From the NCBI GenBank assembly GCA_023261645.1, contig JAHFOO010000004.1:4486-68485 (forward strand): DNA of 64,000 nucleotides. Reading direction: 5' to 3'. How positions within the stretch are numbered: the first letter of the stretch is position 1; each line of letters begins with the position of its first letter. This document shows positions 1 through 64,000 of the stretch, one piece after another. The notes below the pieces were generated by a model. That model did no database searches and was not told where the DNA came from. It was given only the letters and a program-made list of their open reading frames with translations. Position numbers and translations under genes: made by a program. This DNA is from Candidatus Moraniibacteriota bacterium (lineage in GTDB: Bacteria; Patescibacteriota; Minisyncoccia; Moranbacterales; UBA1568).

Positions 1-4
1 CTCT

Positions 5-2122
5 GTGACAGCATTTATTCTGGCATACTATCTCCTCCTTAGTCATTTCACGGCCAAGCGTTTCTATCTTATGTTCTGGTCATTTCTCCTCTCCGGTTTC
101 CTTGTGGCTATCTGGAGTTTTTTGGTTCTGATGAAAATACCTTTTCTTCCTGCCAGCTGGGAGAGACACGCGCCGATCAGTCTTCTTGGTACCGTTTCGA
201 ACTTGGGTATATTCCTCGGCATTTTGGTACCTCTTTTTCTCACAGGGGTTTTCGTTCTGTGGCAAAATGAACACATCAAGAAAGCACACCGCTTGATACT
301 GACGACACTGCTTCTCATCGGTATTGTGTTGACACTGTTTTCACTTTTGGCTCTGTATGCGTTCGTCTCTTGGATTGTGGTATTAGGCGGACTCAGCCTC
401 TTCTTGGTATACATCCTCGCGCAGATCGTGCGACCGAAAGAACAATGGGTGTGGCTACCGATGGTTGTTTTTGTCGTCGTCCTGGCATTCCTTATGATCG
501 GGAATTATGGTTCGGGATTGGTGAGGACGACACTTCCGGTAGAAGTCACTCCCAATGCGACACTTTCCTGGCAGATCGCCAAGGACACTGTCAAGGAGCA
601 TTTCTTCGCCGGTGTCGGTGCGGCTGATTATGGATATGCATTTTCGATGTTCCGTTCAGAGGGATATAATTTGAATGCACTCTACACACTTCGTTTTTAT
701 CAGGGGACAGGATTGTTCTTCGAAGCCCTTCCGACGATCGGTGTCGTAGGGACGGTGCTTTTCCTCGTACTGTGGCTTTCTTTTATTTCAGTCGGCCTCT
801 ATCTCTTGTCATATGAGAAAAACCGGAACAAAATTTATTCTCTCGGACTGTGGTCTGTAGCACTGATGCTGTTCCTCGCAAGTTTCGTATCCGCGGTGAG
901 TGGATCGCTCCTCGTCATAGGGACACTCTTGGCGACGCTGGCTCTCGGGACAGTGCTCTGGGAAAGCGGTTCTGAAGAACGGTACCTCAATCTATCACTC
1001 AAGGCGGCGCCAAAATTCGCCTTGGCACTCGCATTTATCTTTATGGTGGTGTCGGCCGGCGTTGCCTTCGTGTTTGTGTTTATGGGAAAGGTGTTTGTTG
1101 CGGATGTGAAAGCTGGTAAGGCCGTCAGTCTTTCAGCAGTGAATCCGAGCAAAGATTCGATAGATTTGCTCGCAAGTGCTATCAATATCTATCCGCAGGA
1201 AGGCCGTTATTACACTCGTTTGGCTCAAGGATATATGGCTTTGGCAAATCTTGAAGCAGGTAAACCTGTAGAAGAAAGAAATGTTGATACGATAGCTGCT
1301 TATGTCCGTGAGGCGATCAGAGTCGGAGAACAAGGAAAACAAATTATGCCAAATGATGTTATGCAGGTGGAGTCTCTGGGCCTCATTTATGAGAATGCTA
1401 GTCTCTATGCGAGCGATGCACTTCCGAGAGCGGCAGATTTGTACACGCGTGCCTTGGAACTTGAACCGACCAATCCTCTTTATTCAGTGAAGCTCGGTCA
1501 GATCAAGAAACTCGCCGCCGATGGAAAACCTGAAGGTGCAGAGCGTGATGGTTTGTACAAGGAAGCCAAAGATCTCTTTCAGAAAGCTATCGATCAGAAA
1601 CAAGATCTTGCCGTGGCGTACTACAATCTCGCTATCGTAGAATCTCATCTGAAGAATTTGGACGGGGCGGTGGAGAAGGCCAAGCAGGCATTGGCTTTCG
1701 ACCGAAGCAATATGAATTACGCATACAACCTCGGCATCCTGTATCAGTTGAGGGATAATGATGGAGACAAGGAACTTGCAGAAAAACTCTTCAAAGATAT
1801 TTTGGCAAGCAATGAAAAGCTTATCGATGTCCGTCTCAGTCTCGGGTTGCTCTATGAGGGGATGGGTAAGAAAGACACCGCTATCGAACAATACAATAAG
1901 ATATTGGGATTTCTGCCCGATGACGGAAGTGATAGTGTGAACAAAACACGCGATCAGATCAAGAAGCTTATCGACAATGTCAAAAGTGGTGTAGGAAATC
2001 TCACCAAGAAAACAGCTCCTGTTTCAGCGGAGGTAGCACCGGTCGCTTTACCGACGCAAACCCCGACTCTCGAGTCACCGGTCGCCCCTATCGGAGCACC
2101 GATTCCTGGTGCCGGACAGTAG
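5..2122 (+). CDS. 5'-truncated polytopic membrane protein, O-antigen ligase (Wzy_C)-like N-terminal region with C-terminal TPR-repeat domain
   Basis: ORF runs from window edge; ~12 predicted TM helices followed by repeated TPR-like A/Y/L-rich 34-aa units; hairpin+T-run terminator directly downstream. Confidence 0.55.
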   Translation: MTAFILAYYLLLSHFTAKRFYLMFWSFLLSGFLVAIWSFLVLMKIPFLPASWERHAPISLLGTVSNLGIFLGILVPLFLTGVFVLWQNEHIKKAHRLILTTLLLIGIVLTLFSLLALYAFVSWIVVLGGLSLFLVYILAQIVRPKEQWVWLPMVVFVVVLAFLMIGNYGSGLVRTTLPVEVTPNATLSWQIAKDTVKEHFFAGVGAADYGYAFSMFRSEGYNLNALYTLRFYQGTGLFFEALPTIGVVGTVLFLVLWLSFISVGLYLLSYEKNRNKIYSLGLWSVALMLFLASFVSAVSGSLLVIGTLLATLALGTVLWESGSEERYLNLSLKAAPKFALALAFIFMVVSAGVAFVFVFMGKVFVADVKAGKAVSLSAVNPSKDSIDLLASAINIYPQEGRYYTRLAQGYMALANLEAGKPVEERNVDTIAAYVREAIRVGEQGKQIMPNDVMQVESLGLIYENASLYASDALPRAADLYTRALELEPTNPLYSVKLGQIKKLAADGKPEGAERDGLYKEAKDLFQKAIDQKQDLAVAYYNLAIVESHLKNLDGAVEKAKQALAFDRSNMNYAYNLGILYQLRDNDGDKELAEKLFKDILASNEKLIDVRLSLGLLYEGMGKKDTAIEQYNKILGFLPDDGSDSVNKTRDQIKKLIDNVKSGVGNLTKKTAPVSAEVAPVALPTQTPTLESPVAPIGAPIPGAGQ

Positions 2123-2139
2123 CCAGAAAAGAGAGTGTA

Positions 2140-2178
2140 AAAGACCTCCTATTTGCGAGGTCTTTTGCTTCTTTTGAG
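2140..2178 (+). terminator. rho-independent terminator of upstream membrane/TPR gene
   Basis: hairpin aagacctc...gaggtctt followed by T-rich tract. Confidence 0.5.
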
Positions 2179-2239
2179 GGACATCTTTGTCTTGTATGAG
2201 GACTCACAAATGACGTAACAAGGTATGATGCACGCGGAC

Positions 2240-2268
2240 TTGACAAGCTTTTGGATACTCTGTAAGAT
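2240..2268 (+). promoter_or_regulatory. candidate sigma70 promoter of the 23S-5S rRNA unit (TTGACA-N17-TAAGAT), about 500 nt upstream of mature 23S
   Basis: near-consensus -35/-10 with 17-nt spacer in the 640-nt noncoding leader. Confidence 0.4.
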
Positions 2269-3256
2269 GGATAGTACGAATTGAGAAAGTGCTTCGGAGT
2301 ACTTTTTTCTTTTCCAGGGTGTTTTTTTATTGTCTAGAGAAGTGAGTGAAGAGAAAATTTATTTTCACTTCCGAACGATTGACGACATCAAGGAGTCCTA
2401 CTCCTTATTACCGATAATATTGTCAAAGAGTACCAAAGAAATTCTGAAGAAATGTTTGTTACTCTTTTCTTTTTTGTGAAAAGAGCGATACACATTTCCG
2501 CAGAAGTGCCTTAACAATTTATGTCTTTTTCAAAGGGGTCACCGATTGCCTGGCAGCGGAAAGCAATCCGATTTTTTTGAGATAGTCTAAATAATGTATG
2601 TATACCTGCGCACTTTTTATCCAAAGTGCAAGGTAGAAAAGGTCAAGCAAATTCAACGTAGAAAAAACAGTGCGTCGAATGCGCAAACATTCTTCACTGT
2701 TAACCGATTGTCCGTGAGAATTTTCTCTTCTGAGAGAATTTTTGCGGACAAGAGAAAAAAGAAGGTTACTTAACGCATGGTGTGGATGCCTTGACTGAAG
2801 CAAGCGATGAAGGACGTAGGAGGCTGCGATAAGCCTCGGGGAGCTGTCAACCAAGCTTTGATCCGGGGATTTCCGAATGGGGCAACCCTTCCACTTTTTA
2901 GTGGAAAACCGTATCTGAATTCATAGGATACGGTAGCGCACCCTGGGAATTGAAACATCTTAGTACCAGGAGGAAAAGAAATTAATAAAGATTCCGTAAG
3001 TAGTGGCGAGCGAACGCGGAATAGCCTAAACCACCGAGCTTGCTCGTGTGGGGTTGCAGGGCTTGTAGACTCGATTGATCGGGGTCGTCGTATTTCTGTT
3101 AGCAAAATGTTCTGGAAAGAACAACCAAAGAGGGTAATAGTCCCGTATGTGAAAACGAGAATACCACGATGTACAAGTACCTAAGTAGGGCGGGGCCGGA
3201 GAAACCCCGTTTGAATCTGGGAGCACTAACTTCCAAGGCTAAATATTGCTTCAGAT

Positions 3257-3293
<37 letters not shown>

Positions 3294-4721
3294 CATCCCG
3301 ATAAGGGAGATGAAATAGAACTGAAACTCCATGCTAACGAAGAGTCGGAGCCTTGTTCAATCAGGGTGACGGCGTGCTTTTTGCAGCACGATCCAACGAG
3401 TTAATTTTACGCGGCTGTCTAAGGGATGATGAGTTCCGGAGACATAGTGAAAGCGAGCCTGAATAGGGCGAAATAAGAGTCGCGTGGATTAGACCCGAAG
3501 CCAGACGAGCTACATATGAGCAGGGTGAAGCGTGGGTAAAACCACGTGGAGGCCCGCACCCACTTGCTGTGCAACTCAAGGGGATGACTTGTGTGTAGGG
3601 GAGAAATTCCAATCGAGTTTGGCAATAGCTGGTTCTCTCTGAAATAGCTTGAGGGCTAGCGTCTTGTAAATTGTACCCGAGGGGTAGAGCTACTGGATGA
3701 GAATTCGCGGCTTGCCGTAGGATTTTCAACCAAACTCCGAATACTCGCGGTATTTACCAAGGCAGTCAGTACTCCGGGGCTAAGCTCGGAGCACAAAAGG
3801 GAAAAAGCCCAGATCGTCAGCTAAGGTCCCAAAATCTGTATTAAGTGGGAAAGGAAGTGAAAACTCTTAGACACTTAGGAGGTTGGCTTAGAAGCAGCAA
3901 TCCTTTAAAGAGTGCGTAATAGCTCACTAATCTAGAGTTTTCGCGCCGACAATGTAACGGGGCTAAAATACAGTACCGAAGCTACGGACTGTATCGCAAG
4001 ATACAGTGGTAAGAGAGCGTTCCGTATGCGCTGAAGCAGAAGGGTGACCGACTGTGGAGCGTACGGAAGTGAGAATGTTGGAATGAGTAACCGCAATGAG
4101 GGTGAGAGCCCCTCACATCGAAAGTCTGAGGTTTCCTGGGCCATGGTGATCATCCCAGGGTTAGTCGGTCCTAAGGCCAGGCTGAAAAGCGTAGTCGATG
4201 GACATCAGGTTAATATTCCTGAACTATTTGTATATTCGAGGGAGAGACGCATCTCTGTACCTCTTGCCCCTTATTGGATTGGGGTTTGGTCTTCGAGGAC
4301 GTCGTACAGGCAAATCCGTACGGCACTAGTCCAATGGAGATTGACGAAGTTTCACCACGGTGAGATGAAGGAGAGGGAGCGGGGTGCCAGGAAAATCTTC
4401 TAAGGTTCGTATACAAATATCCGTACCGCAAACCGACACAGGTAGACTGGGCGAGTAGCCTAAGATGAACGGGAGAGAATTCGTTAAGGAACTCGGCAAA
4501 AAAGCTAGACGTAAGTTCGCAATATGTCTTGCCAACCGCTGAGGTTGGCCGCAGCAAAAGTTTTCCAAGCAACTGTTTATCAAAAACACAAGTCTCTGCA
4601 AACCCGCAAGGGGAAGTATAGGGGCTGACACCTGACCAGTGCTGGAACGTTAACGGGAGCGGTGCAAGCCAATCCCCGAAGCGCCAGTGAACGTCGGCGA
4701 TAACTATAATCGTCCTAAGGT

Positions 4722-4979
4722 TTCGAAACGCTCGCAAGAGAGTTTCGAAAGGACTGGGACGATTGTAGGAAGTGTGATAAATAGAAAAGAAGAGCTGCTT
4801 CGTTCTGTAGTAATATAGAACAGGTCCTAAAAAAATACATGGCCATATGCTGGAAATCTGCTTTGCAGACAATCAGCAGGAAAGATCCTACTTGGTAGGA
4901 AATCCTCAGAGACTATATGCCATGCTCCTATAATAAAATATAGGATGAAGATAGAGTCCTTCGCCGAAAAGGAGCGAAA
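4722..4979 (+). mobile_element. ORF-less insertion (putative group I intron) in 23S between CCUAAGGU and AGCGAAAUUCC (E. coli ~1931 region)
   Basis: ~258 nt with no counterpart in the conserved 23S core; upstream exon ends in U as expected for a group I 5' splice site. Confidence 0.5.
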
Positions 4980-5020
4980 AGCGAAATTCCTTGTCAGGTA
5001 AATTGTCAGAATTGCCTGAA

Positions 5021-5740
5021 TATCGTGGTAACATGATATAAGTAACCCGGCTTATAACGGTGGAGCCTAACACTTGTTGAAACAAGTTATGGTAATACCG
5101 TGGGAAGTCCCCTGAGAGACATTCGAAGGGTGACCCCGTAACGACTGATGCGAAAGCAGAGGCCCCCGCCTATTGCGCGGAGGCAACACGCCGGCTCTTA
5201 TCTAACCCAAAAGAAACATATGGATTTTGCCTCTTACATTTCCGGTTTTGTAGATGGTGAAGGATGCTTTAGTGTATCTTTTACTCTTCGTGCAAAACTG
5301 AAGACAGGAATAGAGGTTCGACCGAGTTTTTCGATCGGACAGAATAAGCGCAGTCTGAAGCTGTTACAAGAAATAGAACAGTTTTTCCGATGCGGGAGTA
5401 TACGCTTTTCGTCACGTGATAATTGCTATAAGTATGAAACACGCGATATAAGCGAGCTCATGCGGAAAATTATTCCGCATTTCGAAAAATTCCCTCTTCA
5501 GTCAGATAAAGCGAGAGATTTCAAAATTTTTCGTGATATATGCAAAGAGATATCTACTGCAAAACATCTCAATCCAGAGCATTTGAGACAGATTATTCAT
5601 CTGGCTTATCAAATGAATGGGTCGGGAAAGAGGAAATATCCGGAAGCAGAACTCCTACGTGTTCTGGATAAGATGAAGATATAGTCTAATGAAGCGTGAA
5701 AACGTGAGATAATATAAATGAAGTTCTGACGCGCATGAAA
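5021..5740 (+). mobile_element. group I-type intron in 23S (E. coli ~1951 region, CACGAAU|GGCGUAAUGA) carrying a LAGLIDADG homing endonuclease ORF
   Basis: ~720-nt insertion; flanking exon sequence restores ...CCTGAAT|GGTGTAATGA matching the conserved 23S; boundaries +/-5 nt. Confidence 0.6.
5220..5684 (+). CDS. single-motif LAGLIDADG homing endonuclease encoded inside the 23S intron
   Basis: MDFASYISGFVDGEGCF... LAGLIDADG-type motif, basic C-terminal region; ORF lies wholly inside the rRNA insertion. Confidence 0.8.
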   Translation: MDFASYISGFVDGEGCFSVSFTLRAKLKTGIEVRPSFSIGQNKRSLKLLQEIEQFFRCGSIRFSSRDNCYKYETRDISELMRKIIPHFEKFPLQSDKARDFKIFRDICKEISTAKHLNPEHLRQIIHLAYQMNGSGKRKYPEAELLRVLDKMKI

Positions 5741-6005
5741 GGTGTAATGACTTGGAAACTGTCTCAACGAACATCCCGGTGAAATTGCAATGACGGTAAA
5801 GATGCCGTCGACCTACAGCTAGACGAAAAGACCCCATGGAGCTTTACTATAACTTGGTATTGACTTAAAGTTTTTGCTGCCGAGCATAGGTGGGAGACTA
5901 TGAAGCACCCCTTCTGGGGGGTGTGGAGTCATCACTGGAATACCACTCTGCAGAGATTTTAATTCTAACCCACGGCCGTAATCCGGTCGGGGGACAGTGC
6001 CTGGT

Positions 6006-6037
<32 letters not shown>

Positions 6038-6259
6038 GTGCAACGGAGGCGTTTACAAAGGTTCTCTAGGTCCGGATGGAAATCGGACCGATAGCGCAAA
6101 AGCATAAGAGAGCTTTACTGAAAGACCGATCAGTCGATCAGTTACGAAAGTAGAATTTAGTGAACCGACCATTACTCGTAGGAGTGTGGAAGATCATCAG
6201 ATAAAAGTTACCCTGGGGATAACAGGCTGATCTTGCCCAAGAGTCCATATCGACGGCAA

Positions 6260-6297
<38 letters not shown>

Positions 6298-6507
6298 GTG
6301 GAGAAGCTCCCAAGGGTTTGGCTGTTCGCCAATTAAAGTGGTACGTGAGCTGGGTTCAAACCGTCGTGAGACAGGTTGGTTTCCTATCTGCTGTAGGCGT
6401 GTGTTGCTTGAGAGAACTCTTTCCTAGTACGAGAGGACCGGAAAGAACGAACCTCTGGTGTATCTGCTGTTCCGCCAGGAGCATCGCAGAGTAGCTACGT
6501 TCGGGTA

Positions 6508-6540
<33 letters not shown>

Positions 6541-6849
6541 AAGCTCAAGATAAGGCAACAGTATCAGTTTACTGATACAAGATTTCCTAGAAGATTACTA
6601 GGTTGATAGGCTGCAGATGTAAGTCCCGAGAGGGATTCAGTCAAGCAGTACTAATAAATTTATTCAACTTTCTTTTTTCTAATCTTGTTTTATTCTCGCA
6701 AGAGAGTAAAGTGAGTTACGGTTAGCAGTGAAGAGTGCTTGAAAATGGGGACACAACAACATTATAAATTAGACGACAATTTGGAGGCCCGCCTGCAACG
6801 CTATGCGTAGCATTGCGGGCAGGGGAATCCAATACATTTTTGAGAGCAG

Positions 6850-6966
6850 AGTATCCGGTGCTTCTAGCGAAGTGGAAACACCTGATTCCATACCGAACTC
6901 AGCAGTTAAGCACTTCAGCACCGATGGTAGCCTTCAGTGGCAAGAGTAGGACAGTGCCGGGTACTC
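6850..6966 (+). rRNA. rrf: 5S ribosomal RNA
   Basis: CCGAACTCAGCAGTTAAGC...GATGGTAGC...AGAGTAGGACAGTGCCGGG conserved 5S core about 180 nt after 23S 3' end; ends approximate. Confidence 0.8.
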
Positions 6967-6992
6967 TGAACTCAAAAATGTAACGGGGCAGG

Positions 6993-7055
6993 CTCAGCAG
7001 TTAAGCACTTCAGCACCGATGGTAGCCTTCAGTGGCAAGAGTAGGACAGTGCCGG
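6993..7055 (+). repeat. 63-nt perfect direct duplicate of the 3' two-thirds of the 5S rRNA (truncated 5S pseudo-copy)
   Basis: 6898-6960 is identical to 6993-7055. Confidence 0.85.
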
Positions 7056-7331
7056 GAACATTCCTCTTCAAAATTTTTCAAAAATTACAAAATACAATCT
7101 GAACAAGGTTGTTTTTTTGTTCTTGTTTTTGAGAAATGGAAAAATTTTTTGATCACAAGCAATCTTCCTGGGAGCCATTCATTCACCCAGCGGTGAATTT
7201 CTCTTATGGACTTTTTTCGATCCGTCGAAACGACGGCACCGTGCTCGAAAAAACTTCAACTCTCCCAGAAAGATTCTTGCGACAAAAAATTTCAGCAGAG
7301 ACAAAAGATTGCTTTTGCTTAGAAAATACAC

Positions 7332-7363
7332 TGACTCAATAGCGAGACAGAAGTATGCTATAA
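7332..7363 (+). promoter_or_regulatory. candidate promoter with extended -10 (TGcTATAAT) for the 7417 gene
   Basis: TGCTATAAT at 7355-7363; weak -35. Confidence 0.35.
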
Positions 7364-7416
7364 TAGAAATAATATACCCGCTGATAGAGGTGGGATTGAT
7401 AAATTTTTCTACAACT

Positions 7417-8259
7417 ATGTCTCGACAAATGAAGCAGATTTTCGTCGTATGCGTGTATCTTATTCTCGCAACGCTTCTCGGTGTGATGGTGTATTATGCC
7501 TTTATCAAAGCTCCGGCGACCTGTTTTGATGGAAAGCAGAATCAGAATGAACAGGGAATGGATTGTGGCGGAGTGTGCTCTCTCGCGTGCAAAGAAATCG
7601 TGACCGGCGATGAGATACAATTCCAGGAAACGGCATTCATTCGGAGCAGTGAGAATCGGTACGATGTCATAGGGAAGATTCACAATCCGAACAGTGAAGT
7701 CGGAGCGACTTCATTCACGTATACAGCATCGCTTTTGGACAGTGCCGGGAAGATACTGGTGACACATTCAGGTACCGGATACATTTTACCATTGGAAACG
7801 AAATATATTCTTGATCTCAATTTGGATACACCTGTCGTTCCCGCTACTGTTTCTATTCATCTGAGTGATGTACAGTGGGTACGTTTTTCAGGATATCAGG
7901 AGAAACCGGCCGTGAGCATCTATCAGAAGCGTTATAATGAGATTTCTTCCGGTACCGGCTTCAGCGAAGCGTTCGGACTTCTTTCCAATGAGAGCCCGTA
8001 TGATTTTCGATCGCTTACTGTGCAGGTTATCTTGCGTGATAGTGCGGGGAAACCACTCGCCCTCAATTCGACTGAGATGAACACCGTGCGTTCTCATGAA
8101 AATCGCGATTTCCGTTTGGTGTGGCCGAGCGTCTTCCCTGGAGCAGTGGAAAATGTCGAGATGGTCGTAGATGCGGATGTCTATCATTCTGAGAATTTCA
8201 TTCAGCAGTATTTTCCTGGAGGGAAATTTCAGGATATCACTCCGGCACGGGGGTATTAG
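7417..8259 (+). CDS. hypothetical N-terminally membrane-anchored protein with Cys-rich segment
   Basis: ORF with TM helix after start (MSRQMKQIFVVCVYLILATLLG); no recognisable domain; directly upstream of ftsW/rodA. Confidence 0.5.
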   Translation: MSRQMKQIFVVCVYLILATLLGVMVYYAFIKAPATCFDGKQNQNEQGMDCGGVCSLACKEIVTGDEIQFQETAFIRSSENRYDVIGKIHNPNSEVGATSFTYTASLLDSAGKILVTHSGTGYILPLETKYILDLNLDTPVVPATVSIHLSDVQWVRFSGYQEKPAVSIYQKRYNEISSGTGFSEAFGLLSNESPYDFRSLTVQVILRDSAGKPLALNSTEMNTVRSHENRDFRLVWPSVFPGAVENVEMVVDADVYHSENFIQQYFPGGKFQDITPARGY

Positions 8260-8319
8260 AAAAATAAAAAATATATTTTTGAAAGTGGTGCTCGGAGAAT
8301 TTTCTAATTTTCAAGGACT

Positions 8320-9438
8320 GTGTTTCGATTTTTTTTCAAATTTGATTCCGTATTGGTTGCGGTGACACTGCTTCTTCTGGGAGTGAGTCTGCTTACTCTG
8401 TACAGTTTGTCGGTCGCTTCAGGAACGGATTATTTTCTGAAACAGACTATTTTTGCTACGCTCGGTCTGATGAGTATGTTTTTGGTGGGTTTCTTGGATT
8501 ATCGACATATACAGAAATATAGTACAGCACTTTACTTTTTGACGATTTTTATCCTTTCTCTTGTGCTCATATTTGGTACGACGGTTCGTGGTACGGCAGG
8601 CTGGCTTTCTTTCGGTATATTTCAGATACAGCCGGTCGAGATTGCAAAAGTGACATTGGTCATATTCTTGGCCAGTTTCATTTCCAAGAAAAAATCAGAA
8701 TTGGGTGAATGGACCCGGGTTATCGCATCACTTGTCCTCTCTGCTGTACTTATTTTTTTGGTTTTGAAACAGCCGGATTTGGGCTCGAGCTTGGTACTCG
8801 TCGCTATCTGGATCGGGATGATTCTGGCTTCCGGTTTACGGATGAAACATCTTCTTGTCTTGTCTCTCCTCGGCGCGACGCTTCTTTTCGGGAGCTGGTT
8901 TACGCTGGAGGGGTATCAGAAAGATCGTATCAATACATTCATTCATCCGGAATCTGATCCGCGTGGCAGTGGTTACAATGTCCTTCAGGCAATCGTGGCT
9001 GTGGGTTCTGGCGGGGTCTCTGGGAAGGGTATCGGGCATGGGTCGCAGTCACAGCTCAATTTTCTTCCTGAAAAGCACACAGATTTTATCTTTGCTGTTA
9101 TTGCCGAAGAACTCGGCCTTGTAGGAGCGTTCTTCGTGATAGGTCTGTATCTCATTCTCTTGTATCGTGTCAAACGGATCGGTGATACAGCGAGCGACAA
9201 CTTTGGATATTTGGTAGCTGTTGGGATAGTGGTGATGCTGTTTTCTCAAATCGTCATCAATATCGGAATGAATATCGGGCTACTTCCGGTGACAGGACTG
9301 CCGGCCCCGCTCCTCAGTTATGGAGGGAGTTCTCTCCTTTCCACACTCTTTTCCATCGGACTTCTTTTGAATATATATCACAGGAAAAAAGGCAACGAAG
9401 ATTTCCGTATTTCTCTCGAAAAAGAGACTATTGACTAA
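8320..9438 (+). CDS. ftsW: SEDS-family cell-wall polymerase FtsW/RodA
   Basis: 10-TM architecture, conserved FtsW/RodA C-terminal region (LPVTGLPAPLLSYGGSSLL). Confidence 0.85.
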   Translation: MFRFFFKFDSVLVAVTLLLLGVSLLTLYSLSVASGTDYFLKQTIFATLGLMSMFLVGFLDYRHIQKYSTALYFLTIFILSLVLIFGTTVRGTAGWLSFGIFQIQPVEIAKVTLVIFLASFISKKKSELGEWTRVIASLVLSAVLIFLVLKQPDLGSSLVLVAIWIGMILASGLRMKHLLVLSLLGATLLFGSWFTLEGYQKDRINTFIHPESDPRGSGYNVLQAIVAVGSGGVSGKGIGHGSQSQLNFLPEKHTDFIFAVIAEELGLVGAFFVIGLYLILLYRVKRIGDTASDNFGYLVAVGIVVMLFSQIVINIGMNIGLLPVTGLPAPLLSYGGSSLLSTLFSIGLLLNIYHRKKGNEDFRISLEKETID

Positions 9439-9520
9439 AATATTTAGTGTGTTCTTATATTTTTTCTCGATTGACGGAGACCGATCTTTTTGCTAGAATA
9501 AAAAGGTTTTAAAAGTATCT

Positions 9521-9559
9521 CTGCCTGTCATCCCTACGGCAGATAAACCGGTAGGCAGG
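9521..9559 (+). repeat. copy of dispersed GC-rich palindromic repeat (long form), followed by T-run; probable terminator of ftsW
   Basis: CTGCCTGTCATCCCTACGGCAGATAAACCGGTAGGCAGG then TTTTTT; same family at 42183 and 57480. Confidence 0.7.
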
Positions 9560-9586
9560 TTTTTTCTCTACTATTATATCAACTCT

Positions 9587-9811
9587 ATGAGAGCTCTTCT
9601 TATCGCTCAAGCTGTTGTCGCTATATTCCTTACCGTATCCATCCTTCTTCAGAATCGGGGATCTGGACTCGGAGGCGTTTTTGGTGGTGATTTTGGTGGC
9701 TATTACACCAAACGCGGTATGGAAAAGTTTCTCTTGTATGCTTCGGTATTGTTTGCTTTTATTTTTTTCGTCCTCGCTATTGTCAATGTTCGATTGGCGC
9801 TTAATTCTTAA
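9587..9811 (+). CDS. secG: preprotein translocase subunit SecG
   Basis: 74 aa, two TM segments, LLQNRGSGLGGVFGG motif typical of SecG. Confidence 0.8.
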   Translation: MRALLIAQAVVAIFLTVSILLQNRGSGLGGVFGGDFGGYYTKRGMEKFLLYASVLFAFIFFVLAIVNVRLALNS

Positions 9812-9847
9812 AATACGCGTATTCGTATCTTAGAATCCATTGCTATT

Positions 9848-11527
9848 TTGAAAAAGCTGAATTGGACGCGTTTATTCCAGGCTTTGAAAATGAGAGACAA
9901 AATTGTTGTTTCTTTTTTTGCTGTGGCCGGAACAGTTGCACTTCTTTTTTGGCTGGGTGCTTTGTATGTGGTTTCTACGAAAGCGGTTCCGAAAGCCGGC
10001 GGGGAGTATACTGAAGGAGTGGCCGGACAACCGCGCTATGTCAATCCTATTCTCTCACAAACGAGTGAGGCGGATGCCGATTTGGTAGAGCTCATTTATA
10101 GCGGACTGTTCAGTTATGATGCTTCCGGCAATCTCGTGAAGCGTTTGGCAGCGGATTACAATATTTCGGAAGATGGAAAAATCTACACAGTAACTCTGCG
10201 TCCTGGAACCAAATGGCATGATGGAGAGGAATTGACTGCAGACGATGTCTTGTATACCGTCCAAGCCATTCAGAATCCGGCCTACAAAAGCCCTCTGCGT
10301 TCAAGTTGGCAATCTGTCGACGCTGTAGCAGTCGATCGTTATACGGTGACATTTTCGCTACAGAAACCATACTTCGGATTTTTGGAAAACCTGACTGTCG
10401 GTATTCTGCCGAAACATATCTGGGAAAACATCGCTCCGGAGAACTTTTTCTTGGCTGATTATAACCTGGCCCCTATCGGTAGTGGTCCCTACAGCTTCTT
10501 CAAATCTGAGAAAGACTCGAGCGGTAATATGCTTTCGTATGAACTGCGTGCATGGAATAATTATTTCGACGGAGCGCCTTTCATTTCAAAAGTCATCTTT
10601 CATTTCTATCCTGATGAAACCGCTCTCATCGACGCATACAACAGGAAGGAAGTGCTTGGAATCGATTCTGTTATGCCGGAAAACCTACCCAAACTCGAAG
10701 AACGCAAGAGTACGCATATTTATGCCATCAATATCCCGCGCATCTTCTCTGTTTTCTTCAATGTGACCAAAAATATTCCTCTTGCGAGTGACGAAGTGCG
10801 TGAGGCTTTGAATTACGCCACCGATCGGGAAGCAATCATCCAAGAAGTGCTTTCAGGCAAAGGACAACCTGCTTTTGGAGCCTTCCTTCCTTTTATGACG
10901 GGATATGATGCGAGTGTGATTATGCCGTCTTTCGATAAAAATAAAGCGAACGAGATTCTCGATGCACACGGATGGGTACGTGGAGAAGATGGCGTGCGCG
11001 TCAAGGGAGGCGTGGTTTTGGAAATGACGCTGACTGTGCCAGATTGGCCGGAACTCAGTCGCACAGCCGATCTGCTCAAGACACAGTGGGAACAGATAGG
11101 TGCGCGGATAACAGTGAATGTCGTCGGGGCTTCGGATCTCCAGCAGAACATCATCCGTCCACGTGAATATCAGGCACTTCTTTTCGGCGAAGCGGCAATG
11201 CTCGATTCCGACCCGTATTCTTTTTGGCATTCGAGCCAGAAGCGTGATCCGGGATTGAATCTCGCTTTGTTCGATAATAAGGGTGCGGACGATATTCTTG
11301 CATCGCTTCGTGAAGAGTTGGACAAAGAGAAACAGAAAGAACAATACAGAGCTTTTCAAGAAATACTGACCAAAGAAAATCCGGCTGTTTTTCTCTATAC
11401 TCCGACCTATTTGTATGTCGTGAGCAGTACCATCAAAGGAATCGACATACAGAACATCGATACTGCTCATTCTCGTTTGAGTAATATCAAGGATTGGTAT
11501 ATCGATACGAAGAGGATAAAGAAGTAG
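9848..11527 (+). CDS. ABC transporter substrate-binding protein, family 5 (OppA/DppA/NikA-like), orphan (no permease genes nearby)
   Basis: N-terminal TM/signal anchor, SBP_bac_5-like conserved regions. Confidence 0.75.
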   Translation: MKKLNWTRLFQALKMRDKIVVSFFAVAGTVALLFWLGALYVVSTKAVPKAGGEYTEGVAGQPRYVNPILSQTSEADADLVELIYSGLFSYDASGNLVKRLAADYNISEDGKIYTVTLRPGTKWHDGEELTADDVLYTVQAIQNPAYKSPLRSSWQSVDAVAVDRYTVTFSLQKPYFGFLENLTVGILPKHIWENIAPENFFLADYNLAPIGSGPYSFFKSEKDSSGNMLSYELRAWNNYFDGAPFISKVIFHFYPDETALIDAYNRKEVLGIDSVMPENLPKLEERKSTHIYAINIPRIFSVFFNVTKNIPLASDEVREALNYATDREAIIQEVLSGKGQPAFGAFLPFMTGYDASVIMPSFDKNKANEILDAHGWVRGEDGVRVKGGVVLEMTLTVPDWPELSRTADLLKTQWEQIGARITVNVVGASDLQQNIIRPREYQALLFGEAAMLDSDPYSFWHSSQKRDPGLNLALFDNKGADDILASLREELDKEKQKEQYRAFQEILTKENPAVFLYTPTYLYVVSSTIKGIDIQNIDTAHSRLSNIKDWYIDTKRIKK

Positions 11528-11536
11528 AACTTCTTT

Positions 11537-11645
11537 AAATTCCTAATTCCTAATGTCTAATACCTAATAAAAATTCTAACCTCAAATTTTGAAATTAAGA
11601 AATTGGACATTTTATTGGAAATTAGAAATTAGATATTAGAAATTT
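11537..11645. repeat. AT-rich palindromic element built from CCTAATN heptamer arrays (copy A), in promoter region of the PGI/PMI gene
   Basis: cctaattcctaatgtctaatacctaat ... caaattttgaaat ... ggaaattagaaattagatattagaaatt; homologous copy at 36504-36609. Confidence 0.7.
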
Positions 11646-11690
11646 TTTCATTGTAGAGAATAAAGTAATATAATAAGAAATATAAAGAAT

Positions 11691-12734
11691 ATGGAACCCT
11701 CTTCTGTACTCAATCCCTTAGATACATTCAATTTTCGTCAGATGATTATCGATAGTCCCGATCAATTCCGTGTTGGTTTCGAGATTGCCAAGGGTGTCCA
11801 TATTCCAGGGTCTTTCAAATCAGTGATGATATCGGGTATGGGAGGATCGGCGCTTCCTGGCAATATCTTCCGTATCTATCTCAATGATCTTTTTCGCAAA
11901 GACGCCGGAGACGAACAACCGCTCGCCATTTATCAGAATCGTTCCTATACTCTTCCTCCGGAAGCTTTCGATAATTGTCTCAATTTCATTTGTTCTTATT
12001 CCGGCAATACGGAAGAAACCATCGCCTCTTTCGAGATGGCATTGGAGCATCATCTTCCCTGCATCGGACTTTCAAGCGGAGGGAAAGTGGAAGAGATCTG
12101 TCTGGCGAATGATATTCCTCATATCAAATTGCCCGTTCCTTTTCCTGGTTTTCAGCCTCGTGTGGGTACCGGTTATTTCTTTGGATCGATGTTCCAGATA
12201 CTCATCAATCTCGGCTTGGTCCGCGATACCACGGAAGAATTGCTTGCGGAAGCTGAGAAGATAAGACAATCATTGCCAGATTTGGAGGAACAAGGAAAAT
12301 TGTTATCGAAGAAACTCGTCGGCAAGACTCCTGTTATTTATGCTGACACCAAATACAAATCAGTCGCTATGGTGTGGAAGATAAAGTTCAATGAGAATGC
12401 CAAGACCCCGGCTTTCTGGAATTTTTTCCCAGAATTGAATCACAATGAGATGGTGGGGTGGACATTGCCTCAAGGGAAGTTTATGATTCTGATGCTTCGT
12501 GACAATGATACTCATCCGAGAATTCTGAAACGTCTCGAAGTGACAGCGGAGCTACTCCGTGGCAAAGGCATCGAAGTGGAGGCGATCGATATGGTAGGCA
12601 CGAGTGTCTTTGAAAAGATATTCGGGACTATCCTCATCGCAGATTTTGCTTCATATTACTTGGCGCTGGAATATGGACAGAACCCGACACCGGTGGATAT
12701 GGTGGAAGATTTGAAAGAACGTTTAGTTGCTTAA
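11691..12734 (+). CDS. bifunctional phosphoglucose/phosphomannose isomerase (SIS-domain, archaeal-type PGI/PMI)
   Basis: SIS-domain motifs (SGMGGSA, CSYSGNTEET) and PGI/PMI C-terminal region. Confidence 0.75.
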   Translation: MEPSSVLNPLDTFNFRQMIIDSPDQFRVGFEIAKGVHIPGSFKSVMISGMGGSALPGNIFRIYLNDLFRKDAGDEQPLAIYQNRSYTLPPEAFDNCLNFICSYSGNTEETIASFEMALEHHLPCIGLSSGGKVEEICLANDIPHIKLPVPFPGFQPRVGTGYFFGSMFQILINLGLVRDTTEELLAEAEKIRQSLPDLEEQGKLLSKKLVGKTPVIYADTKYKSVAMVWKIKFNENAKTPAFWNFFPELNHNEMVGWTLPQGKFMILMLRDNDTHPRILKRLEVTAELLRGKGIEVEAIDMVGTSVFEKIFGTILIADFASYYLALEYGQNPTPVDMVEDLKERLVA

Positions 12735-12861
12735 ACCCGATAGTGAAACTTCGAAAGTATTGGTCTAGTAATAGCATGAAGGGTTTTGTAATGTTGGTTT
12801 GACTGAGATAGAATATAATTTTTTTAAGAAACTTCGTTTATTCGAAGTTCTACTACCGGGT

Positions 12862-13893
12862 ATGTATAGCGTTATTCTGTGCGGTGGGTCAGGGACACGA
12901 TTGTGGCCGATGAGTCGAAAAAATTTTCCGAAACAGTTTTTGAAACTCTATGGAGACACGTCTCTTTTGCAGGAGACATACCTTCGTATTCGAGAACTTC
13001 TTCCATCGACACATATTTTCTTCGTCACGAACAGAGAGAATTCCCGCAATGTTTCAGAACAGATCCGTGATATTGAGAAAGATTTCAAGGAGGAACAGAT
13101 TATCATCGAACCGGCAGCACGCAATACCGCACCGGCCATTGCTCTTGCGATGAAATACTTGACTGAAAGGGTCGGAATAGATGCAGGAGAATCTGTACTT
13201 TTTCTTCCATCCGATCATTATATCGGGAACAAGAATGTGTATCTGAAGACGATAGAGCGGGCCCTTAGTGCCAAAGAGGATCGCATCGGAACAATCGGTA
13301 TCGTACCGACAAAGGCCGAGACAGGGTATGGATATATCCGCAAGGGAGGAAAGGAATCCAATGACTCTTTCTCCGTACTCGAATTCAAAGAGAAGCCAGA
13401 TAGGGCGACCGCAGAAAAATATCTCGCTTCGGGAGAATATCTCTGGAATTCCGGTATGTATTTTTTCAATGCACGGACGTTCTTCCAGGAACTGAGAGCG
13501 TATGCGCCGGAAATAGCTTCTTTCTTCGAAGATGATTTCGCAACGATCTTGACCAAGTATGCTTCTGCTCCGGCCGTATCCATCGATTATGCCGTATCGG
13601 AGAAATCGAAGCGTGTCGTCGTCTTTGCAGGGGATTTCGGTTGGAGTGATATCGGATCATTTGATAGCCTGGCAGATATTATCGGACACAATCCGGCCGC
13701 GAGACACATCGGTATCGATTCGAAGAACGTGTATACGTACAGTACGGAAAATCGTCTGATAGCGACTATCGGCGTGGAGGATTTGATTGTCGTGGAGACC
13801 AAGGGCAGTATCCTCATTTGCAAGCGCGGACATGCCGAAGATGTCAAAAAAGTAGTGGAAAAATTGAAAGAGAATGAAGAAAAAGAGCTTTAA
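12862..13893 (+). CDS. manC: mannose-1-phosphate guanylyltransferase (GDP-mannose pyrophosphorylase)
   Basis: SVILCGGSGTRLWPMSR...PKQF N-terminal nucleotidyltransferase signature; ATG at 12862 preferred over upstream TTG at 12799. Confidence 0.85.
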   Translation: MYSVILCGGSGTRLWPMSRKNFPKQFLKLYGDTSLLQETYLRIRELLPSTHIFFVTNRENSRNVSEQIRDIEKDFKEEQIIIEPAARNTAPAIALAMKYLTERVGIDAGESVLFLPSDHYIGNKNVYLKTIERALSAKEDRIGTIGIVPTKAETGYGYIRKGGKESNDSFSVLEFKEKPDRATAEKYLASGEYLWNSGMYFFNARTFFQELRAYAPEIASFFEDDFATILTKYASAPAVSIDYAVSEKSKRVVVFAGDFGWSDIGSFDSLADIIGHNPAARHIGIDSKNVYTYSTENRLIATIGVEDLIVVETKGSILICKRGHAEDVKKVVEKLKENEEKEL

Positions 13894-14088
13894 ACAAAGC
13901 ATATATCCGTATCATTATTGACAGAGGCTAAAAGGTGTGCTAAAATAAGTAATCGAGAAACTTGGGTCGATTGACTCTTGTTTTGAAAAGCCTTCTTCAT
14001 TTTTGAACAGATCTTTCCCTGTTAGAAACAAAAGGGATTCTTTTTGTAGAAGTCGATAAAAAATCCTTCGTAGTGTAAACGAAGTATG

Positions 14089-14154
14089 GCCGAGATGGCG
14101 GAATTTCTACCTGTCGGTAGACAGGCCTGCTGCCGGCAGGCAGGGGTAGACGCA
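14089..14154 (+). pseudogene. tRNA-Leu-like 5' fragment (acceptor + D arm) interrupted by palindromic repeat copies
   Basis: GCCGAGATGGCGGAATT[tctacctgtcggtagacaggcctgctgccggcaggcagg]GGTAGACGCA; bracket removed gives canonical tRNA-Leu 5' half; no anticodon or T arm follows. Confidence 0.55.
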
Positions 14155-14181
14155 TAGTAAAGAAACAAGATAGTATGTGGT

Positions 14182-14436
14182 ATGAAATGTTTTGTATATG
14201 CTTTGAAAAGTGATGTGGATGGCAGTTTGTATATAGGGATGTCATCCGATGTTTCAAAAAGATTGAAACAGCATAATAGTGGTATGACTTCCTCAAACCG
14301 TCATCGTACTCCATTTAAATTATTTTATAGTAAAGAATTTGAAACTACGGTAGAAGCAAGAAAATATGAGAAATATTTGAAATCAGGTATAGGAAGAGAG
14401 TTTTTAAAGAATTTACGAGATCAAAAGTCTCATTAA
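14182..14436 (+). CDS. small GIY-YIG nuclease-family protein (UPF0213/YhbQ-like)
   Basis: VYALKSDVDGSLYIGMSSDVSKRLKQHN ... E...ARKYEKYLK GIY-YIG catalytic-core pattern; 84 aa. Confidence 0.7.
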   Translation: MKCFVYALKSDVDGSLYIGMSSDVSKRLKQHNSGMTSSNRHRTPFKLFYSKEFETTVEARKYEKYLKSGIGREFLKNLRDQKSH

Positions 14437-14442
14437 TTGAAA

Positions 14443-14526
14443 GCCCTGGTGGCGGAATTGGTAGACGCACTAGCTTCAGGTGCTAGCGTGAGCAATCACA
14501 TGGGAGTTCGAGTCTCCCCTAGGGCA
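14443..14526 (+). tRNA. tRNA-Leu (anticodon CAG), long variable arm, no encoded CCA
   Basis: cloverleaf: acceptor gccctgg/ctagggc, anticodon loop cuuCAGgu, 16-nt variable arm, T-loop gttcgagtc. Confidence 0.9.
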
Positions 14527-14708
14527 CAACGTAATATAATTTTCCCTTGATAAAAAGAGAGGAGATTCATCTTTCGTGTAATTCATTCTTGCTCTGGATA
14601 ACAAAACACCGAGGTAAGAAAACTAATCAATCTTGCGAATATGCCTCTGCTCTGGTTTCATTATGAAACGTATGTGACGAGAGGCGGTTCGGAGAATAAG
14701 TAAACAGT

Positions 14709-16787
14709 ATGCAAACGAACAATTCGTTTCAGAAGAACCAAAATGCGAGCAGGCCAGCATCGAATAGACCGAGTCTAGACGAACCTCGTAACACTTTTGG
14801 TAGTGGGAATCAAAGTGCTTCCCAAACAGGAGGCCAAAAATCAACCGCCGGTGCTTTCGAAGGCATCGTCGCTCACGCTCAGGCACCTCGTGCCCTGCAC
14901 AAGACGTATGAGCGTACACAACCGTCATCCGGCACTCGGCCGACAGTGAAAGCTGTGACAAAACCGGAGGTACGCAAAACGCATTCTCCTGTGAAACCAC
15001 AGGGACAGAAATCTCCCGGCAAGAAGAGTGGACAAAAAAACAACCGTCGTTTTCCGATGCCGATGAAAAGTCGTTTGGAATCGACGTATAATGGCGTCAG
15101 TATACCGACTCTCGGAGAGAAACGTCTGCGTATCATCCCGCTTGGTGGTCAGGAAGAAGTCGGTCGCAATATGACTGTCTTCGAATATGGAAGTGATATC
15201 GTCATCATCGATATGGGACTGCAGTTTCCGGAAGAAGATATGCCGGGAATCGATTATATCATTCCGAATGCCAGTTATCTGAAAGGTAAAGAAAAGAATA
15301 TCCGTGGCGTGATTTTCACACACGGTCATCTCGACCATATCGGCGCGGCACCGCTTCTTTTGAAACAGCTCGGTTATCCGCCGGTCGTTTCTCGTGATCT
15401 GACATTGGCACTCATCAAACACAAAGTCGAAGACCAGGAAAAAGGAGCAGCCAGTCGTCTCAAGATGGTACGGATCAAAGATGTCAATGACCGTATCAAG
15501 CTCGGCGCTTTCGAAGCACGTTTCTTCGAAGTGGAACACTCCATTATGGATGCCATCGGTATCACTCTTTTGACACCGGTAGGCACAGTTGTCCATATGG
15601 GGGATTGGACGATCGCCAATGATCCGATCGAGGAAAAACAGATTTCTTATAAGCATCTGGCTGATCTCCCTCGTCCGACTATTCTGATGCTCGAGAGTTT
15701 GGGAGCCCTGAAAAAAGGTCTGCCACCATCAGAACAAGAAGTACATCAGAACTTGAAGAATCTCATCAGAAGTGTTCCTGGACGACTGATTATCGGGACA
15801 TTTGCCTCGCAGATCCGTCGTATCAGCTATCTCATCGAGTATGCCGAACAACTTGGCAAGAAAGTCGCTCTCGAAGGGTATAGTATGAAAATGAATATTG
15901 AGGTAGCCAAAGAACTTGGCTATATCAAGGTCAAGAAAGATACGCTCATCACTGTGAATGATATCCACAAGTATGCGGACAATCAGGTGGTGGTGATTTG
16001 TACGGGAGCTCAAGGTGAACTCAATGCCGCGCTCTCTCGCATCGTGACGGACAACCACCGCTTCATCAAATTGCAGAAGAACGATACGATCGTTTTCTCT
16101 TCCTCGGTCATTCCTGGGAATGAGCGGACGATTCAGAGATTGAAGGACAACTTGTATCGTAAGTGTGATAACGTTATCCACAGTGATATTATGGAAATCC
16201 ACATCGGTGGACATTCGACGGCGCAAGGGATGGAAGAGATGCTTCGTCAGGTACAGCCGACCTATTTCCTGCCGGTCTACGCCAACCATTACTTTCTGAA
16301 AGAAGCGGCCAAAATCGCTTTTCGTATGGGCTTTCCACAGCAGAATGTTTTCGTTCTGGATAATGGAGGTGTCTTCGAACTCGATGAGAAGAACGTAGCG
16401 ACGGTACTCAAAGAAAAAGCGGATACGAGCTATGTCTTCATCGACGGTCTGGGTGTCGGAGATATCGGACACGTCGTACTTCGCGATCGGCAGGTGCTTG
16501 CGCAGGACGGTATGGTGGTCATTACCGCCATCATCGATTCCAAAACCAAGAATATCGTCGGTAATATCCAAATCACATCGCGCGGATTCATCCATGTGAA
16601 AGAGAATTTCGATCTCGTGAACGAAACAAAACGCAAAGTGGAAAAAGTGGTGAAGGAAAATACCTCCAAAGATTCTTCCATCGATTGGGATCTCGTCCGC
16701 AATCAGCTCCGCGAAGTCATCGGTCAGTTCCTGTTCACCAAAACAGAGCGTCGTCCGATGGTGCTTCCGGTAGTCATCGAAGTGTAA
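14709..16787 (+). CDS. rnj: ribonuclease J (metallo-beta-lactamase / beta-CASP) with about 120-aa low-complexity N-terminal extension
   Basis: HGHLDHIGA motif, beta-CASP and C-terminal domains; Q/S/P/K-rich extension precedes the canonical start (alternative start MPMKSR at 15063). Confidence 0.85.
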   Translation: MQTNNSFQKNQNASRPASNRPSLDEPRNTFGSGNQSASQTGGQKSTAGAFEGIVAHAQAPRALHKTYERTQPSSGTRPTVKAVTKPEVRKTHSPVKPQGQKSPGKKSGQKNNRRFPMPMKSRLESTYNGVSIPTLGEKRLRIIPLGGQEEVGRNMTVFEYGSDIVIIDMGLQFPEEDMPGIDYIIPNASYLKGKEKNIRGVIFTHGHLDHIGAAPLLLKQLGYPPVVSRDLTLALIKHKVEDQEKGAASRLKMVRIKDVNDRIKLGAFEARFFEVEHSIMDAIGITLLTPVGTVVHMGDWTIANDPIEEKQISYKHLADLPRPTILMLESLGALKKGLPPSEQEVHQNLKNLIRSVPGRLIIGTFASQIRRISYLIEYAEQLGKKVALEGYSMKMNIEVAKELGYIKVKKDTLITVNDIHKYADNQVVVICTGAQGELNAALSRIVTDNHRFIKLQKNDTIVFSSSVIPGNERTIQRLKDNLYRKCDNVIHSDIMEIHIGGHSTAQGMEEMLRQVQPTYFLPVYANHYFLKEAAKIAFRMGFPQQNVFVLDNGGVFELDEKNVATVLKEKADTSYVFIDGLGVGDIGHVVLRDRQVLAQDGMVVITAIIDSKTKNIVGNIQITSRGFIHVKENFDLVNETKRKVEKVVKENTSKDSSIDWDLVRNQLREVIGQFLFTKTERRPMVLPVVIEV

Positions 16788-16895
16788 GAAATAGAATCTT
16801 GATTTTCGAATTTTGAATCTTGGAAAACAGCCTGAAAAGGCTGTTTTTTGTTTTTATGATATAATGAATCCGTGCTAACCGTTAGGATATTTTGT

Positions 16896-17879
16896 ATGAA
16901 AAAAAGGATTTTTTCAGGGATACAGCCGTCAGGGAATCTGCATTTGGGGAATTATCTCGGCGCTATCAAGCAGTGGGTAGACCTCCAGGATGAATACGAG
17001 ACGATTTTTTGTGTGGTGGATTTACACGCCATCACCGTACCTCAAGACCCCGAAGAGCTTCGTAAGAAAACGCTTGAAATTGCCAAGATCTATCTGGCCT
17101 CCGGTATAGATCCGACCAAATCGACACTGTTCGTGCAATCACAGGTGCAGGAACATACGGAACTGGCCTGGATTTTGAATACTCTTGCACGTCTTGGTGA
17201 TTTGGAAAAAATGACACAATTCAAAGATAAGTCAGAAAAGAACGAGAAGGAAACTGTTGGTGTAGGACTTTTTGATTACCCGGTTTTGATGGCGTCGGAT
17301 ATCCTGCTCTATGATACGAATGTCGTACCGGTAGGCAAAGATCAGATGCAACACATCGAACTGACCAGAAACTTGGCAGAACGTTTCAATAAACGCTTCG
17401 GTGAGACGTTCGTCATACCGGAAGGGAAGTTGTCGAAAGAAGGAGCGCTCATTATGGGACTCGATGATCCGACCAAGAAAATGTCCAAGTCTGCTCCAAG
17501 CGAATACAACTACATAGCCCTTTCCGATACGGCTGAGACGGTACACAGGAAAATCAAGAAAGCGGTGACCGATAGCGGATCGGAAATCGTGTATTCCGAT
17601 GATAAACCGGCACTCAAGAATCTCATCAATATCTATTCGCTTCTCTCAGGAAAAACAACGCAGGATATCGAAGTGATGTACGTCGGAAAAGGCTATGGCG
17701 ATTTCAAAACTGATCTCGCAGAGGTAGTGGTGAATTTCCTTGCGCCATTTCAGGAACGTCTCGCAAATATTTCTGATGATGACGCCCTCGCAATCCTCGA
17801 ATCAGGTGCAGAGAAAGCGAGAGAACTGGCTCGAATAAAAATGAAGCAAGTCCGTGAAAAAATAGGACTGCTTGTATAA
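16896..17879 (+). CDS. trpS: tryptophan--tRNA ligase
   Basis: class I HIGH-like (GNLHLGNYLGA) and KMSKS motifs. Confidence 0.9.
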   Translation: MKKRIFSGIQPSGNLHLGNYLGAIKQWVDLQDEYETIFCVVDLHAITVPQDPEELRKKTLEIAKIYLASGIDPTKSTLFVQSQVQEHTELAWILNTLARLGDLEKMTQFKDKSEKNEKETVGVGLFDYPVLMASDILLYDTNVVPVGKDQMQHIELTRNLAERFNKRFGETFVIPEGKLSKEGALIMGLDDPTKKMSKSAPSEYNYIALSDTAETVHRKIKKAVTDSGSEIVYSDDKPALKNLINIYSLLSGKTTQDIEVMYVGKGYGDFKTDLAEVVVNFLAPFQERLANISDDDALAILESGAEKARELARIKMKQVREKIGLLV

Positions 17880-17893
17880 AGAAAAAGGAAATG

Positions 17894-17930
17894 AAAAGCC
17901 CACTACCAGTTTCTGGGGTGGGCTTTTTGG
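17894..17930 (+). terminator. rho-independent terminator after trpS
   Basis: aaagcccac...gtgggcttttt hairpin + T-run. Confidence 0.6.
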
Positions 17931-18206
17931 TGAGGTGTCTCTCATTGTTAACACCTGTTTCTTTCTGCTTGTTCACGTTCAAAGGTGCAGATACTTCCGT
18001 CACACGGAACAGAACCGTGATACAGTTTCCATGTCCGTGCCGAGAGGGCGGTGCAGTAGCATTTCAAACGGGGAGTCTCACTCATTGTCGGATGATTTGA
18101 CTCACGTGGATTTCTTTCCGAAATCGGAAGAAGAAGCAGGCTCGATTGCATTGTTTCCATTTGGATACCTCCTTGGTAAATTTGTGAATGAACGATTTCT
18201 CAGATA

Positions 18207-18232
18207 TGAAAAAACCACCTTTGGGGTGGTTC
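18207..18232 (-). terminator. rho-independent terminator (minus strand) downstream of phosphomannomutase gene
   Basis: aaccacccc aaa ggtggtttttt on minus strand. Confidence 0.5.
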
Positions 18233-18436
18233 AGAAAGAAATAAAAGTCAAGAGAGGCAAAGGATGATAGGCCGATATTCTCTTGTAGAGTATTCCTTTT
18301 TTCATATGTTAAGAATAGTATACCCCCACACCAATTTTTCCACAAGTCCAGAGCATAGAGGCTTTAAGTATCAATATGAATTGGTGTGGGAGTGTACTCC
18401 GAAAAAACAAACTGGCAATATCTTGTCAAGAGTTAT

Positions 18437-19771
18437 TTATCCTCGTATGAGAGCGAGGAGTTCGGCTTGTTTTTCTTCCATCATCGCCTGGGTTGTCGCT
18501 TCGAGGTTGAGACGCAGAAGCGGTTCGGTGTTGGATGGACGGACATTGAACCACCAGTCGTCATAATCGACTTTCAGTCCATCGAGCTCGCTTATCGTTC
18601 CATCGCTGTATTTCGCTTTGAGTTTTGCGAGGACAGCATCCTTGTCTGTCACCTCGCTGTTGATTTCGGCCGAGTGAGCGTATCGCTTGAGATCGGATAC
18701 GAGCGCGGAGAGAGATCTGCCTGTTTCTGTCATCAGGTTGAGGAGGAGGAAGGCGGCCAATGTACTGGCTTCTGCGAATGAATTCTCTTCGAAATAATAG
18801 TGTCCGGAGAGTTCGCCTGCGAAGATGGCACCGTCCACACGCATCTGTCTTTTGATGAAGGCGTGCCCGACACGGCATTCTTTCGCAATACCGCCGTTTT
18901 CTTCGATGACTTCTCGTACGGCACGGGAAGACCGCAAGTCATAAAGGATGGTTGCGCCAGGACGTTTCTCGAGGATGATTTTCGCCAGGAGTCCGGTGAT
19001 GAGATCCATCGGGATGACCGTGCCTGTTTCATCGGTGAATCCGACTCGGTCAGCATCCCCATCATACGCGATGCCGAGATCGGCGTGCGTCTCTTTCACC
19101 CTAAGAGAGAGTTCATCGAGAGTTTCTGTTTTCAGAGGATTGGCTTCGTGACACTGAAATGGATGATTGAGATCGTTGTAGAGGTTGATGATGGCGAGAT
19201 TTTCAGGAAATTGTTCGTACATCGGAAGTTCGAGTACGCCCATAGAGTTGGCAGTATCGATAGCCACCGTGAATTGTTTGTCTCCAAATTCGGCGAATGA
19301 TGTGAAATAGCCGTAGTAGGCGGGACGGATGTCCTTAGTAGTCATTGTTCCTTTCCGCTCGACATCTTCCCATTCGCCTCGTAGCGCAAGATCGCGGATT
19401 TCCTTGAGGCCGGAATCTTCACCGACAGGGAGTGCTCCACGGAGAGCTATCTTCAGTCCATTGTACTCGGGAGGATTGTGAGAAGCGGTGAGGGAAATAG
19501 CCGCATCGACATCCAAACGACCGGCAGCGAAATATACCATCGGAGTGCTGATGACGCCGAGATCGATGACATCAGAACCTCCATCCATCACCCCGCGTGT
19601 GAAGCTGGCAAAAAGCGCCGGACTCGATGGTCGTATATCGCGACCGATTGCGAGGCGTGTCGGTTTGAGGTATTCGACGACCGCACGACCGATAGTATAG
19701 GCATCATCTTCGTCGATATCATCAGGATAAATACCGCGGATATCGTAAGCTTTGAAAATATGTGGGTTCAT
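18437..19771 (-). CDS. phosphomannomutase/phosphoglucomutase (alpha-D-phosphohexomutase family)
   Basis: MNPHIFKAYDIRG start, TASHNPPEYNG active-site Ser loop, domains I-IV; start moved from ORF-track 19939 to internal ATG at 19771. Confidence 0.85.
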   Translation of the reverse strand: MNPHIFKAYDIRGIYPDDIDEDDAYTIGRAVVEYLKPTRLAIGRDIRPSSPALFASFTRGVMDGGSDVIDLGVISTPMVYFAAGRLDVDAAISLTASHNPPEYNGLKIALRGALPVGEDSGLKEIRDLALRGEWEDVERKGTMTTKDIRPAYYGYFTSFAEFGDKQFTVAIDTANSMGVLELPMYEQFPENLAIINLYNDLNHPFQCHEANPLKTETLDELSLRVKETHADLGIAYDGDADRVGFTDETGTVIPMDLITGLLAKIILEKRPGATILYDLRSSRAVREVIEENGGIAKECRVGHAFIKRQMRVDGAIFAGELSGHYYFEENSFAEASTLAAFLLLNLMTETGRSLSALVSDLKRYAHSAEINSEVTDKDAVLAKLKAKYSDGTISELDGLKVDYDDWWFNVRPSNTEPLLRLNLEATTQAMMEEKQAELLALIRG

Positions 19772-20027
19772 AAGGAATAAGAAAAGAATATGATACGGAT
19801 AGTATATCATATTCTGTCTGAAATGAATGAAAGGAGTACATTCGAGAGGGGGACTTGACAGAAACGTCAATCTGTGCAAAGCTTGTATCACCACAGGGCG
19901 GAATGACTCCTTTTTGGTTTCATCCTCTTCTGTGGCCACGTAAGCCCTTTGACAATTTACAGTGCGTTATCAAAGACGTATTTTGCTTTGTTGACGGGTT
20001 TTTTCTTTCAAAATCAAGGAAATCATC

Positions 20028-20441
20028 ATGAAAAAGACTCTTCTGTTCGCTTCGCTCGCTCTTGCTATTGGACTGTCGGCTCCCGCTGCTTTCGCCAACG
20101 GATTTGGTGGTGGATCGATGTTCGGCGGTTCTGTCAATTCGACATCCGGCTCGTCCGGTGTGGCCACTTCGGGTGCGAATGTCGGTGGTACCGGCCTTTC
20201 CCTGTCAGGTTCGGGAAGTATGACTTCCAATCAGTCTGGCGCGCAGGCCTGGGTCAATCCTGGCCACAACAGCGTCGAGGCAGGCACGTCGACCTACAAC
20301 AACTCCGGATCGGTCACAGGCGCAGGTGCTCTGAACTTCGGCCCTGCTATGGGCGGTGGCAATGCCACTGGCGCGTCTTCCGGTGGTGCCGGTGCCAGTG
20401 CCTTTGGCACGTTCGGTGGTGGCGGTTACCATCACCACTGA
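20028..20441 (+). CDS. secreted Gly/Ser/Ala-rich low-complexity protein ending in GGGGYHHH
   Basis: signal peptide MKKTLLFASLALAIGLSAPAAFA; SD-like sequence upstream; GC-rich codons driven by Gly/Ala content. Confidence 0.55.
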   Translation: MKKTLLFASLALAIGLSAPAAFANGFGGGSMFGGSVNSTSGSSGVATSGANVGGTGLSLSGSGSMTSNQSGAQAWVNPGHNSVEAGTSTYNNSGSVTGAGALNFGPAMGGGNATGASSGGAGASAFGTFGGGGYHHH

Positions 20442-20591
20442 TCGGTCTGTCTGGTTGATTATCTGAGTTGAAGAAAGCAAGGTCAAGAGCCTGAGATTGT
20501 CTCGGACTGACCGAAAACAAAAAGGTTCAGGGGAAAAACTTCCTCTGGACCTTTCCTATTATGTGATTGAACTGAATTGAGGAGAATTGAA

Positions 20592-21320
20592 ATGAAAAAA
20601 CATCTACTGCTTTCGATCTTGACTTCCGCTACACTCCTTCTCGGTGGTGGCAACGCTTTCGCTGATGGCTCATCGGCTACAGCCGGTGCCAATTCTGGGT
20701 CTGATGCTTCCGCTTCCGCAGGAGCCAGTGCCGTCGGCATTGGCAGTTCTACCGGAATTGGCGTCGGTTACGGTGGCGGTGGCGGTGGCGGTGGATCCGC
20801 AAGTTCCGGTCTCAACCAGCAGAATGCCTTGAGCACTCAGGCTGGTGCGATGGGGAACAGTACTGTCGTCACTTTCGAAGGGACCACAATCCCGACGCAC
20901 ACTACGGCTACGATCGAGGGCACGCAGACACTGAAAAATGTGCCGGCCGTTTATGCGCCGTCGCTCACGACGACTCTCACGGAAACGTGTATGGGTTCGA
21001 CGTCCGGTGGCTTGGCAGTCGCCGGCTTCGGCATCAGCGGTGGCGGTACCTGGGTCGATGTCGAATGTGTCAATCGCCTGAACGCTCGCGATGTCAAGGC
21101 ATTGCAAGTTCCGGGCGCGGCACTGGCTTCCAAAGAAGTTCTTTGTGCCAATGCAGTGGTACGGCAAGCGTTCAAGAAGACGGGTCATCCGTGTATGGAC
21201 GATATGCCCAATGCACAAAAAACGAGCGCGGTCGATCCATCGGGCGTTGCGTCACAATCGGCGCCATTCACCTACACGGACCCGATCGTCCGGAAGCGCT
21301 TGGGTCTGCCACCGCTTTGA
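20592..21320 (+). CDS. secreted Gly/Ser-rich protein with Cys-containing C-terminal domain
   Basis: signal peptide MKKHLLLSILTSATLLLGGGNAFA; GGAG 8 nt upstream of ATG; poly-Gly tract; 4 Cys in C-terminal 100 aa. Confidence 0.55.
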   Translation: MKKHLLLSILTSATLLLGGGNAFADGSSATAGANSGSDASASAGASAVGIGSSTGIGVGYGGGGGGGGSASSGLNQQNALSTQAGAMGNSTVVTFEGTTIPTHTTATIEGTQTLKNVPAVYAPSLTTTLTETCMGSTSGGLAVAGFGISGGGTWVDVECVNRLNARDVKALQVPGAALASKEVLCANAVVRQAFKKTGHPCMDDMPNAQKTSAVDPSGVASQSAPFTYTDPIVRKRLGLPPL

Positions 21321-21507
21321 TCCATCTTCCCAAACTCTGGGTATAGCGTGAAGCAACTGCTTCATATATCCCAATGACTGGTTTTTCTATATATTTTCGA
21401 TAAGAGAATATACAGCAAAGACCAGTCTTTTTTTATGCATATTTTTATGGAACGTGTTGGTAATAAGATGTAGGGATGGACTGCGTTGTTTTCAGGTTAT
21501 TTTTCAT

Positions 21508-21660
21508 CACGTTCATTCCAGTTTTCTTTTGGGAGACTTGTTTTCCCAAAGCGGGCATGGTTTTTTGCTTACTTGAAAGCAAAAAGAGCGAAGGGGAAAC
21601 AGGAGTGAGTGAAACGGCTGGATGAGCGAGCGTGCTCCAAAAAGAAAGCTGGAATGAAAC
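21508..21660. repeat. structured ~153-nt element with ~22-nt terminal inverted repeats (MITE-like or ncRNA), copy 1, 130 nt upstream of ychF
   Basis: about 93% identical to reverse complement of 26996-27148; ends cacgttcattccagttttctttt / aaaagaaagctggaatgaaac are inverted repeats. Confidence 0.75.
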
Positions 21661-21788
21661 CGGGATAAACAGCGTTATAGAATCTGATATATGACATTCT
21701 TGTTGACCGAGAGACTTTTTTCTGGGAGAATAGAGACTGTTGTGGCAGTGTATGGAATATTTTTTGGTCTCATAAGTTGCTCAAGAGT

Positions 21789-22838
21789 ATGGCACTGCAA
21801 GTAGGTATCGTAGGACTGCCAAACGTCGGGAAATCGACGTTGTTCAAGGCGCTCACACGGAAAGTGGTGGATATCAATAATTATCCGTTCTGCACCATCG
21901 AGCCGAATGTCGGTATCGTCGAAGTACCTGATGAACGTCTGGCAAAGCTCGCAAAGATGTCCGGTACGAAGAAAATCATTCCGGCCGTGATCGAATTCGT
22001 GGATATTGCCGGTTTGGTGAAAGGAGCGAGCGAGGGAGAAGGTTTGGGGAACAAGTTCCTTCAGAATATTCGCGAAGTGGATGCCATCGTGGAAGTGGTG
22101 AGAGTTTTCGAAAATCCCGATATCATCCACGTCCACAATCGAGTCGAGCCGACAGAGGACATCGAAATCATCAATACGGAACTCATCTTGGCGGATATGG
22201 AAACGGTCGCCAAACGGAAGTTGAAAACAGGCAAAGACGCCCGGGCTGGTAAGAAAGAATCTGCGATAGAGATGATGATACTCGAGAAGTTGGAAGCGGA
22301 ATTCCAAGCGGTGCGTCTGCCTCACGCGATGATTGCGACGCTTTCCGATGAAGAAAAAAAAGTGGTGAAGAGTCTGCAACTGCTTACGACCAAACCATTC
22401 CTTTATGTGTACAATGTTTCAGATATCGATCGTCCCCTCAATCCGGAGCTCGAAGCGCGACCGCACGTGAAGCTCGATATCAAGATAGAAGAGGAACTCA
22501 TAGAAATGTCAGCCGAAGAGATTGAGGAAATGGGACTGGAGTCGCATATCGGAGATCTGGCGAAACAGGCCTATGCGCTCCTCGGACTGATGACGTATTT
22601 CACGACCGGAGTGGAGGAGACGCGTGCCTGGACTATCCCCATCGGATCGACCGCACCCCAAGCAGGGTCGGCTATCCATAACGACTTCGAAGAAAAATTC
22701 ATCCGTGCCGAAGTCATCCACGAGACGTTACTCCTCGAAGCCGGGTCGTGGAGCACTGCCCGTGACACCGGTGCTCTCCGTCTCGAAGGCAAGAGCTATA
22801 TCGTAGCAGATGGCGATGTCATCGTGTTCAAGATTTAG
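21789..22838 (+). CDS. ychF: ribosome-binding ATPase YchF (Obg-like GTPase family)
   Basis: MALQVGIVGLPNVGKSTLFKALT G1 motif, TGS-like C-terminus. Confidence 0.9.
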   Translation: MALQVGIVGLPNVGKSTLFKALTRKVVDINNYPFCTIEPNVGIVEVPDERLAKLAKMSGTKKIIPAVIEFVDIAGLVKGASEGEGLGNKFLQNIREVDAIVEVVRVFENPDIIHVHNRVEPTEDIEIINTELILADMETVAKRKLKTGKDARAGKKESAIEMMILEKLEAEFQAVRLPHAMIATLSDEEKKVVKSLQLLTTKPFLYVYNVSDIDRPLNPELEARPHVKLDIKIEEELIEMSAEEIEEMGLESHIGDLAKQAYALLGLMTYFTTGVEETRAWTIPIGSTAPQAGSAIHNDFEEKFIRAEVIHETLLLEAGSWSTARDTGALRLEGKSYIVADGDVIVFKI

Positions 22839-22957
22839 GGAATTGATTCTATACTTACTGAAAGGAGGCTGTGATACTTGACAAATATTTGTCATTTCTA
22901 CTCGTGAGGGGTATAATAAAAGAAAGAAAAATTTAAAAAAATAACAAACAAAAATAT

Positions 22958-23554
22958 ATGTTTTTGAGGATTATACTCATCAGTCTTGTTGTGTTTGTGA
23001 TTGGTGCTTCTTTCGGTGTATATGTCGTCGGTCCTTGGAGAAGTATGAATAATGATCAAGTGTCATCCGGCGTTTCCGGTGCACGTGTCGATAAAACCAG
23101 CCAGAATTATCAGGCAGGATTTGCTGATGCGCGAAAACTCGTGGAAGACAGCAGTCTTGGTAGCTTCTTCCGTACGGAAGACGATGTACGCACGGTATCA
23201 GGTACGGTGACCGCTATAAACGGCAATCGCCTCACCATACAGAGCCAATCGGCGAACAACCCTTTTGATGGATCCGCTCTCAAAGATCGCACTATCCTTG
23301 TAGATACGAACACAAAGACTATCAAGCTCACCGATAGAGACCCGGCTACCATCAAGGCAGAAATGGAAAAAAAGGCGGAACAGAGCAAATCGCCACAGCT
23401 CCCTCCTGTAGAGCTTTATGATCAGACAACTGTCGATGCCTCGAGTATTCTCGTCGGGGATTCGATAGTGGTTACCGCTTCAGACAATGTGAAGACCTTG
23501 GCCGAATTCACCGCGGAGGAGATTCGGATTCAACCTAAAATGTTCATAAAATAG
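22958..23554 (+). CDS. hypothetical membrane-anchored protein
   Basis: N-terminal TM helix, no recognisable domain. Confidence 0.45.
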   Translation: MFLRIILISLVVFVIGASFGVYVVGPWRSMNNDQVSSGVSGARVDKTSQNYQAGFADARKLVEDSSLGSFFRTEDDVRTVSGTVTAINGNRLTIQSQSANNPFDGSALKDRTILVDTNTKTIKLTDRDPATIKAEMEKKAEQSKSPQLPPVELYDQTTVDASSILVGDSIVVTASDNVKTLAEFTAEEIRIQPKMFIK

Positions 23555-23565
23555 TCTCATACACT

Positions 23566-25131
23566 ATGTCTTTTATAAAAATTTCTTCATCCGTGATAGC
23601 GAAATCTTTTTTACTCGTATTTCTTCTTTCATCAGGGTTTTTCTTGAGCGGAGCGAAAGCCGAAGCGTCATCGACGATGTGGAAATATAGTTACACATTT
23701 CCTGGATACTGGACTTCTATGGAAACGTATGACTTTTATACTCAACCTCGTACTGCTGTTCTTGCCACGTTCTTCGCATCCACGAACAAGAGTATTTATA
23801 CAGTCGGTGAAACAGCCTCTGTTACTGTTTCTGTCGCCGCAGGAGATCAGGGAAACTCCTTTAATGGGTGGGATCCTATTATGAATGGTCTTCTCAATTT
23901 CTTTTTTGGTAGTTCCACTCCGTATGTCGGTGTTGCTGCATATTTCGGTCCGTACCAAGTCGCTCAGTGTGATGCTGCCGGTTCTTGTTCTTCTACGCAG
24001 AGCATCGTCGTAGCGGTTCCTCCGGGAAATTACAGTCTTTCACTCGGCGGCTGTTATAATAGTGCCAATGGTTGTGCACCTTCGAGTCTGCCCTTTTCGG
24101 TCGTGTGCCCTGGAGGAACCTCGTGGGACGGAAGCAACTGTGTCGTCCCTGCACTGGTACCAGTCAATGCTGTTTGTGGAACGACTCACTACAGCTGTAC
24201 AGCCGGTAGACATGTCGCTACCGGTGGTGTCAATCAAGTTGAAAGTGCTTCAGGTTATACGTGGCACTGTGGCGGATCAAATGGAGGATCAGACGCTACG
24301 AATTGTTCCGAACAGAAAGCCCCTTGTTCCTTCTCAGGATATGTCTCATGGCCACCTGGTTGTGGTGCCAATGCGAGCGGATCGCTTCCGAGTGGTGCAT
24401 CGACGACAGTGACCAATACGAATGCCGGATACAGCGGAAGCAAGAATTACTCTTGTTCCAATGGAACCTGGATCGCCGGAAGCGAGTCTTGTTCTCCAGT
24501 TGCTGATCCTGTTGCTCCCACCCTCACATTTACTGCTAATCCCACCTCGATTGCAACTGGAGGTTCATCAACGCTTACCTGGTCTACGAACGCTGCCTCT
24601 TGCTGGGCCACCGGCGGTTGGACAGGCTGGAAGACAGTTGGTAATAATATTTCAGCGGTAGTATCACCGGTAGCCACCGCGACCTACACGCTCGAATGCT
24701 GGAACAGTTCTGGTGTCTCTTCCGGACAAAGAAATGCCACGGTAACCGTGGGAGTAGTCGCTTCTGCTCCGACGCTCACTTTCATAGCCAGTCCATCAGC
24801 CGTTTCTTCAAGTGGAGGATCCACACTGAACTGGAGCACGACCAATGCTGTATCTTGTACTGCCTCCGGTGATTGGAGCGGTGCCAAAGCAGTGCCAAGT
24901 GGTGCAGAGACTCAATTAAATATCACTGCGGACAAAACATACACACTGGAATGTCAGAACAGTGTCGGTACCAAAGTAAGCAAGACAGTAACCATAGCAG
25001 TAACACTAGTGTGTAATCCTGACTGCAGTGAAGCGAAAAACCACTGCTCAGGAACATCATACCCTGCTGGTTGTGGAGTCTGCACTGGTACCCGCCTCTG
25101 TGATTACAATTGGAAAGAAGTGGCACCGTAG
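23566..25131 (+). CDS. secreted Cys-rich protein with three ~85-aa tandem Ig-like repeats
   Basis: signal peptide; repeats APTLTF(T/I)A(N/S)P...GGS(S)TL(T/N)WST(N)A(A/V)SC x3. Confidence 0.55.
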   Translation: MSFIKISSSVIAKSFLLVFLLSSGFFLSGAKAEASSTMWKYSYTFPGYWTSMETYDFYTQPRTAVLATFFASTNKSIYTVGETASVTVSVAAGDQGNSFNGWDPIMNGLLNFFFGSSTPYVGVAAYFGPYQVAQCDAAGSCSSTQSIVVAVPPGNYSLSLGGCYNSANGCAPSSLPFSVVCPGGTSWDGSNCVVPALVPVNAVCGTTHYSCTAGRHVATGGVNQVESASGYTWHCGGSNGGSDATNCSEQKAPCSFSGYVSWPPGCGANASGSLPSGASTTVTNTNAGYSGSKNYSCSNGTWIAGSESCSPVADPVAPTLTFTANPTSIATGGSSTLTWSTNAASCWATGGWTGWKTVGNNISAVVSPVATATYTLECWNSSGVSSGQRNATVTVGVVASAPTLTFIASPSAVSSSGGSTLNWSTTNAVSCTASGDWSGAKAVPSGAETQLNITADKTYTLECQNSVGTKVSKTVTIAVTLVCNPDCSEAKNHCSGTSYPAGCGVCTGTRLCDYNWKEVAP

Positions 25132-25154
25132 AAGAGAAAAATTGTAGCAATGAA

Positions 25155-25187
25155 AAATGAGGTTGGTCGACCTCATTTTTTCTTTTT
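25155..25187 (+). terminator. rho-independent terminator before groEL promoter
   Basis: aaatgaggt tggtcg acctcattttttc. Confidence 0.6.
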
Positions 25188-25196
25188 CAGGTACGC

Positions 25197-25225
25197 TTGA
25201 CACTCATTTTTTGGCAATCTATAAT
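25197..25225 (+). promoter_or_regulatory. consensus sigma70 promoter of groEL (TTGACA-N17-TATAAT), with CIRCE-like half site GAGTGCTAA immediately downstream
   Basis: perfect hexamers with 17-nt spacer; agagaGTGCTAAta follows the -10. Confidence 0.55.
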
Positions 25226-25227
25226 AG

Positions 25228-26907
<1,680 letters not shown>

Positions 26908-26995
26908 TCCCCAAGAAATTCCCCCGATTGTTCGTCGAAGGAGAGAAATGATAAGTTGTAAGAATTAACAGCGTTGTTAAGAGACTACATCTTTT

Positions 26996-27148
26996 CACGT
27001 TCCTTTCGGTTTTCTTTTGAGAGCACACTCGCTCACCCAGCCGTTTCACTCACTCCTGTTTCCCCTTCGCTCTTTTTGCTCTTGAAAAGCAAAAAACCAT
27101 GCCCGCTTTGGGAAAACAAGTCTCTCAAAAGAAAATCGAAAGGAACAA
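26996..27148. repeat. structured ~153-nt TIR element, copy 2 (inverted relative to copy 1), between groEL and pilB
   Basis: reverse complement aligns with 21508-21660 over the full length. Confidence 0.75.
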
Positions 27149-27228
27149 CCCTAAACAACGCTCGAGAATCTGACAAGTGAATCAAGAAAAGAAGTCTTCC
27201 GGAAGAGAGACTTCTTTTTTATGCTATA

Positions 27229-29007
27229 ATGGAAGCAAACAAAATAAACACAGAGTGTATGCGTATCGAACTTGAAGAATTGAGAAGTTTTCTTCTTGAT
27301 TCCAATATCGTTCCCAAAGATGTCGTTGAACAGACAGCTCTTGAAGCGAAGAAAGAGAACAAAAACCTCGGAGCGTTGCTTTTGGAAAAAAAATTGATAG
27401 AAGAGGCAGAACTTCAGAAAGTCTATGCCTATATTTTGGGTATTCCCTTCGTCGATCTTTCCAAGGAAACCATTCCTTTGGAAGTTTTGCAGATTGTCCC
27501 GGAGCTTATCGCTAAAAAATACAATATAGTCTCATTCGAGAAAAACGGTGTCAATCTGAAAGTGGCGATGCTCAACCCCGAAGACCTTCAGACGATTGAT
27601 TTCATCAAGAAAAAAACCGGACTCAAGATCGTTCCCTGTCTCACGACTCGTGAGAGTATCCAGGGAGTACTTCGTCAGTATGAGAAGACGCTCAAGGCGG
27701 AGTTCGGAGATATGCTCACCGGCGATATCAAACCGGATGGTGAAGACAAAGACGAAGAAAATCTTGCACAAGTTGCGGCCGGACTCCCTATCATCCGTAT
27801 CGTCGATACGCTCCTCAAACATGCCATTCTCGAATCGGCCAGTGATATCCATATCGAACCGGACGAAAAAGAAGTCCACGTGCGGTATCGTATCGATGGT
27901 GTTTTGCATGACGCGATGACGTTGCCCAAAGACGTAGCGGCCGGTATTGTCGCCCGCATCAAGGTGCTTTCCAATCTCAAACTCGACGAACATCGTCTGC
28001 CACAGGACGGGCGTTTCAAAATCCAGAATGATGAGTACAAGATTTCTTTCCGTGTCAGTATGTTGCCGGTTTTCGATGGCGAGAAAATCGTGATGCGTCT
28101 CTTGGATGAGACAGCGAAAGGGCTGACACTCGAGAAGATGGGACTCGGTGGCTCGGCACTCGAAGCTGTCCATCGTGAAATCAATAAACCAAACGGGATG
28201 ATTCTCGTCACCGGTCCGACCGGATCCGGGAAAACAACCACACTCTATACAGTGATGGATATCTTGAACACGACGGAAGTCAATATCAGCACAGTGGAGG
28301 ATCCGGTAGAATACCGTATGCCGAGAGTCAATCAGACGCAGATCAATCCGAAAGTCGGTATGACATTTGCTGCTGCTCTGCGGTCACTCCTCCGTCAGGA
28401 TCCGGATATCATTATGGTGGGTGAAATTCGAGATCAGGAAACTCTCGAAATCGCTATGCATGCCGCTATGACAGGGCATCTCGTGCTTTCGACTCTCCAC
28501 ACCAACAACGCTGCTGCGACGCTCCCTCGTATGATCGATATGGGAGCAGAGCCATTCCTTATCGCTTCTACGGTGAACGTCATCATCGCTCAGCGTCTCA
28601 TAAGGCGTTTATGCGTCGAATGTCGTAAACCGTATACGCTCGATAAAAAAGAGATTGAATCACTCGGAAAATCGTATGATATCGATGATATTTTTCGATT
28701 CCTCAAAAATGATCCTGTCGCCAAAAAATTCGTCGAAAAAGCGAAGAATTGGGACGAAGTGACGTTTTACAAACCGACCGGTTGCGAGCAGTGCGGTGGC
28801 GAAGGCTATCACGGTCGCAACGGTATCTATGAAGTACTTCCGATGGATACGAATATCCGCAAACTGATTACTCAGTCAGCGACGACCGAGATGATCGAAG
28901 ATGAGGCCAGAAAAAATGGTATGTCGACGATGGTGCAGGACGGCTTTCTGAAAATAGTGCAAGGAATCACGTCGCTCGAAGAAGTGATGCGTGCGACCAA
29001 AGAATGA
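27229..29007 (+). CDS. pilB: type IV pilus / type II secretion assembly ATPase (PilB/GspE family)
   Basis: N-terminal GSPII_E-N domain, Walker A GPTGSGKTTTL, Asp and His boxes, tetracysteine CxxC...CxxC. Confidence 0.85.
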   Translation: MEANKINTECMRIELEELRSFLLDSNIVPKDVVEQTALEAKKENKNLGALLLEKKLIEEAELQKVYAYILGIPFVDLSKETIPLEVLQIVPELIAKKYNIVSFEKNGVNLKVAMLNPEDLQTIDFIKKKTGLKIVPCLTTRESIQGVLRQYEKTLKAEFGDMLTGDIKPDGEDKDEENLAQVAAGLPIIRIVDTLLKHAILESASDIHIEPDEKEVHVRYRIDGVLHDAMTLPKDVAAGIVARIKVLSNLKLDEHRLPQDGRFKIQNDEYKISFRVSMLPVFDGEKIVMRLLDETAKGLTLEKMGLGGSALEAVHREINKPNGMILVTGPTGSGKTTTLYTVMDILNTTEVNISTVEDPVEYRMPRVNQTQINPKVGMTFAAALRSLLRQDPDIIMVGEIRDQETLEIAMHAAMTGHLVLSTLHTNNAAATLPRMIDMGAEPFLIASTVNVIIAQRLIRRLCVECRKPYTLDKKEIESLGKSYDIDDIFRFLKNDPVAKKFVEKAKNWDEVTFYKPTGCEQCGGEGYHGRNGIYEVLPMDTNIRKLITQSATTEMIEDEARKNGMSTMVQDGFLKIVQGITSLEEVMRATKE

Positions 29008-30510
29008 TCATTTCACCTCGAACTCGTCGTGACGAAGTTCGCGCTGGATGTGGGATTTCGCAGAAGAAGTTTTTACGAAACTGAGCCAATCACGGCTGGG
29101 TTTCTTTTTTTCTCTGACGGTGAGTACTTCGATGACTTGCCCGTTTTGGATGTGATAATCAAGTGGCACCATTTTCCCATCGGCTTTGGCACCGACGGCA
29201 CGGTTACCGATTTCACTGTGGATGGCATAGGCGAAATCTATCGGCGTGGCTTCTTCCGGCAGTTCGATGATGTCGCCTTTCGGAGTGAAGGCGAAAATAT
29301 GATTCTTGAAGAATTCTATTTTGAGTCCTTCCGCGAATGCTTTGTCATCCCGGCCGATTTCTTTCTGCCACTCTTTCAATTGTCTCACCCACACGAGTTC
29401 TTTGGGCAGGGTAGTGGGACTCGTTTTTTTATGGAAGAAAAGATTCTGCCAGCTGGGACGCGCTTTCTCCGTATACATCCAATGAGCGGCGATACCATAT
29501 TCGGATTCATCGTGCATCTTCTGAGTACGAATCTGGATTTCGAGGATACGGCCATCGGGACCGAAGATAGTCGTATGGAGGGATTGATAGCCGTTCGGTT
29601 TCGGGAGGGAGATGTAGTCTTTGATGCGTCCGACCATCGGCCGATATTCACGATGGATGATACCGAGTGTCTCATAACAATCAGCTACGGTAGGAACGAC
29701 GATGCGGATAGCAATGAAGTCATAAATCTGAGTGACATCCATATCGTGGCGTTTGAGTTTCTGGTAGAGACGATAGAGGTGTTTGGTGCGACCGCTGGCA
29801 TCGATTATCTGGATACTCTCTTTCTCGAGAATGTTGCGGAAAAGCTGTATGACACGATTCATATAGGCTTCTCCTTCATGCAGATAGGTCTTCTCGATTT
29901 TTTTGGTCTCCGCGTAATGTTCGGGTTCGAGATATTTGAAACAGAGGTCTTCCAATTCTCCTTGAATTTCGCCGATACCCAAGCGATTGGCGATAGGAGC
30001 ATAGACTTCCATCGTTTCTTTGGCGATACGGTTCTGCTTTTCAGGTGGAAGATAACTCAGCGTTCTCATATTATGCAACCGGTCAGCGAGTTTGATGATC
30101 ACGACACGGATGTCTTGTGCCATAGCGAGGAACATTTTTCGCAGATTTTCGAGATAATATTCTTCTCTGGTGCCACGCAGTTTTATTTTTCCGAGTTTGG
30201 TGACACCATCGATGAGATAGGCGATTTCTGCTCCGAATTTCTTCTCTATTTCCGAGAGAGTCACTTCGGTATCTTCGGGAACATCGTGGAGGATAGAGGC
30301 TATGATCGTTTTTGTATCCATACCGATGAGAGCGAGGGTTTTCGCCACATGGAGACAGTGTACGATATAATCCGCACCGGATTTCCGTTTTTGTCCGTGA
30401 TGCGCCTTTTCTGCGAAATGGTATGCCTCTAAAATGAGCTTCTGATCCTCATTTGAAAGAGGGTGGACAGCCGTTTTCAAAACATCATTGATGATGATCG
30501 GGGAGGGCAT
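29008..30510 (-). CDS. rel: bifunctional (p)ppGpp synthetase/hydrolase, short Rel/SpoT homolog (HD + synthetase + TGS, no ACT)
   Basis: HD motif HDVPEDT, RelA_SpoT synthetase region, TGS domain; ATG at 30510 preferred over TTG at 30549. Confidence 0.8.
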   Translation of the reverse strand: MPSPIIINDVLKTAVHPLSNEDQKLILEAYHFAEKAHHGQKRKSGADYIVHCLHVAKTLALIGMDTKTIIASILHDVPEDTEVTLSEIEKKFGAEIAYLIDGVTKLGKIKLRGTREEYYLENLRKMFLAMAQDIRVVIIKLADRLHNMRTLSYLPPEKQNRIAKETMEVYAPIANRLGIGEIQGELEDLCFKYLEPEHYAETKKIEKTYLHEGEAYMNRVIQLFRNILEKESIQIIDASGRTKHLYRLYQKLKRHDMDVTQIYDFIAIRIVVPTVADCYETLGIIHREYRPMVGRIKDYISLPKPNGYQSLHTTIFGPDGRILEIQIRTQKMHDESEYGIAAHWMYTEKARPSWQNLFFHKKTSPTTLPKELVWVRQLKEWQKEIGRDDKAFAEGLKIEFFKNHIFAFTPKGDIIELPEEATPIDFAYAIHSEIGNRAVGAKADGKMVPLDYHIQNGQVIEVLTVREKKKPSRDWLSFVKTSSAKSHIQRELRHDEFEVK

Positions 30511-30688
30511 ATTTTTTGGAAGAGTAAAAGTAAAATTGTATATACACAATTATAGCATAGATGAAACTCAATCGGTGTTGGAAGTAAAATTGGTAGGGAA
30601 AAGACACTGGAAGCAGTTTGTTATGCCTCTGGAACGGTACTCTTCCCTCGTATTGACAAGTGCAACTAAGTTGCGTTATTATAGAGGT

Positions 30689-31123
30689 ATGAAAGGATAT
30701 ACAGAAGAGGTAATCGCCATTTTGAAAGTAAATGGTTTGCGTCTTACGAAGACACGTAAGGCGTTGGTGGAGGTTTTTTTGTTGGACAAGACTCCCCTTT
30801 CTGTACAAGATATCTTGTATGAATTGCAAAAAGTTCGGATAATGGTGAATAAAACGACTGTGTATCGGGAGCTGGAAAAATTGCAAACAAGAGGTATTAT
30901 CGATGTTGTTCGGCTTAAAGATCGAAAACAATATTATGAATTGGCTTCTCGTGAGCACCATCATCACCTCATCTGTCTCTCGTGTGAACGAGTGGAAGAT
31001 GTCGATATGGATGAAGCGAAATTATTAGCAGAAGAGGAGACGGTCAACCGTGAGAGAGGGTTCATTGTTTTGCGTCACTCCCTCGAGTTTTTCGGACTAT
31101 GTAAGGGATGTCAACTCATATAA
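30689..31123 (+). CDS. zur: Fur-family transcriptional regulator, probably zinc-responsive Zur
   Basis: winged-helix N-domain, HHHH and CxxC...CxxC metal sites; immediately upstream of znuACB. Confidence 0.75.
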   Translation: MKGYTEEVIAILKVNGLRLTKTRKALVEVFLLDKTPLSVQDILYELQKVRIMVNKTTVYRELEKLQTRGIIDVVRLKDRKQYYELASREHHHHLICLSCERVEDVDMDEAKLLAEEETVNRERGFIVLRHSLEFFGLCKGCQLI

Positions 31124-31136
31124 GGGATCATAGTAT

Positions 31137-32087
31137 ATGATGCAGGGTATGAAGAAACAATTGAATATCGTCATCATCGGAGTAATTATTCTCGTGATAG
31201 GATCAATCTTGGTGTATGTGCGAAGTACATCTTTCGTACAGAAGCAAGAAAGGAACAGCGCCGACAGGATTTCCGTGGTAACGAGTTTTTATCCACTGTA
31301 TTTCTTCGCAAAGGAAATTGCTTCTGAGAGTGCTGATGTGTACAATATCACTCCGTCCGGAGCTGAACCTCATGAATACGAACCGACATCGCAAGATATT
31401 GCCAGTATCGAGCGGAGCAATCTCCTTATTTTGAATGGCGGAGGGTTGGAAACTTGGGGGGAAAGTATAACAAGAAATATCGATCCGAATCATACGAGTA
31501 TCGTAGTTGCAGGAGAAGGATTGATCACAGGAACGTTCGCGGAAGAAGGGAAGGTGGTTGCAGATCCTCATATATGGCTCAGTCCAGTGCTGGCTCTGCA
31601 GATGGTAGACAGGATCACACAGGGTTTCGTGCGAGCAGATCCGTCGAATGAAGCGTTGTATCTGTCCAACGCAGAAGCGCTCAAATCGAGACTGGTCAAT
31701 CTGGACAGTCTGTATACACAAGGCCTCGCAACTTGCAAAGAAAAGAATATCATCACCTCACATTCGGCTTTTGGGTATCTGGCGCAGGCGTATGGATTGA
31801 AACAGGTGTCTCTCGCTGGCTTGTCGCCTGATGCCGAACCGTCAGCCAAAGAGCTTGGAGACATCGCAACTTTTGCAAAAGAGAATAATGTGAAGTATAT
31901 TTTCTTTGAGAGCCTCACGAGTCCAAAGCTGGCAGAGACTATAGCAAAAGAAGTAGGAGCACAGACGCTGGCACTCAATCCCATTGAAGGATTGACGAAT
32001 GAAGACATCTCTTCCGGGAAAGACTATTTCACTGAAATGGAAAAAAATCTCATAAACCTCAAAACAGCACTGCAATGCAACGAGTAG
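31137..32087 (+). CDS. znuA: metal (zinc) ABC transporter substrate-binding protein, TroA/ZnuA family
   Basis: signal anchor, cluster-9 SBP fold motifs. Confidence 0.75.
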   Translation: MMQGMKKQLNIVIIGVIILVIGSILVYVRSTSFVQKQERNSADRISVVTSFYPLYFFAKEIASESADVYNITPSGAEPHEYEPTSQDIASIERSNLLILNGGGLETWGESITRNIDPNHTSIVVAGEGLITGTFAEEGKVVADPHIWLSPVLALQMVDRITQGFVRADPSNEALYLSNAEALKSRLVNLDSLYTQGLATCKEKNIITSHSAFGYLAQAYGLKQVSLAGLSPDAEPSAKELGDIATFAKENNVKYIFFESLTSPKLAETIAKEVGAQTLALNPIEGLTNEDISSGKDYFTEMEKNLINLKTALQCNE

Positions 32088-32812
32088 ATCATAGTAAAAA
32101 TATCATCGAAGTCCAAGGTATTTCTTTTTCATATGATGGAAAAGTGAATGTTTTGAAGAGTATCACTTTCGCTATTCACTCCGGAGATTATGTTGGTCTC
32201 ATCGGTCCGAATGGTGCCGGAAAAACCACTTTGCTCAAGATTATGCTTGGTTTGCTCACGCCGACTAAAGGAGAAGTCAGATTATTCGGACAGAAAATAA
32301 ATGAGTTCAAAGATTGGTACAAGGTCGGGTATGTACCGCAGAAAGCGACACATTTCGATACGGGCTTTCCTGCGACTGTCGAGGAAGTAGTGTTGATGGG
32401 AAGGTATGCCAAAAGGGGCCTTTTCTCTCGAACCACCGAAGAAGACAGGAAATTAACAAGAGAAGCGCTGAAGCAGGTTGATATGTGGGAGTACAGAAGA
32501 CGGCTCATCGGAGATTTGTCCGGAGGACAACAGCAACGCGTCTTCATCGCTCGTGCCATTGTCAGTCAGCCAGAAGTCATATTTCTTGATGAGCCGACGA
32601 CCGGTATCGATAGACAGGCCCAAGATGATTTTTATGTATTGCTTCGGAAGCTGAGTGGTGAGCTTGGCTTGACACTGGTGCTCATATCGCATGATATCAA
32701 AAGGGTGACGGATGAAGTGATGCATATCGCCTGGATCGATCGGACGCTCGAGAGTTATTCCTCACCGGAAGAGTATTTGAGGATGCGGAAGGAAGAACAG
32801 ACCGTACTATGA
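32075..32812 (+). CDS. znuC: metal (zinc) ABC transporter ATP-binding protein
   Basis: Walker A GPNGAGKTT, signature LSGGQQQR, Walker B. Confidence 0.85.
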   Translation: MQRVDHSKNIIEVQGISFSYDGKVNVLKSITFAIHSGDYVGLIGPNGAGKTTLLKIMLGLLTPTKGEVRLFGQKINEFKDWYKVGYVPQKATHFDTGFPATVEEVVLMGRYAKRGLFSRTTEEDRKLTREALKQVDMWEYRRRLIGDLSGGQQQRVFIARAIVSQPEVIFLDEPTTGIDRQAQDDFYVLLRKLSGELGLTLVLISHDIKRVTDEVMHIAWIDRTLESYSSPEEYLRMRKEEQTVL

Positions 32813-32825
32813 TTATTTCTTTTCT

Positions 32826-33635
32826 ATGATTCCAGATATTTTCCAATATAGTTTCATCATACGAGGAATGGAAGCCGGTATGATTGTCGCGTTTATCGCA
32901 CCGCTCATCGGTATTTTTCTCGTGCTTCGGAGATATTCGCTTATCGCGGATACCCTTTCGCACGTGTCGCTCGCCGGTATCGCCATCGGTCTTTTCCTCG
33001 GTGTCAATCCTGTCCTTACGGCGCTCGCAACGACGGTAGTAGCCTCGCTCGGTATCGAACGGCTCCGAGATTCGAAAAAGATTTATGGCGAGTCGGCATT
33101 GGCACTTTTTCTTTCGGGGAGTTTGGCGCTCGCCATCGTGCTTCTCGGTCTGGCACACGGTTTCAATACCAATCTTTTCAATTATCTTTTTGGAAGTATC
33201 GTCACTGTTACGGTACAGGATGTGTATATCATCGCTCTCTTGGCAATCATCGTAGTGACGCTTCTTCTGGCATTTTACAAAGAACTCGTCTATGTGACAT
33301 TTGACGAGGAAGCGGCCCAAGTGAGCGGTATCCGAACACGCCTCGTCAACATCATTCTGATCGTTCTTGCAGCACTGACCGTTTCTTTGGCCATTCCTAT
33401 CGTCGGGGTACTGCTTATTTCGGCGCTTATCGTCATCCCCGTGGTGACGGCGCTTCAGCTCAGAAAGAGTTTCGTACAAACCATTGTCTCTGCCGAAATA
33501 ATTTCATTCTTTTCTGTTCTTTCCGGTATTATCGTTTCTTTTTATCTCAACCTCTCGACTGGCGGTACGATCGTTCTTATCATGCTTGCGATTTTCATCC
33601 TGGTACTGACTATGAAATCCAGATGGTTCGCATAA
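32826..33635 (+). CDS. znuB: metal (zinc) ABC transporter permease (ABC-3 family)
   Basis: 8 TM helices, ABC-3 permease pattern. Confidence 0.8.
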   Translation: MIPDIFQYSFIIRGMEAGMIVAFIAPLIGIFLVLRRYSLIADTLSHVSLAGIAIGLFLGVNPVLTALATTVVASLGIERLRDSKKIYGESALALFLSGSLALAIVLLGLAHGFNTNLFNYLFGSIVTVTVQDVYIIALLAIIVVTLLLAFYKELVYVTFDEEAAQVSGIRTRLVNIILIVLAALTVSLAIPIVGVLLISALIVIPVVTALQLRKSFVQTIVSAEIISFFSVLSGIIVSFYLNLSTGGTIVLIMLAIFILVLTMKSRWFA

Positions 33636-33680
33636 AAAATGTGGTATACTGGAGACAATGATTATTTATACAAATAGACT

Positions 33681-34163
33681 ATGGATCTCAAAGGATCATC
33701 ACTTGTTTTTTCTCTCATCGTTTTGTCATTTCTTTTGATTGGCGCCCTTTCTGTGGCGGTCGTTTCGGTCACGACACAAAGGTCTGCTCTCTCATCGAGG
33801 AGCTCCAATATTTCTTTCCAGGTGGCTGACAGTGCCGCAGAAGTCGTGTTGCAACAGATTTACAAGACCAATGATGGCGGTATAACGGTTCTCGCTCCGA
33901 ATGGTTCGATTACTGATCTCAGTGATCTGGCGAGTAATCTGAGTAGTGCCTCCTGTGGTTCGAGTCAGATCGACGGAAATGTCAATGAAGGTTCCTACAG
34001 CGCGATTTTTTATGAAAATACGGGTACCGAAGCAAGTCCGATATTTAATTCGATCTCCTGTGGCGACAATGAGTGGCGCAATAAAGTCGTAAAAATACGA
34101 TTTCTCGGTATGTATCGAGGTATAACGCGTGCTATCGAAGTAGGGACAAAGCCCAAGCCGTAA
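33681..34163 (+). CDS. PilX-N-like minor pilin / pilus assembly protein
   Basis: N-terminal KGSSLVFSLIVLSFLLIGALSVAVVS resembling PilX_N domain. Confidence 0.45.
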   Translation: MDLKGSSLVFSLIVLSFLLIGALSVAVVSVTTQRSALSSRSSNISFQVADSAAEVVLQQIYKTNDGGITVLAPNGSITDLSDLASNLSSASCGSSQIDGNVNEGSYSAIFYENTGTEASPIFNSISCGDNEWRNKVVKIRFLGMYRGITRAIEVGTKPKP

Positions 34164-34269
34164 TCTTTTCAAACATTCTCTCTTTTCTTGTTTTTCTCGT
34201 ATTTTTTCGCTGTATCTGGCGGTTATCCGGACTAACCTGTGGATGGATTAAGACTTGCTCGTGCCATCC

Positions 34270-36447
34270 TTATTTAAGTTTATGAGGATTGTGATTGGGA
34301 CAGACTTTGTTTGAACATCTTTCGGGGATAGTTTTTGTCCCTTCCATCATCAGTGATTTGCATAGCGGACAGAGATTGCCAGTCGGTTTGGCTTTGATGG
34401 CATTTTTACAGTCGGGATAGTTGGAACAGCTGTAGAAAATACCGAAGCGGCCGCGACGTTCGGTCATTTTCCCCTGCCTACCGGCAGGCAGGCCTTGCGC
34501 ACACGTAGGGCAGGTGATGTCGGTTGTCGGGAGTGCGTTCTCATCTTTTTTGATGAATTTACATTTCGGATAATTGGAACAGGCGATGAATTTCCCGAAT
34601 TTCCCGGTACGTTCCATCAGTTTCCCATCCTTGCATTTCGGACAAGCCTCGCCGGTTTCCTTCGGCGGTTCGACTACTTTGCCTTCTTCGGTCAGAGCGC
34701 CGTCACACTCCGGGAAACGTGAACAGCTGAAGAATTTGCCGTTGCGAGCCAGTTTGATAACCATTTTCGCTCCGCATTTCGGACAGACGGTACTCTCCGG
34801 AGCATCGCCCATATTGGTGACTTTTTCTATCTTGTCTTTGCTCTTCACTTCTTTGGCGAATGGCAGGTAGAAATCTTTGAGCGTTTTCTCGTATTCACGA
34901 GTGCCTGCAGCGATATCATCGAGCTTGTTCTCCATATCGGCAGTAAATGTTTCTGATACCATATTTTCGAAGTGTTTGAAGAGGAAATCATCGACGACCA
35001 TACCGGTATCCGTCACACTGAGTGCTTTGCCGACCTTTTCGACATAGCCACGGTCTTGGATGGTTTTTACGATGGATGCATAGGTGCTCGGTCTGCCGAT
35101 TCCACGCTTCTCGAGTTCTTTGACGAGGCCGGCTTCAGAATATCGTTGTGGTGGTTCGGTTTGTTTCTCTTCGGATGTGATTTTTTCCAGATCGAGCGGA
35201 TCAGAGGTGGCGACTATGGGCACTTCGACGTCGTCTCCGCGCGAAGCTTTGTCGAGAGCGAGCCATCCGTCTTTGATCAAATGTGAACCACTGACTGAAA
35301 AATTGGGGAGCGCTCGATCGGTCGTATTGGCGATAATTTTCGTACGAAGTATTTCTGCATCACTCATCTGTGAAGCGAGTGTTCTCGTACGGATAAGCGT
35401 ATAGAGCTTCTTTTCGTCTTCGGTTGCGCCGGCGGTTTTCTTGGATGCATCCGTAGGCCGGATGGCTTCGTGGGCTTCCTGGGCATTTTTACTCTTGGTC
35501 TTGTAGTGACGGACAGAGAGATATTTTTCACCGAATTCTTTTTTCACGACAGCGATGATTTCCGGCAGGGCAGTTTCGGAAAGAGAGATACTGTCTGTGC
35601 GCATATAAGTGATGAACCCATTTTCGTACAATTTCTGAGCTGCACGCATCGTACGGGAGGGGGACATCCCGAGCCGTGAACTGCCTGCCTGTTGAAGTGT
35701 CGATGTCGTGAACGGCGCATACGGACGACGGAGAGCCTCCGTTGTCTTCACTTCAACTATTTCCCATTGTTTTTTCTTAGCAAGATCAAGAATATTTTCT
35801 GTGGTTTTTTTGTCTTTCGGTTGTTCGGTACAAGTGAAAACTATCTTTTCTTTCTTTTCCGTTATGCATTCTGCCGTAATGACGAAATATGCTTCAGGAA
35901 TGAAGCTTTTGATTTCTTTTTCTCGGAGGGCGAGGATGTGGAGCGCTGGAGATTGTACCCGTCCGGCAGAGAGACCATAACGAACTTTTTTCCAGATGAG
36001 TCCGGAGAGATCGTATCCGACCAATCGGTCGAGGACACGTCTTGCTTCTTGGGCTTTGCGGAGATTGATATCGAGATCACCTGGATGAGCGACGGCTTCT
36101 TTGACGGCTTTCTCGGTGATTTCGTAGAAAAGGACACGCTTGGGTTTCTTGATACCACAGGTCTCAGCCACATGCCAAGCGATAGCCTCACCTTCGCGGT
36201 CAGGGTCGCTTGCAAGGAGGACAGTGTCGCTTTTTTTGACGAGTGATTTGATATCTCTGACGACGGATTCTTTACCGGGAGAAATGATATAGCGTGGAAT
36301 GAAACCACCCTCGATGTCGATAGCATCTTTGTTCGATTTTGGGAGGTCGCGGACGTGGCCGACAGAGGCGACGACTTTGTACTCGCCACCGAGATACTTC
36401 TCGATGGTTTTGGCTTTGGATGGAGATTCTACTATCAGTAACTTCAT
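34270..36447 (-). CDS. topA: DNA topoisomerase I with C-terminal zinc-ribbon repeats
   Basis: TOPRIM (MKLLIVESPSKAKTI), active-site Tyr region, four C4 zinc ribbons. Confidence 0.92.
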   Translation of the reverse strand: MKLLIVESPSKAKTIEKYLGGEYKVVASVGHVRDLPKSNKDAIDIEGGFIPRYIISPGKESVVRDIKSLVKKSDTVLLASDPDREGEAIAWHVAETCGIKKPKRVLFYEITEKAVKEAVAHPGDLDINLRKAQEARRVLDRLVGYDLSGLIWKKVRYGLSAGRVQSPALHILALREKEIKSFIPEAYFVITAECITEKKEKIVFTCTEQPKDKKTTENILDLAKKKQWEIVEVKTTEALRRPYAPFTTSTLQQAGSSRLGMSPSRTMRAAQKLYENGFITYMRTDSISLSETALPEIIAVVKKEFGEKYLSVRHYKTKSKNAQEAHEAIRPTDASKKTAGATEDEKKLYTLIRTRTLASQMSDAEILRTKIIANTTDRALPNFSVSGSHLIKDGWLALDKASRGDDVEVPIVATSDPLDLEKITSEEKQTEPPQRYSEAGLVKELEKRGIGRPSTYASIVKTIQDRGYVEKVGKALSVTDTGMVVDDFLFKHFENMVSETFTADMENKLDDIAAGTREYEKTLKDFYLPFAKEVKSKDKIEKVTNMGDAPESTVCPKCGAKMVIKLARNGKFFSCSRFPECDGALTEEGKVVEPPKETGEACPKCKDGKLMERTGKFGKFIACSNYPKCKFIKKDENALPTTDITCPTCAQGLPAGRQGKMTERRGRFGIFYSCSNYPDCKNAIKAKPTGNLCPLCKSLMMEGTKTIPERCSNKVCPNHNPHKLK
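34473..34492. repeat. 20-nt perfect-family palindrome CCTGCCTACCGGCAGGCAGG embedded in-frame in the topA zinc-ribbon coding region
   Basis: minus-strand translation ...CPTCAQGLPAGRQGKMTERRG; the repeat encodes LPAGRQG. Confidence 0.8.
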
Positions 36448-36503
36448 ATGGTTCAGTTTTGAGGTAAAATATGCCTGGCTTTTTTAATAAAGTTTAGTGT
36501 GAT

Positions 36504-36609
36504 TAATTTCTAATTTCCAATTTCTAATGTCTGACAGAAGCTCAAATTTCAAAATTTTGAAAGTAAAAAATGAGGAATTTATTAGGAATTAGATATTAGG
36601 TATTAGGCA
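36504..36609. repeat. AT-rich palindromic CCTAATN heptamer-array element (copy B) between topA start and dprA end
   Basis: tttctaatttccaatttctaatgtc ... caaaattttgaaa ... gaatttattaggaattagatattaggtattagg. Confidence 0.7.
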
Positions 36610-37746
36610 TTACGTTCTTATGTAATACATTCCGCCGACGTTCCGTATTGACCCCTTTATCTCAAGGAGAGCGAGAGAAGAACTGACGGACGATGTTTCC
36701 AGTTTAGTCGCTTTGATAATCTTGTCAACGTGAACGGGTTCGTGCGAAAGAAATGAGAGTATCTTTTCTTCTTCCCGCGTGAGTGTACGCTTTTTTGGGA
36801 AAAGAGTGTTTTGAGAGGAAGAAGTATTCTTTTCTGGGAGAGGAAATTCCTCGAGGATATCCTGTACGGATGTGACTATTTTCGCTCCGGCTTTGATGAG
36901 GTTATTGGTGCCGGATGAGAGGGGAGAGAAGATGGATCCCGGTACGGCGAAGACTTCTCGGTTATCATCGAGGGCCAATCGTGCCGTGATGAGCGCACCA
37001 CTTCTTTCTGGTGCTTCGACGACCAATGTCCCGAGACACATACCTGCGACGATGCGGTTCCTGGCAGGAAACGTCCCTTCTTGTACAGCTGTACCAGGGC
37101 GATACTCTGACAGGAGCGCACCGGAATGCATCACATTTCGAGCGAGAGGAAGATGTGTCTGAGGGGCGATAGACACATCATCCACGCCACCAGCAAGCAC
37201 GGCCAATGTCTCAGAGTGAGCATCGAGAGCCGCTTTGTGGGCGATGGAATCGATACCGAAAGCAAGACCGGAAACGATGACATATCCGGCAGAAGCAAGG
37301 TCGGTTGCGAGATGATAAGCAGCTTGTTCACCGTAACTGGTGAATTTGCGTGATCCGACGATAGCGATGAGTGGCTTTTCTTCCCACGCATAATTCCCTC
37401 GTGTGAAAAGAATCATCGGTGCATCAGAAATTTCTTTCAAAAGACGTGGATATGAAATATCAGTGAAGGCGAGGATGTCTATACCTTGACTGATGACTTT
37501 TTCCCATTCTTGGTCAGGGTGAATGGTCTGTCTTCCTTGGATGAGTGTGGTAATCATTTTTGGACGGAGACTGTTCGTACCAAGGAGGCTTTTTTCATCG
37601 GCTTCCCATATCGCTTCGGCACTTCCGAAATGTTCGAGCAGTATGCGGAGGGTTTTGTTCCCGATACCAGGGATGAGACTGAGTGCATAAAGGAGAGCTG
37701 ACGGATGCATAGAGCGTATTTTTTGTTGATTTTTTGGTGGCGACAC
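36610..37746 (-). CDS. dprA: DNA-processing protein DprA (Smf)
   Basis: Rossmann-like DprA core (VIVSGLAFGIDSIAHKAAL), C-terminal winged helix; conserved dprA-topA arrangement; alternative start 37710. Confidence 0.85.
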   Translation of the reverse strand: MSPPKNQQKIRSMHPSALLYALSLIPGIGNKTLRILLEHFGSAEAIWEADEKSLLGTNSLRPKMITTLIQGRQTIHPDQEWEKVISQGIDILAFTDISYPRLLKEISDAPMILFTRGNYAWEEKPLIAIVGSRKFTSYGEQAAYHLATDLASAGYVIVSGLAFGIDSIAHKAALDAHSETLAVLAGGVDDVSIAPQTHLPLARNVMHSGALLSEYRPGTAVQEGTFPARNRIVAGMCLGTLVVEAPERSGALITARLALDDNREVFAVPGSIFSPLSSGTNNLIKAGAKIVTSVQDILEEFPLPEKNTSSSQNTLFPKKRTLTREEEKILSFLSHEPVHVDKIIKATKLETSSVSSSLALLEIKGSIRNVGGMYYIRT

Positions 37747-37859
37747 TCATTGTTTTTCATTGTAACGAGATTTTTCTCTGTCGGCAACTGTGTCTTCAGT
37801 CATATATTACGGGGGGAGTAATAAAAAATACACCCAGTATGGATGTATCTTGATCTTGG

Positions 37860-37933
37860 CGGGAGCGACCGGACTCGAACCGGCGACCTACTGCGTGACA
37901 GGCAGTCGCTCTAACCAGCTGAGCTACGCCCCC
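37860..37933 (-). tRNA. tRNA-Asp (GUC)
   Basis: minus-strand cloverleaf GGGGGCGTAGCTCAGCTGGTTAGAGCGACTGCCTGTCACGCAGTAGGTCGCCGGTTCGAGTCCGGTCGCTCCC. Confidence 0.9.
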
Positions 37934-37949
37934 GTTTATTTTTTCCTTG

Positions 37950-38023
37950 TACCAGGGGCGAGATTCGAACTCGCGACCCCAGCCTTATGAAGGCTATGCT
38001 CTAACCGACTGAGCTACCCTGGC
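37950..38023 (-). tRNA. tRNA with CAU anticodon (elongator Met or lysidine-modified Ile2)
   Basis: GCCAGGGTAGCTCAGTCGGTTAGAGCATAGCCTTCATAAGGCTGGGGTCGCGAGTTCGAATCTCGCCCCTGGTA. Confidence 0.85.
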
Positions 38024-38095
38024 TTCTTTTGTAAAAACAAAAAAGCACACTTGGGCCTTTTTTGATACTTCGCTACCGCTTGCTTTAGGGCGGTG

Positions 38096-38115
38096 CCTGC
38101 CTGTCGGCAGACAGG
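38096..38115. repeat. palindromic repeat copy (short form) between tRNA genes
   Basis: CCTGCCTGTCGGCAGACAGG. Confidence 0.75.
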
Positions 38116-38221
38116 GATTCGTCCGGGGAGCCTGGGATTTTTCTTTTCAGAAAAAAATCCCTTCTCATCCACTCGTAAGTGAAGCAGTTCACTTACTCCC
38201 TCCTCTCTTCGCTATCGCTTG

Positions 38222-38295
38222 TTGCGGGGGGTGGATTCGAACCACCGACCTTCTGGTTATGAGCCAGACGAGCTGCCAGACTGCTCTACCCCGCT
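38222..38295 (-). tRNA. initiator tRNA-fMet (CAU)
   Basis: AGCGGGGTAGAGCAGTCTGGCAGCTCGTCTGGCTCATAACCAGAAGGTCGGTGGTTCGAATCCACCCCCCGCAA; near-identical to E. coli tRNA-fMet with unpaired 1:72 (A:A). Confidence 0.85.
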
Positions 38296-38420
38296 CTATA
38301 AAACTCACCACATTTGCCACAGAGCAAGCTCTAAACCTGTTCAACCATCATACAGCATACTGTTCTGCAAGCCAAGTAATCCTTGTCTTGTTACGATATG
38401 TATTTTATGATTTTTGTGGG

Positions 38421-38494
38421 TGGGTGATCCAAGATTCGAACTTGGGACCTCTACATTATCAGTGTAGCGCTCTAACCAACTGAGCTAATCACCC
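38421..38494 (-). tRNA. tRNA-Ile (GAU)
   Basis: GGGTGATTAGCTCAGTTGGTTAGAGCGCTACACTGATAATGTAGAGGTCCCAAGTTCGAATCTTGGATCACCCA. Confidence 0.9.
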
Positions 38495-38575
38495 CTTGAA
38501 TAAACCTCTCTGTTTGCAAAAGGGTATTTCAAATGCTACCACAAATGTGAAAAAATTTCAAGAGGAGGAATACGG

Positions 38576-38648
38576 TGGACCGTACAGGACTCGAACCTGC
38601 CACCCCCGCATTGCAAATGCGGTGCTCTACCAGATGAGCTAACGGCCC
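38576..38648 (-). tRNA. tRNA-Ala (UGC) with G3:U70
   Basis: GGGCCGTTAGCTCATCTGGTAGAGCACCGCATTTGCAATGCGGGGGTGGCAGGTTCGAGTCCTGTACGGTCCA. Confidence 0.9.
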
Positions 38649-38787
38649 ATTGCAAATATGGCTATTGTAACGAATAAAAGTTCTTTTGTCCAGATGAGAC
38701 GAACTGATGGAAGAGTGAGAGGCAGAAACATATCATATTGCAGAGTATGAGGTGACAAGGTAGGATAGAGACATATCTGAAATATGT

Positions 38788-40338
38788 ATGACACAAAAAC
38801 AAGCGTTCAGTCTTCTTAAGTCAGGTGTCAATATTTTTTTGACCGGAGAGGCAGGATCAGGGAAGACGCATATCATCAATCAGTACACTGAGTATCTCAA
38901 TTTGCACGAGATCGATTTTGCTGTGACCGCATCGACCGGTATCGCGGCCACGCATATCCACGGTATGACCATACATTCATGGAGTGGTATCGGCGTCCAT
39001 CAGGAACTCGATGATGATGAGTTGAAGCATATCGCAGAGAACCGCTATGTCGCGAAGCGTATCAAGAAGGCGAAAGTGCTCATCATCGATGAGGTCTCTA
39101 TGCTGGATGGAAAGATTTTGACGCTGGTAGAGAGGGTTTGTCGCAAGATACGTAAATTGAAAGTGCCATTCGGAGGATTACAAGTTGTCTTGGTAGGGGA
39201 CTTTTTCCAATTGCCACCGGTGGCGAAAAAGGGGATAGCCATAGAATTCGCTTTTGACTCCGACGCTTGGCAGGGTTTGATGCCCGTCGTCTGTTATCTC
39301 ACGGAACAACATCGCCAAGAAGATAAAAAGTTTCTCGATATTCTTTCAGCTATTCGGAGCAATACGTTTGATGAAATTCATTTCGAAAATTTGAGCGAGC
39401 GCATCATCTCTCAGGAAGAATTGCCGGACGATATGACACGCTTATTTTCTCACAACACCAATGTCGATACGATCAATATGAGAGAATTACAAAAGCTTCC
39501 AGGAAAAACGAAATTGTTCGTGATGGCCGCACGGGGGCCGGAAACACTGACTGATGCTCTCATTCGTGGATGTCTTTCTCCGGAACGTTTGGAATTGAAG
39601 GAAGGGGCGACGGTGATGTTCACGAAAAATAATACGAATCAAGGTTTCGTGAATGGAACACTGGGAACCGTCGTCGGTTTTTCTGCAGGAACACATTATC
39701 CGATAGTGAAAACGTCGGCTGGCACACGTATCGAAACGGAACCGATGGAATGGACCATCGCCGAGGGAGACGAAGTGTTCGCCAAGATCACTCAGATACC
39801 GCTTCGTTTGGCGTGGGCGATGACTATTCATAAGAGCCAGGGTGTCAGTCTCGATTCGGCAGTGATGGACCTTTCTGGTACTTTTGAGTACGGTCAGGGG
39901 TATGTGGCGCTTTCACGGGTGCGGACGCTTGCGGGCATTCACCTTCTCGGTGTGAATGCACGGGCATTTCAAGTCCATCCTCTCGTCTCTGCAGAAGATG
40001 AACGATTTCGCGATGCTTCTCTGCTGGCAGAAAAGGAGTATGATCTTCTGTCACCGGAAAGAATCGAAGAAATTGAGAAGAATTTCATCGTTCTTTGTGG
40101 AGGTAAGCAGAAAAAAGAGAAAAAGGAGCAGAAGAAAAAAGGAAAATCGGCAGAAAAGTCGTCTGAAAAAATCCGCGAAGAATATCCCAAGGCGTATGCG
40201 AAGTGGACCGTCGAAGAGGATGAGCAATTGAAAAAACTTTTTCACAAAGGAGTACAGATTCATGAGATGACAGAGGTGTTCGGTAGGAAACGAGGTGCCA
40301 TCTCTTCACGTCTCAAGAAGCTCGAACTCACAAGTTGA
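38788..40338 (+). CDS. PIF1/RecD-like superfamily 1 DNA helicase fused via Lys-rich linker to a C-terminal Myb/SANT-like helix-turn-helix domain
   Basis: Walker A GEAGSGKTH, DEVSM Walker B, helicase motifs; C-terminus KWTVEEDEQLKKLFHKGVQIHEMTEVFGRKRGAISSRLKKL. Confidence 0.7.
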   Translation: MTQKQAFSLLKSGVNIFLTGEAGSGKTHIINQYTEYLNLHEIDFAVTASTGIAATHIHGMTIHSWSGIGVHQELDDDELKHIAENRYVAKRIKKAKVLIIDEVSMLDGKILTLVERVCRKIRKLKVPFGGLQVVLVGDFFQLPPVAKKGIAIEFAFDSDAWQGLMPVVCYLTEQHRQEDKKFLDILSAIRSNTFDEIHFENLSERIISQEELPDDMTRLFSHNTNVDTINMRELQKLPGKTKLFVMAARGPETLTDALIRGCLSPERLELKEGATVMFTKNNTNQGFVNGTLGTVVGFSAGTHYPIVKTSAGTRIETEPMEWTIAEGDEVFAKITQIPLRLAWAMTIHKSQGVSLDSAVMDLSGTFEYGQGYVALSRVRTLAGIHLLGVNARAFQVHPLVSAEDERFRDASLLAEKEYDLLSPERIEEIEKNFIVLCGGKQKKEKKEQKKKGKSAEKSSEKIREEYPKAYAKWTVEEDEQLKKLFHKGVQIHEMTEVFGRKRGAISSRLKKLELTS

Positions 40339-40356
40339 ATTTTTCATCATAAAAAT

Positions 40357-40608
40357 ATGCGATCATTCACTGAAAAGGTGTTGGCTGTCGTGAAGAAAAT
40401 TCCGAAAGGGAAGACGATGACCTATGCTTCTGTGGCGAAGCAGGCTGGGAGTCCGAAAGCGAGTCGGGCTGTCGGGTCTGTTCTGAAAAAGAATTTCAAT
40501 CCTGTCATTCCCTGTCACAGAGTCATCAGAAGCGATGGTTCATTGGGAGAATACAATCGTGGCAGAGATGAGAAAGAGCGGAAACTGCGTGAAGAGAAAG
40601 CGATATGA
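40357..40608 (+). CDS. MGMT-family methylated-DNA--protein-cysteine methyltransferase DNA-binding domain protein (YbaZ/Ogt C-domain-like)
   Basis: PCHRV active-site motif, 83 aa. Confidence 0.7.
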   Translation: MRSFTEKVLAVVKKIPKGKTMTYASVAKQAGSPKASRAVGSVLKKNFNPVIPCHRVIRSDGSLGEYNRGRDEKERKLREEKAI

Positions 40609-41033
40609 TGAGTATGGTACAATAAGAAGAGATTTGGAATAATACACAACACTATGATAATCACCGGAGAAAAAAGTGACAACAAACGTAGGAAGCAGGA
40701 CCCGAATACTCTCTCTCACAAAGAGAATATCAATCCGATGTATGAGGCACATCGCCTCGAAGGCAAGGTGAAAAATGTCGGTATCAAGAATCTCGGTCAT
40801 CAGAAGAAGAAATCCAAAGATTAGAATGAAGAGCAAGAACCAGCCTACGCGCTGGCTTTTGCTTGTTTCGAAGACTGAGTGAAGAAAAAATCACAGTATT
40901 TTGCGAGGGCGGAATTTTTCGGTGGAGACTCCGGAGTATTGACAGTGAGCAGTCATTTGGTCTATGCTATTGAGTCGTTGAGAGAATCATCTTTCTTCGT
41001 ACGTTGCTATGCGATTTTCCAAGGAGGAAAAAA

Positions 41034-41417
41034 ATGAGCGATATCAAAGAGAAGGCGAGCCGATTGGTACAGTGGTTCGTGGAGTGCGACGCTTTTACCA
41101 ATGAGAGTCTGGAGCGGGAACTTTCCGCCCGCGGTCTCGGCAGTGATCACGTGAGCAAGCACGTCGATATGCCAGGCAGTGATGGCAAACTGCACGATGT
41201 GCTGGCGATTCCATCGAACTTCGTGAGACGGCTCAAGGATGCCAAAGCCAATGACAGACGTTTTCAATTTCGTTTCTGGAAACGTAATGGCTCAAAAGGA
41301 GTGGTTTACCCGGCGGACTTCGTCGAGAAGAAACCTCTCTCTCGGACAGCTGAGGCACAACGTATCATTGCACGACTCGATGCCATAAAGAAGGAAAAGA
41401 CCGCGAGAAAAAAATGA
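41034..41417 (+). CDS. hypothetical protein (basic C-terminus)
   Basis: strong SD AGGAGG 8 nt upstream of ATG; own promoter-like TTGACA-N18-TATGCT at 40939; own terminator. Confidence 0.5.
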   Translation: MSDIKEKASRLVQWFVECDAFTNESLERELSARGLGSDHVSKHVDMPGSDGKLHDVLAIPSNFVRRLKDAKANDRRFQFRFWKRNGSKGVVYPADFVEKKPLSRTAEAQRIIARLDAIKKEKTARKK

Positions 41418-41434
41418 TGCAGATGTATTTCCTA

Positions 41435-41470
41435 CGAGAGGAGTCAATGACTCCCTCGTTTTTTATTTTT
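41435..41470 (+). terminator. rho-independent terminator, identical copy 1 (cgagaggagtcaatgactccctcg + T8)
   Basis: perfect hairpin and U-tract; duplicated at 42143. Confidence 0.75.
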
Positions 41471-41567
41471 TGGAGGGTTTCACGGCAGGGCGGATTGAAT
41501 GTCTTTTTGAAGGTGTTCTGAATGAAGATAGGTATATGGTTTGACAAAGATAGGAAGGCGTCTCATT

Positions 41568-42119
41568 ATGGATTTATGTTCTTTCAACGAACTCAAGGAG
41601 GAGAATATGTTACTCATTGCAGAAAAGAACCCCTATGTATCGGAGGAAACAGCATTGTTTGATGACTTGGTTAGAGTAGGTGAAGAAAAAGCACACATTA
41701 CTTTGTCAAGAAATCTCAGGCTTTTCCTTGTAGATTGTCTCATTGAGCATCTACAGGATCCTGATATCGTGTGGCGTATATTGGCGCTTGATTTTTTGGA
41801 ATCCGATCGTCTATCAGGAGCAGAAAGGGTAGTCCGCTTGAAGCGTTGTGGAGATGCCAGTCTTATTCTTGCAGGATTTTTTCCTGAGCGAGCGCTTCGT
41901 CTCCGTGTTAGTTCCACTTACTTTCGTCAGATGGGCCAATCATTTTTTGGTACACTGGCGACACATTTGGAAGTGACTGCGGTGACGATGGAGCAAGGAC
42001 AATTCTTCAATGAGGTAGCACGCGGTTTTGAAATGTTGGAGCGAGTCTTGAACTGTGCCAGAGGAAAAGCGCAGGATGAATGGGGAGCCTTTCGAAGGTT
42101 CCGCGCAAGGTTGAACTGA
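41568..42119 (+). CDS. hypothetical protein
   Basis: SD AGGAAGG 9 nt upstream of ATG 41568 (ORF-track start 41541); followed by duplicated terminator. Confidence 0.5.
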   Translation: MDLCSFNELKEENMLLIAEKNPYVSEETALFDDLVRVGEEKAHITLSRNLRLFLVDCLIEHLQDPDIVWRILALDFLESDRLSGAERVVRLKRCGDASLILAGFFPERALRLRVSSTYFRQMGQSFFGTLATHLEVTAVTMEQGQFFNEVARGFEMLERVLNCARGKAQDEWGAFRRFRARLN

Positions 42120-42142
42120 GTCGTGGAGGATGATGGATTATA

Positions 42143-42174
42143 CGAGAGGAGTCAATGACTCCCTCGTTTTTTAT
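42143..42174 (+). terminator. rho-independent terminator, identical copy 2
   Basis: acgagaggagtcaatgactccctcgttttttatt identical to 41434-41466. Confidence 0.75.
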
Positions 42175-42182
42175 TACCAAAC

Positions 42183-42221
42183 ACTGTCTGTCATGTCTAC
42201 GGCGGATAAATCGGTAGACAG
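42183..42221 (+). repeat. palindromic repeat copy (long form) upstream of membrane-protein gene promoter
   Basis: CTGTCTGTCATGTCTACGGCGGATAAATCGGTAGACAGG. Confidence 0.75.
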
Positions 42222-42306
42222 GGAGAGTGAGTATCGGCCCGATTCGACTCGAATGAATGCCCGCTATTCGTGGTATAATGAACCTGTAATTTGTTAAGAT
42301 TTCTTT

Positions 42307-43494
42307 ATGGATACGAATGCTCTCGTGGAATATGTTGCTGGAAAAATCCGCGCCGGAATCGCAAGGGCGACAATACAAGAGGAACTTCTTGCTGTCGGCT
42401 GGTCAGAAGAAGAATTTCTTGATGCTTATCAGGCAGGACTGGTCCTTTGTGGTATCCCTGTTCCGACAGAAGGGAACCGTATGATGTTTTCACGCAAAGC
42501 TTCCACTGTGGATGTTGTCATCAATTTTTTCTCGTTTATTCTCCTTGGTATCGTGGCCACCGCCTTGGGTACATTGTTTTTCCAGATTGTCAATGTCATT
42601 TTTCCGGATGTGTTGGATATGAATAACTGGTATATGGAGAGCCAGACGACCAGTTCTATCCATTATTCGATTGCAGCACTTTTGATCGGGTTCCCGCTTT
42701 ATTTTCTTGCTCTACGATTGTGGTTTCGGAAATTCCGCGAAGATGAAGGGCGGACAGAATCAGCACTTTCCAAAGGGCTCACCTATCTTGTCCTGCTTAT
42801 CACTGCTGTGACTATCGTGGGTGATCTCATCACGATTGTCTTTACGTTTCTTCAAGGGGAGATCAGTGTTCGGTTCTTTCTCAAAGCTCTGACTATCCTT
42901 GTTATCGCCGGAATTATTTTCGGTTTCTATTATTTGGAACGGCGGAAAATTCAGTATCACAGTGATGTCCCACGCAGTACCTTCCAGTACTTCGGGCGTG
43001 GAGTATCAGTGCTGGTTGTTTTCGGTGTGGTGCTCGGGTTTTTTGCCGGTGGATCTCCCACGACTCAGCGTAATAAAACGCTCGACCAGACACGGGCTGA
43101 CAATTTGAATACACTGGCTTCCTGTGTGGAACAGTATGCAGGGAATCTTGGAGCGCTCCCTCTTTCGTTTGCTGATTTGCGTACGTCAAGCCAGTATAAT
43201 TACTGCGGTGCTTTTATGCAGGATCCGGAGACCGGACAAGCGTATGAGTATCGGGTTGTGACACCATCTCGTACGGAGGGCTCTGTTCAGATCGGAGAAT
43301 TCGAATTGTGCGCCACGTTTGCACTGGCTTCTTATGAGAATCCTGCAAACAAAGGCACTGCTGGTTATGCTGGTGGAACGATCTGGCATGAACATAGCGT
43401 CGGTCGGAACTGCGATACGGTGACGACTCAGCTTCTTGTGCCGAATTATCCGAGTCAGACGCCTCTGACGAAAGCCATCGATAAACAGCAGTAG
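42307..43494 (+). CDS. hypothetical polytopic membrane protein with cytoplasmic N-domain and extracytoplasmic C-domain
   Basis: 4-5 TM helices; TGGTATAAT -10 upstream. Confidence 0.55.
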   Translation: MDTNALVEYVAGKIRAGIARATIQEELLAVGWSEEEFLDAYQAGLVLCGIPVPTEGNRMMFSRKASTVDVVINFFSFILLGIVATALGTLFFQIVNVIFPDVLDMNNWYMESQTTSSIHYSIAALLIGFPLYFLALRLWFRKFREDEGRTESALSKGLTYLVLLITAVTIVGDLITIVFTFLQGEISVRFFLKALTILVIAGIIFGFYYLERRKIQYHSDVPRSTFQYFGRGVSVLVVFGVVLGFFAGGSPTTQRNKTLDQTRADNLNTLASCVEQYAGNLGALPLSFADLRTSSQYNYCGAFMQDPETGQAYEYRVVTPSRTEGSVQIGEFELCATFALASYENPANKGTAGYAGGTIWHEHSVGRNCDTVTTQLLVPNYPSQTPLTKAIDKQQ

Positions 43495-43540
43495 AGTATC
43501 TGCTCTCATTCTTGCCTTATTTTTTACTGTAAAAAATAAT

Positions 43541-43576
43541 TGAAAAAAAGTGAATCAATTGATTCACTTTTTTGTT
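43541..43576. terminator. bidirectional hairpin terminator between convergent genes
   Basis: aaaaaaagtgaatcaattgattcacttttttg. Confidence 0.6.
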
Positions 43577-44766
43577 TGATTGAATGTGGTGAGTACTTCC
43601 GTATACAGTCCTTGCCATTCTTCCGCAATTTTTTCACGTGAGAATTGTTTGACGAATGTTCTGCCACCTTCACCGAGTCGTTTCCTTTCCTCTGGATGTT
43701 TATAGAGGAAAAGAATCGTATCGGCGAGAGCCTTGTAATCACCAGGCTCCACAAGAGAGCCGTTCTCATTATCGTGGATGTATTCCGCCAAAGCTCGAGC
43801 ACGTGCTCCGATGGGTGGAATGCCGGTTGCCATCGCTTTCATCATACTCAGGCTCTGTGTCTCAGCCGTGCTCATAATGGCGAATATGTCGGCTGCACGA
43901 TAGATACGGGCGTGGTCTTCGGCACATACAGTACCAAAAAATTTCACTCGGTCTTCTACTCCGAGTTTTTTGGTCAGCATTCGGAGTGAGACTTCTCCTT
44001 CTCCGTGACCGGTGATGGCGAGGCATATTTCCGGAATTTTTTCTTTGAGGATCGCTATTGCTCGTATGATATCGTCGATATGTTTTTCCGGGGCCAGCCG
44101 TCCAGTATAGAGAATGACAAAAGAAGATAGTCCAAATTCCTTTTTGAGAGTTATTTGTTCTTCGGAAGAAGCGGGGAAAAAATGATCGAGGTCGATAGGG
44201 TTGGAAATGACACGACTCCGTTTGTGGAATCCGTACTGATGCATTTCGTCGAGAATTCCTTGTGATGGAGCGGTGACGAAATCACAGCGATTGTAATACC
44301 ACGAGACGAAACGAAGAGCGAATTTTTGGAGAAATTTCGCCTGTATCGGGCTATACCGGAGGAATTCGGTAAGAGGAGTGTGACTCGTACCGACGAGCGG
44401 TCTGTGTAAGAAAAAACTTGCCAGCAGTCCTTCGAATCCGGCTCCAAAAAAAAGATGGGTATGAATGATGTCTGGATATCTCTTTCGCAAAGGAATCCAT
44501 CTGAGAAATGTCGGAACAATCATCCGACCTTGCTTCGTCGGTGCCGGAAAAGGAAGAGCTAAGAGCCGATGAATGGATACGCCTTCACCGATTTCAGCTT
44601 CTCGGTAGGGGAGATGGGAAATTGTGAAATCCTTTTTTCCGTAGCGTGGTACGAAAAAATCGATTTCGTGTCCGAGACGGGAAAGTTCGCCCGCTTGTTC
44701 GACGAGCGAATCTGAAATACCGGACAGTTCCGGGTAAAAATTGTCCGAGAAAATGGCTATCTTCAT
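43564..44766 (-). CDS. glycosyltransferase family 4 (GT-B, group 1)
   Basis: MKIAIFSDNFYPELSGISD start, EX7E-like motif near C-terminus. Confidence 0.8.
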   Translation of the reverse strand: MKIAIFSDNFYPELSGISDSLVEQAGELSRLGHEIDFFVPRYGKKDFTISHLPYREAEIGEGVSIHRLLALPFPAPTKQGRMIVPTFLRWIPLRKRYPDIIHTHLFFGAGFEGLLASFFLHRPLVGTSHTPLTEFLRYSPIQAKFLQKFALRFVSWYYNRCDFVTAPSQGILDEMHQYGFHKRSRVISNPIDLDHFFPASSEEQITLKKEFGLSSFVILYTGRLAPEKHIDDIIRAIAILKEKIPEICLAITGHGEGEVSLRMLTKKLGVEDRVKFFGTVCAEDHARIYRAADIFAIMSTAETQSLSMMKAMATGIPPIGARARALAEYIHDNENGSLVEPGDYKALADTILFLYKHPEERKRLGEGGRTFVKQFSREKIAEEWQGLYTEVLTTFNQTKK

Positions 44767-44859
44767 AAATGAAAATGATGTATATCAGGAAGTGACTGTT
44801 CCAAGAATAGAAGAGAAAACGGTTTCTGTCTATGTCTGTTTGTGCTAGAATAAGGCTAT

Positions 44860-45630
44860 ATGAAACTTTCTATTGTTATTCCGGCTTACAATGAAGAGGC
44901 TTATATCGGAAAATGTCTCGAATCGATAGCGATGGAAAGAGCACGTGGTTCTTTTGATGTGGAAGTGATTGTCGTCAATAATGCCAGTGATGATACGACG
45001 GGGGAAGTAGCACAATCATTCCCATTTGTTCGGGTGGTTGATGAGCCGAAGAAAGGATTGGTGCGGGCTCGTCAGACGGGATATGAAGCCTCTGCAGGAG
45101 ATCTTGTTGCCAACGTTGATGCGGATACGCTTGTGCCGAAAGGATGGATCAGTACTGTTTTCGAAGAATTCTCGGCTGATCCGAAATTGGTAGCTCTTTC
45201 CGGACCATATATGTATTATGACTTGTCAGCTGTTACGAATTGGTCTATTTTATTTTGGTATCGATTGGGACAGATAGTCAGTTTTTTGAATACTCTTGTC
45301 ACGAATCGAAGCGGAACGATGCTTCAGGGTGGAAATTTTGTTTTACGACGAAGCGCTTTGGAGAAGGCCGGTGGCTTTGATCTCAATTTTGATTTTTATG
45401 GTGAAGATACGGCTATCGCCAAACAAATGAGCAGTCAGGGAAAAGTAAAGTTCACTTTTCGCCTTCCTATGTACACATCGGGGCGGAGACTGCAGGCAGA
45501 AGGAATTTTTACGATGGCTCTGAAATATGGAATGAATTTCTTGTGGACGATTCTTTTCGATAAACCGTACACCAAAGAATATAAAGATATCCGTGTATGC
45601 AAGAACAATCGTGGCGGAAAAAATGGATGA
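44860..45630 (+). CDS. glycosyltransferase family 2
   Basis: SIVIPAYNEE, DAD (DxD) motif. Confidence 0.8.
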   Translation: MKLSIVIPAYNEEAYIGKCLESIAMERARGSFDVEVIVVNNASDDTTGEVAQSFPFVRVVDEPKKGLVRARQTGYEASAGDLVANVDADTLVPKGWISTVFEEFSADPKLVALSGPYMYYDLSAVTNWSILFWYRLGQIVSFLNTLVTNRSGTMLQGGNFVLRRSALEKAGGFDLNFDFYGEDTAIAKQMSSQGKVKFTFRLPMYTSGRRLQAEGIFTMALKYGMNFLWTILFDKPYTKEYKDIRVCKNNRGGKNG

Positions 45631-47990
45631 AAAAGTTCCGAGAGATTTGGTATATCATCGCACGGAATATTTTCTTGTTGACAAACGGCATCATCGCGCT
45701 CGTTGTCGCACTTCTTTTGTTTTTTGGTGATATCGAATCCGGAATATTCTTGGGTCTTATCTTGGTGATCAATATGATGCTTGGATTGGGACAGGACATT
45801 CGTGCTTGGTATACGCTCCAAAAATTGCAGCTTCTGACCGCACCTCGTGTCGTGCGTGTCCTTTTAGACGGAACAGAGGAGTCTGTCTTGACGGAAGAAA
45901 TAGAGAAGGGAGACAAACTCAAATTGAAGACAGGTGATGAGATTCCTTGTGATGGAACGCTTCTTGAATCGTATTCGCTCGAATTGAATGAAGGTCTTAT
46001 CACCGGAGAATCAGCTTCGTTTCCGAGGCAAGCAGGTGATCATATGCTGGCAGGCAGTATTATCACGGCGGGATTCGGTTTTTTGGTGACTGATGCTGTC
46101 TTCGAACAAAGTCGTATTGCGCGGATGACCGAAGGTGTCAAGAAATTTAGTGTGAACGAAAGCCCGATTCAAGGAGCAGTGAATCGTGTCGTTCGGTATT
46201 CGGGGTATATTCTGATGGGCGTCATCCTGTTTGTGGTTGCTCGGGGTTTTCTGACAGATATACCGAATGTAGTCGTTATCAAGAACATCGGGGCACTCAC
46301 AAGTTCTCTTGTTCCACAAGGATTAGTATTTGCTTTGACACTTCTCTTTGCCTATGGCGCAGCGCATCTCTATAAGCGTGATGTCCTTCTTCAAGAAGTA
46401 AATGCGACGGAGAAATTGGGACGCATCCGGAATCTTTGTATGGATAAGACTGGAACACTCACAGAGAATAAACCGACGGTGGAAAGAATGGAAACGCCGA
46501 AAGGGATGACGAGTGAAGAGGCAAAAGCGTATGCATCCTCGTATATCGGCGGTTCGGGCGATTTATCACAGACGATTCTTGCTTTGAAGGAATTCATCGG
46601 AGATTTCCATTTTTCTGATAAAGTCATCAGTACGACTTCTTTCTCTTCTTGGCATCCATACGGTGCCGTAGAGATCGTTTCCTCCAAGGGTGAAACGAAT
46701 ATTCTTCTTGTCGGATCAGGAGAGCATCTCGTACCGCATCTCGCAGATGTGTCAGAGAAAGAATGGTTTACGGCAATCGAAAGACAGGAAGCGACGCAGG
46801 GGAAACGTATCATCTGTCTTTTTCGGGCAGGTTCAGAACATCTGTCGAAAGATCTATCGCAATCGAAACTTTCTTTCATAGCGATTTTCGTTCTTTCAAG
46901 CAAATTGCGACCAGGGATAGGAGAGGCAATCACATTTTTCCAGGATCGTGGTGTACATATCCGAATCATTTCCGGTGATCATCCCGAAACAGTTCGGGCT
47001 GTCGCGAAGATGGCCGGAGTGAAACACTGTGATAAAGTAGTGACAGGAATGGAAATGCAAAGCTGGACAGAAAAAGATTTTTTCGAGCGTGTCCGTGATT
47101 ATTCGATTTTCGCACGCACCATACCTGAGCAGAAAGAAAAAATCATCGAATCGTTGAAGAAAGATGGTTTCACGGCGATGGTGGGGGATGGCGCCAATGA
47201 TGCTCTGGCAATCAAAAAAGCGGATCTGGGCATTGCTATGTTCGAAGGCGCACCGGCAACGAGACAGCTCGCCTCGGTCGTTCTTATGAACAATAGTTTT
47301 ACAGCACTGCCTGGCGGAGTGGAGCTGGCTGATAGTATCATCAAGAATGCTGAGATTTTCGCAAGTCTTTTCTTCGGATCAGCGCTTTCAGGTTTATTTT
47401 TCTTTTTAGGAGTGAGTTTTTTGGGATACTCATTTCCGCTTACTCCGCTCAATATCACTCTCATCAATTATCTCACGGTCGGGTTCCCTGGGATACTCGT
47501 TTCTTATTGGACGATTTGGAAGGTGAAAAAGATACGGTTCCCGAGCACGGGAAAGTTTTTGGATAAGATATCGCCGTTTATTCTCAGATCAGCTGTTTTG
47601 CAATCGCTCACACTTCTCGTTATTTTCCTTCTGAGTCCGGAAAGTATGAAATCTGGAGAATCCAATTTTTTCGTGGTTCTTGCTTGGAGCATCATCGGAT
47701 ATATTTTCTTTCTGTTCACCCCTGCGTTGTATCGAGGCTCGCTTCTTTCGACTCAGAGAAGAGATCTCATCCTGCTCACCTTTTTTGAAATTCTTTTTCT
47801 TATTTTCATTCTTCAGACCCCTTTCTTTTTACGATTTTTCGAGATAATCGGAATGTCTTTCGCATTGAACCCTCTTCTTTTACCGATCGTCCTTCTCGGA
47901 ACATATAGTTTGTTGCAATACGGAATAACCATTTTGCTCCGAAATCATCCACAGATATCTTCTCGAAGAGAACCGGGAAAAGTCCGGTAG
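45627..47990 (+). CDS. cation-transporting P-type ATPase
   Basis: DKTGTLT phosphorylation motif, GDGANDALAIK hinge motif, 8-10 TM helices; no CPC or heavy-metal-binding domain; start could be 45597. Confidence 0.8.
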   Translation: MKKFREIWYIIARNIFLLTNGIIALVVALLLFFGDIESGIFLGLILVINMMLGLGQDIRAWYTLQKLQLLTAPRVVRVLLDGTEESVLTEEIEKGDKLKLKTGDEIPCDGTLLESYSLELNEGLITGESASFPRQAGDHMLAGSIITAGFGFLVTDAVFEQSRIARMTEGVKKFSVNESPIQGAVNRVVRYSGYILMGVILFVVARGFLTDIPNVVVIKNIGALTSSLVPQGLVFALTLLFAYGAAHLYKRDVLLQEVNATEKLGRIRNLCMDKTGTLTENKPTVERMETPKGMTSEEAKAYASSYIGGSGDLSQTILALKEFIGDFHFSDKVISTTSFSSWHPYGAVEIVSSKGETNILLVGSGEHLVPHLADVSEKEWFTAIERQEATQGKRIICLFRAGSEHLSKDLSQSKLSFIAIFVLSSKLRPGIGEAITFFQDRGVHIRIISGDHPETVRAVAKMAGVKHCDKVVTGMEMQSWTEKDFFERVRDYSIFARTIPEQKEKIIESLKKDGFTAMVGDGANDALAIKKADLGIAMFEGAPATRQLASVVLMNNSFTALPGGVELADSIIKNAEIFASLFFGSALSGLFFFLGVSFLGYSFPLTPLNITLINYLTVGFPGILVSYWTIWKVKKIRFPSTGKFLDKISPFILRSAVLQSLTLLVIFLLSPESMKSGESNFFVVLAWSIIGYIFFLFTPALYRGSLLSTQRRDLILLTFFEILFLIFILQTPFFLRFFEIIGMSFALNPLLLPIVLLGTYSLLQYGITILLRNHPQISSRREPGKVR

Positions 47991-48023
47991 ATTGCTTTCC
48001 TTTACGAATACCAGTATTATTGA

Positions 48024-48737
48024 ATGGAGTTTATATATGAAATCGGTATGAACACATTTTTCGCTCGACACAAATATCATTGGACGCAGAAAAGATACCA
48101 AAAGTCTTCTTTTGTCGGACTGATTCTTTTCATACTGAGCCTTGTAGCGAATCGTTATGCCAGTTTTTATGCCACCGCACAGGCGAGCAACTCCGTCACC
48201 GATCTTCTTTTGGACAATATCCCCGTTATGAGAGTGGAATGGATTGTGAATGATGCTGCCGCTTTGTTCGGTTTTTCGATGATTTTCTTCATTCTGTGGC
48301 AACCACGGCGAATCCCTTTTATTTTGAAATCGGTAGCTTTGTTCATTTTTATCCGATCGGGTTTTATCGTCTTCACACATCTCGCCCCTTTCCCGGAACG
48401 CGTTTATCTTGATCCGACCGATATCTTTCGTACGCTCACATATGGAGGGGACTACTTCTTTTCCGGACATACGGGAATGTCGTTTCTGATGGCACTTATT
48501 TATTGGCAAGAGAAACGCGTACGCTACTATTGTCTGGCGGTGTCGGGATTACTCAGTATTGGTGTGATTTTGGGTCATCTGCATTATTCGATAGATGTCT
48601 TGGCAGCTTTCTTCATCACGTATAGTATTTTCGTTCTGGCACAACGGTTCTTCCCGTATGCCTACAATGTTTTTTCGGAGGGCCAGGAAATGCCTGCGTT
48701 GGAGAATTCTTCGGAGCTCGAAAAGGCGGTGAGCTGA
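48024..48737 (+). CDS. PAP2-superfamily-like integral membrane protein
   Basis: SGHT and HYSIDV motifs resembling PAP2 / sphingomyelin-synthase-like catalytic triad, 6 TM. Confidence 0.5.
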   Translation: MEFIYEIGMNTFFARHKYHWTQKRYQKSSFVGLILFILSLVANRYASFYATAQASNSVTDLLLDNIPVMRVEWIVNDAAALFGFSMIFFILWQPRRIPFILKSVALFIFIRSGFIVFTHLAPFPERVYLDPTDIFRTLTYGGDYFFSGHTGMSFLMALIYWQEKRVRYYCLAVSGLLSIGVILGHLHYSIDVLAAFFITYSIFVLAQRFFPYAYNVFSEGQEMPALENSSELEKAVS

Positions 48738-48857
48738 TGTGAGAAGAGGTATTTCTGCCTTGTACATCGACCATTTTTCCGATTTGACACCGAAGAAGCG
48801 GAAGGCTAGACTTGAGGTGGTTCCTTAATCTGAGCACCATACCCTTGGGAGGCTGTT

Positions 48858-49256
48858 ATGTTGAAATCTCTCGTGAAACGTATACCGTTTATTGATGGCC
48901 CTCCAATCATATTCACACATGAGGAGGGGGCGTGTTTCTGGAAGAATGGGAAATTCGATGTATCACTGCTCCATCGCAAGATGGCTGAGAAAGCATTGAT
49001 TGTCCTTCTTCGTTACTCTGATGAGATCTACACGGACAATCCTTTTCGGCATCTTCGGCTGAAAAATTCTTCGGTAGAAAAGGCGCCTCGGCGTTTTTGG
49101 GGAAAGTGTCCGATCGGATACCATATCATTCGACTTTGTGTCGTCGGATATGGGAATCAAGAAAAGAACATTTTATTTCGTTTCGTACGTAGCTCGGAGG
49201 AAAATTTCAATGGCTATCTATTCAATCATCCTTCGCGATCTTCGCGTACCAAGTGA
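48858..49256 (+). CDS. hypothetical protein
   Basis: ORF only. Confidence 0.3.
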   Translation: MLKSLVKRIPFIDGPPIIFTHEEGACFWKNGKFDVSLLHRKMAEKALIVLLRYSDEIYTDNPFRHLRLKNSSVEKAPRRFWGKCPIGYHIIRLCVVGYGNQEKNILFRFVRSSEENFNGYLFNHPSRSSRTK

Positions 49257-49468
49257 CTCATCAGGGAGGGATATCGTTTACGGGTCTGTCGCACATGTTG
49301 CTTCAGACTCGTTTTCTTTGATAGGCTGTTTACAAGTGTTTTTATCAAAAGATTAGTGTTTTTTATCTGTAAGTGCGGTTTTACAAAATGGTGAAGGAAA
49401 GGTAGAATAGAGTTTATCATTCTATACGCATCACGATGATAATGTGGCGTTTTCATTCGTAAAGAACA

Positions 49469-50011
49469 ATGATGGGAAAGAGGACCCGTGAAAAAAAATT
49501 CTTTTTACTCTATGAGAGTCAGGCAGACGCTCTTTTTCGTTTTGTTTTCTTTCGGGTGAGCGATCGTGAGGGAGCCAAAGACATCGTTCAAGATACTTTT
49601 CTCAAGATGTGGGAGGTGCTCGATTCGAGTCGGAAAATAGAGAATGAGAGAGCTTTCCTTTTCCGCATCGCCTCCAATCTGGTCATCGATCGGTATAGGA
49701 AATCGAAAGAATACTCTTTGAACAGTCTCACTGAACAGGGTTTCGATGTCCCAGATGATCCAGGCACACCGATCGAAACACAGATCGATGCCGATACGAC
49801 GCTTGAGTTCCTGCAGGATATTCCGGAAAAATATCGTGAAGCGGTATGGCTTCGTATGGTGGAAGAATGGTCTGTGAGAGACATTGCTGAGCTTTCGAAT
49901 GAGTCTGAGAATGTCATATCGGTACGTATTCATCGCGGACTCAAGTTGTGGCGGAAGCGAGTGAGTGAGGAATTTGGTAAGAAATCACGTCCTGAAACGT
50001 CAGAAGAATGA
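49469..50011 (+). CDS. ECF-type RNA polymerase sigma factor (sigma-70 regions 2 and 4)
   Basis: region 2 (ALFRFVFFRVSDREGAKDIVQDTFLKMW) and region 4 HTH (WSVRDIAELSNESENVISVRIHRG). Confidence 0.8.
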   Translation: MMGKRTREKKFFLLYESQADALFRFVFFRVSDREGAKDIVQDTFLKMWEVLDSSRKIENERAFLFRIASNLVIDRYRKSKEYSLNSLTEQGFDVPDDPGTPIETQIDADTTLEFLQDIPEKYREAVWLRMVEEWSVRDIAELSNESENVISVRIHRGLKLWRKRVSEEFGKKSRPETSEE

Positions 50012-50053
50012 AAGAGAGCCAGTTCAAAATCTGATGTCGAGAGAAAAGTTTCT

Positions 50054-50073
50054 GATTTCGAGACCTGCCTGCC
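50054..50073. repeat. perfect 20-nt palindrome CCTGCCTGCCGGCAGGCAGG (short-form repeat) after sigma-factor gene
   Basis: exact palindrome centred on CCGG. Confidence 0.8.
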
Positions 50074-50231
50074 GGCAGGCAGGTGAAAATTATGCAGAGT
50101 GCGAAGGCCTATCGCGTGATAAGCCGACAATCGATAAGTAATTTTCAGCCGAAATCAGGTACTTTTATACGACAAGTAGTATTTATTTTTTTAGCCTATA
50201 CATTCAGATTTTTAACTGGCTCTAGAACGTT

Positions 50232-51092
50232 ATGAATGAAAATGAGCAAAAAATGAATATCGGACAAGAAGAACGCAAGGCGTTCGTTTCGCTTCGTTCA
50301 CGATCGCTTTTGAGAGAGGAAAAGGATATGATGCGACAGGCGTTGCAGACATTGATACATCGATCCGGGATGATCGGCACCCCGGTTCCGAGAGGAATCT
50401 TCGCTTCTTTTTTGAACCGATCATTTGCCGTTTCAGCAAGTGCTCTGGCGCTTATCATCGGGAGCAGCCTTGGTGTCGCGAGAGCTGCAGAAAATTCGCT
50501 CCCGGGCCAGACCCTCTATCCGGTGAAAATAAATGTCAATGAATCGGTGATAGGGAGCTTCAAACGTTCTGATACGGCACGTGCGGATTGGGAACGGGAG
50601 CGGGCAGGACGGAGAATTACTGAAGCAGAAACACTCGCAGAGGAAGGGAAGTTGGGAGATAAAGAAAAAAATGAGATAGAACGACATCTTTCGGAGAATC
50701 GAAAATCATTTGAGGAAATTGAAGGACGAACGGTCTCTGATGATGAATTTTTTCCACAACAGATAAAAGGAGAAACGAAGAAAATCAATGTACGTGTCGA
50801 GCATACTGAAAATAAAGAATTTGTTCATATCGATGAACGGGAAGAGACGAAGAGTGATGAAACAAAAGAGAAAGGGAATGGTTTCGTTGACACGGAAGAG
50901 TTTCATGAATCCTTCGGTGGATATACGGAACAAGGAACAAAAATAGAAAAAGAAAAGAAGACGGGAGATAAGCCTGATTCAAAGAATCGGTTCACCGAAA
51001 TGTCATCTTCGAAGGCAGAGGAGGTGTCGAAAGACAAGAGTATCGACAAAAAGGTTGATCCATCCGAAAAAATCGATTTACAAGACAAATGA
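50232..51092 (+). CDS. single-pass membrane protein with K/E-rich extracytoplasmic tail; putative anti-sigma factor
   Basis: position after ECF sigma gene, one TM helix (FAVSASALALIIGSSLGVA); no domain recognised. Confidence 0.35.
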   Translation: MNENEQKMNIGQEERKAFVSLRSRSLLREEKDMMRQALQTLIHRSGMIGTPVPRGIFASFLNRSFAVSASALALIIGSSLGVARAAENSLPGQTLYPVKINVNESVIGSFKRSDTARADWERERAGRRITEAETLAEEGKLGDKEKNEIERHLSENRKSFEEIEGRTVSDDEFFPQQIKGETKKINVRVEHTENKEFVHIDEREETKSDETKEKGNGFVDTEEFHESFGGYTEQGTKIEKEKKTGDKPDSKNRFTEMSSSKAEEVSKDKSIDKKVDPSEKIDLQDK

Positions 51093-51238
51093 GATTAAAA
51101 AGAAAATAGTCACGAACCGAAGAACGGAAGCGATGGACAGAAAGGCTGATTGAGATTGAAATTTCATGGAAAGAGGATATGGCGTAAGATTTTCTATCGA
51201 GTAACGTCTCAAGTAGTGTAACCAGTAAAAATAGCACT

Positions 51239-51718
51239 ATGAAGATGAATAAAAACGTTATGGGGTTGGCAGTAGCAGTCGTCGGCCTTACTGCCGTGTC
51301 TCAGGCGCCTGCTGTCTTTGCTCAGTCAGAGACGAACAATCGGTCGGAACGCAGTCCTATTGCTGTGGCATCCGTAGCCATCAGTGAAGCGACGGCGGTT
51401 GCGACTGCTCAAGGGAAACTTGCCGGCACGGTCAAGAAAACGCATCTTGACAGATATCACGGCAAAGCCACCTGGAAGATTCGTATCCTCTCGACTGATG
51501 GTTTGACGAGAGGCGATTTCCGGATTGATGCTACGACCGGTCTCATCGTCCAATCCAAGATTAGGCAGATCGGGAAAAATCATCTCAGCCAGACAGAGAG
51601 ACTTGCGATGAAGATTGAGAGGGAAAAATCGCATCTTCTTGAAAAACAGCACAAATTCGAGATGAAGATGGAATTGAAAAAGCAACATCAGGAATTGAAA
51701 GGACATTCGTCCAACTAA
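51239..51718 (+). CDS. secreted PepSY-domain protein
   Basis: signal peptide; ISEATAVATAQGKLAGTVKKTHLDRYHGKATWKIRILSTDG...RIDATTGLI PepSY pattern. Confidence 0.55.
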   Translation: MKMNKNVMGLAVAVVGLTAVSQAPAVFAQSETNNRSERSPIAVASVAISEATAVATAQGKLAGTVKKTHLDRYHGKATWKIRILSTDGLTRGDFRIDATTGLIVQSKIRQIGKNHLSQTERLAMKIEREKSHLLEKQHKFEMKMELKKQHQELKGHSSN

Positions 51719-51874
51719 AGAGACCATAAAGTGCATCGAGAGAAAACCACGGATAATTTCCGTGGTTTTAGGCTTATGCTTGCCTTTTTCAGAGAGGAGT
51801 GTATGCTTGAGGTGGTAAAGGAAAATTACCACATTGGTTTTTTAAAATTTTGAGTAAAGAGAAGGAGTATTACT

Positions 51875-53443
51875 GTGAAAAAATCACTGGCAATCAATCA
51901 TGGAACGCAAGTTATCTCTTCCAAGACGGCCGTAAAAGCATCGAAACGAACTATTCCTGCCAAAACGGTCGCGAAGGAGGAGCCATCCAGGCTCGTCAAA
52001 GATCTGTTGGAAAAGAAAGGTCGTTTCAATCCGACGAAATTGTTCATTCTAGACACCAACGTTTTGATGCACGATCCGATGAGCTTGTTCCGTTTCGAGG
52101 AACACGATGTCTTCATCCCGATGATGGTGTTGGAAGAACTTGATGCCAACAAGAAAGGAGTATCGGAAGTGGCTCGCAATGCGAGACAAGTGAGTCGTAC
52201 CTTCGATGAGATCATCTCCGGCCATGAGGACATAAATATGAAAGACGGTATCGAACTTTCCGTCCGATCAAAAGGTCAGGCGACTGGACGACTCTTTTTT
52301 CAGACTGAGGCGATTGATGTCGCTTTACCGGCGATGTTGCCGACTGCCAAGGCCGACAATCAGATCATCGGCGTAGTCATATATCTCAAGGAAAAATATC
52401 CGAAACGTGAAGTGATTTTGGTGTCGAAAGACATCAATATGCGGATCAAGGCCAAAGCTCTCGAACAGGTTGCACAGGATTACTTCAATGATCAGGTATT
52501 GGAGGATACCGATTTGCTCTATGCCGGCGCATCAGAATTGCCATCGAATTTCTGGGAAATGTGTGGTAAGCGTATGAAGTCCTGGAAGGAAGATGGTCAG
52601 ACATTCTATGATGTCAAAGGATCGTTCTGCTCAGGACTGCTCATAAACGAGCTTGTCTGGGAGGATGGTGATCATCCATTTCGCGCCATCGTGTGTGGGC
52701 GTGTCGGTCAGAGTGCCATTCTTCGGACGTTTCGGGATTATACCGCTCGTAAGAACAATGTCTGGGGCATTACGGCACGCAATCGTGAACAAAGTTTTGC
52801 TCTGAGTTTGCTAATGGATCCGGAGATTGATTTTGTTTCTCTTTCAGGACAGGCAGGTACCGGTAAGACGCTTATGACACTGGCGGCCGCGCTTGAACAG
52901 ACACTCACCAAGAAGTTGTACAGCGAGATCATCTTCACTCGTGTGACGATACCGGTTGGTGAAGATATCGGCTTTTTGCCCGGTACGGAAGAAGAAAAAA
53001 TGGCTCCGTGGATGGGTGCGTTGGATGACAATCTCGATGTGCTTGGTGCGGGTAGCGATCATGATGGACAGAAAGATGGTGAAGCCAAACACTCATCTGA
53101 TTGGAGCAGAGCGGCGACAGGAGATCTGATCCGTTCGCGTCTCAAAATAAAGTCACTCAACTTTATGCGTGGACGCACCTTCATCAATAAGTTCGTCATC
53201 ATCGATGAAACGCAGAATCTGACACCCAAGCAGATGAAAACGCTCATCACACGCGCCGGACCAGGGACGAAGGTGGTCTGTCTCGGCAATATCGCGCAGA
53301 TTGATACACCTTACCTCACGGAAGGGAGTTCCGGGTTGACGTATGTCGTCGAGCGTTTCAAAGGGTGGCTACACGGCGGGCATATAACGCTTCTGCGCGG
53401 TGAACGCTCGCGTTTGGCTGATTACGCCACTGAAGTACTCTGA
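51875..53443 (+). CDS. PIN-domain-containing PhoH-like ATPase (YlaK family)
   Basis: N-terminal PIN (FILDTNVLMHDP, acidic residues), C-terminal PhoH P-loop SGQAGTGKT. Confidence 0.85.
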   Translation: MKKSLAINHGTQVISSKTAVKASKRTIPAKTVAKEEPSRLVKDLLEKKGRFNPTKLFILDTNVLMHDPMSLFRFEEHDVFIPMMVLEELDANKKGVSEVARNARQVSRTFDEIISGHEDINMKDGIELSVRSKGQATGRLFFQTEAIDVALPAMLPTAKADNQIIGVVIYLKEKYPKREVILVSKDINMRIKAKALEQVAQDYFNDQVLEDTDLLYAGASELPSNFWEMCGKRMKSWKEDGQTFYDVKGSFCSGLLINELVWEDGDHPFRAIVCGRVGQSAILRTFRDYTARKNNVWGITARNREQSFALSLLMDPEIDFVSLSGQAGTGKTLMTLAAALEQTLTKKLYSEIIFTRVTIPVGEDIGFLPGTEEEKMAPWMGALDDNLDVLGAGSDHDGQKDGEAKHSSDWSRAATGDLIRSRLKIKSLNFMRGRTFINKFVIIDETQNLTPKQMKTLITRAGPGTKVVCLGNIAQIDTPYLTEGSSGLTYVVERFKGWLHGGHITLLRGERSRLADYATEVL

Positions 53444-53516
53444 AGAAAAGAGGAAAATGAAACCGCATACGAGAGAATATCTTGTATGCGGGTTTTTTTA
53501 TGAGCCTGATCATCTC

Positions 53517-54086
53517 TCAATCTATCTCCTCTTTTATCGTTTTAATTTCACGAAGCAATTCCTCGAGCGTATTTTTGATATGTTCGATTTTTTGGATGTC
53601 GTGCGTGCGATCGGCCGTGTATTCCTGATCATCTCTTTCTCTCTCCTCTCCGAGATCGTCGATGTCTCCGGATATTTCATTCACATCTTCGCTGATTCCT
53701 TTGACATTCTCATGGATATGGTCGATGTCTTTGGATATTTCTTCGACATCTTCCGAAATATCATCTACATCTTCCGAAATATCTTCGACATCTTCGCTGA
53801 CCTGGGCAAGTTTATGCGCATGATGATTGACGGTCATCTGGATGAAGATGGAGAGATAGATTGCCTCGAGTGAAACGACGGTTGTCAGAATAAGCATAAT
53901 CTGGTCGAATCCGTACCCGAACCATTGCAATGCGAAAATCCCCACGAAGAAAAAAGAATGGAGTATCAGCGAGATGGGGGAGCCGACATATCGAGGAGCT
54001 TCGAGGGCGATGCGTTCGAGGAGAGGTTTCTTTTGATTTTTTATTGGGAGCGTTTTCATACTTTCAGTGTAGTTTCTTTTGTGCAT
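53517..54086 (-). CDS. DUF1003-like two-TM membrane protein with seven heptad (I/V)SEDVxx repeats
   Basis: VSLEAIYLSIFIQMTVN region resembles DUF1003; VSEDVED ISEDVDD ISEDVEE ISKDIDH IHENVKG ISEDVNE ISGDIDD. Confidence 0.5.
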   Translation of the reverse strand: MHKRNYTESMKTLPIKNQKKPLLERIALEAPRYVGSPISLILHSFFFVGIFALQWFGYGFDQIMLILTTVVSLEAIYLSIFIQMTVNHHAHKLAQVSEDVEDISEDVDDISEDVEEISKDIDHIHENVKGISEDVNEISGDIDDLGEERERDDQEYTADRTHDIQKIEHIKNTLEELLREIKTIKEEID

Positions 54087-54229
54087 ATTGGGAAGAGAAC
54101 ACTTCGGTTATTCACATTTTTTTAGACTTTCTTTGTTCAGAGAGTGGAGAAAGAAGGGGTTATGGGTATAGTGAGTCTTTCTCCCGATGATGGTATACTG
54201 TAATTGACAATCTTTCCCCTTTCTTTCTT

Positions 54230-54571
54230 ATGAAAATATTTATCGTATTACTGGTAATAGTTATGGGGCTCACATTCTTTGTGACCTCCAATACCGCTCC
54301 CGTACCGCTTCATTTCTTCACCCTGACGAAAGACATTCCGCTGTCGTACATCTTGGTTTTCCCCATCGGTATCACGCTTCTTCTGTTTTCATTCTACCAT
54401 CTCCTCCAGAGACGGAAGACATATTCGATTATCCGTGATTTGGAAGATGATATCGAGAGCGAACAGAAGAAAGTGCTCGAAATAGTCAAGCGTACGCACG
54501 AACTTGAACTGGAAAATCAGAAACTCAAAATCCGTTTGGGGGGTACTTCTTTCGACGATGATTCTTTATGA
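54230..54571 (+). CDS. LapA-domain (DUF1049)-like small membrane protein
   Basis: two TM helices then charged coiled region, typical LapA/YciS architecture. Confidence 0.45.
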   Translation: MKIFIVLLVIVMGLTFFVTSNTAPVPLHFFTLTKDIPLSYILVFPIGITLLLFSFYHLLQRRKTYSIIRDLEDDIESEQKKVLEIVKRTHELELENQKLKIRLGGTSFDDDSL

Positions 54572-55089
54572 AAGGACTCCTGCTTGCCTTGTGGAAAAAA
54601 CTCAATCTTTCCAAACATTTTCAACTGAATATCATTCGGATATTTCAAGATCAGTTTCTTGTCGGAGTGACCGGGCTTATTTTCAATGAAAAAAATGAAG
54701 TGTTGGTATTCAGACATACCTATAGGCAGAGAGCCTGGAGCTTGCCCGGTGGATATATGAACGGCAAAGAACACCCCAAGGAAGCTTTAACTCGAGAAAT
54801 TATGGAAGAATCCGGATTTACCGTAAGTATCGATTGGAGAATGAAAGTACGTACGGACAGGGAGACGGCACGTCTGGATATTTCGTACATCGGAACGTAC
54901 ATCGGAGGAGCGTTTGTTCCTTCTGAAGAAGTGGTTGAGGCCAGGTTCTGCTCACTGCAAAATCTTCCTCCTATTCGGAGAGATCAGCTGTTCCTCATTG
55001 ATAAAGCACTGGAACAACGAAGACAATTTTTTTCGGATACTTCTTATTCTGACTCCATTTCCGAGCAGAAACACATCGCTCATTTTTGA
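54568..55089 (+). CDS. NUDIX hydrolase
   Basis: Nudix box GGYMNGKEHPKEALTREIMEESGF. Confidence 0.8.
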   Translation: MKGLLLALWKKLNLSKHFQLNIIRIFQDQFLVGVTGLIFNEKNEVLVFRHTYRQRAWSLPGGYMNGKEHPKEALTREIMEESGFTVSIDWRMKVRTDRETARLDISYIGTYIGGAFVPSEEVVEARFCSLQNLPPIRRDQLFLIDKALEQRRQFFSDTSYSDSISEQKHIAHF

Positions 55090-55164
55090 GAAGAGTCTGT
55101 TGTCGAAAATCAAAATAAAAAACAGTCTTTTTTGAGACTGTTTTTTGTAAGAGACCTTCTATGA

Positions 55165-55392
55165 CTAGCGTCTGTAGGTTCTTTTTGTCTCCTCATTGTC
55201 TTCTTTCGTATCTATTTCTCGGAGACGGGCGAGTTCAGCTTCCGGATTCGCAAGGCCGGCAAGAATAGTTTTTTTGTTGAAAGAACGCGCGAGTGGATCA
55301 ACGCCGACTTTCGTTTTATACTCCTGTGCCAACCTTCTCAATTCTTCTTCGGGGGTTTCTTGTGTGAAATCAAATTTGAATTGTTCTGGCAT
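55165..55392 (-). CDS. hypothetical small acidic protein
   Basis: ORF only; terminator-like hairpin upstream on + strand. Confidence 0.3.
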   Translation of the reverse strand: MPEQFKFDFTQETPEEELRRLAQEYKTKVGVDPLARSFNKKTILAGLANPEAELARLREIDTKEDNEETKRTYRR

Positions 55393-55562
55393 AGGAGGGT
55401 TAAAATAGTATGGAATTATGTATCTCTATTATACTCGCATATCCCATTTTTTGTGAAGAGTCTCTACTTAGAAGTCGAACTTCTAAGTACTTCTCAGGAG
55501 GATCTTCCAGAGGAAAAATTTCGTAAAAGATGATAGAATAGAAGAGGAAAGACAATACTCAT

Positions 55563-56309
55563 ATGAAAAAAATTGTTATTGGAATCGTCGGTTTGGTGGT
55601 GGTTTGCGTTTTGCTTATCGTTCTGTTTGGCATATATAAATTCAATTTTACCGATGGTGGTGATGCTGTACCAAAGAATGATGCACCTCTCGGCATTGCC
55701 TGCACGCAAGAAGCGATGATCTGTCCGGATGGTTCGACTGTCGGTCGTACCGGTTCGAAATGTGAATTTGCTCCGTGTCCTTCTTTGTCAGAAAAAAGAA
55801 ACCCATCTGAATTCATAGCGCCACTCGATCGAGCAAGCGAGAGAGTGACCAAGAAGCCATTCGGTATATTAATTGATCGGATGACATCTCCAGTGCAACC
55901 GGAACGGTTCAGCGGTTATCACACCGGGACTGATTTTGAAACATTTTCTGAGGAACAAGCTATCGATGTTTCTATTCGAGCTGTGTGTACTGGAACGATC
56001 ATTGAGAAAAAACAGGCCACAGGTTATGGCGGGGTGATCGTAGAGCGTTGTCAAAAGGATGCTGAAACGGTAACGGTTGTGTATGGACATTTGGCCCTTA
56101 AAAGTATCGGAGCGAGAGTCGGAGAAACGATAGAGCAAGGAAGTATCGTCGGTGTACTTGGAGCAGCGAAAAGTGCGGAGACGGACGGTGAGCGTAAGCA
56201 TCTCCATCTCAGTATTCACAAAGGCTCCCAAGTTGATATTCACGGATATGTTTCTTCACAGAAAGAACTCGGCCAGTGGATCGATCCCTGTCTGTTTGTA
56301 TGTAAATAG
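55563..56309 (+). CDS. M23-family (LytM-like) metallopeptidase, membrane anchored
   Basis: HTGTDF (HxxxD) and GHLHLSIH (HxH) motifs; N-terminal TM. Confidence 0.8.
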   Translation: MKKIVIGIVGLVVVCVLLIVLFGIYKFNFTDGGDAVPKNDAPLGIACTQEAMICPDGSTVGRTGSKCEFAPCPSLSEKRNPSEFIAPLDRASERVTKKPFGILIDRMTSPVQPERFSGYHTGTDFETFSEEQAIDVSIRAVCTGTIIEKKQATGYGGVIVERCQKDAETVTVVYGHLALKSIGARVGETIEQGSIVGVLGAAKSAETDGERKHLHLSIHKGSQVDIHGYVSSQKELGQWIDPCLFVCK

Positions 56310-56339
56310 CCCACAGTGTAATATTTTTTTGTTATAAAT

Positions 56340-56591
56340 ATGCCAACACTCCTTATTGATGTACGAACAAAAGAAGAGTATGAAGAACACCACGCAGTTG
56401 ATGCGGTGAATATTCCCGTTGAAGAAATATGTGATGGAAAACTTGGTGTCCTCGAAAATGTAGGAAAAGACACTCCTCTTCATCTCTATTGCCGGTCAGG
56501 CGCTCGTTCGGAAAAAGCGGAAGAGATGCTTCGTTCATTCGGCTATACTGATGTCGTGAACCTCGGTGGGTTGGGTGATAGGGTAATTTGA
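56340..56591 (+). CDS. single-domain rhodanese-like sulfurtransferase
   Basis: active-site loop CRSGARS. Confidence 0.8.
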   Translation: MPTLLIDVRTKEEYEEHHAVDAVNIPVEEICDGKLGVLENVGKDTPLHLYCRSGARSEKAEEMLRSFGYTDVVNLGGLGDRVI

Positions 56592-56672
56592 TGAATGAGG
56601 AAATTTGACTCCCTGGTGTATAATAGAAGTGTCATTCACCCAGTTAAATAATTTTAAATTTTTAACTAAAAT

Positions 56673-56927
56673 ATGTACTATGTATATGTGTTGTTCAGTA
56701 AAAAAGATAGCAAAAGATATATAGGGTATATTAATAATTTAAAATTAAGATTTGAGCACCATCAGAAAGGAAAGGTGGAATCTACAAAAAATAGGCGACC
56801 ACTAAGTCTTATTTACTACGAAGCATGTCTGAACCAACAGGATGCTACCTATCGGGAAAAGTATCTAAAGACTTATCATGGGAGTATGTTTATAAAAAAG
56901 AGGCTCAAATCTTATTTAACGGGGTAA
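56673..56927 (+). CDS. small GIY-YIG nuclease-family protein (paralog of 14182 gene)
   Basis: YVYVLFSKKDSKRYIGYINNLKLRFEHH...REKYLK; 84 aa. Confidence 0.7.
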   Translation: MYYVYVLFSKKDSKRYIGYINNLKLRFEHHQKGKVESTKNRRPLSLIYYEACLNQQDATYREKYLKTYHGSMFIKKRLKSYLTG

Positions 56928-56931
56928 ACAT

Positions 56932-57333
56932 ATGAAAAAGGGATACTATGGCAATATTGAAAAATTGACGCTCGCGAATGAGAATTTTCGCCAGGTTCTG
57001 TATACTGCCGAACATTGTCAGCTGGTACTGATGTCACTTTTGCCAGGTGAAGAAATCGGTCTTGAGACGCACACTGGAAATGATCAGTTCTTACGTTTTG
57101 AAAAAGGGGAGGGAAAAGTCATCATTGATGAGACAGAATATGTCGTCGGAGACGGTGACAGTGTCATCGTTCCTTCCGGGGCACGGCACAATGTCGTGAA
57201 TACCAGCGCAACAGAATCACTCAAACTCTATACGATCTATGCTCCTGCACATCACCAGGATGGGATGGTGCGTGCGACCCGCGCTCTCGCCGTAGCCGAT
57301 GACCCCGAGTTTGATGGCAAAACGACAGAATAA
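56932..57333 (+). CDS. cupin-domain protein
   Basis: cupin motifs G(X)5HXH-like ... GDSVIVPSGARHNV. Confidence 0.7.
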   Translation: MKKGYYGNIEKLTLANENFRQVLYTAEHCQLVLMSLLPGEEIGLETHTGNDQFLRFEKGEGKVIIDETEYVVGDGDSVIVPSGARHNVVNTSATESLKLYTIYAPAHHQDGMVRATRALAVADDPEFDGKTTE

Positions 57334-57426
57334 TGATATCATAGAAAAGAGAGAGGATAGCTGAATCGGTTTTTCGTCTCTCTACAATATAACGGGTATT
57401 CCCCGATCTTACCGGCACTGCGTTCG

Positions 57427-57520
57427 CCTGCCTGCCGGTAGGCAGGAAAACGAGAGTAAACTTTCGTTTCACTCACTTCCCTGTCTGCCGATTTATCTGC
57501 CGTAGGCACGACAGGCAGGG
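57427..57520. repeat. compound locus of palindromic repeats: short form CCTGCCTGCCGGTAGGCAGG plus inverted long form, separated by a hairpin
   Basis: 57427-57446 short form; 57480-57520 reverse-complement of long form seen at 9521 and 42183. Confidence 0.8.
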
Positions 57521-57567
57521 TTTGGTAATAAAAATTCATTGAGAGGGATATTTTGGTTTGAATACAT

Positions 57568-57948
57568 ATGCGACACCGTTCTTTGAAGGCGAGGAAACTT
57601 TTCGATTATTGGTCTATGCCACACTTTCTTTTTGGTACCGTGTCGGCGCTTTTCACCGTCACTTTTTTGTTGCCGGTGGTATATATGTTCTTTGTGACAC
57701 TCTACTTGTCCATCTTCTGGGAGCTCCTGGAGATGCGTTTCAGACTTCATGAAGCCAAAGGGAACAGTGGTATGGACGTACTTCTTGCTCTGTTTGGTTT
57801 CGGCAGCACCTTCATCTTCGCGGATCGTATCAACGCAAATGTAGGGAATCAGAGTTCGCTTCTGATCATTACGGGCATTCTTTTTCTGTGTTTGAATTTT
57901 TTCGCATGGCGGGCTCGCTTCGAGCATGATGGTGAGTTCCAAGGATGA
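57568..57948 (+). CDS. hypothetical small membrane protein (3-4 TM)
   Basis: ORF with hydrophobic helices; alternative start 57619. Confidence 0.4.
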   Translation: MRHRSLKARKLFDYWSMPHFLFGTVSALFTVTFLLPVVYMFFVTLYLSIFWELLEMRFRLHEAKGNSGMDVLLALFGFGSTFIFADRINANVGNQSSLLIITGILFLCLNFFAWRARFEHDGEFQG

Positions 57949-57975
57949 TCATTTATGTATAGTATATAAAAATAT

Positions 57976-58362
57976 ATGGAAAACGCTGAAATTTGGAAAA
58001 AGAAGAGAGTATGTATCATCGATGATAATGAGGACATCCGTTCGATATACCGTATGAAGTTTGATATGGAAGGCTTTGATGTTTCTCTGGCAATCAATGG
58101 TGAGGAGGGACTACGAGTCATCCGTGAGACCAAACCGGATGCCATCTTGCTCGATATAGAGATGCCTGTGAAGAATGGCATAGAAGTCCTGCAGGAACTC
58201 CGTCAAGACCCTCTTCTTATGAAAATTCCTGTCATTATGTTGACCAATCAGGATAATGAAGAAGCATTCAAAACAGTCGGAGAATTCAATACTCGTTTTT
58301 ATATCGTCAAATCACTTACCACCCCGCAGAAAGTCGTCGATCTCGTACGAGAAGCCTTGTAA
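57976..58362 (+). CDS. stand-alone response-regulator receiver (CheY-like REC) protein
   Basis: DD pair, phospho-acceptor D in LLDIEMP, conserved K; no output domain, no kinase adjacent. Confidence 0.8.
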   Translation: MENAEIWKKKRVCIIDDNEDIRSIYRMKFDMEGFDVSLAINGEEGLRVIRETKPDAILLDIEMPVKNGIEVLQELRQDPLLMKIPVIMLTNQDNEEAFKTVGEFNTRFYIVKSLTTPQKVVDLVREAL

Positions 58363-58503
58363 GTACGGAGTGGAATAATAGATATATTCTATGTAAAATC
58401 GACATCTGTCGATTCTTTTTACTTTTCCCACAGCATAGCATTTTATCATTTTGGTTTTATGTAGGCATTTTCTGTGATATACTGAAAAAAAATACAGAAA
58501 GAA

Positions 58504-60378
58504 ATGCTTTTGCCTCACAACCATCAGAATCTTGTCGTCTTCAAAAAAAAAGATAGGGTGCACCTTCTCTGGCGTGTTTCTGATTCTTCGATTCCCGGTA
58601 TTTTTTCAGTTGAAAGTGTCAACGGAAAAATATTCAAAAAAACATCTTCTCTCATCACCCTCTATCATACCGACGGAACGAAATCGGTACTCAGCGATGA
58701 CCCGATGCTCCGTGCGAGCACCCTTGGTGTCAAGACACTTTTTACTTTCATCAACAAAAAGAAGGAAGGCGTCTTTGTCACGATTACACAAGGTGGATCA
58801 GGAAAGATACTGGCAGAATCCTCTTTGTTCCACGGACCGACAGTGTGCGTCAGATTGCCGGCCAAAGATGGAAAAAAAGCCAAAATCATCGCCTTTTCAC
58901 CTCATGGTAAGAAGACGATTTTTCAGGCGAACATATCAGTTGATTTCAAGCATTTTCTCGATAAAGGTGATGTGATCGAAGCTCGTCGGCAGAAGTTTGA
59001 TGTGTCTGAACTCCGGCCTCTCTTTGCAGATATTGTTCCGCAGGGGATTCTTCTTGTCTATTCGGCGAAAAATACATCCGGTAGACTGACCATCGGTGCC
59101 ACTCTTTTTGATCGTGGTCGTCCGAAGGAATTGTTGTGGCAGAGTGATGAAGCCTTGTGGGAAGCACCTGAATATATTTCATCTCAAGCGACATGTATCG
59201 GAGGCGTCAATATCGGAAAGTACTTTTTTATCTACATCCAATCTCCAGGAGAAGCTGTTGAGCGGTTTCCAATCGCCCGTTACTGGGAGACAGTACAAAA
59301 AAACAAGAGAAGAGAATTCATCTTGCCTTCCCGTAAAAAAGGGGAGCGGATAGAATTGGCGCGTTTTGAATCCAATCCCGTCCTGGAACCGATCATCAAA
59401 AATTCCTGGGAAGCCTTCGCGACGTTCAACCCCGCTGCTCTCTATCTAGGTGGTCGTATCCATCTCCTCTATCGTGCTCAAGGATATGATGGGACTTCTG
59501 TTCTGGGCTATGCGTCGAGTTCTGATGGCATCACTATCGATGAACGTCAAGAAAAACCGGCCTTCATACCAAACAGTACTTCATCGAGAAAGCATGAAGG
59601 TCATTTTCCCTATGTTTCCGGTGGTGGTACAGGCGGATGCGAAGATCCTCGTCTCGTAGAGATTGATGGATGGGTATATCTCATATATGTTTCTTTTGAT
59701 GGTTCTCATCCACCAGGAGTAGCTCTCTCCTTCATTTCGAAAGTTGATTTTCTTGCAAAACGCTTTCGATGGTCTCGCTCGAAACTTATTTCTCGGCCAG
59801 GTGAGATTCAGAAAAATTGGGTTCTTTTCCCTCGGAAAATCAATGGAAAATTCGTCGTTCTCCACGGTCTGAGCCCGAAGATTCGCATCGAATATCTCGA
59901 TGATCCGAAAAAACTCGGTGACGGAAAATATATTCAGAGCCTGACCTCTCATGGGGGAGGAGGATATATCGAAGCCACTCGTTTGCGGGCGTGGGACAAT
60001 ATCGTCCGAGGAGTCGGTGCTCCTCCGCTCTGGACCAAGTATGGGTGGCTCATTTTCTATCACGGTATGGATATGCGCGATCCGGGAAGATACAAGGTGG
60101 GCGTGATGCTTCTCGATCTCGAACATCCGGAAATTGTTCTCCATCGCGCTGTCGAGCCGGTTCTTGAACCCGAAACATCGTATGAGAACAATGGTCACAA
60201 ACGCGGTGTCGTGTACGTCTGTGGATCGGTCATCAAAGGAAAAAAACTTTTCGTGTATTATGGGGCGGCGGATCGGACATCGGCTGTAGCGATGGCAGAC
60301 CTGGATGTTTTCCTCCAATCTCTCCTCAAAGAAAAACCACCTCTTCTTCAAAAAATGAATCCCAGAAAAATCAATTAA
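58504..60378 (+). CDS. GH130-family glycoside phosphorylase/hydrolase with ~290-aa unknown N-terminal domain
   Basis: C-terminal half has GH130 signatures (FESNPVLEP, NPAALY, GCEDPRL, YLIYVSFDG, VYYGAAD). Confidence 0.7.
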   Translation: MLLPHNHQNLVVFKKKDRVHLLWRVSDSSIPGIFSVESVNGKIFKKTSSLITLYHTDGTKSVLSDDPMLRASTLGVKTLFTFINKKKEGVFVTITQGGSGKILAESSLFHGPTVCVRLPAKDGKKAKIIAFSPHGKKTIFQANISVDFKHFLDKGDVIEARRQKFDVSELRPLFADIVPQGILLVYSAKNTSGRLTIGATLFDRGRPKELLWQSDEALWEAPEYISSQATCIGGVNIGKYFFIYIQSPGEAVERFPIARYWETVQKNKRREFILPSRKKGERIELARFESNPVLEPIIKNSWEAFATFNPAALYLGGRIHLLYRAQGYDGTSVLGYASSSDGITIDERQEKPAFIPNSTSSRKHEGHFPYVSGGGTGGCEDPRLVEIDGWVYLIYVSFDGSHPPGVALSFISKVDFLAKRFRWSRSKLISRPGEIQKNWVLFPRKINGKFVVLHGLSPKIRIEYLDDPKKLGDGKYIQSLTSHGGGGYIEATRLRAWDNIVRGVGAPPLWTKYGWLIFYHGMDMRDPGRYKVGVMLLDLEHPEIVLHRAVEPVLEPETSYENNGHKRGVVYVCGSVIKGKKLFVYYGAADRTSAVAMADLDVFLQSLLKEKPPLLQKMNPRKIN

Positions 60379-60390
60379 TATATTCTTTCT

Positions 60391-62313
60391 ATGTCATTTT
60401 TCAAACGATCCTTTGAAAACCCCATATTGGTACCGGAAAGCGACCTTCCTTGGGAGCTGGAAGGAGCCTTCAATGGTTCAGCTCTTCGTGAAAAAGGGAA
60501 AACGAGACTTTTTTATCGGGCTCAATCTTTACCGCTCTTGCATGAGGATGGACCATGGCTCTCACTCTCATCGATCGGTCAAACGGAAAGCTCGGATGGT
60601 ATCCATTTCAAGAAACATCGCCCATTCATCAAACCGGAATTCTTATGGGAACGATTCGGTTGTGAAGATCCGCGAATCACGAAATGTGATGGGAAATATT
60701 ATATTTTTTATACTGCTCTTTCTGAATTTCCTTTCCGTGCCGAAGGAATATCTGTCGGTCTCGCGCTGACAAAAAACTTCAAACAGATCGAGAAGCATCA
60801 CATCACACCGTTCAATGCGAAAGCGATGACTCTTTTTCCGGAGCGTATCGATGGCAAACTCTGGGCGCTTCTTTCCGTGAATACCGATCAACCGCCGTCG
60901 ACGACTGCATTTGCTTCATTCGAGAATGAGGAAGATCTCTGGAATATGGAAAAGTGGAGCAAGTGGTATCAGAATCTTGATAAGCATGGATTCGATTTGC
61001 GCCGAAGCGATGATGACCATATAGAAATCGGCGCTCCACCAATCAAGACGAAAGACGGTTGGCTCCTCCTGTATTCGTATATCCAGAAATATTATTCGTC
61101 AGATCCGATTTTCACCGTGGAGGCCATCCTTCTCGATCTCGAAAATCCGAGAAAAATCATCGCTCGTACCGAAAATCCTCTGCTTGTCCCGGAAGAAGAA
61201 TATGAATATTACGGCAAGGTCAAGAATATCGTTTTCCCTACCGGATTGGTGAAACGTGGCGATACGCTTTTCCTCTATTATGGTGCTGCCGATACGACAA
61301 CGTGTGTTGCTACGGGAAGTCTGAAGAAGCTCCTCTCTCAAATGAGAATGACCAAAAAAGATCAACCTCTTTTCACACGGTATCGGAAGAATCCTGTTCT
61401 CGAACCGATCCCTTCACATTCTTGGGAAGCGAAAGGAGTGCTCAATCCTGCGGCAATCGAATCGGATGGAAAAGTTCGCATTCTCTATCGTGCTACTGCG
61501 GAAGATGACACTTCTGTTTTCGGATATGCCGAAAGCCGTAATGGTTTTCGAATTTCCAAACGTTCTCCCGAGCCTGTGTATGTCCCACGAGTTTCCTTTG
61601 AGCAGAAACAAGCTCCTGGGAATTCCGGATGTGAAGACCCGCGTCTGACCAGGTTCGGTGATACCTACTATATGCTGTACACTGCCGTCGATGCTGTCTC
61701 TCCGCCACGAGTGGCTCTTTCGACGATCTCAGTGACAGATTTCTCGGCTGGTCGTTTCGAAAATTTTTCTCTTCCGATACTCCTTTCTCCTCCGAACATC
61801 GATGACAAGGACGCTTGTCTTTTTCCGGAGAAAATCGTGGGGAAGTATGTCATATTGCATCGTATCCAACCGGCCATCGACATCAATTTTTTTGAGAATC
61901 TCGATTTTGACGGAGAAACGAAATTTTTGACGCATCAACCATTCATTTTCCCTCGACGAGGTATGTGGGATAGTCGGAAAATCGGTATCAATACCGCCCC
62001 GATCAAAACAAAAAAAGGATGGCTCGTTCTGTATCATGGTGTTTCGGAGTATGATGGGCAATATCGTATCGGGGCGCTTCTTCTCGATCTTGAACATCCG
62101 GAAAAAGTCATCGGACGGAGTCGTCTGCCGATTTTCAGTCCGGAAGAGGACTATGAGAGGATTGGTGTTGTTCCCAATGTCGTTTTCCCTTGCGGATCGA
62201 TTGTTCGTGAAAAGAAATTGATCATTTATTATGGAGGTGCCGATCGAGTCATCGGTGTAGCGAGCATCTCTTTGCCGAAACTTCTCAGGTCTCTTCTTGT
62301 CGACGGTATATGA
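60391..62313 (+). CDS. protein with two tandem GH130 domains
   Basis: two repeats each with NPILVP/NPVLEP, GCEDPR(I/L)T, (Y/M)LYTA, L(F/I)YYG(A/G)AD motifs. Confidence 0.75.
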   Translation: MSFFKRSFENPILVPESDLPWELEGAFNGSALREKGKTRLFYRAQSLPLLHEDGPWLSLSSIGQTESSDGIHFKKHRPFIKPEFLWERFGCEDPRITKCDGKYYIFYTALSEFPFRAEGISVGLALTKNFKQIEKHHITPFNAKAMTLFPERIDGKLWALLSVNTDQPPSTTAFASFENEEDLWNMEKWSKWYQNLDKHGFDLRRSDDDHIEIGAPPIKTKDGWLLLYSYIQKYYSSDPIFTVEAILLDLENPRKIIARTENPLLVPEEEYEYYGKVKNIVFPTGLVKRGDTLFLYYGAADTTTCVATGSLKKLLSQMRMTKKDQPLFTRYRKNPVLEPIPSHSWEAKGVLNPAAIESDGKVRILYRATAEDDTSVFGYAESRNGFRISKRSPEPVYVPRVSFEQKQAPGNSGCEDPRLTRFGDTYYMLYTAVDAVSPPRVALSTISVTDFSAGRFENFSLPILLSPPNIDDKDACLFPEKIVGKYVILHRIQPAIDINFFENLDFDGETKFLTHQPFIFPRRGMWDSRKIGINTAPIKTKKGWLVLYHGVSEYDGQYRIGALLLDLEHPEKVIGRSRLPIFSPEEDYERIGVVPNVVFPCGSIVREKKLIIYYGGADRVIGVASISLPKLLRSLLVDGI

Positions 62314-62404
62314 TACGAGGAGAATCTTTCATCTGGATGGCTACAGATGTGTGGAATAGAGAGGGGAGGACTGATTGCGTCGTTTGAGGGTGAAAAAAAG
62401 GGTA

Positions 62405-62433
62405 TTGACAGGATAGAGACAATACGCTATAAT
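62405..62433 (+). promoter_or_regulatory. consensus sigma70 promoter of cspA (TTGACA-N17-TATAAT) with ~75-nt 5' UTR
   Basis: perfect hexamers, 17-nt spacer. Confidence 0.6.
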
Positions 62434-62508
62434 AGGAAGGTGTATAAAAGGCACAGCAGGAAACAGAGTCGAGTTTTCGCAGTATATAAGCAACCGTAAA
62501 AAAATCGT

Positions 62509-62706
62509 ATGCAAGGAACTATCAAAACCCTTACAGACCGAGGATTCGGATTCATCTCTCGCGATGGCGAAGAGAAGGATTTGTTTTTTCATTCTAAGGA
62601 ACTCGTAGGAGTTACCTATGACGAATTGAAAGTAGGCGACACTGTCTCTTTCGAAGTTGTCAATGGTGAAAAAGGCCCAGCAGCTACAGGCGTATCTCGC
62701 ATGTAA
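62509..62706 (+). CDS. cspA: cold-shock protein (CspA family)
   Basis: RNP1 RGFGFI and RNP2 motifs, 65 aa. Confidence 0.92.
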   Translation: MQGTIKTLTDRGFGFISRDGEEKDLFFHSKELVGVTYDELKVGDTVSFEVVNGEKGPAATGVSRM

Positions 62707-62725
62707 TTTCGAAGTCTTTTCAAAA

Positions 62726-62753
62726 ACACCCTCACAGTGAGGGTGTTTTTTTG
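62726..62753 (+). terminator. rho-independent terminator after cspA
   Basis: caccctcac agt gagggtg ttttttt. Confidence 0.7.
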
Positions 62754-62879
62754 TTTACCCCGCTCACGAACGTCCTGCCAAAGGCACGACTTCAGTCGTC
62801 TCGGGACGACTTTTCTCTAACGGGGTGGACCATATAATGATGTATAATGAAAGCATATCTAATAAGTTAAGAAAACAGT

Positions 62880-63302
62880 ATGACAGCACCATTTTTCAGT
62901 ATTTTTGCACTCACTGCAGAGTTCTGTGTCACAGCAGTCGTGTTTTATGTGATCTGGAAAGCTGTCGCGGAAGTACGGTTCAACAGGAAACTGGCTTTCG
63001 GGGTATTGGCGTATGAAGTGATTTTCAATATTTCCTATATGGTGATGCGTTCGATCGAACACGCAAATGAGAAGGGGGATGCCGGAGAGAAACCGGGTAT
63101 GATCACTTTGGCAATCTTTCACGGAACATTTTCACTCGTGATGTTCGTCGCTCTGGTTGTCTTCTTCGTTGTTGCAAGCAGGCACTATGCCAGGGGTGAG
63201 AATTTTTTCGTCCACCACCATCGTCTGACATCCGTATTCCTGTATGCTTGGAGTGTCTCTGTCCTCTCGGGAGCACTCTTCTTTGTCCGCCTGTATTTAT
63301 AA
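62880..63302 (+). CDS. hypothetical 4-TM membrane protein
   Basis: ORF with four hydrophobic helices. Confidence 0.45.
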   Translation: MTAPFFSIFALTAEFCVTAVVFYVIWKAVAEVRFNRKLAFGVLAYEVIFNISYMVMRSIEHANEKGDAGEKPGMITLAIFHGTFSLVMFVALVVFFVVASRHYARGENFFVHHHRLTSVFLYAWSVSVLSGALFFVRLYL

Positions 63303-63505
63303 AAAAGTAAAAAGCCCTCAATGCGGGAGAGCGACTGAGTCCCTTGAAAAAAATTAACGGAAAAAATTACATTTTTCCCTGAAGAATCCAGGTGGGTCTC
63401 AATTTTGCGCAATCCTTTCTGAAGGCTTTTCGATTCGATTATAGCATCTCTTGCGGAGGTTTCATAGTCGCCAGAAGCGATGAAATGATGTATACTGCGA
63501 TCATT

Positions 63506-63916
63506 ATGAAATTTCTAAGAAAAATTGCGACAGGAAGCCTTGTTATCGTACTCGCATCATTTGCGGGGAGTTTCTGTATGCATCCGGTGCAGGCACAGAC
63601 GACTGTGATCGGTGGAGGAAATTCTATGGATATGTCATCGTCGGAGATGGGACAGGACAGAGAAGATGGGGACACTGTACGAATCAAGGATACGGCGACA
63701 TCCGCATTCAGTACGTGCCTATTGAACTGTGTGACCGAGGCACCGCAGGCCACCGCAACCAAAAAAACAAGCATCGATACTGCCCTGAATATTTCTGCGG
63801 TGATTTCTCAAACCGAACAACTTCGATCTTTCGAACTTTTCCCCAATCCGCTTGATATGACAGGAGCGCATCCTCCGTCTCCGGATATCCTTTCTTCCGT
63901 AGTCAAAATAGAATAG
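63506..63916 (+). CDS. hypothetical secreted protein
   Basis: signal peptide MKFLRKIATGSLVIVLASFAGSFCMHPVQA; internal ATG chosen over ORF-track start 63392. Confidence 0.4.
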   Translation: MKFLRKIATGSLVIVLASFAGSFCMHPVQAQTTVIGGGNSMDMSSSEMGQDREDGDTVRIKDTATSAFSTCLLNCVTEAPQATATKKTSIDTALNISAVISQTEQLRSFELFPNPLDMTGAHPPSPDILSSVVKIE

Positions 63917-64000
63917 ATTTTTCGATGACGTTCTGAGGAAATGGATTTTTTATTCGATCTTCTTTGCGTCAGACTGCCATTTCCTCGTCTGAGAAATGGT

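What the first reader, a model, noticed from the sequence alone, without database searches (positions are those of the whole stretch)
9521..57520. Dispersed GC-rich palindromic repeat family (short 20-nt and long ~39-nt forms), at least 7 copies
The short form is CCTGCCTRYCGGYAGRCAGG, a perfect or near-perfect palindrome centred on CCGG. It occurs at 14126, 34473, 38096, 50054 and 57427. The long form is CTGYCTGTCATSYCTACGGCRGATAAAYCGGTAGRCAGG. It occurs at 9521, 42183 and, reverse-complemented, 57480. Most copies lie just after genes. Some are followed by T-runs (9559), where they probably act as terminators, like REP/BIME elements. This organism is AT-moderate, so a GC-rich palindrome stands out. 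I see no RAYT-like (REP-associated tyrosine transposase) gene in the window.
Basis: seen in the sequence. Interest (0 to 1): 0.6.

Follow-up and report, generated by a model that had tools for sequence, protein, structure and literature searches.

The report
Mobile hairpin of tRNA-linked GIY-YIG nucleases
A 20-base GC-rich hairpin repeated nine times in this candidate-phyla-radiation genome is the same sequence found across many bacterial phyla and in phage contigs, where it marks a tiny selfish element that I could not find described: a roughly 80-residue GIY-YIG nuclease gene wedged against a tRNA gene.

Summary
The repeat family is real. The window holds nine copies: six short (including a tandem pair) and three long, with none expected by chance. 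The window is a Candidatus Moranbacteria (CPR) contig.

It is not a lineage-specific REP. The identical 20-mer CCTGCCTGCCGGCAGGCAGG occurs in at least 120 genome loci from many phyla and in 76 viral contigs.

It behaves as a discrete insertion of exactly 20 nt with no target duplication. Relatives have empty sites in topA and in a tRNA-Met fragment. In topA, one extra base nearby restores the reading frame.

Its home is a module I could not find described. A ~80-aa UPF0213/SLX1-like GIY-YIG nuclease gene abuts a tRNA gene. A duplicated tRNA piece beside it carries the palindrome, usually at a stem-loop junction of the cloverleaf. Of 81 nuclease loci chosen by protein alone, 51 carry the palindrome within 400 nt and 71 carry a tRNA. 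The window has one such module at 14089-14527.

Best explanation: the hairpin is the cis element of this nuclease module and also spreads as solo copies, following REP/RAYT logic with a different enzyme. The association is shown; the mechanism is inferred.

No RAYT or other transposase is in the window. A terminator role is plausible for only one copy.

The parts
9521..9559 (+). Long (39-nt) form: outer arms of the palindrome with an extra ~19-nt centre, followed by TTTTTT. It lies between ftsW/rodA (8320-9438) and secG (9587-9811).
   Evidence: Among ~290 loci examined, the long form occurs only in this window.
14089..14105 (+). 5' piece of a tRNA-Leu pseudo-copy (GCCGAGATGGCGGAATT), ending in the D-loop.
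   Evidence: With the palindromes removed, 20/20 nt match tRNA-Leu positions 8-27.
14106..14125 (.). Short palindrome, allele TCTACCTGTCGGTAGACAGG. The same allele occurs in L202 and L230. First of a tandem pair inserted in the D-loop of the tRNA-Leu fragment.
14126..14144 (.). Short palindrome, 19-nt variant CCTGCTGCCGGCAGGCAGG. Second of the tandem pair.
14145..14154 (+). Continuation of the tRNA-Leu pseudo-copy (GGTAGACGCA). It ends before the anticodon arm.
14182..14436 (+). 84-aa GIY-YIG nuclease ORF (UPF0213/SLX1-like, C-terminal motif YEKYLKSGIGREFL).
   Evidence: Pfam PF01541, E 1.6e-15. PDB 1zg2/1ywl, E about 1e-11. Gene call in L001.
14443..14527 (+). Intact tRNA-Leu(CAG), starting 7 nt after the nuclease stop codon.
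34473..34492 (.). Short palindrome inserted inside topA (34270-36447, - strand). It is translated as part of a 7-residue insertion (AQGLPAGRQ in place of GK) in a zinc ribbon. An extra base at about 34499 restores the frame.
38096..38115 (.). Short palindrome (asymmetric allele) in a tRNA-Met 3' (T-arm) fragment, between the two tRNA-Met genes of the Ala-Ile-Met-Met-Asp cluster.
   Evidence: the relative L282 has an empty site
42184..42222 (+). Long form. Intergenic, after the terminator-like hairpin of ORF 41541-42119 and before the DUF5671 gene.
50064..50083 (.). Perfect short palindrome. Intergenic, between the ECF-type sigma factor gene (49469-50011) and the DUF5667 gene (50232-51092).
57427..57446 (.). 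Short palindrome, 94 nt after the cupin gene (56932-57333).
57480..57518 (-). Long form, reverse orientation. It shares extra flanks (TTTTTATTACCAAAC / GA(G)AGTGAGT) with the 42184 copy.
56679..56927 (+). Second small GIY-YIG ORF, from a different subclade, with no adjacent tRNA or hairpin. Possibly related, but its link to the repeats is not shown.

Best explanation
The palindrome (P) is the cis-acting hairpin of a widespread family of very small selfish modules. Each module is a 75-85-aa stand-alone GIY-YIG nuclease gene of the UPF0213/SLX1 clade. The gene sits, co-oriented, 1-20 nt from an intact tRNA gene. On its other side lies a duplicated piece of that same tRNA, a 5' piece upstream or a 3' piece downstream, usually broken off near the anticodon loop. 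P interrupts this pseudo-copy, mostly at a stem-loop junction of the cloverleaf. P is also inserted elsewhere as a discrete unit of exactly 20 nt without target duplication. This yields solo copies in intergenic DNA, inside other P copies and occasionally in coding sequence, so P outnumbers the nuclease genes. Proposed mechanism (inferred, not shown): the nuclease is structure-specific and recognises the extruded P hairpin or cruciform, and single-strand/double-strand junctions in general. Cutting there creates the breaks through which the module recombines into tRNA genes using its tRNA homology, for example as a circle linearised within the homology ('ends-in' integration, which would give the observed direct repeats and tandem arrays). 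The same cuts would release and re-insert P. In the window, the module at 14089-14527 is the autonomous copy. The copies at 34473, 38096, 50064 and 57427, and the long derivatives at 9521, 42184 and 57480, are non-autonomous copies.
For: Shown: (1) P is non-random in the window. (2) P is a precise insertion. The closest relative has ACGTGTG-GCAAGG|GGAAAATG where the window has ACGTGTGCGCAAGG[20 nt]GGAAAATG, and all 40 nearest TopA homologues lack the 7 residues. A second empty site lies in the tRNA-Met fragment of L282. Many tRNA fragments are continuous across P. (3) P is linked to the nuclease. Unbiased clustering of ORFs in 197 P-centred loci singled out one family, GIY-YIG, at a median of 25 nt from P. 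Of 10 GIY-YIG ORFs found, 8 lie within 150 nt of P. Conversely, of 81 loci chosen only by the protein motif, 51 have P (up to 3 mismatches) within 400 nt and 71 have a tRNA. Only one further, weak P-like match lies elsewhere in those loci. Most remaining loci carry variant GC-rich palindromes at the same place. (4) P position and P variant follow the nuclease phylogeny, which in turn follows tRNA type. (5) P stays nearly invariant while the nucleases are only 45-55% identical, which argues for sequence-specific recognition. (6) Of 52 mappable insertions, 31 lie at stem-loop boundaries (17% expected), 15 in loops and 6 in stems (49% expected). Nested copies sit at the centre of another P. (7) The catalytic residues Y6, Y17, R27, H31 and E63 are invariant, and the closest solved relatives are UPF0213 proteins and SLX1 structure-specific nucleases. 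(8) The named members of the nuclease clade come from Bacteroidota, Omnitrophota and CPR phyla, which are among the phyla where P was found. (9) Unit copy number varies between Mesonia oceanica assemblies, 2 versus 1, and tandem arrays exist.
Against: No step of the proposed mechanism is demonstrated. GIY-YIG enzymes hydrolyse DNA and are not known to insert DNA. Viral contigs with 3-6 P copies have no GIY-YIG gene in the stretches fetched, so any mobilisation there would have to act in trans. The topA empty site has no significant hairpin (z = 0.16), and flanking inverted repeats around solo copies are only mildly enriched (19% versus 9%). Targeting is therefore not strictly structural. The correlation of P type with nuclease clade could reflect co-inheritance rather than interaction. 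An intact tRNA next to the nuclease gene would still contain any tRNA-based recognition site, which is awkward for a classical homing model.
Confidence: 0.55

Rival explanations
1. P moves independently of the nuclease, through an unknown host or phage process that inserts it at single-strand/double-strand junctions. It accumulates in GIY-YIG modules because the displaced tRNA fragments are neutral, hairpin-rich DNA. Modules whose direct repeats are interrupted by P are also lost less often by repeat-mediated deletion, so selection acts for stability rather than for a nuclease site.
For: P-rich viral contigs have no GIY-YIG gene in the fetched DNA. Most P copies are solo. The modules are flanked by 20-57-nt direct repeats that P splits. 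Loci with direct repeats but no canonical P exist.
Against: Occupancy of a ~40-nt fragment by P in about 63% of modules (more with variants) compares with at most about one P per 7 kb even in this P-rich window. That is over 100-fold enrichment. P variant and position track nuclease subclades. No other candidate enzyme emerged from unbiased neighbour clustering.
Confidence: 0.2
2. P works mainly at the RNA level. It would be a stable hairpin that protects or delimits the nuclease mRNA, which is co-transcribed with the tRNA (5' hairpin in one architecture, 3' hairpin in the other). Solo copies would act like REPs as mRNA 3' stabilisers or terminators.
For: P always lies on the side of the ORF away from the intact tRNA. 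The hairpin is stable (-13.9 kcal/mol as RNA; -8 as DNA). A strong promoter-like site at 13918-13946 lies upstream of the fragment-P-ORF-tRNA unit. Five window copies lie 50-150 nt after genes, and one has a T-run.
Against: A purely structural RNA role does not explain near-invariance of the sequence across phyla while the ORF diverges to 45-55% identity. The asymmetric allele occurs in both orientations relative to transcription. It also explains neither insertion into topA nor how P is inserted at all. Eight of nine window copies lack a U-tract.
Confidence: 0.12
3. It is a classical REP/BIME family mobilised by a RAYT (IS200/IS605-like Y1 transposase) encoded elsewhere in the genome.
For: It is a short GC-rich imperfect palindrome, multi-copy, mostly intergenic, with no target duplication.
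Against: No Y1 transposase domain is in the window. None emerged among recurrent neighbours in 197 loci. The sequence is shared across phyla, unlike REPs. There is no conserved flanking tetranucleotide (the only flank bias is 'not T' at -1 and 'not A' at +1). There is no REPIN-like inverted-doublet organisation.
Confidence: 0.04
4. It is a chance match or an assembly/sequencing artefact, such as an adaptor-derived hairpin.
For: Most carriers are metagenome assemblies, and a perfect palindrome could in principle derive from a hairpin adaptor.
Against: P is present in cultured isolates and complete chromosomes (Winogradskyella, Flavobacterium, Olivibacter, Flagellimonas, Mesonia). Flanks are continuous across it: tRNA fragments, and topA kept in frame by a second-site change. 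Recurrent alleles and variants exist. Zero matches are expected in shuffles. The two independent assemblies L001 and the window agree.
Confidence: 0.01

Closest known systems
REP/BIME elements and their RAYT transposases (Enterobacteria, Pseudomonas)
   Same: A short GC-rich hairpin repeat, mostly intergenic, with no target duplication. Many non-autonomous copies outnumber one or a few copies of a linked nuclease gene flanked by the repeat. There are possible side effects on mRNA ends.
   Different: The linked enzyme is a GIY-YIG (UPF0213/SLX1-like) hydrolase, not an HUH/Y1 transposase. The repeat is only 20 nt and is essentially identical across phyla and in phage contigs. There is no GTAG-type guide motif and no REPIN doublets. 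The autonomous unit is tied to tRNA genes and includes a tRNA duplication.
Free-standing GIY-YIG homing endonuclease genes (phage T4 SegB in the tRNA gene region; I-TevI)
   Same: A GIY-YIG catalytic core with the same invariant residues. The selfish gene is lodged in or next to a highly conserved target (tRNA genes). Lineages are specific for one target type. Presence and copy number are polymorphic.
   Different: The proteins are about 80 aa and have no separate DNA-binding domain. There is no intron. An intact tRNA is retained by duplicating part of it. A conserved hairpin accompanies the gene and also spreads alone. No relative was found in cultured phages. What I state about SegB and I-TevI is from my own knowledge, not from a tool.
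Mitochondrial GC clusters (yeast), PstI palindromes flanking tRNA genes (Neurospora) and double-hairpin elements next to a mobile endonuclease ORF (Allomyces)
   Same: GC-rich palindromic mini-elements in an AT-richer genome that insert into intergenic DNA, next to tRNA genes and in frame into coding sequence. They are found beside free-standing endonuclease ORFs that carry a duplicated piece of the target gene.
   Different: Those are organellar and lineage-specific in sequence. Here the setting is bacterial chromosomes and phage contigs across phyla, with a defined partner enzyme family. The comparison rests on my own knowledge; the literature searches only surfaced related mitochondrial papers.
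Rickettsia palindromic elements (RPE)
   Same: Palindromic selfish DNA that can sit in frame inside essential protein genes and in RNA genes.
   Different: RPEs are 100-150 bp, genus-restricted, and have no known linked nuclease gene. This comparison is from my own knowledge.
UPF0213 proteins (BH0048, EF2693; E. coli YhbQ, B. subtilis YazA) and the SLX1 structure-specific endonuclease
   Same: Sequence-level membership of the nuclease: PDB 1zg2 E 1e-11, 1ywl 5e-11, SLX1 4e-6. The SLX1/YhbQ/YazA family is named in PMC7017083.
   Different: I found no report of a tRNA-linked, hairpin-associated, mobile arrangement for this family. Databases call these proteins only 'GIY-YIG nuclease family protein' or 'putative endonuclease'.

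Membership tests
REP/BIME (RAYT-mobilised repeats) | Short imperfect palindrome, multi-copy, mainly extragenic | tested here: met
   9 copies in 64 kb. 25% of 256 copies lie inside long ORFs versus 63% of random positions.
REP/BIME (RAYT-mobilised repeats) | Linked RAYT (Y1/HUH, IS200/IS605-like) gene, typically flanked by the repeats | tested here: not met
   No such Pfam domain in the window ORFs. The only recurrent neighbour in 197 loci is GIY-YIG. The rest of the genome could not be examined.
REP/BIME (RAYT-mobilised repeats) | Conserved flanking tetranucleotide (GTAG-like) and inverted doublets (REPINs); sequence specific to a lineage | tested here: not met
   The flank logo shows only -1 not T and +1 not A. 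Copies are single, tandem-direct or nested. The identical sequence occurs in many phyla.
MITE (miniature inverted-repeat transposable element) | Terminal inverted repeats plus a target-site duplication | tested here: not met
   Filled versus empty sites show exactly 20 nt added and no duplicated flank (tRNA fragments).
Intrinsic (rho-independent) terminator | GC-rich hairpin immediately followed by a U-tract, at the 3' end of a transcription unit | tested here: not met
   Only the 9521 copy has a T-run. The consensus scan flagged none of the copies in 9300-14700. One copy is inside a coding sequence.
GIY-YIG nuclease superfamily, UPF0213/SLX1-like clade (the linked gene) | GIY-YIG domain with catalytic Tyr, Tyr, Arg, His and Glu; similarity to UPF0213/SLX1 | tested here: met
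   PF01541, E 1.6e-15 and 9.9e-13. Invariant Y6, Y17, G19, R27, H31 and E63. PDB 1zg2/1ywl/SLX1.
Free-standing homing endonuclease gene | Selfish nuclease gene located in or next to a conserved target gene, with lineage-specific targets | tested here: met
   71/81 loci have a tRNA within 400 nt, usually 1-20 nt after the stop codon. Protein clades follow tRNA type.
Free-standing homing endonuclease gene | Site-specific cleavage of the element-free allele, and presence/absence polymorphism between close relatives | tested here: inconclusive
   One versus two units in two Mesonia oceanica assemblies. Cleavage specificity is not testable here. The protein has no DNA-binding domain beyond the ~80-aa core.
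IS200/IS605-type palindrome-associated elements (PATE) | Subterminal hairpins recognised by a TnpA (Y1) or accompanied by TnpB | tested here: not met
   No TnpA or TnpB domains in the window or among recurrent neighbours.
Known RNA families (Rfam 15) | Match to a curated covariance model at the repeat sites | tested here: not met
   The gathering-threshold scan of the window found only rRNA, tRNA and a group I intron.

The most novel reading that the evidence does not exclude
A 20-nt hairpin is itself a mobile element, which would be among the smallest known. It is shared almost unchanged by bacteria of many phyla and their phages. It would be mobilised by a previously unrecognised class of selfish genes: ~80-aa SLX1-like GIY-YIG nucleases that colonise tRNA genes by duplicating part of them. 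This would give the large, uncharacterised UPF0213-type family (thousands of clusters) a biological role as a mobile-element nuclease. It would also define a new, non-HUH, non-DDE route of DNA insertion at single-strand/double-strand junctions.
Probability: 0.4. Interest if true: 0.9.

Novelty: new variant of a known kind. Interest (0 to 1): 0.8.

Why it matters
If the link is functional, it identifies what a very large family of tiny, unannotated GIY-YIG proteins does. At least 7,453 90%-identity clusters score at E<=1e-10, and 5,015 50%-identity representatives at E<=1e-3.

It would add a second, mechanistically different case to the REP/RAYT paradigm of a hairpin repeat with a dedicated nuclease. 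It also reveals a mobile sequence that crosses phylum boundaries and reaches reduced CPR genomes, where repeats are scarce.

There are practical consequences. The palindrome breaks tRNA gene predictions, creates pseudo-tRNAs, inflates ORF calls (N-terminal extensions through the hairpin) and can alter essential proteins (TopA here). It is a simple marker for these modules in metagenomes.

Cultured carriers (Mesonia oceanica, Muricauda/Flagellimonas sp. SCSIO 64092) make the question directly testable.

Tried and rejected
(1) RAYT or other transposase in the window: Pfam scans of about 50 ORFs found none.
(2) Terminator function: only one copy has a T-run, and the consensus scan did not flag the copies.
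(3) 'Always inserted into pre-existing hairpin loops': flanking inverted repeats are only mildly enriched (stem of at least 5 in 19% versus 9%), mostly because of nested copies. The topA target is unstructured. The structural preference is clear only within tRNA fragments.
(4) Strand-specific RNA hairpin: the asymmetric allele occurs in both orientations relative to the ORF or tRNA.
(5) Rfam: no family at the repeats.
(6) Annotated collections: no homologue of the nuclease in cultured phages or plasmids at E<=1e-6, so no curated annotation could be borrowed.
(7) Literature: eight searches, by the sequence itself and by GIY-YIG/tRNA/palindrome/UPF0213 terms, found nothing describing this palindrome or module. 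One of them was spoiled by prefix matching.
(8) The first metagenome scan, with a 7-sequence alignment, failed for lack of a conserved stretch. It was repeated with 5 sequences.
(9) The long 39-nt form was not found outside the window in the DNA held.
(10) Adaptor or assembly artefact: rejected, see the rival explanations.

Full report
**The observation**

The short pattern CCTGCCTRYCGGYAGRCAGG matches at 34473, 38096, 50064 and 57427 exactly, and at 14106 with two mismatches. No match occurs in 100 dinucleotide-preserving shuffles. The 39-nt long pattern matches at 9521 and 42184 (+ strand) and at 57480 (- strand), again with none expected.

The window therefore holds nine copies in DNA of about 45% G+C.

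**What the window is**

The window carries a 23S rRNA interrupted by a group I intron with a LAGLIDADG ORF, a 5S rRNA and six tRNAs. It also carries DUF5671 and DUF5667 genes. Its TopA is 91% identical to proteins from metagenomes and 88% or less to proteins that NCBI names Candidatus Moranbacteria. It is therefore a CPR (Patescibacteria) contig. An independent assembly (L001) differs from it at 4 of 8,829 positions.

**Where the window copies sit**

- 9521 lies between ftsW/rodA and secG and is followed by TTTTTT.
- 14106 and 14126 lie upstream of a small GIY-YIG ORF and tRNA-Leu.
- 34473 lies inside topA.
- 38096 lies between two tRNA-Met genes.
- 42184, 50064, 57427 and 57480 lie 50-150 nt after co-directional genes.

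No ORF of at least 100 aa that I scanned has a transposase or RAYT domain.

**The palindrome is not specific to this lineage**

By my own arithmetic, about 17 matches would be expected for this pattern from a uniform model. The loci come from Bacteroidota (including cultured Winogradskyella, Flavobacterium, Olivibacter and Flagellimonas), many CPR groups, Omnitrophota, Planctomycetota, Nitrospirota, Chloroflexi and gammaproteobacterial MAGs. A further 76 viral contigs carry it, some with 3-6 copies.

The flanks are unrelated to one another. Across 287 distinct copies, three alleles dominate:
- the perfect palindrome, 132 copies;
- CCTGTCTGCCGACAGGCAGG or its complement, 54 copies;
- CCTGCCTGCCGGTAGGCAGG or its complement, 50 copies.

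The only flank bias is that T is nearly absent at -1 (5%) and A nearly absent at +1 (8%).

**It is a precise 20-nt insertion**

All 40 nearest TopA homologues read CPTC-------GKGKM where the window reads CPTCAQGLPAGRQGKM. At the DNA level, the closest relative (L281) has ACGTGTG-GCAAGG|GGAAAATG. The window has ACGTGTGCGCAAGG[CCTGCCTGCCGGTAGGCAGG]GGAAAATG.

So exactly 20 nt were added, with no duplicated flank. One extra base six nucleotides away restores the reading frame.

A second filled/empty pair is in the tRNA cluster. The relative L282 has ...CGAACGAATCCACCCCCCGC in a tRNA-Met 3' fragment. The window has ...CGGACGAATC[P]CACCGCCC. L281-L283, 41 kb of relatives in total, have no copy at all.

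**The linked gene**

Several copies in other genomes sit inside tRNA-like sequence, and the window has a GIY-YIG ORF beside the tandem pair. I therefore searched all P-centred loci for this protein. Of 10 GIY-YIG ORFs found by iterated HMM search in about 1.6 Mb, 8 lie within 150 nt of a P copy.

An unbiased all-against-all clustering of every ORF of at least 60 aa in those loci gave only one family that hugs the palindrome: GIY-YIG, with 8 members, 7 of them near P, at a median distance of 25 nt.

I then ran the reverse test. I fetched 80 metagenome loci, plus one viral locus, chosen only by the protein motif [RY]EKYLKSG. Of these 81 loci:
- 51 have P (up to 3 mismatches) within 400 nt of the ORF, usually 13-60 nt upstream of the start codon;
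- 71 have a tRNA within 400 nt, usually starting 1-20 nt after the stop codon and on the same strand.

Only one further, weak P-like match lies in the roughly 290 kb of remaining flank.

Most of the 30 'P-less' loci carry variants at the same place:
- 19-nt and 16-nt forms;
- the mini form CCTGCAGG;
- CCCGCC...GGCGGG forms;
- forms with the same outer arms and a longer centre;
- in the Glu and Cys clades, unrelated GC-rich hairpins.

**Anatomy of the module**

In architecture A the order is:
1. a 5' piece of tRNA X, often with a few host-specific upstream bases, interrupted by P;
2. a short A/T-rich spacer;
3. the ORF;
4. the intact tRNA X.

The duplicated stretch is 20-57 nt and usually 95-100% identical to the intact gene. 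The fragment generally ends in or near the anticodon loop.

In architecture B the intact tRNA comes first and a 3' fragment with P follows the ORF (L053, L148, L236, L257, L266, L272, L273, L269).

Other arrangements also occur:
- tandem arrays of the whole unit (L278, L245, L229, and Mesonia oceanica L287 with two units where L288 has one);
- full-length tRNA copies carrying P (L205, L243, L257);
- a truncated P exactly at a duplication boundary (L273/L148).

The window module is architecture A: GCCGAGATGGCGGAATT[P][P]GGTAGACGCA, then the 84-aa ORF, then tRNA-Leu(CAG). A strong promoter-like site lies at 13918-13946, upstream of the whole unit.

**Where in the tRNA P sits**

I mapped 52 distinct insertions onto the cloverleaf of the neighbouring intact tRNA:

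| Position class | Observed (of 52) | Share of all tRNA positions |
|---|---|---|
| Stem-loop boundary | 31 | 17% |
| Loop or linker | 15 | 34% |
| Within or between stems | 6 | 49% |

Counting each tRNA-type/position combination only once (my own tally from the table), 11 of 22 are at boundaries. Typical sites are the 3' end of the D-loop, the 9|10 junction, either edge of the anticodon loop, and the T-loop.

Nested copies sit at the centre of another P. Solo copies outside tRNA sequence show only a weak tendency to lie between inverted repeats, and the topA target is unstructured.

**The nuclease family**

The protein is a bare GIY-YIG core (PF01541) with invariant Y6, Y17, G19, R27, H31 and E63. 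Its nearest solved relatives are:
- the UPF0213 proteins BH0048 and EF2693 (E about 1e-11);
- SLX1 structure-specific endonucleases (E 4e-6 and weaker);
- far weaker, the I-TevI catalytic domain.

The SLX1/YhbQ/YazA family is described as such in PMC7017083.

The clade is large. It has 5,015 50%-identity representatives at E<=1e-3 and at least 7,453 90%-identity clusters at E<=1e-10. Sources name its members only 'GIY-YIG nuclease family protein' or 'putative endonuclease'. The named members come from Bacteroidota, Omnitrophota and CPR groups, phyla that also carry P. No relative is in the cultured-phage or plasmid collections.

A neighbour-joining tree of 85 members groups them by tRNA type: a large Leu clade, Arg clades, and Lys, Gly, Met, Cys, Glu and Asn clades. 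Both the palindrome variant and its position in the tRNA fragment follow the subclades. The hairpin is therefore inherited with the gene.

P is nearly invariant between the Leu and Arg clades, whose proteins are only 45-55% identical. This points to constraint on the sequence itself and not merely on pairing.

**Interpretation**

Shown:
- P is a discrete 20-nt insertion.
- P is tightly and reciprocally associated with a tRNA-linked GIY-YIG gene.
- The gene sits between an intact tRNA and a P-bearing partial duplicate.
- Gene lineage, tRNA type and hairpin type co-vary.
- P prefers stem-loop junctions within tRNA fragments.
- P also exists as solo copies, including in a coding sequence.

Inferred:
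- The nuclease recognises P and single-strand/double-strand junctions.
- Its cuts drive both recombination of the module into tRNA genes and the spread of P.

One scheme fits the direct repeats, the placement of P in the middle of the tRNA homology, the two architectures and the tandem arrays. The module excises as a circle by recombination between the repeats, is cut at P, and then integrates 'ends-in' into an intact tRNA gene. I cannot test this scheme, and it does not by itself explain solo copies. How a hydrolytic GIY-YIG enzyme would achieve a clean 20-nt insertion is open.

**Rivals**

- P may be an independent hitch-hiker that is retained because it splits the repeats and so stabilises the module.
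- P may serve mainly as an RNA hairpin for the co-transcribed mRNA.

Both leave the cross-phylum sequence identity or the more than 100-fold local enrichment poorly explained. A RAYT-type REP system and an artefact are disfavoured, as set out in the rival explanations.

**The long form**

The three 39-nt copies keep the outer arms and share a specific centre. The copies at 42184 and 57480 also share about 15 nt of extra flank on one side and about 10 nt on the other. The form was not seen in any other locus held. Other lineages have their own long-centre variants (L142/L187/L193, L237, L222, L231, L284). I regard the long form as a local derivative that has itself multiplied.

**Comparison with what is known**

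The system works like REP/RAYT, with many hairpin copies and few nuclease genes, but it fails the defining REP tests: the enzyme class, the flanking motif, the doublet organisation and lineage specificity. It resembles free-standing GIY-YIG homing endonuclease genes in living at a conserved target. However, the protein lacks a DNA-binding domain, and the target gene is preserved by partial duplication rather than by an intron. Its nearest conceptual relatives are the GC-rich palindromic clusters and double-hairpin elements of fungal mitochondria that accompany endonuclease ORFs and tRNA genes; that comparison is from my own knowledge.

Eight literature searches, including one by the sequence itself, found no description of the palindrome or the module. 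The library lacks most subscription journals, so prior description cannot be excluded.

**Verdict**

I classify it as a new variant of a known kind (a hairpin repeat plus a dedicated selfish nuclease), with interest 0.8. My confidence is about 0.95 in the association, about 0.9 that P is a mobile insertion, and about 0.5 that the GIY-YIG nuclease is what mobilises it.

Noticed in passing
window 2759-6676 (with 4802-4974 and 5148-5684); 6854-6962: The 23S rRNA match spans 3,918 nt against a 2,925-nt model. It contains a group I intron hit and a 178-aa LAGLIDADG homing-endonuclease ORF. A 5S rRNA follows. No 16S rRNA lies upstream in the window. This is typical of CPR rRNA genes.
   Followed up: partly
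window 56679-56927: A second small GIY-YIG ORF of a different subclade (REKYLKTYHG instead of REKYLKSGxG). No tRNA or hairpin lies next to it. Two palindrome copies lie about 500 nt downstream, beyond a cupin gene.
   Followed up: partly
window 9471-9562: A good promoter-like site (TTGACG-17-TAGAAT with TG) is followed within about 20 nt by the long palindrome and TTTTTT, just upstream of secG. This could be an attenuator-like or terminator arrangement, or a coincidence.
   Followed up: no
L192 3916-4083 (IMGVR_UViG_3300025106_000007): At least seven head-to-tail copies, with a 21-nt period, of CCATGCCTACCGGCAGGCAGG lie inside a 209-aa ORF. The palindrome is amplified as an in-frame 7-residue repeat.
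   Followed up: no
L282 4494-4914 (Candidatus Moranbacteria GCA_028699965.1): The spacer between the two tRNA-Met genes holds three tandem ~125-nt units, each ending in a copy of the tRNA-Met 3' end and none carrying the palindrome. The window has one such unit, with the palindrome.
   Followed up: partly
L287 vs L288 (Mesonia oceanica GCA_902499555.1 vs GCA_002719535.1), about 1900-2640: Two tandem [tRNA-Arg fragment + palindrome + GIY-YIG] units occur in one assembly and one unit in the other. A tyrosine integrase gene lies just downstream of the same tRNA-Arg.
   Followed up: partly
L284 1850-2314 (Muricauda sp. SCSIO 64092, CP095413.1): A cultured isolate has a tRNA-Met module whose fragment carries two different long-centre hairpins, one at position 9/10 and one at the end of the D-loop.
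   Followed up: no
proteins P0121, P0215, P0267: Some library representatives are 157-214 aa and contain two GIY-YIG cores. These are probably fused tandem units. Many others are 100-130 aa, probably from ORF calls extended upstream through the hairpin.
   Followed up: no
L274 and L280, ~100 nt upstream of the ORF: The tRNA-Glu-linked GIY-YIG clade carries unrelated hairpins (CACCGCGTCAAACGCGGTG and AGCACGTCTGACGTGCT) instead of the CCTG-type palindrome. This suggests different nuclease clades have different partner hairpins.
   Followed up: no
window 51875-53443 and 38788-40338: A PIN-PhoH fusion protein and a PIF1-type helicase are encoded near palindrome copies. No link to the repeats was evident.
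   Followed up: no

Follow-up and report, generated by a model that had tools for sequence, protein, structure and literature searches.

Introduction

Short mobile DNA elements that combine a small enzyme gene with a tRNA gene or with a dispersed palindrome have been described in several forms. In phage T4, the GIY-YIG homing enzyme SegB is encoded in the tRNA cluster and, according to the available portion of its published description, has a recognition site that includes a conserved tRNA stem-loop motif; the segB gene is passed on jointly with the tRNA genes next to it, displacing the alleles of the recipient (PMC2330249). SegB has also been linked to segmental amplification, as stated in the accessible part of a further report (PMC13096335). 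REP/REPIN elements and the RAYT transposases pair short dispersed palindromes with an enzyme gene (PMC2817692, PMC3116915).

Here we analyze a locus in a 64,000-nucleotide stretch of DNA from a Moraniibacteriota genome (the window) at which a GIY-YIG nuclease gene lies between a fragment of a tRNA-Leu gene and an intact tRNA-Leu gene, and in which a GC-rich palindrome interrupts the fragment. We describe the anatomy of the locus, its counterparts in related and distant genomes and the distribution of the palindrome, and we weigh the explanations that can be given for this arrangement.

Results

The locus spans positions 14089-14527 of the window. Sequence reading and alignment with relatives identify a tRNA-Leu 5' stub on the plus strand, the first part of which (14089-14105, GCCGAGATGGCGGAATT) corresponds to tRNA positions 1-17, i.e. 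the 5' strand of the acceptor, the 5' strand of the D stem and the start of the D loop, and is identical to positions 1-17 of tRNA-Leu(CAG) in the relatives L238 and L242. After position 17 the stub is split in the D loop by a 39-nt insert to which no strand is assigned (14106-14144) and which consists of TCTA, CCTGTCGGTAGACAGG and CCTGCTGCCGGCAGGCAGG. The element CCTGTCGGTAGACAGG is a 16-nt palindrome, CCTGCTGCCGGCAGGCAGG is a 19-nt version of the 20-nt palindrome CCTGCCTGCCGGCAGGCAGG with one base deleted, and the insert as a whole is a double palindrome that folds as a strong hairpin (-40 kcal/mol and z -2.76 for the 126-nt region). The tRNA sequence resumes on the plus strand at 14145-14154 with GGTAGACGCA (positions 18-27, the remaining D arm); tRNA similarity stops beyond 14154, and there is neither an anticodon arm nor a T arm. 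The following 27 nt (14155-14181, plus strand) have no tRNA similarity and form the spacer or 5' leader of an ORF of 84 aa on the plus strand (14182-14436), which matches the GIY-YIG family of Pfam (PF01541) with 57.6 bits at a cut-off of 22.6 and an E-value of 1.6e-15. A gap of 6 nt separates the stop codon of the ORF from an intact tRNA-Leu(CAG) on the plus strand (14443-14526/7), which is reported by ARAGORN, scores 51.2 bits in Rfam and aligns with the tRNA of the relatives.

Stub positions 8-27 are identical (20/20) to the intact tRNA-Leu(CAG) 350 nt downstream, and the two acceptors differ at 3/7 positions. The window contains the composite pattern of the split 27-nt stub a single time, and the pattern is absent from all 100 shuffled sequences. 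As a tRNA gene the stub is only a fragment, and ARAGORN reports the downstream tRNA alone. A preliminary description of the locus had given the layout of stub, insert, ORF and intact tRNA correctly to the base, and its statement that the acceptor of the intact tRNA, GCCCTGG, is unlike that of the stub is confirmed. Its expectation that a covariance-model scan would support the stub formally failed, as the scan gave no match to the stub even at E≤10; this miss is to be expected because the stub consists of 27 split bases, for which such a scan is uninformative.

Neither in the window region nor at seven other loci did Rfam assign the stub or the palindrome to a described RNA family. At E≤10, the region 13880-14720 gave no group I intron but only the tRNA and one chance snoRNA match (17.8 bits, below the threshold of 44 bits), and the ORF scores 23.8 bits against the NCBIfam model grpIintron_endo, below the cut-off of 56. 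As a separate observation, the 23S rRNA in the window carries a group I intron. The interval from ManC to RNase J in the window contains no integrase, and the whole insert there measures ~350 bp.

In an alignment of 22 sequences, residues Y6, Y17, R27, H31 and E63 of the nuclease are invariant or at least 90% conserved, and a family-specific C-terminal motif, KSGxGREFL, is conserved in the cassette nucleases. The closest solved relatives in sequence are the UPF0213 proteins EF2693 and BH0048, followed by Slx1 (PDB sequence search: 1ywl, E 1.3e-10; 1zg2, E 2.6e-10; SLX1, E 9e-7). The AF2 model (pLDDT 88.4) has three strands and three helices, and Foldseek with this model returned 1zg2/BH0048 (E 2.6e-5), Slx1 (TM 0.68) and the catalytic domain of I-TevI; the fold comparisons also included 7cq4, which is Slx1-Slx4 bound to 5'-flap DNA. 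By sequence and predicted fold, the protein belongs to the UPF0213/Slx1-like branch of structure-specific nucleases, and its sequence suggests that the 84-aa protein is active as a nuclease. Alignment and model agree that it comprises the catalytic domain only, plus a C-terminal helix, with no separate DNA-binding domain, and it has neither the C-terminal RING/PHD-type zinc finger nor the Slx4 partner that define Slx1 orthologues.

The RNase J of the window has its closest matches in Candidatus Moranbacteria. The gene order SBP-PGI-(ManC)-tRNA-Leu(CAG)-RNase J-TrpRS-PGM is kept in four related Moranbacteria, the RNase J of which is 95, 87, 81 and 79% identical to that of the window. At the syntenic site, all four carry a single tRNA-Leu(CAG) and lack a GIY-YIG gene; therefore, the nuclease gene is an insertion and the alternative of a tandem pair of tRNA-Leu genes is rejected. 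An empty site in four related lineages constitutes the presence/absence polymorphism by which homing genes are recognized. The relatives fall into two groups by their tRNA allele at this position: those with 95% and 79% identity carry type A (GCCGAGA...TTTCGGC), and those with 87% and 81% carry type B (GCCTTGG...CTAAGGC). The stub in the window is of type A and agrees in 27/27 positions with the tRNA-Leu(CAG) that the closest relative (L238, 95%) has at the corresponding location, supporting that it is the 5' end of the resident tRNA-Leu allele; that type A would be the resident allele is suggested by the relatives, which carry both allele types. The intact tRNA-Leu(CAG) is a divergent allele compared with the tRNA of the relatives at the same site: it is B-like with a compensatory change of the 4-69 pair (acceptor GCCCTGG/CTAGGGC), its variable arm is found in none of the relatives, and it differs from the allele of the closest relative in the acceptor, the variable arm and the T stem. 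The DNA directly 3' of it is again closest to the 95% relative. Thus, the outer flanks and the stub match the closest relative while the tRNA adjacent to the ORF diverges, a pattern that may reflect co-conversion of flanking markers and from which the direction of the exchange is deduced.

A chimera of donor positions 1-17 and resident positions 18-85 was considered for the intact tRNA and rejected, its variable arm, T stem and 3' acceptor all being non-resident. Because a simple chimera does not fit, conversion must span the whole tRNA. In L238, a degenerate palindrome followed by GGTAGAC lies 76 nt upstream of the intact tRNA and may be the remnant of an older cassette, which would make the local history more complex than a single event. 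The same combination as in the window is seen in Zunongwangia pacifica, where the stub is of the type that is resident in the sister species Z. atlantica and the intact tRNA is of another type.

The preliminary description had offered two readings of the arrangement, namely the scar of an element that entered a tRNA-Leu gene and a tandem tRNA-Leu array in which one member was destroyed. With one tRNA-Leu(CAG) and no GIY-YIG gene in the relatives and with a stub that represents the 5' end of the resident gene, the former reading stands; the latter is contradicted, as no relative has two tRNA-Leu genes at the site. Its interpretation is supported in part.

A promoter-like site with the structure TTGACA, 17 nt, TG-n-TAAAAT is located at 13918-13946 on the plus strand (11/12 in a consensus scan, with an extended -10 element). 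The motif TTGACA...TAnAAT is also present upstream of tRNA-Leu in the relatives L238, L240 and L241, and the consensus scan gave no further promoter-like match ahead of the intact tRNA. The site is probably the promoter of the resident tRNA-Leu gene, now driving the stub, the ORF and the tRNA, and the sequence suggests that these three are co-transcribed. In this arrangement the ORF would have no promoter of its own and would be read from the resident tRNA promoter, and normal end processing would free the tRNA from the co-transcript.

A search with the family alignment, limited to one genome per species, yielded 79 loci in more than 10 phyla, including Patescibacteria, Bacteroidota, Acidobacteriota, Omnitrophota, Planctomycetota, Ignavibacteria and Chlorobiota. 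A tRNA gene lies beside the nuclease gene in 73/79 loci, within 430 nt and on the same strand every time; the distance is 100 nt or less in 64 loci, with the tRNA mostly 0-40 nt past the stop codon. The partner tRNAs are of seven types (Leu, Arg, Lys, Asn, Gly, Thr and Cys). The commonest order, found in most loci, is tRNA 1..x, the 20-nt palindrome CCTGCCTGCCGGCAGGCAGG, tRNA x+1..y and the ORF, where x, the split position, mostly falls within the D loop or the D arm, and y is 26 to 55. The stub 1..x is 100% identical to the adjoining intact tRNA in 24/30 scorable loci. The tRNA fragment, which had been regarded as decayed, is thus part of a design conserved in 79 loci. In a mirror geometry, carried by flavobacterial tRNA-Arg(TCG) and acidobacterial tRNA-Gly loci, the intact tRNA is followed by the ORF and then by a 3' tRNA copy that the palindrome interrupts in the anticodon loop or the T arm. 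Two loci (L018 and L008) form tandem arrays of 316-bp units with one intact tRNA at the end; in L018, which is Zunongwangia atlantica, four such units precede one intact tRNA-Arg. Such arrays would be expected if the intact copy remained a target or if the repeats recombined. The nuclease gene is also found on viral contigs.

The nearest neighbour of a nuclease has the same tRNA amino-acid type in 64/74 loci. When the neighbour is restricted to another phylum, 53/74 loci agree compared with 22.3 ± 4.9 expected from permutation, a comparison that is partly confounded by sampling. These sequence comparisons indicate that nuclease similarity tracks tRNA identity better than host taxonomy. In another Moraniibacteriota genome (L243), a 69%-identical ORF is located at rplS-tRNA-Leu(GAG)-tRNA-Val and the insert has the same composite structure, TCTA-CCTGTCGGTAGACAGG-CCTG..CTGCCGGCAGGCAGG, at the same tRNA position 17|18 as in the window; therefore, one cassette lineage is present in two different tRNA-Leu genes. 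A profile search over 1.84 billion representatives gave 5,583 clusters (50% identity) at E≤1e-10. Several gene calls among these matches have an N-terminal read-through, e.g. VAELAD-LPAGRQA, which is the translated tRNA stub and palindrome.

The palindrome family has five copies in the window (7 matches versus 0.18 expected), four of which are solo copies with no assigned strand. Alignment of homologues places one of them (34473-34492) in the topoisomerase I gene, which is on the minus strand, as a clean in-frame insertion of 21 nt that adds 7 residues to a zinc-ribbon loop; among the aligned topoisomerase I homologues, just one (P0175) has a similar insertion at the same site and all others are without it. 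The motif scan located the others between two tRNA-Met genes (38096-38115), with no convincing tRNA stub around it, and in intergenic DNA (50064-50083, a perfect 20-nt palindrome; 57427-57446, with one mismatch). Longer elements in the window were seen to terminate in palindrome halves.

Exact copies of the palindrome were found on at least 120 metagenome contigs and on 35 viral contigs. Among the metagenome matches listed, this GIY-YIG gene is within 400 nt of 8/127 copies, a tRNA is within 500 nt of 11/127 copies, and ~94% of the exact copies have neither this gene nor a tRNA nearby. Given that most metagenome copies are away from the gene and from tRNAs, the palindrome leads an independent existence, which homing leaves unexplained. 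The flanks of the palindrome are unconserved and its boundaries are sharp at 20 nt, and the unit is therefore the 20-mer only. This GIY-YIG family is the sole gene family that recurs near solo palindromes; in particular, no IS200/IS605-like tyrosine (HUH) transposase was found as an associated gene. One viral contig carries a tRNA-Met that is complete but has an additional arm made up of the palindrome, and this copy together with the in-frame copy in topA argues that the palindrome is an insertional element in its own right.

In 60/80 loci, the ORF has a perfect GC-rich palindrome no farther than 130 nt away, compared with 1.3% of control windows. Loci that seemingly lack CCTGCCTGCCGGCAGGCAGG have variant GC-rich palindromes at the same place in which the symmetry is kept, and the variants co-vary with the nuclease lineage. 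The position of the palindrome in the tRNA varies between the D, anticodon and T arms of different tRNAs. It had been proposed that the repeat derives from, or is targeted to, the GGTAGAC motif of the tRNA D loop. Because the consensus palindrome lacks this motif and because the insertion points vary, targeting by homology to GGTAGAC is rejected; moreover, the copies are mostly located away from tRNAs. Solo palindromes are weakly enriched in the loops of pre-existing hairpins in the tail of the distribution (score ≥9 in 3.2% versus 0.5%), with no overall preference for hairpin loops (Mann-Whitney p = 0.14). The single nucleotides flanking the palindromes are identical in 59 cases versus 37.3 expected, which is not universal, and there is no signal of target-site duplication at 2-5 nt beside the palindromes.

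Discussion

Combining the anatomy of the locus, the empty sites, the allele pattern, the generality of the arrangement, the arrays and the co-variation of nuclease and tRNA type, we suggest that the locus carries a selfish homing-type cassette of ~350 bp that lives inside a tRNA transcription unit, a reading to which we assign a probability of roughly 0.55. Four components would make up the cassette, namely the palindrome, a short remnant of a tRNA, the nuclease ORF and a full tRNA-Leu as replacement, and its entry point in the resident tRNA-Leu(CAG) gene would have been D-loop position 17|18. We envisage three steps: (i) an empty tRNA gene would be broken within or close to the sequence coding for its D loop, as far as the position of the break can be deduced, (ii) the break would be mended from a filled allele, homing-type gene conversion being the likely route, and (iii) this repair would introduce the entire set of palindrome, tRNA remnant, ORF and replacement tRNA. 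The first 17-27 bases of the resident gene would be left as the stub, and the viability of the host would be kept by the incoming intact tRNA. Because tRNA sequences are conserved and in that way supply flanking homology, cassette lineages could pass between genomes, and even phyla, that share a tRNA; the same homology would permit occasional jumps to sister isoacceptors.

By analogy with Slx1, the Slx1-like nuclease most likely recognizes the GC-rich palindrome at the break point as its cis site, e.g. in the form of a hairpin or cruciform. This role is plausible because Slx1-type enzymes, the substrates of which extend beyond 5' flaps, cut branched and hairpin DNA and because the palindrome variants stay symmetric; a palindrome that forms a cruciform would be a plausible substrate for the same enzymatic reason. 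The minimal enzyme of 84 aa, without the DNA-binding domain of known GIY-YIG homing enzymes, counts against homing. So does the intact tRNA copy, which persists here as a potential target whereas classical homing destroys the target by insertion, although the arrays could be a consequence of this persistence.

Alternatively, the palindrome rather than the tRNA gene could be at the centre of the system, which we consider possible but doubtful. By analogy with REP/RAYT systems, the 20-nt palindrome would be the mobile unit and the GIY-YIG enzyme would cut and disperse it; the gene would sit beside a master palindrome, the tRNA nest would provide a safe and highly expressed harbour, and the stub would be a by-product of insertion or repair. 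This scheme overlaps with a homing cassette and does not exclude homing. It would account for the many metagenome and viral copies with sharp edges and unconserved flanks, the recurrence of this GIY-YIG family alone near solo copies, the in-frame insertion in topA and the extra arm in the viral tRNA-Met, the co-variation of palindrome variants with the nuclease lineage and the longer elements of the window that end in palindrome halves. However, the gene is near just a small minority of the metagenome copies among the matches listed, target duplication is inconsistent, and we know of no GIY-YIG enzyme that transposes DNA. Moreover, the scheme leaves unexplained why the nuclease tracks the tRNA type and why a whole foreign tRNA allele arrived with it. 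It is improbable that the nuclease is instead a domesticated host function, i.e. a housekeeping DNA-repair or RNA-processing factor that is co-expressed with tRNAs and beside which the stubs are incidental. The tight same-strand linkage, the probable co-transcription, the conserved catalytic residues and the status of the UPF0213 relatives as ordinary chromosomal genes would all agree with such a function, but the gene is missing at the same site in four related lineages, occurs in tandem arrays of up to four copies as well as on viral contigs, and is patchily distributed across phyla with a similarity that follows tRNA type and not taxonomy.

The two tRNA-Leu-like sequences in the same orientation could also go back to a tandem duplication of tRNA-Leu, with the upstream member ruined by a repeat insertion and a deletion and with an unrelated GIY-YIG gene between the two. 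The single tRNA-Leu at the site in all relatives, the recurrence of the same stub-palindrome-ORF-tRNA order with seven tRNA types in 79 loci and the allelic difference between the stub and the intact tRNA make this scenario highly improbable. Still harder to sustain is the scar of an integrase-type genomic island or prophage at a tRNA-Leu attachment site: such elements classically integrate at tRNA genes, and the locus does contain a partial tRNA repeat, but there is no integrase, the whole insert is only ~350 bp long, it is the 5' rather than the 3' end of the tRNA that is duplicated, the palindrome interrupts the repeat, and the design recurs without integrases. Of these models, we favor the homing-type cassette.

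We tentatively extend this model, against odds that are unfavorable though not long, to the proposal that the palindrome and the nuclease of ~80 aa together represent an unrecognized class of minimal mobile DNA, in which the nuclease, driven by tRNA promoters, would recognize a hairpin or cruciform of the palindrome, would home into tRNA genes and would disperse solo palindromes, including in-frame into essential genes, in Patescibacteria, Bacteroidota, Acidobacteriota, other phyla and their viruses. If the cassette is what we suggest, a selfish element of minute size and very wide distribution has been overlooked so far, one that survives in an essential gene by supplying a spare copy, borrows the strongest promoters of the cell and uses the universal conservation of tRNAs as a passport between phyla. 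It would account for tRNA 5' fragments, for odd N-terminal 'LPAGRQ' extensions of gene calls and for assembly breaks near tRNAs. The pair of enzyme and palindrome would be a candidate for a new structure- or sequence-specific nuclease system, and the cassette would be a marker of horizontal transfer among uncultured bacteria. In addition, the in-frame palindrome in topoisomerase I suggests that the repeat can remodel essential proteins. The searchable full-text literature, the coverage of which leaves out most subscription journals, gave no description of the cassette, the palindrome sequence included.

The best matches of the nuclease in sequence and fold, with the same catalytic core, are the UPF0213/YhbQ-type proteins and Slx1 (1ywl, 1zg2, 7cq2 and 4xlg). 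The cassette nuclease differs from them in that it shares only ~23-37% identity, is without the zinc finger and the Slx4 partner of Slx1 and has its own KSGxGREFL motif; to our knowledge, neither linkage to tRNA genes nor an associated palindrome has been reported for UPF0213 proteins. Among repeat families, the REP/RAYT systems are the closest analogue, as both have a dispersed short GC-rich palindrome, a single small adjoining enzyme gene and palindrome variants that co-vary with the enzyme. The RAYT enzyme is an IS200-like tyrosine (HUH) transposase, whereas the cassette encodes a GIY-YIG nuclease, and unlike REP sequences the cassette palindrome has the same perfect 20-nt sequence in different phyla and has copies within genes as well, with its enzyme gene nested in a tRNA gene. 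Islands and prophages that target tRNA genes resemble the cassette in that they insert in a tRNA gene, restore the tRNA by a carried copy and leave a fragment as a direct repeat. Such islands rely on tyrosine integrases, duplicate the 3' part of the tRNA and are kilobases long; the cassette, in contrast, has no integrase, duplicates the 5' part (the 3' part in the mirror geometry) and measures ~350 bp.

The closest analogue overall is SegB, as a representative of the free-standing GIY-YIG homing genes of T4-like phages, with which the cassette shares a nuclease gene situated among tRNA genes. The segmental amplification associated with SegB, as far as the available part of its description goes, recalls the tandem arrays of the present cassettes. 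Seg proteins have a separate DNA-binding region, whereas the cassette protein is a bare catalytic domain of 84 aa from the UPF0213/Slx1 branch; Seg genes are phage genes, whereas the cassettes are chromosomal and occur in more than 10 bacterial phyla. The partial duplication of the tRNA and the universal 20-nt palindrome are features of the cassette that lie outside the description of SegB in the accessible portion of that report (PMC2330249). The cassette does not display the full set of defining features of the SegB-type, REP/RAYT or tRNA-island families. Taken together, these comparisons lead us to regard it as a variant of the homing-type selfish nuclease genes, with a real chance that it represents a new class of minimal mobile DNA.

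Palindrome copies in a protein-coding gene and in or near tRNA genes

A solo copy of the 20-nt palindrome lies within a protein-coding gene, at 34473-34492 inside the minus-strand topA gene (ORF 34270-36483), where it constitutes an in-frame insertion of 21 nt. The encoded topoisomerase I reads CPTC-AQGLPAGRQG-KMTERRG at a position at which homologues have CPxC-xKG-xM, and a similar QAGLPARNAQAG insertion in the same loop is present in one other homologue, the Patescibacteria protein P0175.

The palindrome was also observed in a complete tRNA gene, the tRNA-Met of the viral contig L227 (2239-2330), in which it sits in the variable region and gives rise to a long extra arm; with the palindrome removed, a normal 72-nt tRNA is obtained. 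In the 95% relative (L238/L239), the sequence at about 2650-2740 includes a degenerate copy of the palindrome, CCTGCCTGTCGGCAGATAGG, and directly after it GGTAGAC; the intact tRNA-Leu lies 76 nt downstream, and there is no ORF. The degenerate copy may have been left behind by an older cassette at the same position.

Cassettes on a viral contig and in independent samples

The viral contig L234 carries a cassette consisting of stub, palindrome and ORF at about 480-960. Its downstream tRNA copy ends after the anticodon stem and is followed by unrelated sequence, and an ARAGORN search found no tRNA; the downstream copy may have received an additional insertion. One cassette (L080-L082) was recovered base-for-base identical from three independent samples, and two of these three contigs terminate within the intact tRNA-Leu, so that the cassette region is prone to assembly breaks.

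Other interrupted RNA genes and repeats

In locus L001, a group I intron match (3534-3798; 59.4 bits) is found at the place corresponding to tRNA-Phe(GAA) in the sister loci L002 and L003, suggesting that an intron interrupts a tRNA of the cluster in which the cassette lies. The 23S rRNA gene of the window (2759-6676) spans 3,918 nt compared to 2,925 positions in the model and contains a group I intron (4802-4974) as well as other inserted sequence, and the 5S rRNA gene has a tandem duplication of its 3' two-thirds (6898-6979 and 6993-7074; 82 nt, 90% identical).

Inverted repeats of about 140 nt (21511-21658 and 27000-27146; 90-92% complementary), each arm with a 25-nt hairpin of its own, lie on either side of a 5.3-kb segment, and a terminator-like hairpin, TACGAGAGGAGTCAATGACTCCCTCGTTTTTTATT, forms a perfect 35-nt direct repeat in two copies 708 nt apart (41433-41467 and 42141-42175). 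Repeats of 39-57 nt at 9521-9559, 42168-42224 and 57478-57534 have ends resembling the two palindrome halves (CCTGTCTGCC...GACAGGCAGG), with about 19 nt of internal sequence between them. This family may represent a longer relative of the 20-mer palindrome, in which the halves serve as terminal inverted repeats.

Follow-up and report, generated by a model that had tools for sequence, protein, structure and literature searches.

Among the described systems of short palindromic repeats, the small dispersed repeats (SDR) of heterocystous cyanobacteria, reportedly described by Elhai et al. in 2008 as nested palindromic sequences of 21-27 nt and proposed as the smallest mobile elements, are said to use one another, intergenic DNA and the tRNA-Leu intron as insertion sites. 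The mobile GC clusters of fungal mitochondria (about 30-50 bp), such as the optional in-frame GC cluster in yeast var1, lie in genomes where genes for GIY-YIG and LAGLIDADG homing endonucleases abound. For palindromic hairpin elements of fungal mitochondria see also PMC7218506. Bacterial REPs and REPINs are genus- or species-specific, form inverted doublets and flank a RAYT gene, and one end of most REPs is tagged GTAG or CGTC (PMC3116915; PMC3733652). The Rickettsia palindromic elements (RPEs; Ogata et al. 2000) are portrayed, in the summary given by PMC10969869, as frame-compatible sequences of about 100-150 bp that encode a conserved peptide module and occur in Rickettsia only.

The element analysed here is a 20-nt palindromic sequence (hereafter PAL) lying within topA of a 64-kb window, by which we mean the whole stretch of DNA examined; the features discussed below are collected in the table. 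TopA zinc-ribbon domains are ssDNA-binding modules. The topA product matched the Pfam families Toprim, Topoisom_bac and, three times, Zn_ribbon_Top1, all above the curated cut-offs, and its orthologs at 67-91% identity are annotated as type I DNA topoisomerase of Candidatus Moranbacteria. With a Toprim and Topoisom_bac core and C4 zinc ribbons whose Cys ligands are complete, it is by its sequence a type IA topoisomerase I. The third ribbon, which hosts PAL, shares homology with the zinc-ribbon domains of E. coli TopA (4RUL), and its four cysteines are invariant in a 50-sequence alignment.

Features of the topA locus and PAL copies in the 64-kb window
Feature	Position	Strand	Sequence	Remarks
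topA (type IA DNA topoisomerase I)	34270-36447	minus		intact ORF, 725 aa; sole long ORF there
Third C-terminal zinc ribbon of topA, PAL host	34408-34512	minus		C646, C649, C674, C680
PAL in topA (20 nt)	34473-34492	minus	CCTGCCTACCGGCAGGCAGG (sense CCTGCCTGCCGGTAGGCAGG)	read as (G)LPAGRQ(G)
Compensating single-base insertion in topA	34499	minus	TGTG[C]GCAAGG vs TGTGGCAAGG in relatives	from DNA comparison with relative L001
Two adjacent degenerate PAL copies	14106-14144		TCTACCTGTCGGTAGACAGG + CCTGCTGCCGGCAGGCAGG	direct tandem; D-loop of duplicated tRNA-Leu 5' fragment
PAL copy	38096-38115		CCTGCCTGTCGGCAGACAGG	between two tRNA-Met genes; compensated T:A stem pair
Perfect consensus PAL copy	50064-50083			intergenic; 53 nt past sigma-factor-like ORF, 149 nt ahead of next ORF
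PAL copy, GGTA-loop subtype	57427-57446		CCTGCCTGCCGGTAGGCAGG	intergenic; identical to sense strand of topA copy
Probable nested PAL pair	57480-57519		outer copy CCTGTCTGCCG / ACAGGCAGG	outer copy interrupted after base 11 by degenerate inner copy (20 nt, 57491-57510)

The initial annotation had reported a 20-nt palindrome in minus-strand topA that encodes LPAGRQG, and on both points it was right: the sequence is found within the 725-residue frame, and the sense codons, TGT GCG CAA GGC CTG CCT GCC GGT AGG CAG GGG AAA ATG, translate as C-AQG-LPAGRQ-G-KM. The term palindrome applies strictly to the family consensus, CCTGCCTGCCGGCAGGCAGG, which is perfect, whereas the topA copy is imperfect, being self-complementary at 18 of its 20 positions. 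Comparison at the DNA level with L001, a relative whose TopA is 91% identical, resolved the event into a clean 20-nt insertion and a separate 1-nt insertion (TGTG[C]GCAAGG[PAL]GGAAAATG in the query vs TGTGGCAAGGGGAAAATG in L001). PAL entered between both G's of a conserved Gly codon and starts 7 nt past the second Cys codon of the CPxC knuckle; the extra base lies 6-7 nt upstream of PAL (its placement is ambiguous within 34498-34500), so that GK is recoded to AQG and the bases separating the two insertions are translated in a shifted frame. Because 20 is not a multiple of 3, insertion of PAL alone would shift the topA frame, which then meets a TGA 13 codons past the Cys and loses ~65 C-terminal residues. 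The net gain is a 7-residue loop (GKG to AQGLPAGRQG), as had been claimed, but the accompanying view that the repeat left the frame unbroken did not stand, as the 20-nt repeat broke it and the added base restored it. Explaining the difference instead by a contiguous 21-nt insertion or by a 1-nt duplication was rejected, since in two lineages it would take 4 to 6 or more additional substitutions, versus one indel. A frame-keeping insertion of 20+7=27 nt was considered and does not apply to topA.

The ortholog alignment that had been proposed as a check showed the insert to be lineage-specific, with the nearest relatives (86-91% identity) among the ~170 orthologs without it; the closest, at 91%, has CPTC-GKG-KM where the query has CPTC-AQGLPAGRQG-KM. 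The canonical knuckle is indeed shorter, with 3 residues between CPxC and [KED]M in 118 of the 120 best orthologs vs 10 here; of the remaining two, one (P0044) has the same insert and the other is a truncated fragment that does not reach the site. Every member checked in the nearest 90% clusters was without the insert, and at the DNA level PAL was missing from this position in L001 and in ~50 other topA loci. A search for split or uncompensated topA intermediates among short TopA C-terminal ORFs found none, the ten candidates (P0121-P0130) being contig-end fragments or long-read homopolymer errors. In an AlphaFold2 model of the query protein the insert is a low-confidence loop at residues 650-659 (pLDDT ~59 over 651-660), residues 653-659 have no secondary structure, and the ribbon strands 660-666 and 669-674 are preserved; with the four cysteines and the beta strands kept, the model suggests that the ribbon fold tolerates the insert.

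The same palindrome was found at exactly the same topA nucleotide in two further lineages of Patescibacteria, each with its own added base: the second reads TGC[G]CAGAAAG[PAL]GTGACATG vs TGTCAGAAAGGCGACATG in its relative L005, and the third TGCAAAAAA[A]G[PAL]GATATATG vs TGCAAAAAAGG... in its relatives. The closest relatives of the three PAL-carrying proteins lack PAL and share 91%, 89% and 74% amino acid identity with them, while identity between different carriers is 79% and 63%. Since PAL-free relatives are thus closer than other carriers, and the flanks of PAL are lineage-specific, we regard the three insertions as independent. Assemblies of the second-lineage gene come from JGI, Logan and NCBI data, and the insert is kept in all five distinct members of its cluster; the third was recovered from two samples, whose PAL copies are set apart by a synonymous change. 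No hairpin was conserved at the target in six uninserted topA sequences folded with ViennaRNA, the probability of the site being unpaired ranging from 0.00 to 0.99, and a hairpin-loop target in topA was therefore set aside. Neither a clear target motif nor clear microhomology was found at PAL insertion points, and templating by microhomology was likewise rejected, with a weak excess only of 3-nt matches (11 observed vs 3 expected).

Beyond topA, PAL behaves as a dispersed repeat family, as the initial annotation had proposed. Four sites within 3 mismatches were found in the window vs 0 in 100 shuffles, and the total is ~7 copies when degenerate, tandem and nested ones are included, all except the topA copy lying outside ORFs. 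Structurally, PAL consists of two abutting 10-nt inverted arms, i.e., terminal inverted repeats, with ends CCTGCCTGCC. Its hairpin form is backed by compensatory stem changes (T9:A16 and A8:T17) and by the placement of the commonest variants in the loop. At least 120 species genomes, drawn from many phyla, contain the exact 20-mer, as do 35 viral stretches; it was found in Patescibacteria, Bacteroidota isolates, Omnitrophota, Planctomycetota, Gamma- and Deltaproteobacteria, Nitrospirota-type MAGs and viral contigs; in isolate genomes such as those of Winogradskyella, Flagellimonas and Longitalea it lies within long contigs. Two of the viral contigs, L146 and L148, are PAL-dense and of high GC, with many overlapping ORFs. 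In the literature that could be searched we found no description of PAL, of its translated peptide or of GIY-YIG genes combined with tRNA genes in CPR bacteria.

Three observations mark PAL as mobile: self-nesting at base 11, presence or absence between relatives, and spread across phyla and viruses. The split after base 11 seen in the window recurs in L023 and L047, and the copy at 38096 is missing from the orthologous site of relative L161. A single additional G near that copy, which L161 does not have, is most simply taken as ordinary divergence. In nine empty-site comparisons (five tRNA pairs, three topA loci with their separate added base, and an intergenic site that has a 1-nt difference close by) PAL had entered without flanking target duplication in all nine. 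The five tRNA pairs, each a 5' fragment set against an intact copy, showed an exact 20-nt insertion with zero extra bases, and on this ground we rejected the added base in topA as the scar of a second nick 7 nt away. Four loci with an apparent 7-nt direct repeat, which had suggested target-site duplication, proved to lie in heptamer tandem arrays, and empty sites carry no duplication. Copies are frequent in tRNA-gene loops and in pre-existing hairpin loops.

Set against the known systems, PAL resembles REPs and REPINs as a short (about 20-40 nt) GC-rich hairpin palindrome that is multi-copy, mostly extragenic and sometimes clustered or self-inserted. The description REP-like accordingly held for size and palindromy, but not for organization or distribution: PAL occurs as singlets rather than REPIN doublets (the sole pairs in the window being the direct tandem and the nested pair), its consensus has no end tag, with GTAG found solely inside the loop of the GGTA variant, and one 20-mer is common to many phyla and viral contigs instead of being genus- or species-specific. 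Terminal inverted repeats are shared with MITEs, from which PAL differs in inserting without target-site duplication; no IS with ends like those of PAL was noticed in the loci. Like RPEs, PAL is a selfish palindrome that lies in frame in unrelated, often essential genes, adds a surface segment compatible with the fold, and has copies in non-coding DNA and RNA genes; unlike them it is 20 nt long, disrupts the frame, relies on a second mutation for compensation and spans phyla and viruses, so we consider it analogous to RPEs and not a member. The GC clusters are likewise short GC-rich hairpins in an AT-richer genome that spread, self-insert and enter coding sequence in frame, but they are organellar and of other sequences and sizes, and no homology is implied. 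SDR are the closest match to PAL in size and behaviour, although they have other sequences and are restricted to some cyanobacteria. In-frame coding insertions with frameshift compensation, cross-phylum identity and a link to GIY-YIG cassettes are not known for SDR.

The explanation that we favour, and consider probable, is that a very small, non-autonomous, hairpin-forming mobile repeat entered the third zinc ribbon of topA, that an added base restored the frame, and that the repeat is now translated as LPAGRQ. On this account the 20-nt PAL would first have inserted into the Gly codon and shifted the frame, and a single-base insertion within the 7 nt separating the Cys codon and PAL would then have restored it, leaving the translated PAL as a net 7-residue loop in the ribbon. 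Insertion probably preceded compensation, and the extra loop would be a tolerated passenger, not an adaptation. The added base is seen solely in coding cases, which argues for selection on the frame and hence for translation through PAL. The account has its price, in that a frameshifted intermediate of an essential gene must on three separate occasions have been either viable or almost immediately rescued.

The strongest competing reading, though in our judgement an unlikely one, is that the Arg-containing LPAGRQ loop improves or alters ssDNA binding by the third ribbon and was positively selected, i.e., a true exaptation. Positive selection would account for fixation in three independent lineages at one site and in one reading frame, and it would suit the retention of the insert in the five diverged members of the second lineage, the ssDNA-binding role of zinc ribbons homologous to those of E. 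coli TopA, and the absence of PAL from the many more variable TopA loops of ~175 orthologs. Against it, ~170 orthologs do well without the insert, the loop is disordered in the AlphaFold2 model, and LPAGRQ is merely what PAL's only Cys-free frame encodes, occurring also in unrelated proteins such as FtsK, GatB, RfbB and ScpB. Comparison with PDB homologues placed PAL in variable loops of GatB, RfbB and FtsK. An insertion hot spot combined with tolerance could explain the threefold recurrence at one topA site equally well, and for this reason we do not retain the term exaptation used in the initial annotation, which implies a gained function.

Two further readings appear very improbable. One is that the palindrome arose by misassembly, as a chimera or from an adapter-like sequence, and is missing from the real topA: the query allele is known from one assembly alone, a search for further assemblies of its lineage having found none, and palindromes can confuse assemblers. 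An artefact would not be expected, however, to bring with it a separate base, 6 nt away, by which the frame is exactly restored, nor to show the same architecture in two other lineages and many independent assemblies, and the 20-mer stands within long isolate contigs and has natural variants with compensatory changes. The other, about as hard to credit, holds that PAL is removed from the transcript as a tiny intron or processed hairpin, leaving a canonical TopA. Its hairpin is stable, loops of tRNA genes hold copies (one being an otherwise intact tRNA-Met gene, L150), and the 23S rRNA of this genome contains a group I intron; but once 20 nt were removed, the added base of all three lineages would break the frame, non-coding copies have no such base, so that it is best read as a response to translation, and no splicing machinery or motif was identified. 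Least credible of all is an old, longer knuckle repeatedly lost elsewhere, for which presence in three separated lineages is the sole argument, since it requires dozens of precise 20-nt plus 1-nt losses, every inserted lineage is nested among uninserted ones, and the 7 nt between the added base and PAL exactly match the in-frame codons of uninserted relatives once that base is removed.

As to how the proposed mobile repeat moves, PAL may be copied by a trans-acting enzyme acting on its hairpin or cruciform form. PAL often lies just upstream of small GIY-YIG nuclease genes (the tandem pair in the window is 38 nt upstream of such an ORF, 14182-14436, ~84 aa), although GIY-YIG genes adjoin a minority of copies. 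Of 17 tRNA-targeting cassettes of ~80-aa Slx1-like GIY-YIG proteins, 8 had PAL 17-38 nt upstream of the ORF. All-against-all clustering of the 3,191 ORFs within 2.5 kb of PAL returned two recurring families, GIY-YIG and a small four-helix-bundle protein (5 loci each), and no other. No RAYT/IS200-like family recurred within 2.5 kb of 150 PAL sites, and in the window's six-frame ORFs phmmer found no RAYT/IS200-like match at E<=10 with IS200 TnpA and YafM queries that were approximate. Small Slx1-like GIY-YIG nucleases are thus the only candidate mobiliser seen. We tentatively suggest, as a possibility for which we hold the odds to be against, that PAL represents a so far undescribed class of ultra-small (20-nt) mobile hairpin elements, of near-universal sequence in bacterial phyla and their viruses, copied by a horizontally spreading structure-specific nuclease, with GIY-YIG proteins the leading suspects. 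Such a nuclease would copy PAL into loops, single-stranded regions and PAL's own centre, and self-nesting at CCG^G, after base 11, would be consistent with a GIY-YIG-type cut that leaves a 2-nt 3' overhang.

Selfish palindromes that invade essential genes in frame have been known chiefly from the RPEs of Rickettsia; PAL is an order of magnitude smaller and frame-breaking, yet it was fixed three times at one topA nucleotide, and the topA case offers a clean natural example of how a protein gains a loop by insertion followed by a compensating frameshift. In practical terms, PAL gives rise to LPAGRQ/PACRQA ORFs that are spurious and to indels, both of which affect how CPR and Bacteroidota genomes are annotated and aligned. 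If the wider result holds, one exact 20-mer across phyla and viruses, inserting without target duplication, self-nesting and frequent in tRNA-gene loops, implies that a widely transferred mobilising activity stands behind PAL. Should PAL indeed be a nuclease-copied element, the recurrent topA insertions would point to a real hot spot for targeting, and bacterial proteins would have in PAL a general and ongoing source of 7-residue LPAGRQ loops.

The initial annotation had placed a 20-nt palindromic element, here PAL, in frame within the zinc-ribbon coding sequence of topA, and we confirmed it there at 34473-34492. The host ORF has Pfam domains Toprim, Topoisom_bac and Zn_ribbon_Top1 (three copies), and its best relatives are type I DNA topoisomerases of Candidatus Moranbacteria (Patescibacteria/CPR; 67-91% identity). 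On the sense strand the site reads TGT GCG CAA GGC CTG CCT GCC GGT AGG CAG GGG AAA ATG, encoding C-AQG-LPAGRQ-G-KM in the third C-terminal zinc ribbon; 18 of the 20 positions of this copy are self-complementary. All four Cys of the ribbon are kept, and the insert lengthens the link that leads from the first zinc knuckle to the next strand. An AlphaFold2 model of the protein (mean pLDDT 83, with a 50-sequence alignment as input) kept the ribbon strands 660-666 and 669-674, showed no regular secondary structure at residues 653-659, and gave the insert segment low confidence (block mean pLDDT ~59 for residues 651-660). The zinc-ribbon domains of E. coli TopA (4RUL), which bind single-stranded DNA, are homologues of these ribbons.

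Features of the window bearing on PAL, topA and the GIY-YIG cassettes
Feature	Position	Strand	Source	Remark
20-mer CCTGCCTACCGGCAGGCAGG	34473-34492			within minus-strand topA
topA, 725-aa ORF	34270-36447	minus	ORF listing	
Perfect palindrome CCTGCCTGCCGGCAGGCAGG	50064		search with up to 3 mismatches	
Tandem degenerate PAL pair	14106-14144		looser search	
Probable nested PAL pair	57480-57519		looser search	
GIY-YIG cassette in tRNA-Leu gene	14088-14527			
Duplicated tRNA-Leu 5' fragment GGCCGAGATGGCGGAATT..GGTAGACGCA	within 14088-14527			two PAL copies interrupt the D-loop
84-aa GIY-YIG ORF	14182-14436		Pfam	downstream of the tRNA-Leu fragment
Intact tRNA-Leu(CAG)	14443-14527			downstream of the GIY-YIG ORF
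Second 84-aa GIY-YIG ORF	56673-56927		Pfam PF01541, E 2.7e-13	

The alignment of orthologs bore out that the LPAGRQG insertion is lineage-specific. Among the 120 best TopA orthologs the ribbon pattern is CPxC-x-x-G-[KED]-M; two proteins 91% identical to the query (P0001 and P0002) have CPTC-GKG-KM without the insert, and the longer knuckle, by 7 residues each, was seen in the query and one further ortholog (P0044) only. The query DNA reads TGTG[C]GCAAGG[CCTGCCTGCCGGTAGGCAGG]GGAAAATG, and the insert-free locus of a 91% relative (L001) reads TGTGGCAAGGGGAAAATG. Judged from this pair, the event is a clean 20-nt insertion that splits a Gly codon (G|G), accompanied by a separate insertion of 1 nt lying 6 nt upstream; the six intervening bases are read in the shifted frame, so that GK becomes AQG. 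Read without the extra base, the query frame meets a TGA 13 codons past Cys649, which would cost ~65 residues, among them half of ribbon 3 and the whole of ribbon 4. A contiguous 21-nt insert and a 1-nt target duplication were each rejected, as at least 4 to 6 additional substitutions would be required.

The same arrangement was found in two other TopA lineages. That of P0044, 79% identical to the query, carries TGC[G]CAGAAAG[perfect PAL]GTGACATG, and its PAL-free relative L005 carries TGTCAGAAAGGCGACATG; the allele is present in JGI, Logan and NCBI assemblies, and AESLPAGRQG is kept in all five distinct members of the P0044 90% cluster. The third, 63% identical to the query and represented by contigs L203 and L206 from two Hainich groundwater samples, reads TGCAAAAAA[A]G[PAL]GATATATG, and its relatives without PAL read TGCAAAAAAGG...; the two assemblies have one synonymous difference within PAL. 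An assembly artefact is a very unlikely source of the query allele. In all three lineages PAL lies at the identical inter-nucleotide position, 7 nt past the Cys codon, with one extra base within those 7 nt. For each PAL-carrying TopA the nearest PAL-free relatives (91%, 89% and 74%) are closer to it than any other protein with PAL, and the flanks, too, are lineage-specific; the three insertions are therefore independent and come from neither shared ancestry nor gene conversion. Among ~175 orthologs neither PAL nor a PAL-derived peptide was found at other TopA positions.

Five loci (L042, L157, L169, L123 and L111) allow a duplicated, PAL-bearing tRNA 5' fragment to be compared with the intact PAL-free tRNA; in these the insertion measures precisely 20 nt, free of duplication and of additional bases. 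An intergenic empty site was available in L161, which lacks PAL at the position matching window 38096; the total difference there is 21 nt, and the single additional base, lying 4 nt away from PAL, we read as ordinary divergence. The additional base accompanies coding insertions only, and is therefore a product of selection for reading frame. Excision of the 20 nt would leave a frame-breaking base behind, so PAL within topA is translated rather than removed. An extra base upstream of PAL yields LPAGRQ, and one downstream would yield CLPAGR, placing a new Cys beside the zinc ligands, which may explain why all three lineages share the upstream position. Exact PAL also occurs inside long open frames of other real genes (FtsK, GatB, RfbB, ScpB, DapF and others), nearly always in the LPAGRQ frame and, by comparison with solved homologues, at variable loops. 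In an uncultured Gammaproteobacteria MAG (L026, ~2790-2850) a dTDP-glucose 4,6-dehydratase gene has PAL nested in PAL-like sequence, translated as EDLPALPAGRQAVRQG, a double insertion with the frame kept.

A search of the 64-kb window allowing up to 3 mismatches found sites at 34473, 38096, 50064 and 57427, and none in 100 shuffles. The sense strand of the topA copy matches the copy at 57427 exactly. No copy but topA's falls within a long ORF; the rest are located between tRNA genes, past the ends of genes or inside a tRNA fragment. The stem shows compensatory changes (T9:A16 at 38096 and 14110; A8:T17 in contig L211), and the commonest variant is a loop change, GGCA to GGTA. Taken together, these indicate that the conserved form is a hairpin, its stem 6 bp long (5-10 pairing 15-20) and its loop 4 nt. 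The genome of the window is rich in PAL, with ~7 copies in these 64 kb versus 7 in 1.03 Mb of related Patescibacteria contigs. Because the perfect palindrome is open in all three frames on both strands, PAL creates or extends spurious ORFs (minus strand 49930-50130, 57221-57539 and 13997-14314) with peptides of the LPAGRQ, PACRQA or PAYRQA type, which are likely to be annotated as hypothetical proteins.

Outside the window, exact matches to the 20-mer are present in at least 120 DNA stretches of the GTDB species-representative genome collection, from many Patescibacteria classes, Bacteroidota, Omnitrophota, Planctomycetota, uncultured Gamma- and Deltaproteobacteria, Bdellovibrionales, Thermodesulfovibrio and Chloroflexi; by our arithmetic less than 1 is expected by chance in 596 Gb. 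The Bacteroidota include cultured isolates with megabase contigs (Winogradskyella, Flagellimonas, Longitalea, Flavivirga), and a further 35 IMG/VR viral stretches carry the exact sequence, one contig with at least 6 copies. Flanks are unrelated from locus to locus, with a weak composition bias (purine at -1 in 71% of sites), and their comparison gave no real case of target duplication or microhomology. PAL recurs inside other PAL copies, which it splits at the centre after base 11 (L023, L047, window 57480), in the loops of hairpins already present (L084, L072, L024, L096, L118), in short tandem-repeat arrays, and in loops of tRNA genes (D-loop, anticodon-loop start, variable loop, T-loop). 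Viral contig L159 (IMGVR_UViG_3300025106_000007; 3916-4142) has at least 10 tandem copies, to the contig end, of the 21-nt unit CCATGCCTACCGGCAGGCAGG, a PAL variant plus 1 nt whose opposite strand would encode LPAGRHG repeats; the array reflects either amplification of an in-frame PAL unit or an assembly effect where the contig ends.

PAL has repeatedly landed in tRNA loops. It lies in D-loops (L169 at 13564, L020, L090, L104), in a T-loop (L237 ~4230-4290, GGTTC|PAL|AATCC), and in the variable loop of tRNA-Met(CAT) genes of two viral contigs (L150 ~2240-2330; L127 ~8570-8650); the L150 tRNA is otherwise complete, so that PAL would form a long extra arm, and that of L127 lacks part of its T-arm. 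In the window the spacer of a tRNA-Met pair (38024-38220) is ~190 nt, as in L161, versus ~70 nt in L164/L165 and close to zero in L002 and L005. The added segment holds the 38096 PAL and terminates in T-arm-like CCCCGGACGAATCC, which makes a decayed tRNA a possible origin for it.

Small (~80 aa) GIY-YIG genes are found in cassettes where a tRNA 5' fragment precedes the ORF and an intact tRNA follows it; the architecture of the window's tRNA-Leu cassette recurs in L042, L111, L123, L157, L169 and L082, with PAL in the upstream fragment only. Over all DNA analysed, PAL lies 17-38 nt upstream of the ORF in 8 of 17 GIY-YIG domains, mostly within the duplicated fragment and never in the intact tRNA. 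PAL may be a substrate or footprint of these nucleases; the point at which it nests in itself, CCG^G, would agree with cleavage that leaves the 2-nt 3' overhang typical of GIY-YIG enzymes. Alternatively, the tRNA fragments, transcribed but dispensable, may just be permissive targets. Most copies have no GIY-YIG gene near, and the second window ORF has neither tRNA fragment nor PAL immediately upstream, a PAL copy lying 500 nt downstream past a cupin-like ORF. Clustering of ORFs within 2.5 kb of PAL gave no other recurrent family except a small four-helix-bundle protein at 5 loci (including L113), equal to the GIY-YIG count, which by sequence appearance resembles the '23S rRNA intervening-sequence protein' type. 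The window's own 23S rRNA gene (2759-6676) measures 3,918 nt where the model has 2,925 positions, implying ~1 kb of intervening sequence, common among CPR bacteria, and contains a group I intron match at 4802-4974; both features agree with the Patescibacteria/CPR affiliation of topA. A search of the window with approximate query sequences gave no RAYT or IS200-like ORF.

Full-text searches found neither the PAL sequence nor its peptide in the literature covered. In size, self-nesting and tRNA association its closest counterparts are probably cyanobacterial small dispersed repeats and mitochondrial GC clusters. REPs are alike in size and palindromy, but PAL lacks the doublet organisation, lineage specificity and end tag of REPIN/RAYT systems (PMC3116915, PMC3733652). 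Rickettsia palindromic elements are selfish palindromic DNA translated inside essential genes, a functional likeness to the topA event, but they are ~150 bp, whereas PAL is 20 nt, frame-breaking and found beyond one genus (PMC10969869). Of the initial annotation, the in-frame, lineage-specific insertion of a dispersed palindrome stands; 'REP-like' holds only loosely, and exaptation was not sustained. What is chiefly added is the 20+1 compensation, three independent events at one nucleotide, and the cross-phylum identity of PAL.
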